50,920 nt of DNA from Anaerolineae bacterium (GTDB taxonomy: Bacteria > Chloroflexota > Anaerolineae > B4-G1 > DUEL01). Under the pieces are notes generated by a model that had not been told where the DNA came from, did no database searches, and saw only the letters and a program-made list of their open reading frames with translations. Shown here one piece after another: positions 1-50,920 of the stretch. The DNA lies in contig JANXCY010000015.1 of NCBI GenBank assembly GCA_025060135.1, forward strand, positions 1 to 50,920, given 5' to 3'. Within the stretch, counting starts at the first letter, position 1. The number at the start of each line of letters is the position of its first letter. Made by a program: the position numbers and the translations under genes.

Positions 1-502
1 GGCCATTGGCGACGTGCTCCAGTTTCGGAAGGAAATGGATGCGGCGCTTTCGTCCTATGAGGCGGCGCTGACCCTCTACCGGGCGGTGGGCGCCCGGCTG
101 GGGGAGGCCAACACCCTCCAGGCCATTGGCGACGTGCTCCAGTTTCGGAAGGAAATGGATGCAGCGCTTTCGTCCTATGAGGCGGCGCTGACCCTCTTTC
201 GGCAGATTGGGGACCGGCTGGGGGAGGCCAACACCCTGGCCTCCCTGAGCCGCCTGGCCCTCCGGGAGGGTCGGGACGAGCAGGCCCGCGCCCTCCTCCA
301 GCAGGCCGTCTCCCTCCATCAGGCCATTGGCGACCGCTACAGCGTCGCCGCAGACCTGGGCAACTTCGGCCTGGCCCTGCGGGAACTGGGCCGCCTGGAT
401 GAGGCCCGCCCCTACCTCCTGCAGGCAGCGGAAATCTTGGACGCCATCGGCCTTCCCCAACTGGCCGCGCAGATGCGGCAGGCAGTGGGAGGCGCCGACT
501 GA
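1..502 (+). CDS. TPR-like (40-aa repeat) protein, C-terminal part; 5' end lies outside the window
   Basis: The frame is open from base 2 and continues the repeat QAIGDVLQFRKEMDAALSSYEAALTL....GEANTL. 40-residue helical repeats are typical of TPR_10/TPR_12. Bases 1-77 and 121-197 are near-identical, a 120-bp tandem duplication. Stop codon at 500-502. Confidence 0.6.
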   Translation, partial: AIGDVLQFRKEMDAALSSYEAALTLYRAVGARLGEANTLQAIGDVLQFRKEMDAALSSYEAALTLFRQIGDRLGEANTLASLSRLALREGRDEQARALLQQAVSLHQAIGDRYSVAADLGNFGLALRELGRLDEARPYLLQAAEILDAIGLPQLAAQMRQAVGGAD

Positions 503-880
503 AGGCGGCCTTCCTGGGCCTTGGGCCTCCCGTCGGCCTTCGCCGACGGGGATTTCTGTGTCGGCGCAGGCCGACACCTGGCGCGCAGCGCCCAAGGAAG
601 GCTGATTTCCAATCAGCGCCGACTGAAGGCGGCCTTCCTGGGCCTGGGGCCTCCCGTCGGCCTTCGCCGACGAAGATTTCTATGTCGGCGCAGGCCGACA
701 CCGGGCGCTTGTTGCGAGCGCAGCGAAGCAACCCAGCGCCCAGGCAGGCTGATTTCCAATCAGCGCAAAGGCGGCCTCCCTGCGCAGAGCGCCTATGAAG
801 GCTGATTTCCAATCAGCGCCATTCCGCCCGGCTTCGTGGCTCACGACGAACGGCGCCATCCCGCCCGGCTTCGTGGCGTG
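492..880. repeat. Composite intergenic repeat array. Unit A (~87 bp) at 492-578 and 616-702. Unit B (aggctgatttccaatcagcgc) at ~599-620, 746-766 and 799-820. Unit C (cat(t/c)ccgcccggcttcgtggc) at ~820-840 and 857-877.
   Basis: Direct sequence comparison. Every unit contains dyad symmetry: cgtcggc-cttc-gccgacg, tgtcggc-gcag-gccgaca, ctgatt-tcc-aatcag. Unit A copy 1 overlaps the TPR gene stop. Confidence 0.65.
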
Positions 881-924
881 CCGAACAACCCCACGCGACT
901 CTGCAGCGTGATCCTCTCCACAAA

Positions 925-1557
925 GTGGACACAAACGGAGTACGCAACACGCAACACGAAGTGCCTATGCCCACGATAGATGAACTCATTGCCCAACTCT
1001 ATCAGATGCGCCAGCAGGCCCGTCTGGCCGGCGGACAGGAGCGCATAGACCGCCAGCACGCCCAGGCGTCGTCCCCCAGATTTCCGCCATCATGGGCCCC
1101 TGTGCGGGCGGCGCCGTCTACTCCCCCGCCATGACCGACTTCAGCCTCATGGTCAAGGATACCAACCACATGTTCATCACTGGCCCGGACGTCATCAAAG
1201 CGGTCACCCGGGAGGAGGTAACCTTTGAGGAACTGGGCGGGGCAATGACCCACGCCACCAAAAGCGGCGTCGCCCACTTCGCCGCCGAGAACGAGGAGCA
1301 CTGCTTTGACCTCATCCATCGCCTCCTCTCCTACATCCCCCAGCACAACATGGAGAACCCGCCCTTCATCCCCACCGCCGACTCTGAGGACTGGATGGAC
1401 GAGGAATTGAAGGGTGAACATCATCTTCCGCAAAGAGGACGACGTCATAGAGCCCCAGGAGACCCGCCCCCGGCTGATAGAGGCGTTGAAAATGTTGCGC
1501 AACAAACGAGACGCCAACCCGCCCAAGAAACATGGCAACATCCCGCTGTAGGGGCAA
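925..1557 (+). pseudogene. pccB: Remnant of propionyl-CoA/acyl-CoA carboxylase carboxyltransferase beta subunit (PccB/AccD5-like) with multiple internal deletions and frame changes
   Basis: Three collinear fragments. N-terminal MPTIDELIAQLYQMRQQARLAGGQERIDRQHAQ (frame 1, 925-~1062). Middle GVVPQISAIMGPCAGGAVYSPAMTDF...HFAAENEE...LLSYIPQHNMENPP...EEL (frame 0, ~1065-1409). C-terminal VNIIFRKE/DDVIEPQETRPRLIEALKMLRNKRDANPPKKHGNIPL-stop (frame 1, 1411-1557). Roughly 630 nt remain of an expected ~1.6 kb. Confidence 0.75.
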
Positions 1558-1611
1558 CCCTGGCGGTTGTCCTGCCGGGCAGGGGCAAGCCCTGCCCCTA
1601 CGGAGACACCT

Positions 1612-2406
1612 ATGCCCTCTCTCTGGCTCACGTCCGACCGTCCCCTCAACATTGCCCATCGCGGGGCCAGCGCGGTCGCGCCGCCGAACACCCTGGCCGC
1701 CTTCCGCCGCGCTGCCGACCTGGGCGCCGACGGCGTGGAACTGGATGTCCACCTCTCCGCTGACGGCGTTCCGGTAGTCATCCACGATTTCACTGTGGAC
1801 GCGACGACCGACGGGAGCGGGCGGGTACGGGACCTGCCGCTGGCGGCGCTGAAGGCCCTGGACGCCGGTTCCCGCTTTGACCCTGCCTTCGCCGGGGAGC
1901 GCATCCCGACCCTGGAGGAGGTCTTCGCCGAAGTGGGGGGCCGCCTACTGGTCAATGTGGAACTGAAATCCATGCCGGGCAACGACTATCCAGGGCTGGA
2001 AGCGGCGGTGGCAGCACTGATCCGGCGGCACGGCCTGACCAACCGGGTGCTGGTCTCCTCCTTCAACCCGTTCGCCCTGCGGCGCTTTCGCCGGGAGATG
2101 CCGGAGGTGCCCATTGGATTTCTCTATGAGACGGCGCCTCTTTCCCGCGCCGCGCGCCTGGCGGCAGCGCTCGTCGGCCTGCGCCCCCAGGCCGTCCACC
2201 CCTGGTGGAGGATGATCACCCCTCAGACCGTCCGATGGGCCCATGCCCGGGGCCGGCGCATCGTGGCCTGGACGGTGGACGACCCGGCGGCCATAGCCCG
2301 CCTGGCGGCGTGGGGAGTAGACGCCATCATCACCAACCACCCCGATCGGATGTATCGGACGCTGGAGCCCAGAAGCGACCCCCCAAAAGGAGGCATCATC
2401 GAATGA
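1612..2406 (+). CDS. Glycerophosphodiester phosphodiesterase (GDPD family)
   Basis: NIAHRGAS...ELDVHLSADGVPVVIHD motifs. ATG at 1612 follows GGAGA. The open frame extends upstream to 1567. Confidence 0.8.
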   Translation: MPSLWLTSDRPLNIAHRGASAVAPPNTLAAFRRAADLGADGVELDVHLSADGVPVVIHDFTVDATTDGSGRVRDLPLAALKALDAGSRFDPAFAGERIPTLEEVFAEVGGRLLVNVELKSMPGNDYPGLEAAVAALIRRHGLTNRVLVSSFNPFALRRFRREMPEVPIGFLYETAPLSRAARLAAALVGLRPQAVHPWWRMITPQTVRWAHARGRRIVAWTVDDPAAIARLAAWGVDAIITNHPDRMYRTLEPRSDPPKGGIIE

Positions 2407-3521
2407 GCCCTTGGGAAACTGATTGTACCTTTATCCAGAAAGCAATGAGCATGTACACCCGCCGCGAATTCTTGAAAATCTCACTGACTGTGCTGGCCGC
2501 GCTGGCGCCGTGGCCGGGGCAGAGATGGCTCTGGCGGCCCCAGTCCGGCGGGCCCGTGCGCATGGGCCGGGCCATCCGTCCCGTTACCCTCTACGACGCC
2601 CCGAAGCGGGACGCCCGACGCCTGGGCTCCTGGAGCCAGGACGACGTCTTCCCCATTGTCCGGGAGGTGCGAGCCCCTGGCCTGAACGCCTACAACGATC
2701 TCTGGTACGAGACACCCGACGGCTACGTTTTTTCCGCCTGGGTTCAGCCGATGTGGGTCTGGCCTCCGCAACTTCCGGACCTGAACATCGGCGATTGGGG
2801 ATTCTGGGGAGAAGTCTGCGCCCCGTATACCGAGGCTCGAGAGGAGCCCCATCCGGAGGCGAAAAGAGTCTACCGCTTTTATAACGGAACCACCTATCAC
2901 GTGGTGGGATGGGCCCGGGACGACCAGGGCAATATCTGGTACAAAATCTACGACGAACTCCCGCCCACAGGCTACCAGTGGGTCCTGGCCATCGACATCC
3001 GGCGCATAGCTCGACGGGAATTCGTGCCCCTTCGTCCCTTTGCTGGAGCCAAGCGTATAGAGATTGACCTTTCCCGCCAGACGGTAACCTGTTATGAAGG
3101 AACCCGGGTGGTCTTTGCCACTCGTTGTGCGTCCGGCCTCGGCAAGCGGGTACTGGCGGACGGGACGGTGGAGGACCTCTCCACCCCCGAGGGCGACCAC
3201 GCGGTGATCCTGAAACAGGTCTCCCGGCATATGAGCAACCGCCCCCAGAAGCCCGGGGACCCCATGCCAGCGGACCTCTTTGACCTGCCCGGAGTGCCAT
3301 GGAACATCTTCTTTGACCGCAGTGGAGCGGCCATTCACGGGACGTATTGGCATAACGACTTCGGCATTCCCCGCAGTCACGGGTGCGTCAACGTCTCCAT
3401 AGAGGCGGCGCGCTGGATCTACCGGTGGGTCTACCCGGTGGGCGGCGCGGAGGACGATTTCATCCAAGGGGATACACGGGTCGGTACACCCATCCGGATT
3501 TTCAAATCCGGAGATCTTTGA
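2403..3521 (+). CDS. L,D-transpeptidase (YkuD) domain protein with Tat-type signal (RREFLK)
   Basis: C-terminal HGT...SHGCVNV catalytic motif. N-terminal MYTRREFLKISLTVLAALA twin-arginine signal. ATG at 2403 overlaps the GDPD stop (ATGA) and follows AAGGAGG. Alternative start at 2445. Confidence 0.7.
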   Translation: MSPWETDCTFIQKAMSMYTRREFLKISLTVLAALAPWPGQRWLWRPQSGGPVRMGRAIRPVTLYDAPKRDARRLGSWSQDDVFPIVREVRAPGLNAYNDLWYETPDGYVFSAWVQPMWVWPPQLPDLNIGDWGFWGEVCAPYTEAREEPHPEAKRVYRFYNGTTYHVVGWARDDQGNIWYKIYDELPPTGYQWVLAIDIRRIARREFVPLRPFAGAKRIEIDLSRQTVTCYEGTRVVFATRCASGLGKRVLADGTVEDLSTPEGDHAVILKQVSRHMSNRPQKPGDPMPADLFDLPGVPWNIFFDRSGAAIHGTYWHNDFGIPRSHGCVNVSIEAARWIYRWVYPVGGAEDDFIQGDTRVGTPIRIFKSGDL

Positions 3522-3537
3522 ACAGGTAGCACACCCG

Positions 3538-4302
3538 ATGGAGGACTGGGAAATTCAACTGGCACGCGCCGCCGATCTGTTGAAAAATGCCCGCCACGCA
3601 GTCGCGCTGACCGGCGCAGGGATCAGCACGCCCTCAGGCATCCCGGACTTCCGCTCTCCGGGTTCGGGACTCTGGGAAAAAGAGGACCCGATGGAAGTCG
3701 CCTCTATCTACGTGTTGCGTCGGGAACCCCAGCGGTTCTACCAGTGGGTACGCCCGCTGGTGGCATTGATGCGCCAGGCCCGGCCCAATCCGGCCCATGT
3801 GGCCCTGGCCCAACTGGAAGCCGCCGGTCGCCTCCAGGCGGTCATCACCCAGAACATTGACGGGCTGCACCAGCGGGCTGGCTCCCGGGTCGTTCTGGAA
3901 CTGCATGGCCACCTGCGGACAGCGACCTGTCTGAACTGTTTCCGCCAGGTGCCAACGGAAGGGCTGGAGGAGATCGTGGAGCAGGGAAAAGTGCCTCACT
4001 GTTCGGCGTGCGGCGGGGTCCTGAAACCAGACGCCGTTCTCTTTGGAGAGCAATTGCCCACCGAGGTGTTCACTGCAGCGATGGAGCATGCTCGCCAGGC
4101 CGACCTGATGCTGGTAGTTGGCTCATCGCTGATGGTGATGCCCGCTGCCCGACTCCCGGCAATCACCTACGCCAGCGGAGGGGCGTTGCTGATTTTCAAC
4201 CAGCAAAGCACTTACGCCGACACCTTCGCTGCTGCCGTTTTCCGGGCCGACGTGGTGGAGACGCTCCCCCGCCTGGTCCGGCTCTGCCTGGAGGGGGATT
4301 AA
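3538..4302 (+). CDS. cobB: NAD-dependent protein deacylase, Sir2 family
   Basis: GAGISTPSGIPDFRS, QNIDGLH, Zn-ribbon CLNC...CSACGG, GSSLMV motifs. Confidence 0.85.
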   Translation: MEDWEIQLARAADLLKNARHAVALTGAGISTPSGIPDFRSPGSGLWEKEDPMEVASIYVLRREPQRFYQWVRPLVALMRQARPNPAHVALAQLEAAGRLQAVITQNIDGLHQRAGSRVVLELHGHLRTATCLNCFRQVPTEGLEEIVEQGKVPHCSACGGVLKPDAVLFGEQLPTEVFTAAMEHARQADLMLVVGSSLMVMPAARLPAITYASGGALLIFNQQSTYADTFAAAVFRADVVETLPRLVRLCLEGD

Positions 4303-4345
4303 GGCCCCTGGCCACCATTTTGCAGGACCTGCTCTATGCGAAACA

Positions 4346-4366
4346 TAGCGCAGGCCGCCCGGCCTG
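4346..4366. repeat. REP-like palindromic element tagcgcaggccgcccggcctg
   Basis: 7-bp inverted arms caggccg/cggcctg. Same unit recurs at 28039-28083, 28996-29058 and elsewhere. Located in the convergent gap between cobB and the histidine kinase. Confidence 0.6.
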
Positions 4367-4424
4367 TCCGATCCAGGCGAACGACCTGCGCTGCAAGAAT
4401 GGGCGCGAATTTCCCGCTTTTGAC

Positions 4425-7370
4425 TCACCCCAACACCCGACGGACCATCTCTGCCAGACGCTCCACCTCAAAGGGTTTGCGGACCACCTCCAGCACCCCG
4501 GCTTGGCGGATGTGTTCCACTTCGGGGTCCTCACCGTAGCCAGTAACGGCGATTATCTTTACCTCGGGATTCTGCCGCCGCAGCGCCTCCACCAGCGCCG
4601 CGCCGCTCATCCCCGGCATGACCACATCGGTGAGCACCAGGTCCACCCGCTCCGCAGCGTACACCTCCAGCGCTTCCCACCCGTTCGCGGCCTCCAGCAC
4701 CCGGTAGCCCAGCCGCTGCAGGATCTCCCGCCCTGCCGCGCGCAGCGTCGCGTGATCCTCCACCAGCAGGATGGTCTCCCCCCGACCGGCATGCAGAAGG
4801 CCCTCGGCCGCGGGCTCCGGAAGGGAAACCTCCTCTACCAGCAAAGGCAGGTAGACCCGGAAGGTCGTCCCCTTCCCCACCTCTGTCTCCACGCCGATGT
4901 GCCCACCGTGTTGCTGGACGATGCCGTAGACCTGCGCCAACCCCAAGCCCGTTCCCAGGCCCCGCGGCTTGGTGGTGAAGAACGGCTCAAAAATGTGAGG
5001 GAGCACTTCCGGTGGGATGCCGGTACCGGTATCGGCAATCTCCAGGCAGACCCATTCCCCGGCTTCCATCCCTGCCAGAGGGGGCTGATCCTCCCATCCC
5101 ACCGTCAACCGGGAAAGCCCCAGACGGACCTCCCCGCCCTGGGGCATAGCATCCCGCGCGTTCAGCACCATATTGATGACAGCCTGCTGTAAGCGGGCCG
5201 GGTCGCCTCGGATGAGGAAGGGCCCCGCCCCGGTAACCAGCCGCAACCGAATGCTCTCGGGAATGGTCCGCTCCAGGACCTTGGTCAGTTCCTTGAGAAA
5301 CGGTGCCAGATCCATGGGGCGGGCTTCCATCGGCGCGCGACGGCTAAAATCCAATACCTGCTGTACCAGCTGAGTGGCCTGCTGGGATTCGCCAATGATG
5401 ACCCGTAGGAACTGGGACAGGTCGGAGGGGAGCCGGGGATGCTCCAGCGCCATCTGGGCATAGAGAATGATGGTGGTGAGAAGATTGTTGAAGTCGTGGG
5501 CGATGCCGCTGGCCAGTTGCCCTACGGCCGCCAGCCGTTCTTGTTGCTCCAGTTGCGCCTGGAGGAACCGCTCCTGGGTGACTTCCCGGACCACCAACAC
5601 CCACCCACCGCTGGGCCCGATGCCCGAGACCGGCCGGGCGGCCATCTGAAAGGTCCGCCGGAGATGAGAGAGCACGACCTCGTGCCAGCCATTTCCGGGT
5701 GGGGCGACCAAGAACTCCTCCAGCGGGCGACCCGCCAGGTGGGTAAGTACATCTCCCGGGTGCGCGTCGGTCAGTACCGGTAGCATCTCCTGCGCCGCCG
5801 GGTTGGTCAGCAGAATCCGATGATCCCCGTCCAGGAGGAGAACGCCTTCGGGGAGCCGTTCTACCAGGGCGGAGAGACGCGCCTCCTGCGCCGCCAGCGC
5901 GGCCCGCAGATCGGCCTGGTAAAGAGCCACGGCCAGTTGGGCGGAGACCTCCTGCAGAATCTCCGCGTGTTCCGTGGTCAGCATGCCCGGGCTGGCAGAA
6001 ACGATGGCCAGCCAGCCCTGCAGTTCACCCCCCACCCGCAGCGGTACCGCAATGTAGGACCGCACGCCCGCAGCCAGCAGAGCCCTCTGGGCCGGAGAGG
6101 GCGAGATGGCAAGAAGATCCGGCACAAAGATGATCTCACCCCGGCGGCTGGCCTCAATCTCCCAGTCCACCCCGGCCAGCGAGAGGCGAAACCCGGGGCC
6201 AATCCGAATCTCGCTATTCATCTGGCTCGCCAGGACCACGCCCTCACCGGTGGCTGGCTGATACGCCAGCACCCCCGCACCACTGCAGGGTACCAGGCGG
6301 CAGATGTACCGAAGCGCCTGGCAAGCCACCTCTTCGGGGGATTGAGCCGCCAGAATGGCCGAGTCCAGCGCCCGCAACGCCTGCAGCCGCTCTGCGTATC
6401 GCTGCAGCGCTTCTTCCGCCTGCTTCCACCCCGAGATCTCGGTGAAGACGGCCAGGGAACCCACGAAACGCCCCATTTCGTCAAAGCGAGGGACATCGCT
6501 GACCAGCACCGGTACCCGCCGTCCATCTTTCCGCAGCAGTTCCAGTTCGTATCGGTCGCTCAGGCCGCGCCTTCGCCGCCGCATGGCAGCCTGTACGATG
6601 GACCGCTGATCAGACGGGATAATAGCGTTTTGGTGCTGGCCGGTCAACTCCTGGGGCTCGTAACCCAGAAGATGCGCAGCAGCCGGATTGACGAACGTTA
6701 TATACCCGGCTTCATCCATTATAATGATGCCCTCGGCCAGGGAGTTGACAATTTCGGCATTGAAGGCCGCCAGGCGCCGCGCCTCCTGAAGGAGGCGGGC
6801 ATTCTGGAGGGCCAGGCCAATTTGAGTCGCCACGGTCTGCAGAAGCGCGGCGTCCTCCGGCGTGTAGGCGGCACGGCGGTAACTCCGGACCTCCAGCAGG
6901 CCTATGACCCGTCCCTCCACGACCATGGGGACGTAGAGGGCGGAACGAGCGCGGGGTTCCCTGGCCACAATGGCGTTGCCTTCTGCACCGGTCGGAGTCA
7001 GGTCGGGAATGATCTCCGGCCGGGCAGCCGCGATGGCCCGACTCCGGCCACTCCGCGCATCCGGGACATGGGCCAGCGGTGGGATCTGGCGGACGTCCAG
7101 TTCGGTCTCCCCCTCTGCCATAAACGCGGTGGTGATGGTCTGCCCCTGAGGGTCCAGAAGAGAGATGCCGAAGACCGGAGCGTCCACCAGCCGCCGTACG
7201 CCGTCCCGCGCGATGCGGTAGATGGCGAGGAGGTCCGGGGCGGCAGCCAGCGCCTGCCCGATTTCGTTGACAACTATCAGTTGTCGGGCCCGGCGCTCCG
7301 CCGCCACCCGGGCACGCATAGCGGCGATGGCCGCAGCAACTCTCTGGCCGATGAGGGTGAGCAGACGCAT
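4425..7370 (-). CDS. Cytoplasmic hybrid sensor histidine kinase/response regulator (GAF-PAS-GAF-PAS-HisKA-HATPase_c-REC)
   Basis: H-box GIAHDFNNLL, ATPase G-boxes DTGTGI / GLGLA, C-terminal receiver LLVEDHA...DLVLTDVVMPGMSG. No TM segments. Confidence 0.85.
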   Translation of the reverse strand: MRLLTLIGQRVAAAIAAMRARVAAERRARQLIVVNEIGQALAAAPDLLAIYRIARDGVRRLVDAPVFGISLLDPQGQTITTAFMAEGETELDVRQIPPLAHVPDARSGRSRAIAAARPEIIPDLTPTGAEGNAIVAREPRARSALYVPMVVEGRVIGLLEVRSYRRAAYTPEDAALLQTVATQIGLALQNARLLQEARRLAAFNAEIVNSLAEGIIIMDEAGYITFVNPAAAHLLGYEPQELTGQHQNAIIPSDQRSIVQAAMRRRRRGLSDRYELELLRKDGRRVPVLVSDVPRFDEMGRFVGSLAVFTEISGWKQAEEALQRYAERLQALRALDSAILAAQSPEEVACQALRYICRLVPCSGAGVLAYQPATGEGVVLASQMNSEIRIGPGFRLSLAGVDWEIEASRRGEIIFVPDLLAISPSPAQRALLAAGVRSYIAVPLRVGGELQGWLAIVSASPGMLTTEHAEILQEVSAQLAVALYQADLRAALAAQEARLSALVERLPEGVLLLDGDHRILLTNPAAQEMLPVLTDAHPGDVLTHLAGRPLEEFLVAPPGNGWHEVVLSHLRRTFQMAARPVSGIGPSGGWVLVVREVTQERFLQAQLEQQERLAAVGQLASGIAHDFNNLLTTIILYAQMALEHPRLPSDLSQFLRVIIGESQQATQLVQQVLDFSRRAPMEARPMDLAPFLKELTKVLERTIPESIRLRLVTGAGPFLIRGDPARLQQAVINMVLNARDAMPQGGEVRLGLSRLTVGWEDQPPLAGMEAGEWVCLEIADTGTGIPPEVLPHIFEPFFTTKPRGLGTGLGLAQVYGIVQQHGGHIGVETEVGKGTTFRVYLPLLVEEVSLPEPAAEGLLHAGRGETILLVEDHATLRAAGREILQRLGYRVLEAANGWEALEVYAAERVDLVLTDVVMPGMSGAALVEALRRQNPEVKIIAVTGYGEDPEVEHIRQAGVLEVVRKPFEVERLAEMVRRVLG

Positions 7371-7402
7371 ATCGTTTTTGTGGGATTCAACACGAAAAAG
7401 GG

Positions 7403-7437
7403 TTGACGTCTCGGTCAGAATGAGTTACAATCATTCT
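7403..7437 (+). promoter_or_regulatory. Sigma-70-like promoter TTGACG-17 nt-TACAAT for the zinc-ribbon gene, with a 7-bp inverted repeat AGAATGA-N7-TCATTCT (7417-7437) spanning the -10
   Basis: ttgacg 7403-7408, tacaat 7426-7431, spacing 17. The palindrome is centred on the -10. Lies in a divergent gap shared with the histidine kinase start. Confidence 0.5.
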
Positions 7438-7449
7438 CGGAGGCGAAAG

Positions 7450-7680
7450 ATGCCCCTGTATGAGTACTTCTGCCAGCGATGCCAAACCCGGTTTGACGCC
7501 TTACGCCCGATGTCCAGCGCCGACGCGCCGATTCTCTGCCCGCGCTGTGGGAGCGGGGAGACCCGTCGGTTGATTTCTCTGTTTTCCGCCATTGGGAGCG
7601 AAGGAGTGATTGCCGGCGCCGGAGTCTCCTGCGCCTCCTGCGCGGCCACCTCCTGCGCCGGGTGTGGTTCCCGAAAGTAG
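7450..7680 (+). CDS. FmdB-family zinc-ribbon putative regulatory protein
   Basis: MPLYEYFCQRCQ...CPRCGS signature, Cys-rich tail. GGAGG 6 nt upstream of the ATG. Confidence 0.7.
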   Translation: MPLYEYFCQRCQTRFDALRPMSSADAPILCPRCGSGETRRLISLFSAIGSEGVIAGAGVSCASCAATSCAGCGSRK

Positions 7681-7706
7681 CGATGGGTTCCGTCCGGTCG
7701 CCGGTT

Positions 7707-8633
7707 TCACAGGATCACCTCCAGGACCCGGTCCCGCCCGGCTAGGTCCGGATAGAGGCGGGCGCGCGCCCCAGGTAGAGCAGTTCGCGCCAGAGCGAGT
7801 GCGTCGGCCCCCTGGCCGGCGCCGATTTCCATCAGCAGTACCCCACCCGGGCGGAGCCATCGGGCGGCATTTCTCAGCAACCGCCGGATCACCCGTAGTC
7901 CCCCGGGTCCGCCGTCCAGCGCCAGTCGGGGTTCGTACTCCCGCACGGATTCCGGCAGCGACCCCCATTCCTCCCCGGCCACGTACGGCGGATTGCTGAC
8001 CACCAGGTCCACCGGTCCCCTCAGCGGTGTAGCCAAGTCGGCCTGGAGGAAGTGAATGCGGTCGGCCACTCCATATCGCTGGGCATTCATTCGGGCGACC
8101 TCCAGCGCGGCATAGGAGAGATCGGTAGCGAAGACGCGAGCATGCGGCAACCGGACCGCCAGGGTTACCGCGATGCACCCGCTGCCTGTCCCCACATCCA
8201 CTGCGGTTCGGGGAGCCCATTCCAGGGCTCGCTCCACCAGCATTTCCGTCTCCGGGCGGGGGATGAGCACCGCCGGCGTAACGGTGAACTCCAGATCCAA
8301 GAACTCCACCCTTCCGGTCAGGTAGGGGAGCGGGACACCCGCCCTTCGGCGATCCAGCAGATCCGTATAGCGGACCCGTTCCTCGGCAGTGAGGAGGCGT
8401 TCCGGATGGGCCAGGAGCGCTGTTCGGCTGAGCCGGGTAACATGGGCCAGCAGGACCTCTGCCTCCAGCCGAGCCGTATCGGTGACGGAGGCCAGCCAGG
8501 CAGTCCCCTCCTGCAGCGCGGCGCCAACAGTGAGTGGTTGACAAACCATCATTTCCTGAAAGACCTGGAGCACAGGCCACCAGACCTGTGGATGCAGGTT
8601 CACCGTCCGAAACAGCCCGGGCAGCCCAATCAT
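7707..8633 (-). CDS. prmC: Release factor glutamine N5-methyltransferase
   Basis: VDVGTGSGCIA SAM motif and VSNPPY catalytic motif. Confidence 0.85.
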   Translation of the reverse strand: MIGLPGLFRTVNLHPQVWWPVLQVFQEMMVCQPLTVGAALQEGTAWLASVTDTARLEAEVLLAHVTRLSRTALLAHPERLLTAEERVRYTDLLDRRRAGVPLPYLTGRVEFLDLEFTVTPAVLIPRPETEMLVERALEWAPRTAVDVGTGSGCIAVTLAVRLPHARVFATDLSYAALEVARMNAQRYGVADRIHFLQADLATPLRGPVDLVVSNPPYVAGEEWGSLPESVREYEPRLALDGGPGGLRVIRRLLRNAARWLRPGGVLLMEIGAGQGADALALARTALPGARARLYPDLAGRDRVLEVIL

Positions 8634-9568
8634 CGGATGAGACCGATGGGACGGTACTGAGCGGGGCCAGTGCCGCCCAGGACCCGGGCTTTGTGAATTT
8701 TACCGGCTACCTTACCACCCCGCATGACAAATTCAATGTAGTCTGGGCCATCCGAGATGTAAAACGGATCGGTGGGCATGGGAGAATCCGGCTGAGCCAG
8801 AACATAATTGGCCTCTTCCCCCACCACTTCGCGAATGGGCTGTTGAGCCGGGTCGGGGATGGGAAAGACACAGCAATCCGAAGAGAACGTCAGGGGCTCC
8901 TGGAGAGGAATCAGCCGGAGGGTTTTCCCGTCTATGCAGAATGAGACGCCCAGAAGGTATCCCCCCATCTCTACTCCGGTCAGAGTGGCCGTTCCACTGT
9001 CCACAAAACCTACCGGCATCAGGATGGTGAGTTCTTTTTTCTGGGGCGCGGGCCCGATCAGGGCCTGCATCAATTGCTGAATCCATCCTCTGAGCTGGAT
9101 ACACTGATAGGCACGCTGATGCAACTTGTGAGTTACCCAATGTTGAAGGGCGGTCGCCAGTGCCTGACGGGCTGCATAGTAGCCGTTCAATGCTTCGGCG
9201 TGGTTTCCCATCAGATGATGGACCAGGCCAAGATTGAAAGCCGCCACAGCCTCGTTCTGCCGTTGATCCGGGGCTGGTTGGCGCCGAAATACTTCGTACG
9301 CCTGAAGGGCCAGACGGAGAGCGGGGCCGAAAGCGGCGGTTCCCCAGTAAATGTTACTCAAACAAAGCGCGGCCATTCCCTCACCAATGGAATGATGTCC
9401 CCGACGAGCAACCTCCAGCGCTTCCTGGGCCACCTGTGCTGCTTCTTCCAGTCGTCCCTTCCGCAGGAATTCTAATCCCCTGATGACCAGTTGGACGGCC
9501 GGGGCATCCTGATCCCTGCCGGTATACAGGAGGCTGGCTGGAATATCCCAAGAAATCTGGTAAGGCAT
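8630..9568 (-). CDS. Hypothetical protein, helical TPR-like N-terminal half, unassigned C-terminal half; 4-nt overlap with prmC
   Basis: ORF track only. No recognisable catalytic motifs. Translational coupling to prmC. Confidence 0.45.
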   Translation of the reverse strand: MPYQISWDIPASLLYTGRDQDAPAVQLVIRGLEFLRKGRLEEAAQVAQEALEVARRGHHSIGEGMAALCLSNIYWGTAAFGPALRLALQAYEVFRRQPAPDQRQNEAVAAFNLGLVHHLMGNHAEALNGYYAARQALATALQHWVTHKLHQRAYQCIQLRGWIQQLMQALIGPAPQKKELTILMPVGFVDSGTATLTGVEMGGYLLGVSFCIDGKTLRLIPLQEPLTFSSDCCVFPIPDPAQQPIREVVGEEANYVLAQPDSPMPTDPFYISDGPDYIEFVMRGGKVAGKIHKARVLGGTGPAQYRPIGLIR

Positions 9569-9685
9569 GGCCTTCCTTTCCGTGAATGCGTACCAGAAGA
9601 GAGATACCGGTAAATTTCGCTGGTCCAGAGGGCAAAGGGACGAAGCCCAGTAGGAACAGAAATTTTGCTCTTTGCCACCCGTCCT

Positions 9686-10996
9686 CTATTTCGGCATCGT
9701 TTGCTCTCTGCTCAGCATTTCCTGAAGCCGGTGAAGGTTACGAATGGCTCCAGGAGACAGCAAAGCATAGGTGGACGGGTGATAGGCCATCCAGCGCAGC
9801 GTCTCTACCAGACGGGCGGCCAGCAGATACGGACGCAGTTTCTCGTCGCTGACGGCCACGTCCTGGAGTTCTCGGATCAGGGAGATAATCATCTCCGCCT
9901 GGGCCCGGGCGCGAACGGTCTCCAGGCGCAGGAGTTCGGCCTCCCCTTCCAGGTGAGTCGCCGCCACCTGACTTTCCCACTCGGCCCGCCAGGCCTCTAT
10001 CCACTGGGCGGGGATTTGCTCGTCCTCCACTTTAATCTCCCCCAGTTGGACATCCAGGATGCGCGCGCCGACCTTGGGTGCTTCCTGCTCCAGTTGCTCC
10101 TTCAGGCGGCGGCGGATGACTTCTCGGGGATGTTCGGTATCCTCTCCGGTGGGGCCCAGCAGCCAGTCCAGGTAATATTCGGCCAGGATGTTGCGCAGCA
10201 TGCCATCCGTAAAGCCCGTTACCACCCGCGCCCGCCAGTCCATAGGGCCGGAATCCGGCGGCCGGATGAAACTGGCCGTCGCGGCCCGAAAGACGGCCTC
10301 CGGGGTGAAGGGATAGGTGTCGTAGAGGGGAGGTGAGGGACGGGACGGCGCCTCCTCCAGTCCCCGGTCGTCGATCTGGAAGCGAATGTCGGCTTCACAG
10401 ATGACGGGAATGCCATCCCGGGTCATCCCCTTGACCGGCAAGGTCCAGTGCTGGGGCCGGAGGTCCACAATGCCCCACACTTTCTCAAAGGGCTCTAAAT
10501 ACGGAAAGTTGTTCCGCTGGGGGTAATGGGCGCTCAGGATTCGCCCCAGCCGCCCGCACCGTTCGGTCACAACTGCTGTGTCGTTATAGATGACCAGGTA
10601 TCCGGGACCCCCAACCCGATGCAGGACAGAGTTTTCCCCGACCGTAATCCGGCCCTCTTGAAGTACCAGGAATGGCCCAAAAGCCCAGGACCCAAACAAC
10701 AGACGGTACAGGAATTGCCCCGCCTCGGTAAGGGTGCGGATTTTATACAGGGTTTTCAGAAAAGACATGGCGATCCGGGCCGCCAGCGCGAAGGCCAACA
10801 GGGCCGGAAGAGCGTAGACCCCACTCAGGACCACGAAGAGGAAAAGGCCGAAAGGTCTGGCGCCCCGAGCCACCAGGATGCTCTGAGTGAACCAGGTCAG
10901 CAGGATACTCACGAGAGTCAGCAACAGGATCACCGGGCCGACCCGGGGAACGACCCGCTGAACCAGATGCCGAAACGCCTGTTGGGGCATCATCAT
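9686..10996 (-). CDS. SPFH/Band-7 (flotillin/stomatin-like) membrane protein with C-terminal coiled coil
   Basis: N-terminal TM helices, then VVTERCGRLGRIL...LPVKGMTRDGIPVICEADIRFQI, an SPFH-like core, then a heptad-rich tail. Confidence 0.55.
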   Translation of the reverse strand: MMMPQQAFRHLVQRVVPRVGPVILLLTLVSILLTWFTQSILVARGARPFGLFLFVVLSGVYALPALLAFALAARIAMSFLKTLYKIRTLTEAGQFLYRLLFGSWAFGPFLVLQEGRITVGENSVLHRVGGPGYLVIYNDTAVVTERCGRLGRILSAHYPQRNNFPYLEPFEKVWGIVDLRPQHWTLPVKGMTRDGIPVICEADIRFQIDDRGLEEAPSRPSPPLYDTYPFTPEAVFRAATASFIRPPDSGPMDWRARVVTGFTDGMLRNILAEYYLDWLLGPTGEDTEHPREVIRRRLKEQLEQEAPKVGARILDVQLGEIKVEDEQIPAQWIEAWRAEWESQVAATHLEGEAELLRLETVRARAQAEMIISLIRELQDVAVSDEKLRPYLLAARLVETLRWMAYHPSTYALLSPGAIRNLHRLQEMLSREQTMPK

Positions 10997-12657
10997 GATG
11001 CCGCCTCCTTCCCCTGCGCATCCGCTCCCAGGTGGCGCAACCCCTCATGGGTCTCCCGGGGGAGAAAGCGCCGGAGCATGGGTTGCTGGGCCATATCCTC
11101 CAGAACTCCCAGGAAATGGCGGACAATGCGCTCCGGCGTGGCCGGCGTATCCGAACGCTCCAGTTCCGCCAGTTGATCCCCTAGGGCCATAATAAGTTGA
11201 GCCTGGGCCTCGGCCCGGGCCTGCTCAATGCGCCAGAGCCGTTCCCGCTGTCCTTCCGCCTGTTTGGCCAGAATCCGGTACATCCATTCGGTCCGCCAGT
11301 TCCGCACCCGTTCTTTCAATACTTCCTCTTTGACCGGCAGGAGGTTACTGATGCCACCACCGATTAACTGAATGCCGAACGGTTCCAGTTCCGCCTTCAG
11401 GCGCTCCCGGTACTCCCGGGCAATGCGCACCCGGGGCGGCTCTTGATCGGGATCGTACCGATAGAGGTCGTCAAAGTTATAGCGGGCCAGGATGTCCTGA
11501 AGGATACGGGTGCCGAAAAGGGAAGGGAGTTCATCCCAGGAGTGTTGGGACGGCTCCGGACCTCCGGGGAGTTCTTGCATCTGCGCCCGTACGGCCAGGA
11601 AGGCCGCGCTGGTCCGGTAGGGGAACGGATCGCCCAAGCGGGGCCTCTGTTCCCCCCGATCGATCTGAAACGAAACGGACGCCCGTACTTTGATCTGGAT
11701 ACCGTCCCGGGTCAGGCCCTCCACTTCAAATGCGCGCAGTTGGGGACGCAGGTCCAGGGTGTGCAACGGGCGCTCAGCGAAGGCGGTCAAGACCAACCCG
11801 GGCCCTCGGGCTCCTCGGAAGGTTACCCCATCGTGGATGACGACCGCGTGGTCGCAATCCGTGATGATGATCCCTCTCCCCAAGGCATACATGGCCAGGG
11901 CGTCGCCTTCTCCCCGTTCTTCCAGTTTATCCTCTTCCCGGGGCTCCCGGGTCATCACCCAGAACGGGTAGTGCCATCCCATCAGATAGCCCAGAAGTGT
12001 CCAGCCCGCAACCCGGTGATTCTGGAATCGGTGGGCCCAGCCGGCCCTTCCGGTACGGGCATCGGCCGGAGGAAAGGGCAGAAGGTAGCCCCCCAGGAAG
12101 AACAGACCGCCGAACAGAAAGAGCAGAAAGAGGACCCCCGAGACGTAAAATAGAAGTCCGAGGGAAAGAGGAATCCAGGAAAACTCCATTCCCCACATCA
12201 CCAAGAGGCTCCCGATGAGAGGCAGAAAGATCAGCCCAACACCCCAAGAACCGGAACGGCCACGGGGGGTATGGCGTCGCTCCACGATTCGGGCAATGAG
12301 CAGCAGGGTCAACAACACCAGCACCAGGACAACCATCAAAGGCAACAGGCGTTTCGCAGGGGAAGGGTCGTAAAACCATAGAAGCAGAACGCCGATGCTC
12401 CAAATGATCCCGGTCAGGAGGGTCCGGAGGGTCATCATCCAGCCGGAGCCCTGGAGGATAACCATCGGGATGAACATCAGGGCGTTGAGCAGAAGGGCCA
12501 TCAACACCGCGGTGGGCCAGTTCGGCTTCAGCAACAGGACGAAGACCAGAATTCCCAGGCCAATGACCAAAGAGCATATAGCGTAGGAATATATTTCCAG
12601 CAGACCCCCCGCTTCATCCTTCAGGCCTTCGTCCGGGAACGGCTCCTGGGCCATCAT
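10993..12657 (-). CDS. SPFH/Band-7-like paralog with a large polytopic N-terminal membrane domain
   Basis: About 280 aa of TM helices, then AVVIHDGVTFRGARGPGLVL...EGLTRDGIQIKVRASVSFQI plus a coiled coil. The stop overlaps the start of the downstream paralog (ATGA). Confidence 0.55.
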   Translation of the reverse strand: MMAQEPFPDEGLKDEAGGLLEIYSYAICSLVIGLGILVFVLLLKPNWPTAVLMALLLNALMFIPMVILQGSGWMMTLRTLLTGIIWSIGVLLLWFYDPSPAKRLLPLMVVLVLVLLTLLLIARIVERRHTPRGRSGSWGVGLIFLPLIGSLLVMWGMEFSWIPLSLGLLFYVSGVLFLLFLFGGLFFLGGYLLPFPPADARTGRAGWAHRFQNHRVAGWTLLGYLMGWHYPFWVMTREPREEDKLEERGEGDALAMYALGRGIIITDCDHAVVIHDGVTFRGARGPGLVLTAFAERPLHTLDLRPQLRAFEVEGLTRDGIQIKVRASVSFQIDRGEQRPRLGDPFPYRTSAAFLAVRAQMQELPGGPEPSQHSWDELPSLFGTRILQDILARYNFDDLYRYDPDQEPPRVRIAREYRERLKAELEPFGIQLIGGGISNLLPVKEEVLKERVRNWRTEWMYRILAKQAEGQRERLWRIEQARAEAQAQLIMALGDQLAELERSDTPATPERIVRHFLGVLEDMAQQPMLRRFLPRETHEGLRHLGADAQGKEAAS

Positions 12658-12666
12658 AGCACTCCT

Positions 12667-13617
12667 TCATCGGTACGGGATCAGGATGGAAAGCAGATAG
12701 GCAGTGCTCACCTGGCGGGTCTGCTGGACGGCGCGCCGTTTGCGGAGCATGCGGGGGATGCCCAGGAGGCCCGCCAGCATGCCCCGCAGCCGGGCCCGCG
12801 CGGCGGCCCCACGCCAGGCCCGCAGCGCCTCCCAGGCCAGCCGGAGTTGCGCCCGCAGGATGGCCCGCCAGTACCGCCGCCAGAGTTCGCCCGGGTAATC
12901 CTTCACCAGTAAATAAATGAAATTTCGCCCATCGTAAAAACTGGCCGTGGCGCCTCCGCCTGTGGCGCTGAGTTTGTGGTAAACAACCGCGCGCGGCGCG
13001 TAGACACACCGCCAACCGGCCAGTTGGGCCCGCCAGGCCAGGTCTACATCCTCGCAGGAATAGAAGAAATCCTCATCCAGCAGACCCACTGCGTCCAGCA
13101 TGACCCGCCGGTAGGCCGCGCTCCCCCCGCAAGCACTGAAGACGTATTCCTCCTGGTCGTACTGGCCCCTATCGGTCTCCCAGACGCCTCGGTTGCCCGG
13201 GAGGCCGTCCACCCGATAGTAGTCTCCAGCGGTATGCAGGACGTCCCGGCGGTCAAAAAGGCGCATTTTGGAGGCGACCAGGCCCGCCTCGGGATGCCGC
13301 TGGAACGCCGCCACGACCTCCTCCAGCCAGCGGGGGTCGGCCTCCGTGTCGTTGTTCAGGAGGATGATGTACTCACCCCGCGCGGCCCGGATGCCCGCGT
13401 TGCAGGCACCAGCGAAGCCCCGGTTCTCGCCCAAGGCCAGCACCTGGACCTCGGGATAATTTCGCGCCAGCAGGTCCAGGGAATCATCGGTGGACCCGTT
13501 ATCCACGACGATGACCTCAAAATCCCGGAAGGTCTGGCGGCGCAGGCTCTCCAGACAGGTCGGGAGATGGGCCGCGCCATTCCAGTTCGGGATCACCACA
13601 CTAACCCGGACACCCAT
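12667..13617 (-). CDS. Family 2 glycosyltransferase
   Basis: VVIPNWNG, VVDNGSTD, DxD-type CEDVD motif. Confidence 0.8.
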   Translation of the reverse strand: MGVRVSVVIPNWNGAAHLPTCLESLRRQTFRDFEVIVVDNGSTDDSLDLLARNYPEVQVLALGENRGFAGACNAGIRAARGEYIILLNNDTEADPRWLEEVVAAFQRHPEAGLVASKMRLFDRRDVLHTAGDYYRVDGLPGNRGVWETDRGQYDQEEYVFSACGGSAAYRRVMLDAVGLLDEDFFYSCEDVDLAWRAQLAGWRCVYAPRAVVYHKLSATGGGATASFYDGRNFIYLLVKDYPGELWRRYWRAILRAQLRLAWEALRAWRGAAARARLRGMLAGLLGIPRMLRKRRAVQQTRQVSTAYLLSILIPYR

Positions 13618-13626
13618 CGGCAGCGG

Positions 13627-14637
13627 CTACGCGTCCATATCCGGCACGCTGCGGCGAAGCACTTCGTACTGTTCCAGGGCCTTACCGGCGCCGATAGCGA
13701 CACACGCCATCGGCGCATCGGCCACCCAGGCCGGCACTCCGGTCTCCCGGGTAACCAGTTCGTCAATCTTGCGCAGGAGGGCCGTCCCGCCCACCAGCGC
13801 GATCCCCCGCTCAATAATGTCCGAAGCCAGTTCCGGCGGGGTCCGCTCCAGCACGCCCTTGATCACCCCCAGCATCTGCGTCAACGGCTCGGCGATGGCC
13901 TCCACGACTTCGTCCGAACTGACCGTCACGATGCGCGGTAATCCCGTTACCTGATCTCGGCCCTGGACTTCCATCCTGAGGGGCGGGTCCAGCGGGAGCG
14001 CGCTGCCGATACGGATTTTGACCTCCTCCGCTGTGGGTTGCCCGATGATCAGGTTGTACTTGCGGCGGATATAGGCGATAATCGCCTCGTCCAGCCGGAG
14101 CCCGCCCACGCGCACGGAGTGGGCCACAACAATGCCGTTCATAGCGATAACGGCAGCCTCACTGGCCCCGCCGCCCAGGTCCACCACCATATTCCCGGAG
14201 GGAGTATCGATCGGTAGGCCGGCGCCGAGCGCTGCCGCCAGTGGTTCGGGGATCAGATGCGCCCGACCGGCACCAGCATCCAGCGCGGCCTCCCGGACCG
14301 CCCGCCGCTCCACACTGGTTACCCCATAGGGGACGCTAATCATCACCCGGGGTCGGAAGAGCCAGGATGCGCCGCCCGCTTTGCGGATGAAGTGGCGAAG
14401 CATCCGCTCGGTAACGGTGTAGTTGGCGATGACACCGTCCCTCAGGGGACGAATGACCTCCAGGGAGCCCGGCGTGCGGCCCATCATGGTCCGCGCCTCT
14501 TCCCCTACCGCGATGATTTTACGCTCATGCAGTGATACCGCCACCACGGACGGTTCCTGCAGGACCACGCCCTGGCCTCGCACGTAGACCAGGACGTTCA
14601 CGGTACCCAGATCAATCCCCATTTCTTTGCCTGGCAA
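13627..14637 (-). CDS. mreB: Rod-shape determining protein MreB
   Basis: [24 protein letters not shown] actin-fold motifs. Confidence 0.9.
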
Positions 14638-14692
14638 GTTGGCCTCCTCCAGCGAAAAGCGTCAAATCCAAAGCGCAGAGGGCATATGGGGC

Positions 14693-15121
14693 CTATGAGG
14701 CCTCCCCCGCGGGACGGCGGGGACGGTGGCGCTGGGCAACCCGAAGACGCAGTTGGGCCTTGCGCAGGGCCATCAGGGCCTCTGCCCGCAACGCCGGCGA
14801 GGGTTCCTTCTGGAGCAGTGCCTCCGCCTCCCGACGGGCCCGTTCCGCCTGCTCGGCGTCCACCTCATCGGCCCGCTCCCCCACATCCGCCAGCACAATG
14901 ACCCGGTCCGGAAGGACCTGAATAAATCCACCGTAGATGGCAAAAGAGAGTTCCTCTTCCCCCCGCCGGGCCACCAGTTCCCCCTCCGTCAGAATGGACA
15001 TGAGCGGCGCATGGCGGGGAAGGATGCCCAGTTGCCCCTCCGCGCCGGGCGCCAGAACCGCATCCACATCTCCGCTGAACAATTGCTTCTCGGGGGTTAC
15101 CACTTCCAGCCGGAATCCCAT
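14693..15121 (-). CDS. atpC: F1 ATP synthase epsilon subunit
   Basis: LEVVTPE...LPRHAP...VLADVGERA pattern. Lies downstream of atpD. Confidence 0.85.
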   Translation of the reverse strand: MGFRLEVVTPEKQLFSGDVDAVLAPGAEGQLGILPRHAPLMSILTEGELVARRGEEELSFAIYGGFIQVLPDRVIVLADVGERADEVDAEQAERARREAEALLQKEPSPALRAEALMALRKAQLRLRVAQRHRPRRPAGEAS

Positions 15122-15201
15122 ACGGGTTCTCCCACAGAGGAAAAGCTCAGGACCGCAGCGAAACCGCTACTCGCTCCCTAATTACATTTTGCCTTGTAGT
15201 G

Positions 15202-15236
15202 CAGGCCATCAGGCCTGGATACAGGCGAACCGCCTG
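15202..15236. repeat. Two REP-like hairpins (caggcc-atca-ggcctg; caggcg-aac-cgcctg) in the atpD-atpC spacer
   Basis: Inverted repeats read directly. Same CAGGCC/GGCCTG arm family as the other intergenic copies. Confidence 0.55.
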
Positions 15237-15266
15237 CGCTATGGATCGCTCAAGTACGTAACTCCG

Positions 15267-19024
<3,758 letters not shown>

Positions 19025-19084
19025 GGCGGCTACAAGTCTTGGTCTTCCAGCGAAAACCGTTCTTTCACGAACTGACGAGTGTGC

Positions 19085-19222
19085 TCAGCCAGGCACACCG
19101 ATGACCAGCCGGTCGATGTCGCTCTCCCGGCGGGCCCGGCTCCGGACCCGGGAGCCAAAGAGAATAATCCCGCAGGCACCCATTTCCCGCAGTTGGCGGA
19201 CGATTTCCTCCAGTTCGGTCAT
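19085..19222 (-). CDS. Truncated minimal nucleotidyltransferase (MNT/Pol-beta fold) ORF, 45 aa
   Basis: [45 protein letters not shown] matches the hGSxARGx(5)SDID-L-V signature. The ATG overlaps the atpG stop (ATGA). Full-length members are ~95-140 aa, so the C-terminal half is missing. Confidence 0.4.
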   Translation of the reverse strand: MTELEEIVRQLREMGACGIILFGSRVRSRARRESDIDRLVIGVPG

Positions 19223-20130
19223 CCTGCTGCTTCCCGCCGTTGCCCCAGGGCCTCAGCGCCGCCAGCAATATCCAGTAACTCCCGGGTGATGGCGTGCTGG
19301 CGGGCCTTGTTGCGAAGAATGGTCAGGTCCCGGAGGAGTTCCTCAGCGTTGTCGGTGGCGTTGCGCATCGCCGCCCGACGGGCCGCGTGTTCGCTGGCCG
19401 CTGCCTCCAGCGCGGCCTGATAGACCTGCAGTTCGGTGAACCGGGGCAGGACGACGTCCAGCAGGGCCTCCGGCGACGGCTCGTAGATGTAATCCGCCAC
19501 CCGCGCGGGCTGCAGGTCCACCACGTACTCGCTGACCACCTGCTCGTCCAACCGGGTGGGATGCAGCGGCAACAGCCGTTTTACCACTGGCCGCTGGCGA
19601 AGCAGGTGGATGAAGTCGGTATAGACCAGAAGGACCTCATCAGACCGACCAGCCAGAAATTCGTCCATCGCCAGCCGGGCGATGGGGGTGATGTCGGTCA
19701 GGCGGGGAACGGCGGGCAGGCCCGAGAACTGAGCGATCAGCGGCGCGCGCAGCCGCCAGAGGATGTTCCGTCCCCGCTTGCCCACGGCGACGTAGCGCAC
19801 CGGCACCTCCAGCCGGTGAGCGTAGTCGGTGGCAGTACGGACAACATTGTGGTTATAGGCGCCGCAGAGCCCCCGGTCGCTGGTGAAGACCACGATCAGG
19901 ACCGAACGAACCGGTTCCCGGAGGGTCAGAAGGGGGTGCAGGGGGATGCCCCGCCCGCTGGAAAGGTTGACGATGACCTCCCAGGCCCGGTAGGCGTACG
20001 GACGGGTCGCCAGGACAGCCGCCTGCGCCTTCTGCACTTTGGAAGCGGAGACCGCCTCCATCGCCCGGGTCATCTGGGCCAGGTGTTGGACACTGCGGAT
20101 GCGTCGGCGGATTTCCCTCAGGGTCTCCAT
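19219..20130 (-). CDS. atpG: F1 ATP synthase gamma subunit
   Basis: [15 protein letters not shown]...[12 protein letters not shown]-terminus. Overlaps the atpA end. Confidence 0.9.
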
Positions 20131-21770
20131 TGCCGGTTGAACTCCTCCAGCGCTGCTCGCAGGGCCGCTTCGGTCTCTTCCGTCAACTCCTTGCGGGCCG
20201 CAATGTCCGCGCCCACCTCCGGGTGCATCGTCCGCATAAAATTCAGCAACGCCCGTTCGTATTCCCGAACCTTCGCCACGGGCACGTGGTCTATGTAGCC
20301 TTTGGTGCCCGCGTAGATAATCATCACCTGTTCCTCCAGCGGGACCGGCTCGTACTGGGGCTGTTTGAGGATTTCGGTCAGGCGGCGGCCCCGGTCCAGT
20401 TTCCGCTGGGTCGCCTCGTCCAGTTCGGAGCCCAACTGGGCGAAGGCGGCCAGTTCCTGGTAACTGGCCATATCCAGCCGCAGGCCGCCCGCCACCTGCT
20501 TCATCGCCTTCGTCTGAGCATCGCCGCCGACGCGGGAAACGGAGATGCCCACGTTGATAGCGGGACGGATACCCGCGTTGAAAAGGTCTGTCTCCAGATA
20601 AATCTGCCCGTCGGTGATGGAGATGACATTGGTCGGGATGTAGGCGGTAACATCCCCCAGCAGGGTCTCCACAATGGGAAGCGCGGTGAGGCTACCGCCA
20701 GTGCCGGGCTTCTTGCGAATTTCGTAACCGTCGCCCAGTTCCTTCAATTTCTCCTCGGCGCGCTCCTTGCCCAAGGGGCCGATGTAGACCTGGCCGTCCA
20801 CTCCTTCCGTCCCCCCTTCGGGGGCATCCTTCGGGACGATGATCCAGTGGTTGGCCAGACGGGCAGCCCGTTCCAGCAGACGGGAGTGCAGATAGAAGAT
20901 GTCGCCCGGGTAGGCCTCCCGGCCCGGCGGGCGGCGCAGAAGCAAACTGACCTGACGGTAGGCCCAGGCGTGTTTGGAGAGGTCGTCGTAGATGACCAGC
21001 GCGTCCTGTCCCCGCTCCATAAACTCCTCCCCTATCGCGCAGCCCGCGTAGGGGGCGATGTACTGGAGCGCGGCCGGCTCCGAGGCAGAGGCCGCCACCA
21101 CAATCGTGTGTTCCATCGCACCGTACCGCTCCAGCGTCGCCACCACCTGGCGAATCTGGGCCCGCTTCTGCCCGATGGCGACGTAGATACAAATGAGGTC
21201 CTGGCCCTTCTGGTTGATGATGGTATCTATAGCGATGGTGGTCTTGCCAGTTTGTCGGTCACCGATGATGAGTTCCCGCTGACCCCGACCGATGGGGATC
21301 ATCGCGTCTATGGCCTTGATGCCGGTCTGGACCGGGGTGTCCACGTTCTGGCGCATGATAACCCCCGGAGCAATGCGCTCAATGGGGCGGTACCGGTCGG
21401 TGCGGATGGGTCCCTTGCCGTCTATGGGGCGGCCCAGCGCGTCCACGACCCGGCCCAGCAAGGCATCCCCTACCGGAACGGAGACGATACGCCCGGTACG
21501 GCGGACCCGGTCGCCCTCCCGGATGTTCGTATAATCGCCCATAATGATAATACCGACGTTATCCGCTTCCAGGTTGAAAGCCATACCCATTGTGCCGTCC
21601 AGGAAGGTAACCAGTTCGCTCATCTGGACCGTGGGAAGTCCGGAGACCCGGGCGATCCCGTCTCCGACCTCCACAACGGTGCCGACATCCTCGGTGAGAA
21701 CAACGGGCTGGAATTGCTGGAGCCGTTCCAACAGGGTGATGGCGATAGTCTGCAGTTCCGGATCGGGCAT
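20118..21770 (-). CDS. atpA: F1 ATP synthase alpha subunit
   Basis: GDRQTGKT P-loop. GGGAGG RBS. No atpB/E/F/H upstream in this window. Confidence 0.95.
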
Positions 21771-21951
21771 GAGGGACCTCCCAAGCCTATATAGAGGTCA
21801 ACCTGTCGGCTGGAGACACCGATGGGGCAGTAACTGAACCCTGTAGCAGTACTTCCGTCTGGATGGGTTATGTGATGCAACGCTCTTCTCGCCGAAGCAG
21901 CGCACCGGGCAATAAGACTCCCTCTGGTAACACAACCTATTCTGGAAGCGC

Positions 21952-22410
21952 TCACTCCCTTTCCGTCGCCGCTGGTAGGGGTAGAGTGGAGGGGTTCAGT
22001 TCCTCCCCGCGACGGGCCAGGTCCTGGAAGGTAATCTGCCCCAGGTGCTCCCGTATCCGCCGACGGGCTTCCACCCATGCTTCGTGCACGGGACATACGG
22101 GCATCAACGGGCACTCCTGGGGTTCCTCGGTGCAGGGATTCAGAAGGAGCGGCCCTTCTATTGCCTCTACCACTTCCAGAAGCGTAATCTGCTCTGGTGG
22201 GCGGGCCAGGCCAAAGCCGCCGCTTCGCCCCCGACGGCTGGTCAGCAATCCGGACCGGACCAGCCGGGTGATCAGCGTGCGGGCCAGACCCGCAGGGATG
22301 AGACGTTCCCGGGCAATATCTCGGGCGGTGATAGATGTACCCGGAGGCATCATCGCCAGGTAGAGCAGAACACGGGCCGCGTAATCACTCTCGCGCCGGA
22401 TGACAAGCAT
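21952..22410 (-). CDS. Rrf2-family (IscR/NsrR-like) transcriptional regulator with 3-Cys cluster ligands
   Basis: MLVIRRESDYAARVLLYLA wHTH, CTEEPQECPLMPVC. Start taken at the internal ATG (22410). Confidence 0.7.
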   Translation of the reverse strand: MLVIRRESDYAARVLLYLAMMPPGTSITARDIARERLIPAGLARTLITRLVRSGLLTSRRGRSGGFGLARPPEQITLLEVVEAIEGPLLLNPCTEEPQECPLMPVCPVHEAWVEARRRIREHLGQITFQDLARRGEELNPSTLPLPAATERE

Positions 22411-22503
22411 AGCAGGGTTCCCTACCTTGTGGTTTGGTAAACACAAAATGAGAGAGCTACTATGCTCATTATACTTGCAGGATGAACGGGTGTCAAATGA
22501 TGA

Positions 22504-22532
22504 TTGCCCGGTTGGATACTTTGTGTTAAAAT
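22504..22532 (+). promoter_or_regulatory. Candidate promoter for the his operon (TTGCCC-17 nt-TGTTAAAAT, extended -10)
   Basis: AT-rich island upstream of hisZ, divergent from the Rrf2 gene. Confidence 0.4.
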
Positions 22533-22600
22533 ATCTTTCCGACTTTTATCGCTGGGAGGACCCCGGCGTCGTCTTGCCAGGCATTCTCCGTGGAGCAGAT

Positions 22601-23878
22601 ATGGCAACAGACCGACCGTCTCTGCGGGGGCATCTACCCCACGGTGTGCAGGACCTGTTTCTGAGCGAGGCGAGTCGCCGTCGCCAGGCCGAAGCCGTTC
22701 TGCGGGACCTCTTCGCGCGCTGGGCCTACCGGGAGTTGATCCCGCCCACCTTTGAGTACGAAGACACCCTGGTCATCGGTGCCGGCTCCGACCTGCGTCA
22801 GGCGATGTACCGCTTCTTTGATCGTGAGGGGCACACGCTGGCCTTGCGCGCCGATTTTACCACCCAGGTCGCCCGCATGGCCGCCACCAAGTTGCTGGAT
22901 CAGCCCCTGCCCCTGCGATGTTTCTACATCGGTAGCGTCTTCCGGTACGAGGAACCGCAGGTGGGCCATCAGCGGGAATTTACCCAGGCAGGCGTGGAAC
23001 TGATTGGCGCCAGTACTCCCGCTGCCGATGCGGAGGTAGTCGCCCTGGCCGCAGCGGCGCTGGAGGCGCTGGATGTGCCCAACTTTCAAATCATCTTGGG
23101 ACAGATGGCGCTCTTCCGGGCACTGACGGCTGGCCTGCGGGCCGATGACCTGGAGCGAATCCGCGCAGCCATTGACCAGCGCAATCCCTTCCGTCTGCAG
23201 AAGGCCCTGGACGCCGCCGGAATGACCGGCTCCCAGCGGGCCCTGCTGGCCAGCCTGCCTGAGCGGATCGGCGGCCCCGAAGTGCTGGAGGAGGCCCTGG
23301 CCTTCGGCGGAGCCGTGGCCAGCGCCGCCGAAGCCCTGGCCGAGGTCTATCGCTTGCTGGACGCCTACGGCATCGCCGGGCGTGTCATCCTGGACCTGGG
23401 CGAAGTGCGGGGGATGGATTACTACACAGGCATCACGTTCCGGGGAGTGGCCCCTGGCCTGGGCTGGCCGTTGCTCAGCGGCGGCCGCTACGATGAACTC
23501 CTGGGCCAGTTCGGGCGACCTCTGGCCGCCGTGGGCTTCGGCCTGGGCATTGAACGGGCCCTCCTGGCTCAGGCCCCCCAGACGTGCTTCGCTCCCTCCT
23601 TAGCCCCTCATCTGGTGGTGCAGGGGTGCATCCACCCCCCCTGTCTGAGCCTGGTGCGACGGCTGCGTCAGGCGGGATACCGGGTGGAGGTGGATGTGTT
23701 GGGCCGTCAGGGAGCCGACCTGCGGGCATATGCTCACTCCCAGGGATGTCGCCGCACCCTCCACTGCACTGGCGATAGCGGCCCGCAGGGTCCGCTCTGG
23801 CAATTCAGCGATGAGCGCGGAGAACGGACTGTAACCGGAGACCAATTGTGGGAGGAAGCCAAAAAGTGGAACGATTAA
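22601..23878 (+). CDS. hisZ: ATP phosphoribosyltransferase regulatory subunit (HisRS paralog)
   Basis: Class-II aaRS-like core without an anticodon domain, RADFTTQ, FRYEEPQ motifs. Start at the internal ATG after GGAG. Confidence 0.8.
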   Translation: MATDRPSLRGHLPHGVQDLFLSEASRRRQAEAVLRDLFARWAYRELIPPTFEYEDTLVIGAGSDLRQAMYRFFDREGHTLALRADFTTQVARMAATKLLDQPLPLRCFYIGSVFRYEEPQVGHQREFTQAGVELIGASTPAADAEVVALAAAALEALDVPNFQIILGQMALFRALTAGLRADDLERIRAAIDQRNPFRLQKALDAAGMTGSQRALLASLPERIGGPEVLEEALAFGGAVASAAEALAEVYRLLDAYGIAGRVILDLGEVRGMDYYTGITFRGVAPGLGWPLLSGGRYDELLGQFGRPLAAVGFGLGIERALLAQAPQTCFAPSLAPHLVVQGCIHPPCLSLVRRLRQAGYRVEVDVLGRQGADLRAYAHSQGCRRTLHCTGDSGPQGPLWQFSDERGERTVTGDQLWEEAKKWND

Positions 23879-24540
23879 CTGTGGCCCTGCCCAAGGGCCG
23901 TTTGCTGGAACCCAGTGTGAGCCTCTTTCAGCGTTTGGGCTATGCCTGTACCCTGGGCAATGGCTCTCGCCAACTGGTGGCAGACGAGCCAGCGGCTGGC
24001 CTGCGTTTTCTGCTGACCAAGGCCAGCGATGTACCGGTGTACGTGGAATACGGCGCGGCCGACCTGGGCATCGTGGGCCAGGACGTGCTCCGGGAGAGCG
24101 GCCGCGACGTGTATGAGCCGCTCCAACTGGACTTCGGCCATTGCCGGATGGTGCTGGCCGGGGCCCCCCACCACGTCGGGCGCGACTTCCGGCTGGTCAG
24201 CAACGTGCGGGTGGCGACCAAATACCCCCGTCTGGCCCGGGCCTATTTCCTCCAACAGGGCATCTCCGCCGAAATCATCCCCCTCACCGGCGCGGTGGAA
24301 CTGGCCCCGCGCGTCGGCCTGGCGGACCTGCTGGTAGACATCGTGGCCACCGGCCAGACGTTGCGGGAGAACGGCCTGGTGGAACTGGCAGAGATTATGA
24401 AATGTCAGGCCACGCTGATCGTGAACCGCGTGGCCCATCGGCTGCGGCTGGCGGAAATCCGTTGCCTGCTGGCAGCCATTGAAAGCGTCAGAGAACTCCG
24501 CGAGCCGGAGAGTCCACAAGAAGAGGGGAGGAGCCCGTGA
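23866..24540 (+). CDS. hisG: ATP phosphoribosyltransferase, short form
   Basis: LTVALPKGRL start, DLVDIVATGQTL. GTG at 23866 lies 9 nt after GGAGGA. Alternative ATG at 23848. Confidence 0.8.
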   Translation: MERLTVALPKGRLLEPSVSLFQRLGYACTLGNGSRQLVADEPAAGLRFLLTKASDVPVYVEYGAADLGIVGQDVLRESGRDVYEPLQLDFGHCRMVLAGAPHHVGRDFRLVSNVRVATKYPRLARAYFLQQGISAEIIPLTGAVELAPRVGLADLLVDIVATGQTLRENGLVELAEIMKCQATLIVNRVAHRLRLAEIRCLLAAIESVRELREPESPQEEGRSP

Positions 24541-25916
24541 GCCGAAAAACCTCCGAACCGAGCCATACAACGATCCGTCTGATTGAGGGAACAGCGGCAG
24601 GGCAGGCCTACATCGCCCAGTTGCGGGCGGGGCTGGAGCCTCCACCAACACCCGCCCTGCGCGCCCGGCTGCGGGAAATCTTCGGGCAGGAATGGACTCC
24701 TCAGGAGGCTGTGGCCCACATCGTCGCCGATGTGCGCCAGAGGGGGGACGCAGCCCTCCGCGACTACACCCGTCGGATTGATGGCGTGGCGCTGGATGCA
24801 TTCGTGGCCGATGCAGCGGCCCTGGAATCCGCCTATCAGTCCATGCCAGCCGACCTCCGGGAGGCGCTCCACCTGGCGGCCGAACGCATCCGGGCTTTTC
24901 ACGAACGGGAGCCGCGCGCATCCTGGCTGGAGTGGGACGAAGAGGGAGGCGCACTGGGCCAGTTGCTCCGACCGGTGCGCCGGGTGGGGATCTACGTGCC
25001 GGGCGGCCGCGCAGCCTACCCCTCTTCGCTCCTGATGACCGTGATCCCGGCCCAGGTGGCGGGAGTGGAGGACATCGTCGTTGCTACGCCGCCTGGCCCT
25101 GAAGGCAAGGGCTCACCGGTCATCCTGGCCGCCGCGCACGTGGTGGGACTGAACCGGGTCTTTCTCATAGGGGGCGCGCAGGCGGTGGCCGCGATGGCGT
25201 ATGGGACGGAAACTGTCCCCCGCGTGGATAAAATTTGTGGCACCGGAGGACTCTTCGTCACCCTGGCCAAAAAGCACGTTTTCGGCACCGTGGGGATTGA
25301 CGGCCTCTACGGCCCCACCGAAACACTGATTATCGCCGACGAGACCGCCGATCCTGCGCTGGCGGCGGCCGACCTACTGGCTCAGGCCGAGCACGACCCG
25401 CTGGCGACCCCGCTGCTCATCACCCCCTCCCGGCAGCTGGCTCAGGCGGTACAGGCGGAGATAGAACGGCAACTCCCGGCCCTGGAGCGGGCTGAGACCG
25501 TCGCGGCCGCGCTGCACGGCCAGGGAGCCATCATCCTGGTCGCCAGCCTGGACGAGGCGCTGGCTCTGGCCGACCAGTTCGCGCCAGAGCACCTCTGCCT
25601 ATCGGTAGCGGAGCCCTGGCGGCTGGTGGGGCAAGTGCACAACGCAGGAGGAATCTTCGTAGGCGAGTGGGCCGCTGAGGCGCTGGGGGATTACGTCCTC
25701 GGCCCCAGCCACGCCATGCCAACGGGTGGCACCGCCCGTTTCGCCTCCCCTCTCACCGTGCGGGATTTCCTGAAAGTAACCAGCATCTTCGCCCCCGCCC
25801 CACCAACCACCCACCGGCTGGCAGCCGCCGCCCAGACGCTGGCCCGCGCCGAAGGGCTGACGGCTCACGCCGCGGCCATCGCCCTCCGTCAGGATAAAGG
25901 AGCAGAGCATGAGTAA
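24537..25916 (+). CDS. hisD: Histidinol dehydrogenase
   Basis: Characteristic IYVPGG...YPSS and HA.PTGG regions. GTGA overlap with hisG. Confidence 0.9.
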
Positions 25917-26505
25917 AACCTCTCGGCAGGCGCGGGTAACGCGGAGAACAGCCGAGACCGAAATAGAGGTGGCTCTGACCCTGGACGGCCAGGGACACTA
26001 CCACGGAACGACCGGCCTGGGATTTCTGGACCACCTGTTAGCCCAGGTCGCCGTCCATGGCCGGCTGGACCTGGAAGTGCGCGCGCGAGGCGACCAGGAA
26101 GTGGACGAGCACCACACGGTAGAAGATGTGGCCATTGCCCTGGGACAGGCGGTGGATCAGGCCCTGGGCGACCGACAAGGGATCACCCGGATGGGGTGTG
26201 CCTGTGTGCCCATGGACGAGGCGCTGGCACAGGTGGTGGTGGACCTGAGCGGACGGCCCTACGCCGTTGTGGAGGTGGACTTCCGTGCCCCCCGTCTGGG
26301 CGCGGTGGATAGCGACCTGGTGATCCACTTTCTGGAGACGCTGGCGGTCCATGGGCGGATGAGCCTTCATGCCCATGTGCTTTACGGCCGCAACGACCAC
26401 CACAAGGCCGAGGCCCTGTTCAAGGCCCTGGGTCGGGCCTTGGATAGCGCCGCCCGCCTGGACCCCCGGCGCCCCGGGGTGCCATCCACGAAGGGCACGC
26501 TGTAA
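25909..26505 (+). CDS. hisB: Imidazoleglycerol-phosphate dehydratase (monofunctional)
   Basis: [16 protein letters not shown], metal-binding His clusters. Confidence 0.9.
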
Positions 26506-26537
26506 CCGGACGCCCTCCACTCTATAGGAGACGGCGC

Positions 26538-27197
26538 ATGATCGCTATCGTGGACTACGGAATGGGCAATCTGCGCAACGTCCAGAAAGCGGTGGAGCGG
26601 GCAGGCGGTCAAGCCCTCATCACCGATGACCCCACTGTACTGAAGGCCGCCCGGAGCATCATCCTGCCCGGGGTGGGAGCCTTCGGTGATGCCATGCAGA
26701 ACCTGCGCGAGCGCCGCCTGATCGCACCGCTACGAGAAGAAAGCGCGAAGGGCAAACCCCTCCTGGGTATCTGTCTGGGCATGCAACTCCTGTTTGAAGA
26801 GAGCGAAGAAATGGGTGTCCATCCGGGGTTGGGCCTTCTGCCTGGCCGGGTGGTTCACCTTGCATCCCTGATGAAAGAACATCCGGCCTGGGAGCCCTCC
26901 CCTCTCCGGGTCCCCCACATCGGCTGGAATCAACTCCACATCCATCGCCTGGCTCCCTTGCTGGCCGGCATCCCCGACCGGAGTTACGCCTACTTTGCCC
27001 ATTCCTACTGCGTCCTTCCGACCGATCGTTCCATCGTGCTGACGACAACCGATTACGGCGTAGAGTTTGTCTCCATGATTGGATGCGGCAACCTTTTCGG
27101 AGTCCAGTTCCACCCGGAGAAAAGCCAGGAAGTGGGACGGCGGGTGCTTTCCAACTTCGTCCATCTCAGCGAAGCGTGGGGAGGCAGTCAGCGGTGA
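26538..27197 (+). CDS. hisH: Imidazole glycerol phosphate synthase, glutamine amidotransferase subunit
   Basis: [18 protein letters not shown] (catalytic Cys), FHPEKS. Confidence 0.9.
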
Positions 27198-28018
27198 TCG
27201 TCTTCCCGGCCATTGACCTGCGGCAGGGGCGGGTGGTACGGCTGCGACAGGGAGAGACCCGCGCGGAAACGGTATATGCGGACGATCCGGCGGCGGTGGC
27301 CCGGCAATGGGTAGCCCAGGGGGCCGAATGGTTACACGTGGTTGACCTGGATGGCGCTCTCAACTCATCGTCGGGTCGGCAACACCCATCCTCGCTCTCC
27401 CTGAACCTGCAACGCCTGCGGGAGATTCGGGCAGCCGTACCCGAAACCCCGATCCAGTTCGGCGGCGGACTACGTACCATGGAAGACATGGCGCGGGCGC
27501 TGGAACTGGGCGCAACCCGGGTGGTCCTGGGGACCATCGCCGTGCAGGACCCGGACCGAGTGGCAGAGGCCGTGCGGCGCTTCGGGGCGGAACGGGTGGC
27601 CGTGGCCCTGGATGCCCGGGAAGGTCGGGTGGCCACCCACGGCTGGCAGAAAACATCGGAGATCCCGGTGGTAGCGCTGGGCCGGGCCATGCGGGACCGG
27701 GGCGTGCGATATGCCCTCTACACCGACATTCTTCGGGACGGAATGCTGACAGGCATAGACGTGATGGCTATAGCGACCCTGGCTCGGGCGACTGGGTTGC
27801 AGGTCATCGCCTCCGGAGGGGTGGCCACCCTAGACGATGTGCGTCGCTTGCGCGCCTATGAGCCCTGGGGCGTCATCGGTGTCATCATCGGCCAGGCGTT
27901 ATACAGCGGCACCCTCTCCCTGACGGAGGCTCTGCACGTGGCCCAGGGCCAGGCGCCACCCTCCCGCGAGGAGCTCCCTCCGAACCATACGGGCCGAACA
28001 TCCGCCGTGGAACTTTAA
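27194..28018 (+). CDS. hisA: ProFAR isomerase
   Basis: VIVFPAIDL...GGGLR. GTG overlapping the hisH stop. Confidence 0.85.
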
Positions 28019-28038
28019 GAAGGCCGTCCATCCCGTAC

Positions 28039-28083
28039 GCAGGCCGCCCGGCCTGCCAGATGTAGCGCAGGCCGCCCGGCCTG
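28039..28083. repeat. Two tandem REP-like elements (gcaggccgcccggcctg) between hisA and hisF
   Basis: Direct match to the 4346-4366 unit. Confidence 0.65.
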
Positions 28084-28185
28084 TTGAGGGAGAGACAATC
28101 CGCTCTACGCCAAAGGTTAGCACCATTGGCCGAAAAGCCTTTTCTTCCAGCATGACATCAGTAACTCCGGAAGGGAGCAAAGAAG

Positions 28186-28998
28186 ATGCTGGCCAAACGC
28201 ATTATCCCCTGTCTGGACGTGAAGGACGGACGGGTGGTCAAGGGAATCCACTTCTGCGAGTTGCGGGATGCGGGCGACCCGGTAGAGCAGGCCCGGGTGT
28301 ACGACGCCGAAGGGGCCGATGAACTGGTCTTTCTGGACATAACCGCTTCTCATGAGCGCCGGGACATCGTGGCCGATATGGTGCGTCGGGTGGCCGATGA
28401 AATCTCCATCCCGTTCACCGTCGGTGGTGGGTTACGCACCGTTGAGGACATCCGGGCCATCCTGATGGCGGGTGCGGATAAAGTCTCTATTAACACCGCT
28501 GCGGTCCTCCGGCCAGAACTGATCACCGAAGCTGCCCGGCGGTTCGGCAGCCAATGCATCGTGGTCGCCATTGACGCCAAACGAGTTACGGAACGGGATC
28601 TCCAACCCTCCAGGCCCGGGCGAGCAGAAGGACTTCCACCGGTTACCTGGGAAGTCTACACCCACGGTGGACGCACACCGACAGGCCGGGACGCGGTCGC
28701 CTGGGCACAAGAAGCAGAAGCGCGCGGGGCCGGCGAAATCCTGCTGACCAGCATGGACTGTGACGGCACCCAGGACGGCTACGACCTGGAACTGACCCGG
28801 GCCGTGGCTTCGGCGGTCTCCATTCCGGTCATTGCTTCTGGGGGAGCGGGGCACCCGGAGCACTTCTACCAGGTGCTGACCGAGGGTCTGGCCAGCGCGG
28901 CGCTGGCGGCCTCGCTCTTCCACTACCGCCAGTTGCGCATCGCCGACCTCAAAGCCTACCTGGCCGCGCGCGGGGTACCGATCCGGCAGACAATATAG
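28186..28998 (+). CDS. hisF: Imidazole glycerol phosphate synthase cyclase subunit
   Basis: [12 protein letters not shown](L/I)R. Carries a ~13-15 aa insertion after AIDAKR relative to typical HisF. Confidence 0.9.
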
Positions 28999-29058
28999 CG
29001 CAGGCCGCTGTACCAGGCCGCCCGGCCTGCGGAATGTAGCGCAGACCGCCCGGCTTGG
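28996..29058. repeat. REP-like elements (tagcgcaggccgctgtaccaggccgcccggcctg ... tagcgcagaccgcccggcttgg) between hisF and hisIE
   Basis: Direct match, variant copies. Confidence 0.6.
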
Positions 29059-29100
29059 AGTACCTGGGGTACTTTCCAAACATGCTCTAGGAGGAGTCGA

Positions 29101-29718
29101 ATGGAACCCGAGATCGCCTGGGATGAGCGGGGGCTGGTGCCAGCGGTGGTGCAGGATGCCCGTACTGGTCAAGTCCTTATGCTGGCCTACATGAACGCCG
29201 AAGCCCTGGCCCGCACGCTGGCAACCGGTGAGACCTGGTTCTGGAGCCGGAGCCGAGAGGAACTGTGGCACAAAGGAGCCACGTCGGGGAATACCCAGCG
29301 GGTGGTGGAAATCCGCTACGATTGCGATGCCGATGCCCTGCTGGTGCGGGTGGAGCCCCGCGGCCCAGCCTGCCACACCGGCCATCCCACTTGCTTCTAC
29401 CGCTCCCTCTCGGGCACTCCGGAAGAATCGGTGGAAGTACCGGTGCTGGAGCACCTCTGGGCCATCATCCAGGACCGCAGAGCCCGGCCCCGGGAGGGCT
29501 CCTATACCTGCCACCTGTTGAACGCTGGCGAACCGGAGATCCTGAAGAAACTGGGCGAGGAGGCCATAGAAGTGATTGTCGCTGCCCAATCCCAGGGCAA
29601 CCCCCGATTCATCAGCGAACTGGCGGACCTGGTATACCACATCCTGGTCCTCCTGGCCGCGCGCGGCCTTTCCTGGGCCGACGTGGAAGCCGAACTGGCG
29701 CGGCGGTTTCCGAAATAA
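29101..29718 (+). CDS. hisIE: Bifunctional phosphoribosyl-AMP cyclohydrolase / phosphoribosyl-ATP pyrophosphatase
   Basis: HisI core [17 protein letters not shown]...CHTG followed by a HisE MazG-like tail. Confidence 0.9.
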
Positions 29719-29746
29719 CCGGACCGACGCGCGGATCCGACTGGAC

Positions 29747-29765
29747 ACAGGCCAACCAGGCCTGT
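29747..29765. repeat. REP-like hairpin acaggcc-aacca-ggcctgt
   Basis: Inverted repeat between hisIE and trkA. Confidence 0.5.
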
Positions 29766-29789
29766 CAGCAGTAGATTGAGGGAAAATCT

Positions 29790-30461
29790 ATGCACATCAT
29801 CATTGTGGGTTGTGGACGGACCGGTGCGCTCCTGGCCCGCACCCTGGCAGGGCGGGGACACCAAATTGTGGTGGTGGATCCGAATCCGGACCAGTTTCTC
29901 CGGCTGGGGCCGGATTTTCGCGGCCGGACCATCACCGGCCTGGGATTTGACCGGGATGTCCTCTTGCGGGCCGGGATTGATCACGCTCAGGGCCTGGCAG
30001 CCGTCACCAGCGACGAGATGGCGAACCTCCTGGTGGCCTTTATTGCCCGCCACCATTACCACGTCCCCAACGTGGTTGCGCGCCTCTTTGAGCCGGAGCG
30101 GGCGGCCCTCTATCAGGCCATCGGTGTCCCGGCGGTAACAGCGGCGGAATGGCGGGTCCATCGGCTGGAACAGATGCTCTGCCAGCCCGCGCTGCACGTG
30201 GTGGACACCCTGGGCAACGGGGAGGTGGTCATTGTGGAACTGCGGGTTCCCCCGGCATGGGCAGGCCAACCCTTCTCCTTCCTCTTCGTTCCGGAAAAAG
30301 CTGTCCCCACCGTGCTGATTCGCGGGGGCACGGCCCATATTCCCAAGCCAGACAGAGTACTGGAGACCGGGGACATCGTCCGCCTCAGCGTGGCTACCGA
30401 AGCGCTGGAAGACCTGCGGGCCCGGCTGACCCAGGCAGGAGGAGTCGAATGCGTGTCCTGA
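29790..30461 (+). CDS. trkA: TrkA/KtrA-type K+ transport regulatory protein (RCK: TrkA-N + TrkA-C)
   Basis: IIIVGCGRTG Rossmann motif, C-terminal RCK_C. Confidence 0.75.
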   Translation: MHIIIVGCGRTGALLARTLAGRGHQIVVVDPNPDQFLRLGPDFRGRTITGLGFDRDVLLRAGIDHAQGLAAVTSDEMANLLVAFIARHHYHVPNVVARLFEPERAALYQAIGVPAVTAAEWRVHRLEQMLCQPALHVVDTLGNGEVVIVELRVPPAWAGQPFSFLFVPEKAVPTVLIRGGTAHIPKPDRVLETGDIVRLSVATEALEDLRARLTQAGGVECVS

Positions 30462-31129
30462 TCGTCGGCGGCGGCAAAGTCGGTTCCCATCTGGCTTCTC
30501 TCCTCCTGGCCGATGGGTACGAAGTCTGCGTGGTGGAAAACCGTGCCTCTGTACTGGCTCGCCTCTACCGGGAACTCCCCACCGAGGTGGTGATGGACGG
30601 TGACGGAACCCGACTGAGCACCCTGGAACAGGCCGGTGCTCGCTTCTCCGATGTTCTGGTTGCCGTCACCGGCGACGATGAGGTCAACCTGGCTGTGGCT
30701 ATGATGGGCCGGTTCATCTTCCACGTACCCCGTATCATTGCCCGGGTCAATAACCCTCGCAATGCCTGGCTTTTCACCCCGGAAGCCGGTGTGGATGTCG
30801 CCCTGAACCAATCGGACCTCCTGGCCAAACTGATCGCCGAAGAGATGTCTCTGGGAGATATGATGACGCTGGTCCGACTGCGGCGAGGGGAACTGGCAAT
30901 TGTGACGGAGAAACTGGAAGAAGGAGCCCAGGCCGATGGTCGACGCATCGCGGACCTTTCCCTTCCCCCGGACTGCCTGGTGATGGCAGTGGTGCGAGGC
31001 GAAGACATCGTGGTTCCCCGGGGGGATACCGTCCTCCGGCCCGGCGACGAGGTCCTGGCACTGGTACATCGGGAGGCCGGGCGAGCCCTCCACGCCCTGT
31101 TGACCCGCTCCTCATCGGCCCGGCCATAG
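30449..31129 (+). CDS. trkA: Second TrkA/KtrA-type RCK protein (tandem paralog)
   Basis: MRVLIVGGGKVG. AGGAGG RBS. Overlaps the upstream paralog. Confidence 0.75.
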   Translation: MRVLIVGGGKVGSHLASLLLADGYEVCVVENRASVLARLYRELPTEVVMDGDGTRLSTLEQAGARFSDVLVAVTGDDEVNLAVAMMGRFIFHVPRIIARVNNPRNAWLFTPEAGVDVALNQSDLLAKLIAEEMSLGDMMTLVRLRRGELAIVTEKLEEGAQADGRRIADLSLPPDCLVMAVVRGEDIVVPRGDTVLRPGDEVLALVHREAGRALHALLTRSSSARP

Positions 31130-31261
31130 CCGGAAATCTAACGGGATGGCAGAGGCCCCCTCGTCGCAATCCCGCTGATTTTCCCCCGGACAACCAGCAC
31201 TCACTCCTGGCATCCGTGCCCATCAGGTATGACGTCCTCACAGGAGTGAGGATGACCATGG

Positions 31262-31350
31262 GCCGCAGGCCGCAGGCCTGTGCGTACAGATTAACAGCCT
31301 GCGCCCCAGGCACCGCAGGCCACCGCAGCGCAGGCCTGGCGGCCTGTACC
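31262..31350. repeat. Structured GC-rich repeats: ~45-bp imperfect palindrome (cgcaggcctgtgcgtacagattaacagcctgcgcc, 31266-31308) plus a REP-like unit at 31327-31350
   Basis: A near-copy of the 45-bp unit occurs in direct orientation at 40921-40967. Confidence 0.55.
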
Positions 31351-31645
31351 CCCCTCTCGCTACACGAAAACGTCAGGACTATGGCTATGTCCCCCCTGCA
31401 TCGGAGACCGGCGTTCCAGAGAACAGCGACCGTCCTGGTCTCAATGTTCGCTGAGAGCGTTGACAAAGCCTGGATTGGAGACGCGGAGACCCGGTTGTTG
31501 CGGAATGGCCTGGGATGAGTATAATATCCCCTGGAGCAGATGCCCCCGAGCCGTGCCCTGCAACTATTGGGGATGCCTCGTCCCCAGAACGGCCAGGCGG
31601 GCTGGCTGAATCGCCGAAAACCGGAATCCAGGCAGCCCATCCGCG

Positions 31646-32335
31646 ATGCCCGAGAAAATTCTGGTCATTGACGATGACGAAAACACCCGTCTGTTAATCC
31701 GGCGCCTCCTGAGCCAGGATTATCTGGTCTATACTGCCGCCAACGGCCCGGAAGGGCTGACCCTTTTCCCCCAGATCGCTCCAGACCTGGTCATCCTGGA
31801 TATTATGATGCCCGGTATGGATGGTCGGGAGGTGTGCCGCCGATTGCGACGCACCTCCACCGTCCCAATCCTCTTCCTGACTGCCCTGGACACTGAAAAA
31901 GACATCGTGGACGGCCTGATTGCCGGAGGGGACGACTATCTGGTCAAGCCTTTCGGGCCTGAAGAACTGCGAGCCCGGGTCTTCGCGCTCCTGCGGCGGG
32001 CCCGAATGCCAGCCCCTCAACCAGAGATTCTCCGGTTTGGCAACGGAGACCTCATCATCAACCGGGCCGAGCAGAAGGTCTTCGCCTATGGAAAAGAAGT
32101 TCCCCTTAGCCCCATAGAATACAACCTGTTGCTGTTTATGGCCCAGCGGGCCGGAGAAATCCTTTCCCCGCGCACCCTCTACCGCGCGATCTGGGGAAGT
32201 ACCGAGTCCGATACCAGCCTTCAGGTCGTCAAATGGTATATCTGGCACCTCCGTAAAAAGATAGAGGCCGACCCACGGAAAGCCCGTTTCATCATCACCG
32301 AGTGGGGAAAAGGCTACCGGTTCTCCCCTTTTTGA
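31646..32335 (+). CDS. OmpR/PhoB-family response regulator (REC + winged helix), orphan
   Basis: ILVIDDDE...DLVILDIMMPGMDG and C-terminal GKGYRF wing. Confidence 0.85.
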   Translation: MPEKILVIDDDENTRLLIRRLLSQDYLVYTAANGPEGLTLFPQIAPDLVILDIMMPGMDGREVCRRLRRTSTVPILFLTALDTEKDIVDGLIAGGDDYLVKPFGPEELRARVFALLRRARMPAPQPEILRFGNGDLIINRAEQKVFAYGKEVPLSPIEYNLLLFMAQRAGEILSPRTLYRAIWGSTESDTSLQVVKWYIWHLRKKIEADPRKARFIITEWGKGYRFSPF

Positions 32336-32486
32336 CAGCAGAAGTATCCCTGTCCTGTGTCCCCTGGCATCCCCCGATGCCTCCCCGCCATCCCTGATCA
32401 TCCGCTCCGTTCAACCCTCCCCCGGAAATCTCAAACCGGATTCAAACGACTCCCTGGTTTTTTCCAACCAGATTCCAACCTTCCGG

Positions 32487-32495
32487 TGATATAAT
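32487..32495 (+). promoter_or_regulatory. Candidate extended -10 (TGATATAAT) in an AT-rich island upstream of the first giant gene
   Basis: TGnTATAAT read directly. No good -35. Two ttccaacc direct repeats just upstream (32462-32480). Confidence 0.4.
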
Positions 32496-32638
32496 CCAAA
32501 ATGAACCCGGGCAATTCTCAACGCGGCGATTGGTTGTAAATCAAATATAAGAAATAAATACGGAGGAAAAAGAACATGGGCGGGTGGGAGCGTCTCATTC
32601 CGTTGGCCGATGCCAGATACCCAGAAAGGATACAACCA

Positions 32639-35600
32639 ATGAGGCGATTATCTCTTAGTGTTTTCATCACCCTGGGCATGGCACTGGTAGCCTTCGGCCT
32701 GGCGGCCTATCTGGCCCGTCCGGTATTGGGGCAATCCGCTTCCTGCGCAGTGCAATACACCGTGCGGAACGATTGGGGTACCGGCGCAACGGTCGATGTG
32801 GTCATTTATAACTATTCCGGTTCCCCCATCAACGGCTGGACTCTGACCTGGACTTTTCCCGGCAATCAGCAGATAACGCAAATGTGGAATGCCACGTACA
32901 CCCAGAATGGGCAGAACGTGGCAGCCACGAACGTGGATTACAACGCGACGATCCCGGCCAACGGAGGATCGGTCAATTTCGGATTCAACCTTGCTTATTC
33001 AGGAACCAATGGGAGTCCGACCAATTTTGCCTTGAACGGCCAGGCCTGTACGCTGGCCGGAGCCACACCAACGCCAACCGCAACCCCTACTCGCACACCA
33101 ACGCCAACCGCAACCCCCACTCAGACGCCGACACCTACACAGACACCGCCAAGTACCCCTCCCCCTACGGCTACACCGACTCCCACATCCACGCCTGTAC
33201 CCACTCCCACGCCTGTTATCTCCAATACTATTGGGGTGAATAAAACCGCCCTGCCGGCTCCCGGATGCCGGGAGTACACCGTAACGCTGAGTGTGACCGG
33301 CAACCCACCCCCCAAGCCGGTGGACGTCATCCTGGTGATTGACCGCTCCGGCAGCATGAATGAGCCCATCCCAGGCGATTCCAAGAAACCCATAGATTAT
33401 GCTAAAGAGGCGGCCCTCGCCTTTGCCCAGCAGATTCTCGCCAACTCCAACAACCGGGTGGCGATTGCCAGTTATTCCGATTCCGCTACGCTGAACCAGG
33501 GTCTGACCAACAACCTGACCGCTATACAGAATGCCATCAACGGCCTGAGCGCGAGTGGCTATACCAACATCCAGCAGGGCTTTTACGTCGCCCGCATGCA
33601 TATGCAGAGCGAGGGCCGTCCCATCACCACTACGGCCCGGGCCATCATTTTCCTGACGGATGGGGTGGCGAATCGCTCCGGAAGCAACCCGGTAACCCAG
33701 TGTGATACGTGGCCTACTACTCACACGACCTGTACCATCGCGGCCTATACCGAAGGGCAAACCGCTCAGTCCCAGGCGGTGATCTTCACCGTCGGACTGA
33801 TGGGCGCGATCACTCCCACCTACCAGAGTTCCTACTGGGTGGCCCGCGACACCCTGATCCGGGCCCAGAACGGCGGCTACTGGGAGACGCTCAGCGCGGC
33901 GAATCTAACCGCCATCTACAACCAGATTGCCACCCAGGTGAATCCGGCAGCGCTGGAAGCCGTGGCGACCGATGTGGTGGCTCAGGGCTTCCAGATCGTT
34001 CCCGGTAGTCTGAGCACCCCCCAGGGCACGGTGACCACTAACGGGAACGTTATCACCTGGACCCTGGGCACGGTGGTGAGTGGAACGGTCACGCTGACCT
34101 ATCGGGTGGTGGCGCTTCCGGGATATTCGGGTTCTCTGCCCACCAATGCCTCCGGTGTGCTGAAGTATGAGGACATCTATGGCAGCCAGCATCAGTTGTC
34201 TTTCCCGGTACCCACTGTGAATGTGCCGACCGATCTGGTCGCCAATGCCGGGCCGGATCGTCAGATTTCTATGGGCGGTTCGGCCCAGATCGGTGGGAAT
34301 CCTACTGCATCGGGTGGAATTCCGCCTTACACCTATAATTGGACACCCTCCACCGGCCTGAGCTGTACCAATTGTCCCAATCCCACCGCCTCGCCGACTC
34401 AGGATACGACCTACACTGTGAGCGTCTGCGATAGCGATGGCTGTGAGGCAACCGATAGCGTCTTCGTGGATGTTCTCCCCCAGGTCGCGCTTCACAAACG
34501 CGCGGCACCGACCAGCCGGCCTGAGCCTGGCGGCGTCTTTACCTACACGCTGACCATCACCAATACTTCCTCCGAAGCGGTAACCATCATCAACCTCAGC
34601 GATACATACCCGCTGAGCACACAGTGCCAGAATCTGGTGAGCACCTCCCTGGCCTCCGGAGCCTCCGTCTCCTGCCAGTACACGAGGGTCCACACCCTGC
34701 CCGCAACTTACAATAACACCGCCACGGTGACGGTGCGGGATAACGAAGGGAACGCAGCCTCCGCTCAGGCCAGTGCTTCGGTGCAGGTTACAGATGTCGT
34801 TCCTACCCCGGCCAACGTGGCCGTCGTTAAGGACGCCAATCCCACCAGCCTGCCAGAGCCTGGTGGCCGGGTGACCTTTACCGTGCAGGTAACCAACAAC
34901 TTTATAGAGCCGCTGACGCTGACCAGCCTGGTGGACAGCGTGCACGGCAACCTGCACAATCGGGGCACCTGCTCGGTCCCGCAGACCCTCCCGGTGAACG
35001 GCTCCTACACCTGCTGGTTCACGGCCACCGTCTCCGGCAACGCCGGGTACGTGGAGACGGATGTGATTACGGCAACGCTGCGGGACGATGAGAACAACAC
35101 GGTGCAAAAGTCGGACGACGCAACGGTAACGCTCACCGACGCGCGGCCCTCGGTCTCTATCGTCAAGACAGCGTCGGTCTCCAGCATGACCGAGCCCGGC
35201 GGAGTGGTGACCTTCACGCTGACGGTGGCAAACACCTCCGTTGAGACGGTGACCATCACCGTCCTCACGGATACCTACCCGCTGAGTTCGCAGTGTCAGG
35301 CGCTGATAGGTCGGGCGTTACCTCCGGCTGGTTCCGCATCCTGCCAGTATGCGGTGACGCTGACCAATGCGGGCGCTTACACCAACGTGGCTTCCGTGAC
35401 GGTGCGGGACGACGAGAACAACCCGGCCACTGCCACCGATAATGAGACGGTCACTATTGTAGACCGGAAGCCCACCGCGGCGGACGTGGAGGTGGTGAAG
35501 GACGCCAACCCCACCAGCGTGGCCGAGCCGGGCGGCGTGGTCACCTTCACGGCGCGGGTGACGAATCGGTTCGTGGAGCCGCTGACGCTGACCAGCCTGG

Positions 35601-37375
35601 TGGACAGCGTGCACGGCAACCTGCACAATCGGGGCACCTGCTCGGTCCCGCAGACCCTCCCGGTGAACGGCTCCTACACCTGCTGGTTCACCGCCACCGT
35701 CTCCGGCAACGCCGGGTACGTGGAACGGGATGTCATTACGGCGACACTGCAGGACGACGAGAATAACCTGACGGAGGATTCCAACAGCGCGGAGGTGGCA
35801 GTTGCCGGTATCCGCCTGACCAAGTCGCCTGATCCGGCCATCGTCCACGCAGGCGATAGCGTCACTTACGTTTATACGGTGACAAATCCGGGCGTAAAGG
35901 CCCTCACTGTCCAGAGCCTCACGGACAATCGCTGCAGCCCGGTCGCTTTCCGGAGCGGAGACACCGATGGAGATAACCGGCTGGATCCGGGCGAGACTTG
36001 GGTCTACACTTGCCAGCAGACGATTACTGCGGACACGACCAACATCGCCACCGTGGTCGGTGTGGATGAGGGCGGAGCCCGGGTCACGGCCCAGGCCACA
36101 GCCTTCGTGGACGTCATCACGCCGGCGATTGACGTCTCCCTCTCCGCACCGCTGACCACCACCAGTGGCGTCTTGCTGCCCTACACCATCGTCTTCACCA
36201 ATACCGGCGATACGCCGCTCTATAACGTCGTGGTGGCCGATGACCTCACCGGCTTTGTCTGGACCGGCACGCTGGCGCCAGGCGAAAGCCATACCTATGG
36301 GGTCAGTTACACGGTCCAGACGGGCGTGGTCGGCCCGGTGATCACCAACACGGTAACAGCGACCGGCACGGACAGGCTGGGTAAGACCGTCCGGGATACT
36401 GACTCGGTCGTTACCCTCGTGGTGGTGGACGAGGACGCGATCCCAGAGGGCCCAGAGGACAGCGGCGACATCGACGGCGATGGCATTCCCAACTACTGGG
36501 ACCTGGATGACGACCAGGATGGCATCCCGGATGTCCAGGAAGGCTGGGACGATACCGACGGCGACAGCATTCCGGATTGCCGCGATAGCGACTCGGACAA
36601 CGACGGCATCCCGGATGCCATAGAGGGCTGGACCGACACCGACGGTGACGGCATCCCGGACTTTCGCGACCGGGATTCAGACAACGACGGGATCCCGGAT
36701 GCAGTTGAGGGCTGGGACGACCTGGACGGCGACGGTATTCCCAACTTCCGTGACCTGGATTCGGACGATGATGGCATCCCAGACGCCGTAGAGGGCGCAG
36801 TGGATACCGACGGCGACGGCATCCCGGACTTTCTGGACTGGGATAGCGATGCCGACGGCATCCCGGATTCCATTGAAGGCTCCGAGGACGCCGATGGCGA
36901 CGGGCTGCCCAACTTCCGCGACACCGATTCCGATGGGGATGGGATCCCGGATGCTATAGAGGGCTGGGGCGACACCGACGGCGACTATGTGCCCGACTAT
37001 CTGGACCAGGACAGCGACAACGATGGAATCCCGGATTCGGTAGAGGGCGCGGGTGACGCCGATCGGGATGGCACCCCCAACTTCCGCGACCTGGATTCCG
37101 ATGGCGACGGCATCCTGGATAAGGACGAGTATAGCGAGGGAGCCAGCAATCCGCTCGGCTGGTGCCCGCCCACCCATTCGGTCTGCTTCAACAACGACGT
37201 GGACGGCGACGGCATCCCCAACTTCCTGGACACCGACTCCGACGGCGACGGGAAACCGGACCAGGACGAGGGCACCGGCGATACCGACGGCGACGGTATC
37301 CCCAACTGGCTGGACCGTGAAGACCGCCGCTGGTTCCGGGTCTACCTGCCACTGGTCATTCGGATGAGCCAGTAA
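32639..37375 (+). CDS. Giant secreted multidomain protein: signal peptide, CBM2 carbohydrate-binding module, Pro/Thr linker, VWA domain, 4 DUF11-type repeat modules, ~12 Asp-rich TSP3-like Ca-binding repeats, conserved C-terminal [11 protein letters not shown] tail
   Basis: Signal peptide [29 protein letters not shown]2 region [14 protein letters not shown]...[16 protein letters not shown] linker. VWA motif [15 protein letters not shown]11 repeats [17 protein letters not shown]. Repeats of [27 protein letters not shown]. The ORF track start 32576 is an alternative. Confidence 0.85.
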
Positions 37376-37394
37376 GAAGAGGGATAGGGAGAGA

Positions 37395-37446
37395 GGTGAC
37401 AGTCACCGGGCCGGGTGACTGTCACCTGATTTTTGTCAATTTTTTT
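37395..37446 (+). terminator. Intrinsic terminator: 13-bp perfect stem ggtgacagtcacc/ggtgactgtcacc, loop gggccg, then a T-rich tract
   Basis: Each arm is itself palindromic. Followed by tgatttttgtcaattttttt, then the AAGGAGG RBS of the next gene. Confidence 0.7.
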
Positions 37447-37460
37447 AGAAGGAGGTCCTC

Positions 37461-40400
37461 ATGGCTCAATTCCGCAAATCACTGGTGATGCTTCCGGTTC
37501 TGCTGGCCCTGGCGGCTCTGGTGTTCCTGCTGACCCTGAACGCTCCACCCACCCGGGCGAACGGAGGTTGTACTTTCACCGTGAACTCTACAAGCGACGC
37601 TGGCGACGCGAACCTCGGCGATGGGCAGTGTAATGATGGCACAGGAAAGTGCACGCTGCGCGCCGCGATTCAGCAGGCGAACATCTCTCCCTGCTCCGGC
37701 CACGACACTATCCAATTTTCCACGGCCATATCCGGCCAGGTCATCACGATATCCTCAGCGCTGGACCTGCTGGATGAAGATGGGGTCACCATCAACGGCG
37801 ACATCAACGGTGATGGCCGACCGGACATCCGGCTGCGGTATGGATCCGGTGAGATCAGCGGCCTCCGCGTCCGCTCGTCCAACAACGTGATCCGGGGCCT
37901 GAGTATCGGGGGCTTTCCCTCCGGCGCGGCGGGTATCTACCTCCAGGGTACCGCCTGGGCGGTGAACAGCAACACCATCATCAGTAACTTCATCGGCGTG
38001 GACCTGGATGGGACAACCGCCGTTTCCAATGTGACGGGCATTTACGTAGAATCCGGCCTCAGCGGCGCGGCGGGCAACGTGATCCGGGGCAACCTGGTCG
38101 CGGGCAACAGCGGGCGCGGCATCGCTGTGGAGGGACCGGCCACCGGCACGCTAATTATCGCGAACCGGGTTGGCACTAACCTGGCTGGCACCGCGGCGCT
38201 GACCAATACTGGGAGCGGCATCTGGATCAGCGCGACAGTGAGCGTGACGGTCCAGGAGAACCTGGTCTCGGGCAACAACGGCAACGGGATTTCCATCTAC
38301 AGGGCCCAGAATACCGCCGTCCTGAGCAACATCGTGGGCCTGAACGCGGCCGGAACGGCGGCGCTGCCCAACTTGGGCACGGCGGGGATCCTGATTGACC
38401 AGAACGCCAGCGGCACCACCCTGCGCGGCAACACCGTCTCCGGCAACCGGAATAACGGTATCTACCTGGGTTCAGGCGTGACCGGGACGGTCATCGCCGG
38501 CAACCGCATCGGCACCAACCCGGCCGGCACGGTAGGCATCGGGAACGGGATCGCCACGAACCGGGACGGCATCCAGATTGACGGCGCCTCCAACACCACC
38601 GTCGGTGGCCCTAACCCCGGAGACCGCAACATCATCGCCGCGAACAAGCGAGCGGGCATCCTGATTGCCGGTGATACCGCTGACAACAACGTCATCCAGA
38701 ACAACTACATTGGCACCGACGTGTCCGGCCAACTGGACATTGGCAACGGCTACCCTCTAACCGTAGAGGATACCGGCCACGGCGGCATCTACATCGGGGA
38801 TGGCTCGGATAACAACCTGATCCAGAGCAACCTTGTTCGTTTCAACTACATCGGTATCCGCTTCTCGGGCGTCGGCAATATCCCGCCACAGGGCAACCAG
38901 GTTCTGAGCAACACCATCACCAATAACGACATGTACGGCATCGCCAGCCGGGTGACGCACAATAACACCAGCCGGCCCACACCCGCAGGCGGCGATACCC
39001 TCATCGCCCACAACGTCATCACCGGAACCGGCTACCCCGCGATGGGCACCGGCATCGGCATCTACAACCTGGGCGCCTCGCCACATATCCTGATGAACAC
39101 CATTGCGTCCAACAAGGACATCGGCATCGTCAACCGGGTGGAGTTTGGTGTAGACGGTCCGGCGAACGCCTCAGACGACATCCTCTCAGTCCCGTACATC
39201 TTCGGGAACACCATTGACGGCAACGGGAACGACGGCATCCAGTCCCGGGATACAGCGCCGCTCAACCGGTACACGCTGCACGTGGATAACAACATTGGCA
39301 ACAACAACGGCCAGCCGGACGTCTCCCAGCGCTGGTTCGGCGCGGTGGAGGCGATCACCGGTACTCAGCCGATTATCGCTGGCCTGGTGGTGACGGTGAC
39401 CAAGACCGGGGGTGTCGGATCCGCCTGCGCGGTGGGCGCCTGCTCGGGCAACGTCCAGGACGGCGGCGCATGGGGGCCGGCGGGCTTTGTCTACACCGAC
39501 GTGGAAAAGCCCGATGGCACCAGCACCTGGTTTGAGATCATTGAGTTTGAGATAGAATGGGATGGCCGCTGGATCACCTACACACCCCACTACGTCCAGG
39601 TCGGTGGAGCGCACGGGGGCGCGCGGGCCTTCTCCTTTGACGGCGTCACCACCACCCAGGAGGTTACCGGCGACGTGGGCCTGCCCACCTGCATCCCGAC
39701 CGGTATCCTGAACAACCCGCAGCACTCCTTCTGCCGCTACCAGATCGCGCAGGTGCGGGTCTATCGCCCCGGTACAGATGAGGACCAGGACGGCATCCCC
39801 AACGAGCAGGAAGGGACCGGCGACACCGACGGCGACGGCATCCCCGACTACCTGGACACCGACTCCGACAACGACGGCATCCCGGACGCCGTGGAAGGGA
39901 CCAGGGACACCGACGGCGATGGCATCCCCGACTTTCGCGATCCGGATTCCGATAACGACGGCATCCCGGACGCCGTGGAAGGGAACGTGGACACCGATGG
40001 CGATGGCACGCCGGATTACCGCGATACCGACTCGGACAACGACGGTATCCCGGATGACGTAGAATACGATAACTGCCAGACTCCGCCCTGCGACGCCGAC
40101 GGCGATGGCATCCCCGATTTCCGCGAGCGGGATAGCGACAACGACGGCGTGACCGACAACGCCGAAGGCACCGGCGACACCGACGGTGATGGCATTCCCA
40201 ACTACCGGGATACCGACTCGGACAACGATGGCATCCCCGACGGCCAGGACCCCGATGACGACGGCGACGGTATCCCGGATACAGCAGAAGGGCTGACGGA
40301 TAATCCGGGCAACGACTGGGACTCCTCGGTGGACACCGACGGCGACGGCCTGCCGGACTATCTGGACCGCGATAGCGACAACGACCAGGTGCCGGACTGG

Positions 40401-40805
40401 ATGGAGGCCGGGTGCACGCAACAGCCCTCCGGGAATCAGACCTGCCCCAATCCCAACCGGGATAGCGATGGCGACGGGAAACCGGACCGCCTAGATAACG
40501 ACGATGATGGGGATGGCATCCCGACGGCGAACGAATACTACGCCGGTTCCACCGACCAGCCCTTCTGCACCGATCCCGCTGGGCTGGATACCGACCGGGA
40601 CGGCACCGTCAACTGCCAGGACAACGACGTGGACGGCGACGGCATCCCCAACTACCTGGACCGGGACTCGGACAACGACGGCACACCGGACCGGAACGAG
40701 AGCACGACCCAGCCCAACCCGCCGCCGTTCGGGCATGGGAATGTCCCGGCGTGGATTGATCCGATGTGGCGGATCTATCTGCCGCTGGTGCTGCGGAACT
40801 ACTGA
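37461..40805 (+). CDS. Giant secreted protein: signal peptide, CSLREA-type N-terminal motif ([11 protein letters not shown]), right-handed parallel beta-helix repeats, ~14 Asp-rich TSP3-like repeats, conserved C-terminal [11 protein letters not shown] tail
   Basis: Signal peptide [24 protein letters not shown]. Repeated NxxxGNxxxGNxxxGI beta-helix rungs. [15 protein letters not shown] repeats. C-terminus aligns with the upstream giant protein. Confidence 0.85.
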
Positions 40806-40843
40806 TTCGCATTTGCGTCCTTCCACGCCGCTGTTGTTGAACC

Positions 40844-40876
40844 AAAAGCCGGGGGCTGTGGCCCCCGGCTTTTTGA
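40844..40876. terminator. Bidirectional intrinsic terminator aaaagccgggggc-tgtg-gcccccggcttttt
   Basis: 9-bp GC stem flanked by A and T runs, in the convergent gap with the response regulator. Confidence 0.75.
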
Positions 40877-40920
40877 TGCGAGCATGTCCGCAAAAGCCTG
40901 CTCTCCGAGAATGGAGCGGT

Positions 40921-40967
40921 GTACCGCAGGCCGCCAGGCCTGTGCGTGCAGGCTCACAGCCTGCGCC
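40921..40967. repeat. Second copy of the ~45-bp structured repeat (ccgcaggccgccaggcctgtgcgtgcaggctcacagcctgcgcc)
   Basis: Direct-orientation near-copy of 31266-31308. Confidence 0.55.
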
Positions 40968-41164
40968 ACGCCATCTTTAGCATTATTGAGTCCCCTCCAA
41001 AAGCCCGTTTCACCGCCGAGACGCAGAGCACGCAGAGGCTTTATTGGAGAAGCCTGCGCGCTCGGCATCTCTGCGGTGAGTTTTTGCAGTAGATTCACAT
41101 TTTCAGATTTGCTCTTCAAAGGGAGTTTACGGCAGTCCAAGGTGGCCGCCAAACTGCACACGGC

Positions 41165-41863
41165 TCACTCGGGGGAAAAGAAATATCCCCGCCCCCGTTC
41201 GGTGCGGATAAACCGGGGCCGATGAGGGTTATCCTCTATCTTCTGCCGGAGACGGCAGATATACCACTTCACCTGCCGGATGTCGGAACTGCTATCTGGC
41301 CCCCAGATGGCCTGATAGATGGCTTCCGGGGAGAGAACATACCCGGCCCGTTCCGCCAGGAACAGGAGCAGACCGTACTCCGTGGGGCTGAGCGGGACTT
41401 CTTTCCCCCGCAGGAATACCTGTCCCAGATCACGATTAATGACCAGGTCTCCTCTTCCGAAACGGAGCACTCTTTGTGGCGATGCCCGTAATTGGGAGCG
41501 ACGGAGGAGAGCCCGGATCCGGGCAACCAGTTCTGCGGGGTGGAACGGTTTGACCATGTAGTCATCCGCTCCCCGGTTCAGTCCTTCCACCACTGCCTCC
41601 ACGTTATCCACTGCGGTCAGAAACAGAATGGGGACCGGAGACTGGCGCCGGATGCGCTGGCAGACTTCTTTCCCATCCAGCCCGGGCATCAGGAGGTCCA
41701 GGATGATCAGGTCGGGGGCGACCTGATTCAGGGAATGGAGAGCGGTGGCCCCATCGGAGGCTGTGTACACGGCGAACCCGTGGGCCTCCAACAGGGTCCG
41801 CAAGATGGTCAGAATTTCCGGATCGTCGTCTACCACCAGAATGCGTTCTTTTTCCCGGCTCAT
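41165..41863 (-). CDS. OmpR/PhoB-family response regulator, paralog of 31646-32335 (~60% identity), orphan
   Basis: ILVVDDDPE...DLIILDLLMPGLDG ... GRGYFF. Confidence 0.85.
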   Translation of the reverse strand: MSREKERILVVDDDPEILTILRTLLEAHGFAVYTASDGATALHSLNQVAPDLIILDLLMPGLDGKEVCQRIRRQSPVPILFLTAVDNVEAVVEGLNRGADDYMVKPFHPAELVARIRALLRRSQLRASPQRVLRFGRGDLVINRDLGQVFLRGKEVPLSPTEYGLLLFLAERAGYVLSPEAIYQAIWGPDSSSDIRQVKWYICRLRQKIEDNPHRPRFIRTERGRGYFFSPE

Positions 41864-41890
41864 ACTGGTAACCTTTCTACTGGGGTGGCG

Positions 41891-42814
41891 TTATGGAGCG
41901 CTCCATGCACACAGGACCTGCCGGATGGCCTCCTGCCATTCGGGAGGGGCGTTTCGCATCCGCCGTCGCATCCCGATGAGGACCAGTACCCGGGCCAGGT
42001 AGCGAGTGAGCGGCCCGTGATGGCGGGCGTAGAGCCGCGCCCGGCTGGTCCACAGGTGAACGAAGGAGGAGATGGGAACCTGGCCTGTGGAGCGTCCGGC
42101 GTGATGGACCACCCGCGCGGCCGGGACGCAGAGGGCCTTCCAACCGGACCGCCGCATCCGCCAGCACCAGTCAATCTCTTCGCAGTAGAGGGGGTATCCC
42201 TCATCCAGCAGTCCCACGTCCTGCACGGCCTCCGTGCGGACCATCATCGCCGCGCCCAGTGGGTGGTCTACCTGGAACGGGGTCTCTCGCTCATAGAGGT
42301 GGCGCGGGTAGCGGCCATTCAGCGGGCTCTCGTAAAGACGGGAAGGAAGAGGGAAGAGGTCAAACACCAGTTGGGCCAGTCCCGGAAAGCGGAAAGCGGA
42401 ATGCTGGAGAGAACCGTCCGGGTAGAGGAGTTGGGCACCGGCCACGCCGACGCGGGGACGGGCCTCCATCGCGGCGACGAGGGCTGCCGTTGCGCCGGGG
42501 AGGACTTCGGTATCGGGGTTCAGCAGCCAGAAGTAGCGGGGTGGGGTCGCCTCCAGGGCAGCCCGGATGGCCAGGTTATTGGCAGCGGCGAAGCCGGGGT
42601 TATCCCGCCGGGCCATCAGGCGGACCGTGGGGAACGCGCGGGCAATAGCCTCCGGCGTGCCGTCGGTGGAGCCGTTATCCACCACCCAGAGATCGGCGAG
42701 GAGGTCCGCTCGTTCCAGGTCGGCCTGAAGGGAACGCAGGCAGGCCATCAGCAGGTCCCGCACGTTCCAACTGACAATGATAACGGTCAGCGTTAAGCCC
42801 GAAGGCAGTAACAT
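41891..42814 (-). CDS. Family 2 glycosyltransferase
   Basis: VIIVSWN, VVDNGSTDGT, EEIDWCWR. Confidence 0.8.
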   Translation of the reverse strand: MLLPSGLTLTVIIVSWNVRDLLMACLRSLQADLERADLLADLWVVDNGSTDGTPEAIARAFPTVRLMARRDNPGFAAANNLAIRAALEATPPRYFWLLNPDTEVLPGATAALVAAMEARPRVGVAGAQLLYPDGSLQHSAFRFPGLAQLVFDLFPLPSRLYESPLNGRYPRHLYERETPFQVDHPLGAAMMVRTEAVQDVGLLDEGYPLYCEEIDWCWRMRRSGWKALCVPAARVVHHAGRSTGQVPISSFVHLWTSRARLYARHHGPLTRYLARVLVLIGMRRRMRNAPPEWQEAIRQVLCAWSAP

Positions 42815-42823
42815 CGATGCAAT

Positions 42824-44896
42824 CTACGGAATCCGGAGTTCTGGATACGGTGGACGGGGATGGAAAACGCCTCGCAGGGTGGAGATAAAGGACTGCCGGG
42901 CCAGGTTCAGTTCCTCCATCGTGATGGGGCATTCGTCCAGTTGACCCGTACGCAGGGCCTGGGCGAACACTTCCTCCACCACCCCGACCAGTTCCTCCGG
43001 CGTGGTAGGGCGGCGGGCCCGCACGGTGGCCTCACAGCGGTCCGCCAACATCACCAGCGCCGTTTCCCGGCTGCGGGGACGCGGGCCCCGATGGCGAAAA
43101 TCCGCCTCGTTGACCCATGCGGGGTTGCCCGCATGCTCCAACGCCCGCTCGTACTGGAATCCTGCGCGGCTGGTCCCGTGGTGCTCAGCGATGAAAGCCC
43201 GAATCCAGGCGGGCAGATGGTAGCGGCGAGCCAGTTCCAGCCCATCCTGGACGTGGCCGATGATCACCTGAGCGCTGGTGTGTGGGTCTAACCGATCGTG
43301 AGGGTTGGTACCCTCCAGTTGGTTTTCTGCAAAGAAATAGGGACGGGCGATTTTGCCGACGTCGTGATAATAGGCCCCCACCCGCACCAGCAGGGGGTTG
43401 AGGCCGATCTGTTCGGCAGCCTGTTCGGCCATACTGGCAACCATCAGGGAGTGGTGGTAGGTACCTGGCGCTTCCCGTAATAGCCGCTGGAGCAGTGGCT
43501 GGTCCGGGCGGCTCAGCTCCAGGAGCCGGAAGGTGGTGGGCAGGTCAAACAGAGGGCCCAGGAGAAAAAGGCCGGCCAGGGCCAGGCTGGCGGAGGTGAG
43601 CCCGTTGGCGATGGTCCCCGCCATGGCCAGCCCCAGCGAAAGGAGGTCAGGGTGCGGGGCGAAGAGGGCAAAAGCGACCATCGTCGCGAGCATCGTCAGC
43701 GCCACCATCATTCCGGCGCGGAAGAAAACGGCCGGGCGGTCGCTCTGACGCACGGCCAGCGTGGCTGCGATGCTCCCGAGGGCCCCAGCGGTGAGGAATT
43801 CCAGAGAACGGTCCGCCAGCAGGCCAGCCACCCCTCCGATGAAGATACCGGCGACCAGGCCCGCCGGTGCACCCAGGGTGCCAGTTGCCAGCATCGCCAG
43901 CGCTGGGGCCGGAAACATATACCGCAAAACGGTCCGGTCGGGCACCATCAGCCGGGCCAGGGCCAGGAAGAGGAGTATCAGCAGCACCAGCAGAAGCGCT
44001 TTACGTCCCTCTCGCAACACGTCTGGCTGGAAGCGAGCCAGGAGACCGCCGAGCATCAGGACACTCAGGATGGAGAGGACGCCGTTTCCAGCCAGTTCGG
44101 TCCACCGGGTGCGGGATTGCTGGAGTCCCAGTTCCTGCAGCGCTTCTAAGTCCAGTGCGCTGACCCGCTGCCCTTCCCGAACGATGATTTCGTTGGCCTC
44201 CAGGGTTCGGACAACCGGCGGGACGGCCTCCCGGGCGGCCTGACGGGCCTGCCGGGTGGCTTCCTCGTCGTAGAACGAATTGGGGACGATAAGCCGCTGG
44301 GCCAGGGCAGTGGTAACCGCAGCCTCATCAGCGGAAAGGTCCAGCCCAACCCGCTCGGCGGCCTGCCGGCGCGCCGAATCCAGGTCGTCTTCCCGCACTC
44401 CCCGGCGCATCGTCTCCGCGATGACGTTGAGGACTTCCAGTTGCACCCGGTTCCAGGATTCGTCGGAGAGAGCCGGAAGCAGGTCGGCGACAGCGGGAGG
44501 AAGGCCCTGGAGTTCCGGTACCGCGAGCGTCCAGGCCCGCCGCTGGGCGGGCGTGGCAAAGGGGTCGGCCCGGACCGCGCCCAGGTAGTCCAGGACCTGG
44601 CGCGCGCGCTCCAGTTGCTGCCGGGCCAGGTTCGGGTCCGGCGCCGTATAGACTGGAGGGACAGCGGCTTCTGCCTGCTGTTGCTGTTCGGCGGTGCGGA
44701 TCGCGCTCTCGTAGGTGATGCGGCGCGGGGCGCGGATGTCCTGGGGTGCCACATCGCCGACTTCCAGCACCACGCGGCCGGAGGGAAGCAGAGGAACAGA
44801 GAGAAAGAAGGTGCTGGCGATGACCAGCAGGAAAGCGAGAACCGCCAGCCGTACCCAGAACCACCAGGGTTGCTCGCCCAGGAATGTCCTCTTCAT
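42824..44896 (-). CDS. 7TM-receptor-linked HD phosphohydrolase (7TMR-HDED + 7TM + HD domain; PgpH-like)
   Basis: Extracellular N-domain, 7 TM helices, HD motif HHSLMVA...YHDVGK. Confidence 0.8.
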   Translation of the reverse strand: MKRTFLGEQPWWFWVRLAVLAFLLVIASTFFLSVPLLPSGRVVLEVGDVAPQDIRAPRRITYESAIRTAEQQQQAEAAVPPVYTAPDPNLARQQLERARQVLDYLGAVRADPFATPAQRRAWTLAVPELQGLPPAVADLLPALSDESWNRVQLEVLNVIAETMRRGVREDDLDSARRQAAERVGLDLSADEAAVTTALAQRLIVPNSFYDEEATRQARQAAREAVPPVVRTLEANEIIVREGQRVSALDLEALQELGLQQSRTRWTELAGNGVLSILSVLMLGGLLARFQPDVLREGRKALLLVLLILLFLALARLMVPDRTVLRYMFPAPALAMLATGTLGAPAGLVAGIFIGGVAGLLADRSLEFLTAGALGSIAATLAVRQSDRPAVFFRAGMMVALTMLATMVAFALFAPHPDLLSLGLAMAGTIANGLTSASLALAGLFLLGPLFDLPTTFRLLELSRPDQPLLQRLLREAPGTYHHSLMVASMAEQAAEQIGLNPLLVRVGAYYHDVGKIARPYFFAENQLEGTNPHDRLDPHTSAQVIIGHVQDGLELARRYHLPAWIRAFIAEHHGTSRAGFQYERALEHAGNPAWVNEADFRHRGPRPRSRETALVMLADRCEATVRARRPTTPEELVGVVEEVFAQALRTGQLDECPITMEELNLARQSFISTLRGVFHPRPPYPELRIP

Positions 44897-44901
44897 CGTT
44901 G

Positions 44902-45480
44902 TTACGGAGCAAAGAAAACCATGCCCACGTCCATCTGCTCCAGAGCCTCTTCGGCGTAGCAGGCGACCAGCGCGCTGGGGTCGTCCAGTGCGGCACAGAG
45001 GGCAGGGATGGCCTCTGCGGGCCGGATGATGCCCAGGGCGCGGGCCGCACCGGCCCGGACAGCCACGTCAGGGCTCCCCAGGGCAGCGATCAGGGCAGGG
45101 ACAGCGGGTGCTCCCATGCGGGCCAGCGCGTCGGCGGCCAGCCGGGCCACGTACGCGGAGGGATCGGAGAGACGGGCTACCAGCGGCTCCACCGCTTCCG
45201 GCGGGCGCCATTCGGCCAGGGCGACGACCGCGCAGGCCCGGACGTCCGGGTCGGGGTCGTCCAGCGCGGCGATGAGCCCCGCCACAGCCCGAGGAGTACC
45301 CACAGCCGCCAGGGCCCGGACGGCCCACCAACGGCGGTCCCGGTCCGAGGATGCCCGCCAGACCTCCAGAACGGGCAGGCTCGTATCGCCCAATGCCCCC
45401 ATCTGGCGGGCGGCTTCCTCCGCCCGGAGGTCATCGCCCGCCACGATCGCCTCTTCCAGTGCGCGCAGCAGTTCGTGCAT
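44902..45480 (-). CDS. HEAT/PBS-lyase-like repeat protein
   Basis: Repeated AxxALGxIgdpxAvpaLiaaL DPDxxVR units. Confidence 0.7.
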   Translation of the reverse strand: MHELLRALEEAIVAGDDLRAEEAARQMGALGDTSLPVLEVWRASSDRDRRWWAVRALAAVGTPRAVAGLIAALDDPDPDVRACAVVALAEWRPPEAVEPLVARLSDPSAYVARLAADALARMGAPAVPALIAALGSPDVAVRAGAARALGIIRPAEAIPALCAALDDPSALVACYAEEALEQMDVGMVFFAP

Positions 45481-45528
45481 CCGATGAGAACATGCAGGGG
45501 GAGCACAGACTGCCCAGCCTGCAATGCG

Positions 45529-46074
45529 TCATTTAGACCGGAGAGTCTTTCCCTCCAATCCCAACGGTGTAACTCCTGAAACTTCGCTGCCGGGGTTCCC
45601 CGCCAGCGGTACCCCGATGGTCTGCAGCGCTATCTCGTCCTCCGGCGGGGCAGGCAAGTGGATGAGGTGACCTGGGCAACGGCAATCCGATGCACCGAAC
45701 CCCGGGATAAGCCGGGAGGCCCCGGGCATTCGGGCCAATGTGGCCGCCCAGAGGCATTCCCGGCGCTCTGTCCCCACCGCCCACCAGGCTGCCACCGGAC
45801 GGGCGACCGGTAACAGGAAATCCACGTGCCAGCGGAGGGGTCTGGGATACCGCTGATGACGGGCCAGTCGGGCTGCCAGACCGCCTGCCCCGCGCGCGCT
45901 TCCCACATAGGCCAGCCAGCCGGGCAGGAGGTCAAACTCCCCCCGGCACCCTACCCGGACCCGCTGCGGCTCCTCCACCACCAACCACAGGATGTATGTA
46001 CCGGGCAGCGAAGGGATAATACCGGTCCCGGTTAAGCCGTCTGTCGTTCCTGTTCCTTTCCCACTCGTCGCCAC
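45529..46074 (-). CDS. GIY-YIG superfamily protein (DUF123-like)
   Basis: GTYILWLVV...GWLAYVGSARGAG...RLARHQRY pattern. GTG start. Confidence 0.55.
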   Translation of the reverse strand: MATSGKGTGTTDGLTGTGIIPSLPGTYILWLVVEEPQRVRVGCRGEFDLLPGWLAYVGSARGAGGLAARLARHQRYPRPLRWHVDFLLPVARPVAAWWAVGTERRECLWAATLARMPGASRLIPGFGASDCRCPGHLIHLPAPPEDEIALQTIGVPLAGNPGSEVSGVTPLGLEGKTLRSK

Positions 46075-46283
46075 CAGAGCGCTCCGGCCCCCCAGGCGGC
46101 CGCCCCTCCCAGCACCACCAGCGCCAGACCCACCAGGTCCATCACACAGAGGGCATGGTACGCGTCCAGGACGTACAGCGCCGCCCCTTCGTAGGGTCCG
46201 GGCAAGGCCAGCACAAACAGACCCGCCAGAAGACCTACGAAGCCCACAGCGGCCAGAACGGATACCCGCCAGTCCCTCATCCT
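46032..46283 (-). CDS. Small two-TM membrane protein (hypothetical)
   Basis: MRDWRVSVLAAVGFVGLLAGLFVLAL...LVGLALVVLGGAAAWGAG. Overlaps the downstream gene by ~43 nt. Weak call. Confidence 0.3.
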   Translation of the reverse strand, partial: RMRDWRVSVLAAVGFVGLLAGLFVLALPGPYEGAALYVLDAYHALCVMDLVGLALVVLGGAAAWGAGALWWRRVGKEQERQTA

Positions 46284-46308
46284 GTAGCGCGCCGTTGGCG
46301 CCAGCCCC

Positions 46309-46554
46309 CTACGATTCCGGAGGCGGCACCGGCAGGTCTTCCACCGCGACGGCGATCCACTTATTCCCTTCCTCAATCAGCATCACCGGGATGTCGTCGC
46401 GGATGGGGTACTTACGGCCACAATCCGGCTCCTGGCAAACGAGCCAGCAGCCATGCACCAGTTCCAGGCGCCCCGGGTCATCCCCGGGCTTGCGGGTCTC
46501 CCCGCTCACACAATAGGGACAGCGAAGAATGGCCAGCAGTTCCGGGTCTACCAT
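46309..46554 (-). CDS. Trm112-like (DUF343) small zinc-ribbon protein
   Basis: LLAILRCPYC...LVCQEPDCGRKYPIRDDIPVML. Start at the second ATG after AAGGAGG. Confidence 0.7.
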   Translation of the reverse strand: MVDPELLAILRCPYCVSGETRKPGDDPGRLELVHGCWLVCQEPDCGRKYPIRDDIPVMLIEEGNKWIAVAVEDLPVPPPES

Positions 46555-46621
46555 ACTGCCTCCTTGCATTTTGGGGTGGCATCATCATACACCAAACATG
46601 GAAAAACCGCCAGTCTCCCGA

Positions 46622-46649
46622 TTGTTTCTTTCGCCAGGCGCGCTATAAT
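46622..46649 (+). promoter_or_regulatory. Candidate promoter TTGTTT-16 nt-TATAAT for the pseudouridine synthase gene
   Basis: Read directly. Divergent from the Trm112 gene. Confidence 0.4.
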
Positions 46650-46699
46650 TGGAGATGACCGTAAGCGGCCAGCAAATCTGTGATACGGGGCATCGCCCG

Positions 46700-47425
46700 A
46701 TGGAAGAGCGACTACAGAAGGTCCTGGCCCGGGCCGGATGGGGTGCCCGACGGACCTGCGAGGACCTCATCCGGCAGGGTCGGGTAACCGTCAACGGCCA
46801 GGTGGCCCAACTGGGGCAGAAGGTGGACCCCCAGCGGGACCGGATTGAGGTGGATGGTCAACCGATTCGGCTCCCGCGCACCTTTACCTACATCGCCCTG
46901 CACAAGCCGCCGGGCGTCCTCTCCGATGAGGGAGATGGTTCCGGCCGCTGTCCCACCGTCCTAGACCTGGTCCGGCACCCGGCGCACCTCTTTCCAGCCG
47001 GACGGCTGGACCTGCGCAGCGAAGGGCTGGTTCTCCTCACCGACGACGGCGACCTGGCACTGCGGCTCACCCACCCCCGCTTTGGCCACGAAAAGGAATA
47101 CCATGTCCTGGTGGAGGGCCGCCCCAGTGCGAGGACGCTGGAGCAATGGCGGCAGGGGGTAGAACTGGATGGGAAGACCACCGCTCCCGCCCAGGTGGAG
47201 ATCCTGCGGACGGAGGGGGAGCGAACCTGGCTGCGGGTAGTGTTGCGGGAGGGGCGTAAGCGCCAGATTCGGCGAGTGGCCGCCCGCCTGGGCCACCCGG
47301 TGGTGCGGCTGATTCGGGTGCGTATCGGTCCGATTCACCTGGGCAACCTTCCCCCAGGCCAATGGCGACCTCTCACCCCCGCCGAGGTGCGGGCGCTCCG
47401 GAGGAGCACAGACCGGCCCCGGTAA
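46700..47425 (+). CDS. RsuA/RluB-family pseudouridine synthase (S4 + PseudoU_synth_2)
   Basis: MEERLQKVLARAG S4 start, GRLD catalytic Asp motif. Confidence 0.8.
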   Translation: MEERLQKVLARAGWGARRTCEDLIRQGRVTVNGQVAQLGQKVDPQRDRIEVDGQPIRLPRTFTYIALHKPPGVLSDEGDGSGRCPTVLDLVRHPAHLFPAGRLDLRSEGLVLLTDDGDLALRLTHPRFGHEKEYHVLVEGRPSARTLEQWRQGVELDGKTTAPAQVEILRTEGERTWLRVVLREGRKRQIRRVAARLGHPVVRLIRVRIGPIHLGNLPPGQWRPLTPAEVRALRRSTDRPR

Positions 47426-47464
47426 CGCGAATCCCGTTGGATTTTCGTGTTCCCTGCCTTCTTG

Positions 47465-47470
47465 TATAAT
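47465..47470 (+). promoter_or_regulatory. -10 TATAAT in an AT-rich leader upstream of ileS
   Basis: cttgtataat. -35 weak. GAGGAGG RBS at 47495-47501. Confidence 0.35.
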
Positions 47471-47506
47471 ATAGTATCCGCAGCCATCTTTCCAGAGGAG
47501 GTCGTG

Positions 47507-50500
47507 ATGTTCCAACCCGTCCCGTCCAAAGTGGATTTCGTCCAGCAGGAGCACCAGATTCTGGACTTCTGGAAACAGACCCGCGCTTTCCAGAAACTGG
47601 TAGAACTTCGCAAGAACGGTCCCCGGTGGTCCTTTACGGATGGGCCCATCACGGCTAACAACCCGATGGGCGTCCATCACGGCTGGGGCCGGACGTACAA
47701 AGACCTCTTCCACCGCTTCTGGGCCATGAAGGGCTACCAGACCCGCTATCAAAACGGCTTTGACTGCCAGGGGCTCTGGGTAGAGGTGGAGGTGGAGAAA
47801 GAACTGGGTTTCCGCTCCAAGCGGGATATTGAGAACTACGGGATCGAGCGCTTCGTCCGCAAGTGCAAAGAACGCGTCCTGCGCTTCGCCGCCGTCCAGA
47901 CCGAACAGTCCATCCGTCTGGGCTACTGGATGGACTGGAACGACCCGGAGTTCCTGCGAGACCTGGCCCGCCGGATCATGGAAAATCCCCAGGAGGTCAT
48001 CACCGTGCCCGGCCCCTACGGCCCGGTAACCGATACGGTGGAACAGATTGTGGGACGGCTGGGCATGCCCGAACTGGGGGGCTCCTACTTCACCTTCTCC
48101 AACGAGAACAACTACATGATCTGGACCTTCCTGAAGCGGTGCTGGGAGCGGGGCTGGCTCTACAAGGGGACCGATGTGATGCCCTGGTGCCCCCGCTGCG
48201 CCACTGGTATCAGCCAGCACGAGATTGTTACCGAGGGCTATCAGGAACGGACCCACCCGGGCGTTACCCTGCGTTTCCCCCTGCGCGGCCGTCCGGGGGA
48301 AAGCCTGCTAATCTGGACCACCACTCCCTGGACCCTCACCAGCAACGTCGCGGCCGCTGTTGGCCCCGACCTGACCTACGTCAAAGTCCGCCAGGGCGAC
48401 GAAATCTTCTACCTCTCCAAAAGTACCCTCACCATCCTTCAGGGCCCGTACCAAGTGCTGGAGGAGATGAAGGGCAAGGCGCTGGAAGGTTGGACGTATG
48501 AGGGCCCCTTTGACGAACTCCCGGCCCAGCAAGCGGCGGGCGGCCCCCAGGCCCATCGAGTCATCCTCTGGAACGAAGTCGGGGAGGCGGAGGGCACAGG
48601 TATTGTCCACATCGCCCCCGGCTGTGGCGCGGAGGACTTCGCCCTGGGCAAACAGTATGGCCTGCCGGCTATCGCCCCGCTGGACGAAGAAGGGACCTTT
48701 GTGGACGGGTTTGGCTTCCTGACCGGGACCGCCGTCTCCGAGAGCGCCGAACGGGTCTTCGCGAGCCTGCGGCAGAAAGGCCTGTTCTATCGGGTGGACG
48801 ATTACACCCACCGCTATCCTGTCTGCTGGCGCTGCGGGACGGAACTGGTCTTCCGGCTGGTGGACGAGTGGTTCATCTCTATGGACGAACTCCGCTACGA
48901 CATCATGGAGGTTACCCGACAGATTCGGTGGATTCCGGAGTTCGGCCTGGACCGGGAACTGGACTGGCTGCGCAACATGCACGACTGGATGATCAGCAAG
49001 AAGCGCTACTGGGGCTTGGCGCTGCCCATCTGGGAGTGTAAATCGTGCGGCCACTTTGAGGTGATCGGGGACGAGCACGAACTGAAGGCACGGGCCATTG
49101 CGGGTTGGGAGGTCTTTGAGGGCCATACCCCCCATCGCCCCTGGGTGGACGCAGTCCGCATCGCCTGCTCCCGGTGTGGCGCGGAAGTCTCCCGCATCCC
49201 CGACGTCGGCAACCCCTGGCTGGATGCGGGCATCGTCAGTTTCAGCACGCTCCGCTACCGCACCGACCGCGACTACTGGCGCCAGTGGTATCCTGCGGAC
49301 TTCATCACCGAATCCTTCCCCGGCCAGTTCCGCAATTGGTTCTACAGCCTGCTGGCGATGGCGACCGTCCTGGAAAAATCTCCGCCCTTCAGGGTCTGCT
49401 TCGGCTATGCGACGCTGCTGGCAGAGGACGGGCGGCCCATGCACAAGTCCTGGGGCAACGCCATTGAGTTCAACGACGCCGCCGACCAGATGGGCGTGGA
49501 CGTGATGCGCTGGCTCTACTGCCGCCAGAAGCCCGACGCTGACCTGCTCTTTGGGTACGGGAAAGCGAACGAGGTCCGGCGCCGGTTCATCCTGCCCCTC
49601 TGGAACGCTTACGTTTTCTTCGTCACTTATGCACGGTTGGACGAATGGACGCCAAGGGGCACAAATTTCAATTTGCGCTACAACCTGCTGGACCGCTGGA
49701 TTCGGGCCCGGCTGCACCAGGTGGTGGCAAAGGTAACGGATCGGCTGAACGACTACGACGCCTACGGCGCGACGCTGGCTTTGGAGTCCTTCCTGGAGGA
49801 CCTGACCGACTGGTACATCCGCCGGAGCCGCCGCCGCTTCTGGAAGAGCGAGCGCGACGAGGACAAAAACGCGGCCTACGCGACTCTCTACGAAGTCCTG
49901 ACCACCCTCTGTCGGCTTCTGGCGCCCTTCCTCCCCTTTGTGACGGAAGCGATGTACCAGAACCTGGTCCGCTCCGTGGACCCGGAGGCGCCGGAGAGTG
50001 TCCATCATACCCTCTGGCCCCAGGCCGACCTGGCGGCGGTGGACGAGGACCTGCTGGCCCGGATGGACCTGGCTCGGGCGGTGGTCTCGCTGGGGCACGC
50101 GGCCCGCAACAGCGCCAATATCAAACTCCGTCAGCCGCTGGCCCGCGCGCTGGTCCACCTGGACCCCTCACTGGGAACGCTGGAAGAGGAGTTGTGGGCC
50201 CTGGTCCAGGACGAGTTGAACGTCAAGGAGGTAGTGCAGGTCGCGCAGGCTGAACGCCTGCTCTCCTACCAGGTTCTGCCCAACAGCCCGTTACTGGGCC
50301 CCCGCTTTGGCGCGCGCTTCCCAGCGATACGGGCCGCGCTGGCCGCGCAGGACCCGACCGCTGTGGCGCGGCGGGTGCGGGCCGGGCTCCCCGTCCATCT
50401 GACCGTGGATGGCGAGGAGGTGAAACTAGCGCCGGAGGAGGTGCTGGTCCAGGAGCAGCCGAAGGAGGGCCTGGCGGTGGCCTCGGAGCGCGGGGTGACC

Positions 50501-50794
50501 GTCGCAGTGGATATCGCCATCACGCCTGAACTGCGGGCGGAGGGGCTGGCACGGGAGGTGGTGCGGCGGGTCCAGAACCTGCGCAGAGACGCGGGCTTTG
50601 AACTGGACGACCGTATTGTAACAGTCTACCAGGCCGAAGGCGAACTCGCGGAGGCCATCGCGGCCTGGCGGGACTACATTGCCGGGGAGACGTTGAGCGG
50701 GGAGTTGCGGGCCGGGGAGCCAGAGCCCGAGATGGCCGTTGCGGAGGACCGGGTGGACGGCTACGTCCTCCGGCTGGGAGTTCGCCGGATGTAG
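47507..50794 (+). CDS. ileS: Isoleucine--tRNA ligase, type 2
   Basis: N-terminus aligns with Thermus-type IleRS (GPRWSFTDGPITAN...RTYKDLF...MKGY). CP1 zinc knuckles, DWMISKKRYWGLALPIW. Class-I motifs read as GVHHGW and PMHKSW rather than HIGH/KMSKS. Confidence 0.8.
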   Translation: MFQPVPSKVDFVQQEHQILDFWKQTRAFQKLVELRKNGPRWSFTDGPITANNPMGVHHGWGRTYKDLFHRFWAMKGYQTRYQNGFDCQGLWVEVEVEKELGFRSKRDIENYGIERFVRKCKERVLRFAAVQTEQSIRLGYWMDWNDPEFLRDLARRIMENPQEVITVPGPYGPVTDTVEQIVGRLGMPELGGSYFTFSNENNYMIWTFLKRCWERGWLYKGTDVMPWCPRCATGISQHEIVTEGYQERTHPGVTLRFPLRGRPGESLLIWTTTPWTLTSNVAAAVGPDLTYVKVRQGDEIFYLSKSTLTILQGPYQVLEEMKGKALEGWTYEGPFDELPAQQAAGGPQAHRVILWNEVGEAEGTGIVHIAPGCGAEDFALGKQYGLPAIAPLDEEGTFVDGFGFLTGTAVSESAERVFASLRQKGLFYRVDDYTHRYPVCWRCGTELVFRLVDEWFISMDELRYDIMEVTRQIRWIPEFGLDRELDWLRNMHDWMISKKRYWGLALPIWECKSCGHFEVIGDEHELKARAIAGWEVFEGHTPHRPWVDAVRIACSRCGAEVSRIPDVGNPWLDAGIVSFSTLRYRTDRDYWRQWYPADFITESFPGQFRNWFYSLLAMATVLEKSPPFRVCFGYATLLAEDGRPMHKSWGNAIEFNDAADQMGVDVMRWLYCRQKPDADLLFGYGKANEVRRRFILPLWNAYVFFVTYARLDEWTPRGTNFNLRYNLLDRWIRARLHQVVAKVTDRLNDYDAYGATLALESFLEDLTDWYIRRSRRRFWKSERDEDKNAAYATLYEVLTTLCRLLAPFLPFVTEAMYQNLVRSVDPEAPESVHHTLWPQADLAAVDEDLLARMDLARAVVSLGHAARNSANIKLRQPLARALVHLDPSLGTLEEELWALVQDELNVKEVVQVAQAERLLSYQVLPNSPLLGPRFGARFPAIRAALAAQDPTAVARRVRAGLPVHLTVDGEEVKLAPEEVLVQEQPKEGLAVASERGVTVAVDIAITPELRAEGLAREVVRRVQNLRRDAGFELDDRIVTVYQAEGELAEAIAAWRDYIAGETLSGELRAGEPEPEMAVAEDRVDGYVLRLGVRRM

Positions 50795-50920
50795 TGGCCG
50801 GAATAGCGGGGGGCCCCCCCAAGCGGGGCCCCCCCCCCGACCCCCACACCCCCACCCCGGGGTTTTGGGGCCACCCCAAAAAACCCCCCAAAACACCCCA
50901 AAACCGGCCCCGCGGGGAAA
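50795..50920. other. Low-complexity homopolymer-rich G/C and A/C tract at the window end
   Basis: gcggggggccccccc...ccaaaaaaccccccaaaacacccc. Resembles degraded sequence at a contig end. Could contain a GC hairpin terminator for ileS. Confidence 0.4.

What the first reader, a model, noticed from the sequence alone, without database searches (positions are those of the whole stretch)
4346..40967. Family of REP-like palindromic elements (arms CAGGCC(G) / (C)GGCCTG) occupying many intergenic gaps, including inside the his and atp operons
Copies with 6-7-bp GC-rich inverted arms and short variable loops occur at 4346-4366 (after cobB), 15202-15236 (two copies, atpD-atpC), 28039-28083 (two, hisA-hisF), 28996-29058 (two to three, hisF-hisIE), 29747-29765 (hisIE-trkA), 31266-31350 and 40921-40967. 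Several share the longer consensus tagcgcaggccgcccggcctg. Their placement is exclusively intergenic and often within operons. This is typical of REP/BIME-like elements that modulate mRNA stability, termination or polarity. They could also serve as targets for a RAYT-type transposase encoded elsewhere.
Basis: seen in the sequence. Interest (0 to 1): 0.55.

Follow-up and report, generated by a model that had tools for sequence, protein, structure and literature searches.

The report
GTAG-headed REP hairpin repeats in Anaerolineae
The short GC-rich hairpins scattered between genes on this contig are a real family of "REP" repeats, the small palindromic elements copied around bacterial genomes by a dedicated transposase; this family has not been described before but is an ordinary example of a well-known kind.

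Summary
The window holds nine exact CAGGCC-N3-5-GGCCTG hairpins against about 0.1 expected, and all lie in the 9.6% of the sequence that is non-coding.

It is a 22-nt element, GTAGCGCAGGCC-GCCC-GGCCTG, with a 5' GTAG-type head. It is often paired 4-7 nt away with an inverted, non-identical partner, (G)CAGGC-N3-5-GCCTGCGCTAC. A model built only from other genomes finds about 20 units in 10 gaps here.

The window is a whole contig of an Anaerolineae MAG. Close relatives have hisF and hisIE overlapping (ATGA). This contig instead has about 100 nt of these repeats between the two genes, so they were inserted.

Units with the same head and stem flank REP-associated tyrosine transposase (RAYT) genes in soil metagenome contigs; all 7 RAYT loci examined carry GTAG-headed hairpins. 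Stem pairs covary across the superfamily.

No RAYT lies in the window, and the genome's own RAYT could not be checked. Effects on mRNA are inferred, not shown.

Verdict: a new member of a known kind, of modest interest.

The parts
4345..4394 (.). Head-out REP heterodimer between convergent genes (Sir2 stop at 4302, histidine kinase stop at 4425). The A unit is ATAGCGCAGGCC-GCCC-GGCCTG at 4345-4366, with its head on the + strand. A 7-nt spacer follows. The inverted B unit is CAGGCGAACGACCTGCGCTGC at 4374-4394.
   Evidence: CM R1, built from other genomes, scores 46.7 bits, E 5e-10. Folding gives DNA -14.9 and RNA -26 kcal/mol.
8567..8613 (.). Degenerate REP dimer (GGAGCACAGGCC-ACCA-GACCTG, then tggat, then GCAGGTTCACCGTCCGAAAC). 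It lies between the TPR gene stop (8630) and the likely true prmC start (about 8552), both on the - strand.
   Evidence: CM 16.3 bits, E 0.03. Sequence. The PrmC_N domain starts at residue 39 of the long ORF, with Met-Met at residues 28-29.
15196..15242 (.). Head-out REP heterodimer inside the atpD-atpC spacer (both genes on the - strand). The A unit is GTAGTGCAGGCC-ATCA-GGCCTG at 15196-15217. The inverted B unit is CAGGCG-AAC-CGCCTGCGCTAT at 15222-15242.
   Evidence: CM 52.5 bits, E 2e-11. RNA fold of the transcribed strand is -25.6 kcal/mol, z -4.4.
16705..16725 (+). Single REP unit GGAGCG-CAGGC-AGTTA-GCCTG between the WD40/CHAT gene and atpD. The TAA stop codon of the WD40/CHAT gene (16718-16720, - strand) lies in the hairpin loop.
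   Evidence: CM 16.6 bits.
28035..28105 (+). Two tandem A units in the hisA-hisF spacer: GTACGCAGGCC-GCCC-GGCCTG at 28035-28055 and the consensus copy GTAGCGCAGGCC-GCCC-GGCCTG at 28062-28083. A decayed partner follows, ending in ...CCGCTCTAC at about 28105.
   Evidence: CM 41.3 bits for 28060-28108 and 19.3 bits for 28040-28055. RNA fold -33.2 kcal/mol, z -4.6.
28995..29057 (+). REP cluster filling the hisF-hisIE spacer. It holds a truncated head ATAGCGCAGGCC at 28995-29006, whose TAG is the hisF stop codon. Next is the unit GTACCAGGCC-GCCC-GGCCTG at 29010-29029. Last is the degenerate unit GTAGCGCAGACC-GCCC-GGCTTG at 29036-29057.
   Evidence: Relatives L141 and L142 have hisF/hisIE overlapping (ATGA) with no spacer, so about 100 nt is inserted here.
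29742..29764 (+). Single unit with a degenerate head, TGGACA-CAGGCC-AACCA-GGCCTG, in the hisIE-trkA spacer.
   Evidence: Folding.
31260..31346 (.). REP dimer plus partial units in the 516-nt gap between the second trkA gene (stop at 31129) and an OmpR-type regulator (start at 31646). The A unit is GGGCCG-CAGGCC-GCA-GGCCTG at 31260-31280. The decayed B unit is CAGATTAACAGCCTGCGCCC at 31287-31306. A truncated head GCACCGCAGGCC lies at 31310-31321. The unit GCAGCGCAGGCC-TGGC-GGCCTG lies at 31325-31346.
   Evidence: CM 30 bits and 21.3 bits. The 88-100-aa ORF called across it has no Pfam match.
40921..40969 (.). Best-preserved head-out heterodimer, between convergent genes (stops at 40805 and 41165). 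The A unit is GTACCGCAGGCC-GCCA-GGCCTG at 40921-40942. The inverted B unit is (G)CAGGCT-CAC-AGCCTGCGCCAC at 40948-40969.
   Evidence: CM 66.1 bits, E 6e-15. Two-hairpin fold: DNA -18.7 and RNA -31.4 kcal/mol.
45498..45527 (+). Degenerate relic unit GGAGCACAGAC-TGCCC-AGCCTGCAATGC in the 551-nt gap upstream of the HEAT-repeat gene.
   Evidence: CM 14.6 bits, E 0.08. Sequence. This is a weak call.

Best explanation
These are repetitive extragenic palindromes of the GTAG-tagged class. The unit is about 22 nt: a single-stranded GTAG(CG) head followed by a 6-7-bp GC-rich stem and a 3-5-nt loop. Units occur singly, in tandem clusters, or as head-out inverted heterodimers, which are BIME/REPIN-like.

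The inferred origin and spread run through a REP-associated tyrosine transposase (RAYT, also called TnpA-REP; an HUH/Y1 enzyme). This enzyme recognises the hairpin and its 5' GTAG guide on single-stranded DNA, then cleaves and rejoins it. Copies therefore accumulate where insertion is tolerated, which is downstream of genes and between cistrons.

Once present, the copies are transcribed as stable RNA hairpins of -13 to -36 kcal/mol. These most plausibly act as barriers to 3'-5' exonucleases or as modulators of intercistronic expression.

Shown here:
- the family, its anatomy and its excess over chance;
- its extragenic placement;
- insertion relative to close relatives;
- stem covariation across the superfamily;
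- RAYT genes flanked by units with the same head and stem in other organisms.

Inferred: that this genome has, or had, such a RAYT, and any effect on RNA.
For: Excess and placement: nine exact hairpins against about 0.1 expected, all in the 9.6% non-coding fraction.

Independent detection: a covariance model built only from 15 dimers of other MAGs and metagenomes recovers 12 sites in the window at E < 0.1. Eleven are intergenic.

Gap types: REPs occupy 2 of 2 convergent gaps, about 8 of 16 unidirectional gaps and 0 of 2 divergent gaps. This matches the published pattern for REPs (PMC3733652).

GTAG head and stop codon: the GTAG head supplies the hisF stop codon, a trait described for GTAG REPs (PMC3733652).

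Insertion: hisF-hisIE carries a REP-only insert of about 100 nt that is absent from relatives with 84-86% HisF identity.

RAYT link: L092 holds a 167-aa ORF flanked by inverted GTAGCGCAGGCC-TTCA/TTTA-GGCCTG units. Its product and P0006 pass the NCBIfam equivalog NF047646, 'REP-associated tyrosine transposase'. Both keep the HUH motif, Tyr115, Asn119 and the GTAG-contact residues W94, Q95 and R104 of E. coli RayT (PMC6006769). All 7 RAYT loci inspected are flanked by GTAG[CT]GC-headed hairpins whose stems differ by compensatory changes.

Covariation: 5 of 7 stem pairs show double changes, and 90% of cells are paired against 75% in shuffles, with 0 of 500 shuffles reaching the observed value.
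Against: No RAYT gene lies in the 50.9-kb window. None lies in any of the roughly 25 loci that carry the GCC[CA]-loop subfamily. The cognate enzyme for this exact subfamily and genome is therefore unseen.

Many copies have degenerate heads (ATAG, GTAC, GGAG) or decayed partners. This fits an old or inactive population as well as an active one.

Dimer spacers of 4-7 nt are shorter than in most described REPINs.

No transcript or 3'-end data exist, so the RNA-level role is untested.
Confidence: 0.85

Rival explanations
1. These are fossil REPs. They belong to the same family, but the genome has lost its RAYT and the copies are decaying relics that persist only because they are harmless or mildly useful as RNA hairpins.
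For: Heads are often degenerate: ATAG at 4345 and 28995, GTAC at 28035, 29010 and 40921, and GGAG at 8567 and 16705. Partners are decayed at 28084-28105, 31287-31306 and 8594-8613. No RAYT lies in the window. A dimer upstream of purH sits at an orthologous site in six diverged contigs, which shows long persistence. E. coli lineages that lost tnpA-REP keep their REPs (PMC3333891).
Against: A perfect consensus copy exists at 28062-28083. The hisF-hisIE insertion is specific to this lineage relative to 84-86% relatives, which argues for fairly recent activity. Only 51 kb of the genome was seen.
Confidence: 0.25
2. These are native regulatory hairpins that evolved in place at each locus and are not mobile. 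Candidates are intrinsic terminators, attenuators, or operators for a palindrome-binding regulator.
For: The hairpins are stable. They sit downstream of genes and between cistrons, where terminators and processing sites occur.
Against: The same asymmetric 22-nt sequence recurs next to unrelated genes and in other phyla. No T-run follows any copy. None lies in a divergent promoter gap. Orthologous spacers in relatives lack them. Units with identical head and stem flank RAYT genes. There is no Rfam match.
Confidence: 0.04
3. These are chance GC-rich palindromes in a 63% G+C genome, or miniature inverted-repeat elements derived from a DDE insertion sequence.
For: The genome is GC-rich. One look-alike occurs in ileS coding sequence.
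Against: Expectation from composition-matched simulations is about 0.1, against 9 observed. The conserved head is asymmetric. The units are only 22 nt long, with no terminal inverted repeats beyond the hairpin and no target-site duplications.
Confidence: 0.02

Closest known systems
GTAG-tagged REP superfamily (Di Nocera et al. 2013, PMC3733652), e.g. E. coli REP/BIME (GTAG-3), Pseudomonas GTAG-1, Thermomicrobium roseum GTAG-23, Opitutus terrae GTAG-17 to -20
   Same: Shared features are an unpaired 5' GTAG tag, a 6-7-bp stem and a 3-5-nt loop. Units occur as singletons, head-out (HH) dimers and clusters. Heterodimers are made of partners with different stems or loops. Location is mainly between unidirectional and convergent genes and close to 3' ends. 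The TAG of the tag serves as a stop codon. The phyla Chloroflexi and Verrucomicrobia are already known hosts.
   Different: The sequence GTAGCGCAGGCC...GGCCTG was not found in the searchable literature as a REP. The host class is Anaerolineae, not Thermomicrobia. [quoted passage not shown] Dimer spacers are very short (4-7 nt).
REPIN-RAYT systems (Bertels & Rainey 2011, PMC3116915; PMC3337134)
   Same: Two inverted REPs can fold as one long hairpin. The elements are non-autonomous. In sister subfamilies a RAYT gene is itself flanked by the REPs. Some copies persist at orthologous sites.
   Different: The partners are not identical, so this is a heterodimer. Many units are singletons or tandem repeats. 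The RAYT of this genome was not observed. The same head and stem occur in three phyla, whereas REPIN-RAYT systems are described as mostly vertically inherited.
E. coli RayT / TnpA-REP and its REPtron (Ton-Hoang et al. 2012, PMC3333891; Messing et al. 2012, PMC3479197)
   Same: The RAYTs flanked by GTAGCGCAGGCC units are homologous to E. coli RayT (tblastn E 2e-11). They keep the HUH motif, the catalytic Tyr, Asn119 and the GTAG-contact residues. The gene sits between inverted REPs, like a REPtron.
   Different: Identity to E. coli RayT is only about 25-30%. The REP stem is shorter and perfectly paired, whereas the E. coli REP is an imperfect palindrome and a mismatch in it is needed for robust RAYT binding (PMC3333891). 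The enzymes come from Acidobacteriota contigs, not from this genome.
Rho-independent terminators
   Same: Both are GC-rich hairpins downstream of genes.
   Different: No U-tract follows. The sequence is repeated, a GTAG head is conserved, and copies lie inside operons between co-transcribed genes.

Membership tests
REP (repetitive extragenic palindrome), GTAG class | A short (20-40 nt) palindrome able to form a stem-loop, with a stem of about 5-13 bp and a loop of 2-20 nt | tested here: met
   Units of 21-23 nt with a 6-7-bp stem (G)CAGGCC/GGCCTG(C) and a 3-5-nt loop. Folding z-scores run from -2.3 to -5.0. The stem covaries across the superfamily: 5 of 7 pairs change on both sides, with 0 of 500 shuffles as high.
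REP (repetitive extragenic palindrome), GTAG class | A conserved GTAG or GTGG tetranucleotide 0-2 nt 5' of the hairpin foot and not base-paired | tested here: met
   The consensus is GTAG-C-GCAGGCC. Exact GTAG occurs at 15196, 28062 and 29036. One-base variants (ATAG, GTAC, GGAG) occur elsewhere. B partners end in ...GCGCTAC, GCGCTAT or GCGCCAC, which is GTAG, ATAG or GTGG on the other strand.
REP (repetitive extragenic palindrome), GTAG class | Many copies per genome, far above chance | tested here: inconclusive
   Within the 50.9-kb contig there are about 20 units in 10 gaps against about 0.1 expected.
REP (repetitive extragenic palindrome), GTAG class | Extragenic location, mostly downstream of genes (unidirectional and convergent gaps) | tested here: met
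   All 9 exact hairpins and 11 of 12 model hits are intergenic, with 9.6% of the window non-coding. None lies in a divergent gap. Two overlap stop codons.
REP (repetitive extragenic palindrome), GTAG class | A cognate RAYT gene in the same genome, flanked by the same REPs (a REPtron) | not testable with these tools
   There is no RAYT in the window or in loci of the GCC[CA]-loop subfamily. The feature is met for sister subfamilies with the same head: all 7 RAYT loci are flanked by GTAG[CT]GC hairpins, and 3 of them have the identical stem GCAGGCC. Those RAYTs pass NF047646.
BIME / REPIN (REP doublets) | Two REPs in inverted orientation separated by a short linker and able to fold as one long hairpin | tested here: met
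   Four clear dimers lie at 4345, 15196, 31260 and 40921, plus two decayed ones at 8567 and 28062, all with heads outside. The same architecture occurs in 15 dimers from other MAGs and metagenomes. A long-hairpin minimum-free-energy fold is predicted for 4343-4396 and 15194-15244.
BIME / REPIN (REP doublets) | Mobility as a unit, shown by presence/absence at orthologous sites | tested here: inconclusive
   Insertion of REP singletons and a cluster is shown for hisF-hisIE against L141 and L142. No dimer presence/absence case was found. One dimer is conserved at an orthologous purH-upstream site. There is no polymorphism between two assemblies of the same population.
E. coli-type BIME (y/z REPs with IHF or gyrase-binding linkers) | Specific y, z1 and z2 REP sequences and linker motifs | tested here: not met
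   The sequences are unrelated to E. coli REPs beyond the GTAG tag, and the linkers are 4-7 nt with no conserved motif. The family works like a BIME but is not a member of that family.
Intrinsic terminator | A GC-rich hairpin followed by a T-run | tested here: not met
   No terminator-like site coincides with any REP in 27900-31700. Sequences read show no T-run after the hairpins.

The most novel reading that the evidence does not exclude
The window's repeats may be one branch of a single, very widespread 'GTAGCGC-headed' REP/RAYT lineage that has moved between phyla. The identical 21-22-nt unit, with the same two-part dimer architecture, occurs in several Anaerolineae/Thermoflexales MAGs and on three contigs (four loci) of a Verrucomicrobiota MAG. 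The same head and stem, with a different loop, is abundant in soil Vicinamibacterales (Acidobacteriota), where it flanks RAYT genes.

This would contradict the current picture of REPIN-RAYT systems as almost strictly vertically inherited. In this Anaerolineae genome the elements are still remodelling operons, having split the translationally coupled hisF-hisIE pair. All are laid down in one orientation across 41 kb regardless of gene direction, as expected for insertion coupled to replication-fork single-stranded DNA.
Probability: 0.3. Interest if true: 0.55.

Novelty: new member of a known kind. Interest (0 to 1): 0.3.

Why it matters
REPs are among the commonest non-coding repeats in bacteria, but they are characterised almost only in Proteobacteria.

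This finding documents a dense, well-defined family in an uncultured Anaerolineae (Chloroflexota) genome and ties its head and stem to a specific RAYT clade. This has three practical uses:
- It explains spurious small ORFs and assembly breaks.
- It gives a marker for binning and strain typing.
- It flags intercistronic hairpins that may tune expression of the his and atp operons.

The wider point is that the same 22-mer occurs in Chloroflexota and Verrucomicrobiota MAGs, and its head and stem in Acidobacteriota contigs. With complete genomes, this could test whether REP/RAYT systems really are inherited only vertically.

Tried and rejected
- **Gene calling.** A GC3-based gene caller gave wrong strands for atpC and trkA. 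It was replaced by a codon-usage model trained on Pfam-confirmed genes.
- **Statistics script.** The first run timed out and was rerun.
- **Source genome.** The single genome-contig scan did not return the source genome, so genome-wide counts and a RAYT search in the MAG were impossible.
- **RAYT motif search.** A strict HUH...Y-x-NP regular expression found nothing because it was too strict.
- **Pfam check of RayT.** E. coli RayT gives no Pfam hit at 1e-3, so NCBIfam NF047646 was used instead.
- **RAYT homology search.** tblastn and phmmer with E. coli RayT and the L092 RAYT, run against the window and 135 loci, found only L092.
- **More RAYT loci.** Six further RAYT homologues were looked up in the hope of finding one flanked by the GCC[CA]-loop subfamily. 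All had REP flanks, but of other loops or stems.
- **Organism names.** The cluster look-up gave no organism names for the RAYTs. The host of L137 was inferred from SdhA homologues instead.
- **Known RNA families.** Rfam gave no family.
- **Terminators.** The terminator scan found nothing at the REPs.
- **Strain polymorphism.** Comparing the Logan assembly L015 with the window gave 9 SNPs, none in a REP.
- **Phage vector.** A viral-contig scan gave 3 isolated hits and no RAYT, so there is no sign of a phage vector.
- **Literature.** A search for the literal sequence found only unrelated cloning primers.
- **Long-hairpin constraint.** The idea that head A and tail B of a dimer covary, which would show selection for the long hairpin, was rejected by eye. 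GTAC pairs with GTGG at 40921/40969 and GTAGT with ATAGC at 15196/15242, and neither change is compensatory.

Full report
**1. What is in the sequence**

A search for CAGGCC, 3-5 bases, GGCCTG finds nine exact copies at 4351, 15202, 28040, 28068, 29014, 29748, 31266, 31331 and 40927. Order-1 and order-3 Markov simulations of the window give 0.09-0.17 on average and never more than 2. CAGGCC is also the commonest 6-bp hairpin stem in the window. The 12-mer GTAGCGCAGGCC with up to 2 mismatches occurs 26 times against 7.2 expected, and none of 100 shuffles reached 26.

A gene map from a codon-usage model trained on those genes makes the window 90.4% coding. All nine hairpins lie in the remaining 9.6%, in seven separate gaps (P about 7e-8).

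**2. The unit is bigger and has two forms**

Aligning the copies shows a conserved, unpaired 5' head. The consensus is GTAG-CG-CAGGCC-GCCC-GGCCTG, called type A here. Type B is an inverted REP with its own GTAG-type head on the other strand.

A and B lie 4-7 nt apart with the heads outward. This is the 'HH heterodimer' of the REP literature (PMC3733652), also known as a BIME or REPIN.

**3. Independent census**

I built a covariance model from 15 such dimers taken only from other MAGs and metagenomes and scanned the window with filters off.

- Hits on the plus strand: 40919 (66 bits), 15194 (52.5), 4343 (46.7), 28060 (41.3), 31258 (30), 29034 (21.4), 31323 (21.3), and 28040 and 29014 (19.3 each).
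- Weaker hits: 16703 (16.6 bits, the higher-scoring hit being on the minus strand), 8565 (16.3) and 45498 (14.6).
- All of these are intergenic. For 8565 this holds because the PrmC N-terminal domain begins at residue 39 of the long ORF, so the true start is probably near 8552.
- The only coding hit is 50229-50286 in ileS (about 20 bits). It is ordinary conserved coding sequence (VKEVVQVAQAERLLSY) with no insertion, so I treat it as a chance resemblance.

Overall there are about 20 units in 10 of roughly 21 gaps. Both convergent gaps are occupied, about half of the unidirectional ones, and neither divergent one.

Two units overlap stop codons. The TAG of the head at 28995-28998 is the hisF stop. 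The TAA of the WD40/CHAT gene lies in the loop of the unit at 16705-16725. The literature notes that GTAG REPs often supply TAG stops (PMC3733652).

**4. Where the window comes from, and evidence of insertion**

HisF of the window is identical to NCBI proteins MCS7178861.1 and MDW8069289.1, labelled 'MAG... [Anaerolineae bacterium]'. Its longest contig is 50,920 bp, so the window is a whole MAG contig. A Logan assembly of sequencing run SRR15826899 carries the same region with 9 SNPs, none in a repeat.

The nearest relatives have 84-86% HisF identity (L141, L142). In them hisF and hisIE overlap by ATGA. The window instead has a spacer of about 100 nt made only of REP units. The repeats were therefore inserted into a formerly translationally coupled gene pair in this lineage.

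Persistence is also seen. A dimer upstream of purH in L141 sits at an orthologous site, with the same flank ...CGCTAC-(A/G)TTATCTGCAAA, in five other diverged contigs.

**5. Relatives elsewhere**

The exact 21-mer TAGCGCAGGCCGCCCGGCCTG occurs in only 14 places among the species-representative genomes. Seven are in Anaerolineae/Thermoflexales MAGs. Four are on three contigs of a Verrucomicrobiota MAG (STL-VER8), with the same two-part architecture.

Loops TTCA (81) and TTTA (32) dominate, mostly in soil and rhizosphere samples. They are usually paired with an inverted partner GCAGCCC-TGAA-GGGCTGCGCTAC. Ten units with loop GCCA and one with GCCC carry the window-type B partner.

**6. Link to a transposase**

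Searching all fetched DNA with E. coli RayT, taken from NC_000913, found one hit: L092, a 1.1-kb soil contig (tblastn E 2e-11). Its 167-aa ORF carries PDHVHLL and RYIVENP. It is bracketed by GTAGCGCAGGCC-TTCA/TTTA-GGCCTG units on the left and their inverted copies on the right.

The protein and its homologue P0006 exceed the curated cut-off of NCBIfam NF047646, 'REP-associated tyrosine transposase' (101 and 98 bits against 80). An alignment with E. coli RayT keeps the HUH histidines, Tyr115 and Asn119. It also keeps W94, Q95 and R104, residues implicated in reading the GTAG guide (PMC6006769).

Six more homologues were looked up. All seven RAYT loci, including L092, are flanked by GTAG[CT]GC-headed hairpins:

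| Stem | Loci |
|---|---|
| GCAGGCC | L092, L137, L144 |
| GCAGCCC | L138 |
| GCAGGGC | L143 |
| GCTGACC | L139 |
| GCCGACC | L145 |

. The host of L137 is most likely Vicinamibacterales (Acidobacteriota), because its SdhA is 89-93% identical to named MAG proteins.

Partner units were extracted by their tail alone, without requiring any pairing. They show compensatory changes at 5 of 7 stem pairs. Cells are 90% paired against 75% in shuffles, and 0 of 500 shuffles reach the observed covariation. The hairpin itself, not just the sequence, is what is conserved.

**7. What could not be shown**

No RAYT is encoded in the window or in any locus of the GCC[CA]-loop subfamily. Whether this genome has an active RAYT is therefore open. 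The degenerate heads and decayed partners are compatible with an ageing population.

**8. Likely mechanism**

Established work on E. coli TnpA-REP shows binding to single-stranded REP DNA and cleavage and rejoining that depend on the GTAG tag (PMC3333891, PMC3479197). By homology of both the enzyme clade and the element anatomy, I infer the same origin for these units.

At the RNA level the units and dimers fold stably, at -13 to -36 kcal/mol with z-scores of -2.6 to -4.6. No T-run follows them and there is no Rfam match.

The most plausible effect is protection of upstream message from 3' exonucleases, or modulation of expression between cistrons, as described for REPs in enterobacteria. That comparison rests on my own knowledge and was not tested here. 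Copies that overlap stop codons (hisF, the WD40/CHAT gene) are the best candidates for an effect on translation termination.

**9. Comparison and verdict**

The elements meet every testable defining feature of GTAG-class REPs and of BIME/REPIN-type doublets. They are not members of the E. coli y/z BIME families. Chloroflexi and Verrucomicrobia are already listed as hosts of GTAG REPs (PMC3733652), but this sequence family was not found in the literature.

The class is well known, so this is a new member of a known kind.

Two loose ends raise the ceiling slightly. First, the same 22-mer occurs in Chloroflexota and Verrucomicrobiota MAGs, and its head and stem in Acidobacteriota contigs. Second, every unit and every A-to-B dimer in the window has the same orientation irrespective of gene strand.

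Noticed in passing
window 4345-45527 (all REP sites): Every singleton has its GTAG-type head on the + strand. All six dimers, including the two decayed ones at 8567 and 28062, run A then B on the + strand. This holds even though the flanking genes are on the - strand at 4.4-22.4 kb and on the + strand at 22.6-40.8 kb. GC skew is negative across the whole window. The pattern might reflect insertion coupled to the replication direction. However, L102 carries dimers in both orientations within 8 kb, so the rule is not general.
   Followed up: partly
L001, L007, L009, L011 (Verrucomicrobiota MAG STL-VER8); L137 and many soil loci (Vicinamibacterales-like): The identical 21-22-nt A unit and the two-part dimer occur on three contigs of a Verrucomicrobiota MAG. 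The same head and stem with TTCA or TTTA loops is very abundant in soil metagenomes. Sharing of one REP type across phyla is unexpected if these systems are inherited vertically. Contamination from MAG binning is not excluded.
   Followed up: partly
window 492-880: A different intergenic mosaic of hairpin repeats. Two 93-nt copies lie 124 nt apart and contain GTCGGCCTTCGCCGAC and GTCGGCGCAGGCCGAC. There are also three copies of GCTGATTTCCAATCAGC and two of GCGCCATYCCGCCCGGCTTCGTGGC. The GGTCGGCGCAGGCCGACC hairpin also occurs in the relative L141 at 9468-9485.
   Followed up: partly
window 1577-1601 (- strand): A single GTAG-GGGCAGGG-CTTGC-CCCTGCCC hairpin lies in an intergenic gap. It resembles a second 'GTAGGGG...' class of GTAG-headed hairpins seen in several fetched loci.
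   Followed up: no
L141 7439-8000 and 9490-9520: In the closest relative the hisA-hisF gap is 556 nt. It holds a REP-like ATAGCGTTGGCC-GCCG-GGCCGG whose TAG is the hisA stop. It also holds long inverted repeats (GGCCAGGCCGTAAACGGCCTGG / CCTGGCCGTTTACGGCCAGG; GCAAAGGGCGCAAAGAACGCAAAG and its complement). The perfect palindrome GTAGGACAACTG-CTCG-CAGTTGTCCTAC lies at 9490-9520.
   Followed up: no
window 31216-31518: Gene callers annotate an 88-100-aa ORF across the REP cluster. It has no Pfam match and is probably a spurious ORF created by the repeats.
   Followed up: partly
window 36466-37120 and 39809-40054: There are 84-nt in-frame tandem repeats (encoding D-x-D-x-D-G-I-P-D-type thrombospondin type-3-like calcium-binding repeats) in the two very large secreted proteins at 32576-37375 and 37461-40805. 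A further 120-nt tandem repeat lies in the TPR gene at 1-237.
   Followed up: no
window 50803-50905: A G/C homopolymer hairpin, GGGGGGCCCC-cccaagc-GGGGCCCCCC, lies just after the ileS stop codon. Low-complexity C/A runs follow at the contig end. This may explain why the assembly ends here.
   Followed up: no

Follow-up and report, generated by a model that had tools for sequence, protein, structure and literature searches.

The window, i.e., the whole stretch of DNA analysed here, comprises 50,920 nt from an uncultured Anaerolineae bacterium (contig JANXCY010000015.1) and contains two neighbouring genes for very large proteins, giant-1 and giant-2, flanked by genes for two response regulators, RR1 and RR2. 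All four open reading frames of the initial annotation were confirmed at their positions. The features of the locus are the following:

31646-32335, plus strand: RR1, an OmpR/PhoB-family response regulator of 229 aa with Pfam Response_reg (receiver) and Trans_reg_C (winged helix) domains
32432-32447, plus strand: distal direct-repeat pair CAAAC-N6-CAAAC with an 11-bp period, a putative response regulator binding site
32464-32479, plus strand: proximal direct-repeat pair CCAAC-N6-CCAAC, its start 32 bp downstream of that of the distal pair, its end 10 nt short of the -10 box
32490-32495, plus strand: -10 box TATAAT, read from the sequence, without a matching -35 hexamer
32576-37375, plus strand: giant-1, a fibrillar-adhesin-like protein of 1599 aa from the first ATG
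~32639-32731, plus strand: giant-1 signal peptide, a Sec-like N-terminus judged by inspection only
32744-33049, plus strand: CBM2 carbohydrate-binding module (Pfam CBM_2, E 6e-31, residues 57-158), then a Pro/Thr linker
33323-33703, plus strand: VWA domain (Pfam VWA_2 and VWA, residues 250-376)
34496-36445, plus strand: Ig-like stalk of DUF11 (CLIPPER) and DUF7507 (CLIPPER_2) domains (Pfam DUF11 x3, DUF7507 x4; TIGR01451 x5)
36460-37320, plus strand: giant-1 Asp-rich, TSP3-like Ca-binding repeats with an 84-nt (28-aa) period over 36466-37120 and more copies to ~37320
37331-37363, plus strand: giant-1 YLP-box, followed by three residues (MSQ) and the stop codon
37394-37427, plus strand: intrinsic terminator or attenuator between the giants, a 14-bp stem with a T-run (fold z = -6.8)
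37461-40805, plus strand: giant-2, 1114 aa, with signal peptide, CSLREA motif, right-handed parallel beta-helix, low-confidence region, TSP3 repeats and YLP-box
39815-40705, plus strand: giant-2 TSP3 Ca-binding repeats (Pfam TSP_3, 33.5 bits; 84-nt (28-aa) period over 39809-40705; repeat families D1-D6)
40767-40796, plus strand: giant-2 YLP-box, followed by two residues (NY) and the stop codon
40844-40873, both strands: bidirectional terminator hairpin with A- and T-run flanks (z ~ -3.7 and -3.9 on the two strands)
41165-41863, minus strand: RR2, an OmpR-family paralog of RR1 of 232 aa

The first ATG of giant-1 (32576) is preceded 9 nt upstream by GGAGG, a good Shine-Dalgarno sequence, and the alternative start at 32639, chosen in the initial annotation, gives a protein of 1578 aa. 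The order CBM2, Pro/Thr linker, VWA and DUF11-type stalk was recovered as first described; the stalk contains an internal duplication of 669 nt (repeat families D7/D8), and the Asp-rich repeats that follow remain below the Pfam TSP_3 threshold (16.3 bits). This architecture belongs to a class of fibrillar adhesins that has been described (PMC12617251) and, with CBM2 and VWA heads placed on an Ig-like stalk, giant-1 probably binds polysaccharide or a surface. In giant-2, known in NCBI only by the product name of a beta-helix protein, the N-terminus is likewise Sec-signal-like on inspection only, and the proposed combination of a CSLREA motif (CSLREA_Nterm, 30.4 bits; cutoff 25) with a parallel beta-helix (Beta_helix/NosD) was borne out. 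Residues 38-620 are confident in its AF2 model, and a Foldseek search retrieved alginate epimerases and lyases, tailspikes and the PfbA adhesin. Giant-2 is read as a beta-helix protein that binds or modifies polysaccharide. The N-termini and domains of both proteins agree with the earlier view of them as exported and adhesin-like or polysaccharide-related. The two giants also have in common the Asp-rich Ca-binding repeats that had been noted in both, as part of a C-terminal module of ~300 aa that is 53% identical between them and whose final repeat units reach 86% identity at the DNA level (family D3).

The same succession of an adhesin-like giant and a beta-helix giant was found in six of six related loci, five of which, the window included, have an OmpR-type response regulator upstream of the pair (5/6 loci with readable upstream DNA). 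RR1 shares 61-70% identity with the regulators that precede the adhesin gene in L120, L124, L125 and L126 and is thus identified by sequence and synteny as the ortholog of the regulator preceding the pair. Judged in this way, a gene unit conserved in Anaerolineae is represented here, consisting of an RR1-type regulator, a fibrillar-adhesin-like protein and a CSLREA/parallel-beta-helix protein. Promoter-like sequence, previously noted between RR1 and giant-1, agrees with the conserved repeats and TATAAT found there. The pattern CMAACNNNNNNCMAAC occurs three times in the window where 0.29 matches would be expected, two of the three lying upstream of giant-1, where a repeat pair takes the slot of the -35 hexamer. 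The same sites lie at the same place in five other loci (six with the window; consensus CMAAC-N6-CMAAC), the 32-bp spacing between pairs recurs in L120, L122 (with three pairs) and L124, and the alignment of all six shows a TATAAT, TATGCT or TACAAT box. Given these conserved tandem direct repeats beside the -10 box, the giant-1 promoter is very probably controlled by an OmpR-type regulator. L122 keeps the sites, yet has no adjacent response regulator. The strong terminator reported between the giants and the bidirectional one after giant-2 are both present as listed, and hairpins occur at the giant-1/giant-2 junction in L122, L124, L125 and L127 as well.

Both giants end in the same short tag, with nothing hydrophobic and no TM helix after it, as first observed, and these two tails are the only such motifs in a six-frame scan of the window. 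The tail had been presented as unassigned, and a match to a known sorting-domain model had been named beforehand as an outcome that would refute this. Such matches exist: on their own, both tails score above the cutoffs of two curated NCBIfam models, NF050076 (sort_motif_YLP; 20.9 bits for giant-1 and 17.9 for giant-2, cutoff 15) and NF053834 (ultrashort_CTERM; 16.9 and 16.1 bits, cutoff 10), the motif being named there "YLP-box putative sorting motif". The tail is therefore not new, having already been modelled by NCBI curators as a putative sorting signal. At the level of the whole protein, giant-1 falls just under the NF050076 cutoff of 15 (14.1 bits, E 0.03) and no match to this model was reported for giant-2. 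A literature search found no paper on the YLP-box, and none supporting sorting, cleavage or attachment. The consensus is aromatic-R-[VIL]-[YF]-L-P-[LIV]-[VI]-x-[RK], located 0-5 residues from the C-terminus. The box is kept in the giant-2 orthologs (P0002-P0015, 41-74% identity) and in the upstream adhesin genes of six loci, and the two boxes of the window differ at synonymous sites (TAC/TAT, CCA/CCG, GTC/GTG), which argues for selection on the protein and not on the DNA. In the AF2 model of giant-2 the pLDDT is <50 for residues 1100-1114, and the YLP-box is accordingly modelled as an exposed linear peptide, neither a membrane span nor part of a fold.

A DNA-pattern scan for the box over GTDB genomes gave at least 119 loci, from which 39 matches to an ORF that, from its motif, appears to be mycobacterial and acyltransferase-like were left out. 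Among the matches listed, 63 of 80 lie within 25 codons of the stop (expected fraction 11%, P ~1e-44), the C-terminal ones come nearly all from Chloroflexota records, Chloroflexia included, and a hydrophobicity heuristic, as opposed to a trained predictor, finds a signal-peptide-like N-terminus in 26 of 36 complete ORFs. The carriers are otherwise diverse, with unrelated domain architectures. Choice-of-anchor Q stands directly before the box in four proteins (81, 40 and 29 bits, cutoff 25, and one below it at 21 bits), choice-of-anchor Z in one (74 bits), and in close homologs of a C25 peptidase family, described below, Dockerin_1 is found in place of the box. The YLP-box is thus recognised, by these sequence comparisons, as an ultrashort C-terminal motif, common across Chloroflexota, of secreted proteins of many unrelated architectures, in the slot that PEP-CTERM, LPXTG or T9SS signals fill in other phyla, and the earlier proposal of a sorting or anchoring role gains support. 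About 13 of the listed Chloroflexota matches are internal, with further domains behind the box, an observation that speaks against a strictly C-terminal sorting signal.

No gene for a processing enzyme lies within the window, and no neighbour gene recurs in the 8-kb loci around the carriers. Outside the window, Chloroflexota possess a large family of PorU-like C25 peptidases that almost always end in a YLP-box themselves. The family matches NF033707 PorU with E 1.5e-64, yet with 218 bits against a model cutoff of 420, and it resembles the PDB structures of PorU in sequence (E 3e-31) and in fold (Foldseek E 4e-27 over 828 columns). Among 112 sequences His and Cys are invariant (112/112) and the C-terminal box has L in 107 and P in 109; the strict box pattern is present in 85 of the best 150 representatives, more being box-like by eye. 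Both boxes of the C25 peptidase have pLDDT <50 in AF2. These features make the peptidase a candidate processing enzyme of the box. The tag is also carried by many other secreted proteins, and the peptidase is linked to it by PorU homology and by being a tag-bearing enzyme.

Taken as a whole, the locus is likely to be an Anaerolineae unit, driven by RR1, for two exported giants with the YLP-box as a sorting or anchoring tag. Phosphorylated RR1 would activate the giant-1 promoter via the two tandem repeat pairs beside the -10 box, and the intergenic hairpin would probably lower read-through into giant-2. To judge from their N-termini, both giants would be exported by Sec, carrying the shared module in which Ca-binding TSP3 repeats run straight into the YLP-box; after export, the box would presumably serve to retain or attach its protein at the cell surface, which is atypical in Chloroflexota. 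It may tentatively be suggested, in parallel with PorU of the T9SS, that the box-ended C25 peptidase recognises and processes the box.

An alternative of comparably modest plausibility is that the box is a non-covalent retention peptide, similar to dockerin or SLH modules, which binds a component of the wall, sheath or outer layer, or a receptor, with neither peptidase nor transpeptidase. The replacement by Dockerin_1 in close C25 homologs, the exposed linear character of the box and the carrier genes lacking a dedicated enzyme gene as neighbour are in line with it, and internal boxes fit binding more easily than cleavage; however, a peptide of ten residues, seven of them hydrophobic, is very small for anchoring with specificity and high affinity, no receptor candidate emerged, and, in strongly favouring the very end of the protein (0-5 residues past the final R), the box resembles processed signals.

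As for the regulators, the cassette was initially described as bracketed by the two of them; that they form a functional bracket with joint control of the giants appears unlikely. The two genes are indeed convergent and their products similar (56% identity, not the ~60% estimated before), the recognition helices are almost alike (VKWYIWHLRKKIE vs VKWYICRLRQKIE), so that RR2 could bind the repeats of RR1, and there could be room for more than one dimer on the two or three tandem pairs of sites. Nevertheless, only RR1 is syntenic and orthologous in the related loci, whose regulators are 61-70% identical to RR1 and 54-57% to RR2; the six orthologous loci have no RR2, giant-2 being followed there by a radical SAM gene, a kinase or others; a bidirectional terminator separates giant-2 from RR2; and on the minus strand RR2 comes last in a string of closely spaced genes (HEAT / 7TMR-HD / GT2 / RR2). 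RR2 is thus probably outside the conserved unit, as a paralog closing a different operon. The related statement that no kinase is nearby is valid for the immediate neighbourhood only, since a GAF-PAS-HisKA-REC hybrid kinase is encoded at 4425-7370 (minus strand), ~24 kb from RR1.

It is rather improbable that the box, instead of anchoring, directs a second export step across the atypical outer layer of Chloroflexota, following the logic of the T9SS CTD. Carriers also have Sec-type N-termini (the 26 of 36 above), the envelope of Chloroflexales is diderm-like but lacks LPS and Bam (PMC7332563), and the tag is present on a PorU-like enzyme, PorU acting at the end of such a T9SS route; on the other hand, no candidate for a translocon came to light, the CTD of the T9SS is a folded domain of ~80 aa as against a linear motif of 10 aa, and Roseiflexus appears to have no outer layer, yet the box occurs in Chloroflexia records. 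That the tail merely reflects common ancestry of a duplicated 3' end of two paralogs, with no function of its own, has next to no likelihood despite the homologous last ~300 aa and the similar final repeats, and is refuted by the distribution of the box, not confined to the two paralogs, at the end of dozens of unrelated Chloroflexota proteins without the TSP3 module, as well as opposed by its persistence in distant orthologs, the curated HMM matches and the synonymous differences.

Considered as a probable RR1-driven unit with a C-terminal tag, the locus can be compared with several known systems. The giant-1 promoter resembles PhoB/OmpR-activated promoters in its two tandem pentamer pairs of 11-bp period, 10 nt before TATAAT and without a -35 hexamer, although the putative sites, with the repeat C[AC]AAC, are not a Pho box. 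CLIPPER/CLIPPER_2 fibrillar adhesins (PMC12617251) share with giant-1 the signal peptide, adhesive heads (CBM2, VWA), a stalk of tandem DUF11/DUF7507 domains and, at the C-terminus, a sorting element, which is a TSP3 array with a YLP-box in giant-1 and an LPXTG, OmpA-like or archaeosortase signal in theirs. In Myxococcus proteins of the MtsC type (NF047638), Ca-binding TSP3 repeats also directly precede a lineage-specific C-terminal sorting tag, but the tag (MYXO-CTERM), N-terminal domains and phylum differ, and giant-2 matches this model weakly (E 0.0018, 17 bits vs cutoff 350). Tripartite signals (LPXTG/sortase, PEP-CTERM/exosortase, PGF-CTERM/archaeosortase, GlyGly-CTERM/rhombosortase, MYXO-CTERM/myxosortase) are, like the box, shared as C-terminal tags by many unrelated secreted proteins within a lineage and occupy the same slot after choice-of-anchor domains; they combine a signature motif with a TM helix and a cluster of basic residues, whereas the YLP-box has only seven hydrophobic residues, with Arg on either side, and leaves 0-5 residues before the C-terminus. 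The T9SS of Bacteroidota offers Sec cargo with a C-terminal tag and a multidomain C25 peptidase, PorU, that bears the tag class too and to which the Chloroflexota family is the best match in sequence and fold, with catalytic His and Cys conserved. There the CTD is a beta-sandwich of ~80 aa and the YLP-box a linear motif of ~10 aa, neither giant matches the T9SS CTD models, and the C25 candidate, connected to the box by sequence inference, is encoded outside the window and scores under the PorU cutoff. The closest relatives are the members of the NF050076/NF053834 family, from which the tails of the giants, with whole-protein scores just under or out of cutoff, show no difference in kind: they have the same motif at the extreme C-terminus, no TM helix, and an origin in Chloroflexota.

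The C-terminal tails of giant-1 and giant-2, the two large secreted proteins encoded between the OmpR-type response regulators RR1 and RR2, are present as described in the initial annotation, with no TM helix behind them, and in a six-frame search of the window they are the only two YLP tail motifs, with three residues after the final Arg in giant-1 and two in giant-2. Such tails are described by two NCBIfam models, NF050076 (sort_motif_YLP, 11 positions, cutoff 15 bits) and NF053834 (ultrashort_CTERM, 10 positions, cutoff 10 bits), whose common product name is "YLP-box putative sorting motif-containing protein". When isolated, the giant-1 tail scores 20.9 bits with NF050076 and 16.9 bits with NF053834, and the giant-2 tail 17.9 and 16.1 bits, respectively, above the cutoff in every case, so that the earlier description of the tail as "unassigned" does not hold; a match to a sorting model is the outcome of the HMM search that had been named beforehand as refuting. 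On the entire proteins, NF050076 gives 14.1 bits for giant-1 (E 0.03), just below its cutoff of 15, and neither model reports a match for giant-2. The host belongs to the Chloroflexota, in keeping with the YLP-box family, and giant-2 is 100% identical to a protein of an Anaerolineae bacterium MAG. The tail is the YLP-box, a family curated as an HMM ("putative" in its name) without a publication that we could find, searches of the literature on the YLP-box, on Chloroflexi sorting signals and on PorU in Chloroflexi having returned no relevant paper. Its role in directing sorting, processing or attachment is putative.

The four genes RR1, giant-1, giant-2 and RR2 are found in the ORF list as annotated, and the two terminators proposed, one after each giant, are both real.

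Features of the cassette in the window
31646-32335, + strand, RR1 (ORF list)
32432-32447, distal direct-repeat pair, putative site
32464-32479, proximal direct-repeat pair, putative site
32490-32495, -10 box TATAAT
32576-37375, + strand, giant-1, 1599 aa from the first ATG, with GGAGG 9 nt 5' of the ATG (ORF list)
37394-37427, strong hairpin terminator between the giants
37461-40805, + strand, giant-2, 1114 aa (ORF list)
40844-40873, bidirectional hairpin terminator
41165-41863, - strand, RR2 (ORF list)

The start chosen earlier for giant-1, at 32639, gives a protein of 1578 aa. Housekeeping DNA surrounds the cassette: on its upstream side lie the his operon and two genes for TrkA, on its downstream side genes for GT2, 7TMR-HD, a pseudouridine synthase and IleRS. 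Scans of the whole window for Rfam families and tRNAs gave no matches. A GC-rich, hairpin-forming direct repeat, CAGGCCTGTGCGTRCAGNNTNACAGCCTGCGCC (33-45 nt, 88% identical), occurs at 31273-31305, in the intergenic region 5' of RR1, and at 40935-40967, 3' of giant-2, so that its copies flank the RR1/giant-1/giant-2 block; no third copy is present within the window, and the repeat may be a REP-like element. The window also encodes a CHAT-WD40 protein (16718-19024, - strand).

Pfam and NCBIfam uphold the domain calls made earlier for both giants. In giant-1 these are CBM_2, a Pro/Thr linker, VWA, DUF11 (three stretches) and DUF7507 (four stretches), in giant-2 CSLREA_Nterm and Beta_helix/NosD, and both proteins have signal-peptide N-termini, as judged by inspection and a hydrophobicity heuristic. 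The Asp-rich repeats common to the two are likewise as reported, with a unit of 28 aa; with Pfam TSP_3 (PF02412, gathering cutoff 25 bits) they score 33.5 bits in giant-2 and 16.3 bits in giant-1, and the last ~300 aa of the two proteins are 53% identical. Fibrillar adhesins of the CLIPPER (DUF11) type are built on a plan in which a signal peptide is followed by adhesive heads, a stalk of tandem Ig-like repeats and a sorting element at the C-terminus (PMC12617251). Giant-1 is alike, with CBM2 and VWA as heads, DUF11/DUF7507 as stalk and the YLP-box as C-terminal element, and its architecture fits this plan, the adhesion itself being putative. As to giant-2, residues 38-620 form a right-handed beta-helix in the confident part of the AF2 model, to which residues 626-786 do not belong. 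Among solved structures the nearest folds, all of low identity, belong to alginate C-5 epimerases and lyases, to phage tailspikes and to the PfbA adhesin; they support a role in binding or modifying polysaccharide but do not define it further.

RR1 and RR2 each combine a receiver with a winged-helix Trans_reg_C domain (Pfam), which places them in the OmpR/PhoB family; their best NCBIfam matches, RpaB and MtrA, remain below the equivalog cutoffs, and the similarity between them noticed earlier amounts to 56% identity. Six loci outside the window hold giant-2 orthologs, and in all of them the gene directly 5' encodes a large adhesin-like protein, whose heads vary (CLIPPER/CLIPPER_2, or Big_1, SdrD_B, SpaA and TED) and whose C-terminal end always consists of TSP3 repeats, i.e., the Asp-rich Ca-binding repeats, and a YLP-like box. 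Together with the window this makes seven loci, six of which can be read for a regulator, since the DNA of L127 ends upstream; a 229-aa OmpR-type regulator lies 5' of the pair in five of the six (the window, L120, L124, L125 and L126) and is absent from L122. To the regulators of the related loci RR1 is 61-70% identical and RR2 54-57%, and no related locus has a second regulator 3' of the giant-2 ortholog. A radical SAM gene, absent from the window, directly follows the ortholog in L120 (13300-14397), L124 (11352-12431) and L125 (11852-12889). RR2 closes a string of tightly spaced genes on the minus strand (HEAT, 7TMR-HDED/HD receptor, GT2, RR2; 41165-45480), which suggests that it belongs to a different signalling unit; the bidirectional terminator separates it from giant-2. 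The "bracket" of two regulators, earlier taken as a unit, is not borne out: because RR2 sits in another string behind a terminator and the related loci lack a downstream regulator, it is probably a coincidence of neighbourhood. The remark that no kinase lies nearby is correct between about 22400 and 50794, and has to be qualified for the window as a whole, whose only kinase is a GAF-PAS-HisKA-HATPase-REC hybrid kinase at 4425-7370 (- strand). The loci L120, L122, L124, L125 and L126 likewise have GAF-HisKA kinases, at distances within 2-8 kb from the gene pair.

The region 5' of giant-1 has a layout common to six loci, TTTCTCAAACCgnATTCAAACC, ~12 nt, TTTTGCAAACCGGATTCAAACC, ~10 nt and TATAAT, which was spotted by eye and then confirmed by pattern search and cross-locus alignment. 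The pattern CMAAC-N6-CMAAC has three matches in the window against 0.29 expected; the spacing of the pairs is exactly 32 bp in the window, L120 and L124; three pairs are present in L122. A consensus promoter scan 5' of giant-1 found no sigma-70 site, because the -35 hexamer is absent. Promoters activated by OmpR/PhoB-family regulators classically have direct repeats with an 11-bp period in place of the -35 hexamer, and the giant-1 promoter has the same arrangement of repeats, to which regulator binding is putative. Giant-1 has a hairpin behind it in the window, as does the corresponding gene in four other loci; since it ends only about 30 nt before the ribosome-binding site of giant-2, this gene is probably expressed by read-through and at a lower level.

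The tail could in principle be no more than the shared ancestry of two paralogs with a duplicated 3' end, a check that the initial annotation had itself raised. Nearly all giant-2 orthologs, at 41-74% identity, terminate in the YLP-box, and so do the adhesins encoded 5' of them in the six loci; furthermore, the box copies of giant-1 and giant-2 differ at synonymous codon positions, so the peptide is the conserved level. One genome per GTDB species was scanned with a degenerate DNA pattern for R-x-Y-L-P-L-V-x-R, and at least 119 loci were obtained, 39 of which represent one mycobacterial ORF with the string at an internal position; these were left out of the positional statistics and the 80 others kept. 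Among the latter, 63 of the matches listed lie no more than 25 codons from the stop (expected 11%, P about 1e-44), and in 60 of these 63 the final Arg is followed by 0-5 residues, a range that includes both giants. Nearly all C-terminal matches listed come from Anaerolineae, Thermoflexales, Chloroflexia, Chloroflexaceae or Oscillochloris records. The proposed check for signal peptides among the tail carriers was positive, by a hydrophobicity heuristic, for 26 of the 36 complete ORFs among the matches listed. The carriers are mutually unrelated, e.g., an M23 peptidase with Laminin_G, as well as BNR, PD40, LVIVD, SBBP, Big_1 and beta-helix proteins. With the box on many unrelated Chloroflexota proteins, the tail is more than paralog ancestry.

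About 13 Chloroflexota matches among those listed are internal, with YD/RHS repeats, PT linkers or more domains behind them; what the motif marks is therefore the end of a module, not strictly that of a protein. Internal boxes were seen in long secreted proteins at L001, L012, L053, L088, L078, L106, L110, L024 and L045, followed at L001 and L012 by YD/RHS repeats and a toxin-like end, at L053 and L088 by Pro/Thr linkers and at the others by additional domains, CBM- or CARDB-like as judged by eye. At the other extreme, very small proteins (L080, L109, L111, also L020 and L040) consist of a signal peptide, a stretch of ~60 residues in which S-x-NY-x-L / G[YF]WCG features recur, and the box; L080 weakly matches the NCBIfam model "CPR-type pilus protein PamT" (27.7 bits, cutoff 240). 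The mycobacterial ORF is conserved in Mycobacteriaceae (L003, L005, L011, L016 and about 35 more), contains an internal LASNHLAV.DSFYLPLVVRRR, is from its motif inferred to be acyltransferase-like, and represents the main false positive for YLP-box DNA or peptide patterns. All-against-all clustering of the ORFs from the 80 YLP loci of 8 kb gave no recurrent neighbour except the beta-helix carrier proteins.

One of the internal-box matches, L060 from a Thermoflexales MAG, is a 970-aa C25 peptidase with a signal peptide (2470-5409, - strand), whose catalytic half matches NF033707, "T9SS sortase PorU", with E 1.5e-64 and 218 bits; as this is below the cutoff of 420, the protein counts as PorU-like, not as an equivalog. 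A homolog search gave 332 matches at E <1e-10, of which the top 120 share 47-100% identity with it; NCBI names them only "C25 family cysteine peptidase", and the family counts 10,319 representatives at E 1e-30 or better in a 50%-identity library; the members P0121-P0389 are about 950-1000 aa long. The catalytic His (G-H-S-S-W-Q-Q) and Cys (T-C-F-T-G-A-F), aligned to the PorU dyad, are invariant in all 112 sequences, the N-terminus matches the gingipain prodomain, and PorU is the best match both by sequence (E 3e-31) and by fold (Foldseek, E 4e-27, 828 columns). Set against a PorU-type sortase, the family agrees in fold, His/Cys dyad and multidomain architecture, and sequence and models together are evidence for a PorU-like family that is large and intact. 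The C-terminus of nearly every member reads N-R-T-I-V-P-W-x-x-x-[VI]-[FY]-L-P-L-V-x-R, where L is conserved in 107 and P in 109 of the 112 sequences, and even relatives of 1100-2077 aa, whose C-terminal extensions are long, retain the box. A second box, in a ~15-aa insertion that immediately precedes the catalytic domain, is present in about a third of the members. Four C25 gene neighbourhoods show housekeeping contexts only, with no conserved partner, and a taxonomy look-up of ten diverse representatives returned "Chloroflexi bacterium" for one only.

Three indirect lines suggest that the YLP-box behaves like a sorting or anchor signal, namely its placement, its exchange with another module and its predicted disorder. 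The "choice-of-anchor" domains of NCBIfam are those preceding different C-terminal sorting signals in different lineages, and in five of ten proteins tested such a domain immediately precedes the box. Four of these domains are of type Q, three of them scoring above the 25-bit cutoff and the fourth 21 bits, and the fifth is of type Z. In the close C25 homologs P0337, P0349 and P0353 the place of the box is taken by Dockerin_1, dockerin being a non-covalent anchoring module. Finally, AlphaFold2 pLDDT is <50 for the giant-2 box (residues 1100-1114) and for both boxes of the C25 peptidase; the box is thus predicted to be an exposed linear motif outside any fold, and the reading as a structural strand docked on a domain was rejected on these values from both proteins. 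The box, which has a central Pro and 7 hydrophobic residues, is unable to span a membrane.

Sludge, sediments, soils and hot springs are rich in Chloroflexota, whose envelope is poorly understood. In some members it looks diderm-like, without LPS and Bam (PMC7332563). As a whole, the initial annotation has been confirmed in what it observed and supported in part in its reading. The tag was already known, having been modelled by NCBI curators, and was not discovered at this locus. What is added here is how widely the motif occurs and the statistics of its position, the finding that it is placed after choice-of-anchor domains and exchanged with dockerin, as well as the conserved three-gene unit with its promoter architecture and a candidate enzyme. 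The locus offers a well-defined carrier pair with a conserved regulator and a readable promoter architecture, and a phylum-wide ultrashort C-terminal tag, found on dozens of secreted proteins per genome, would mark the surface proteome and points to an undescribed sorting route.

Among the candidates for such a route, the YkuD L,D-transpeptidase at 2205-3521 (+ strand) was considered as attachment enzyme and set aside, its sole support being its presence in the window. The known C-terminal signals differ from the YLP-box. The tripartite signals (LPXTG, PEP-CTERM, PGF-CTERM, GlyGly-CTERM, MYXO-CTERM) consist of a motif, a TM helix of ~15-20 residues and a basic cluster, whereas the tails of the giants hold 7 hydrophobic residues and end 2-3 residues after the Arg, and the NCBIfam and Pfam models of these signals do not match either giant. 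T9SS CTD cargo carries a ~80-aa C-terminal beta-sandwich, whereas the tails of the giants are preceded by TSP3 repeats, and Pfam and NCBIfam scans of both giants gave no match to Por_Secre_tail / TIGR04183. Tail composition and the lack of a match to these models thus rule out both assignments. In the T9SS, PorU both carries a C-terminal signal and removes that signal from cargo; the C25 family is likewise a peptidase bearing the tag, which makes it a reasonable candidate for YLP-box processing, the cleavage of cargo being a hypothesis. We propose only tentatively that it processes the YLP-box and that its internal box may serve for autoactivation. Against the link stands the fact that the tag is borne by many secreted proteins besides C25. 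The fuller reading, also rather doubtful, is that the YLP-box might be the recognition tag of a Chloroflexota-wide PorU-like C25 peptidase that would cleave or transfer tagged proteins at the cell surface and use the internal insert as its own activation site. If the link were true, surface proteins of uncultured Chloroflexota would be predictable from sequence and PorU-type sorting would exist outside the T9SS, i.e., T9SS-style "sortase" chemistry without a T9SS.
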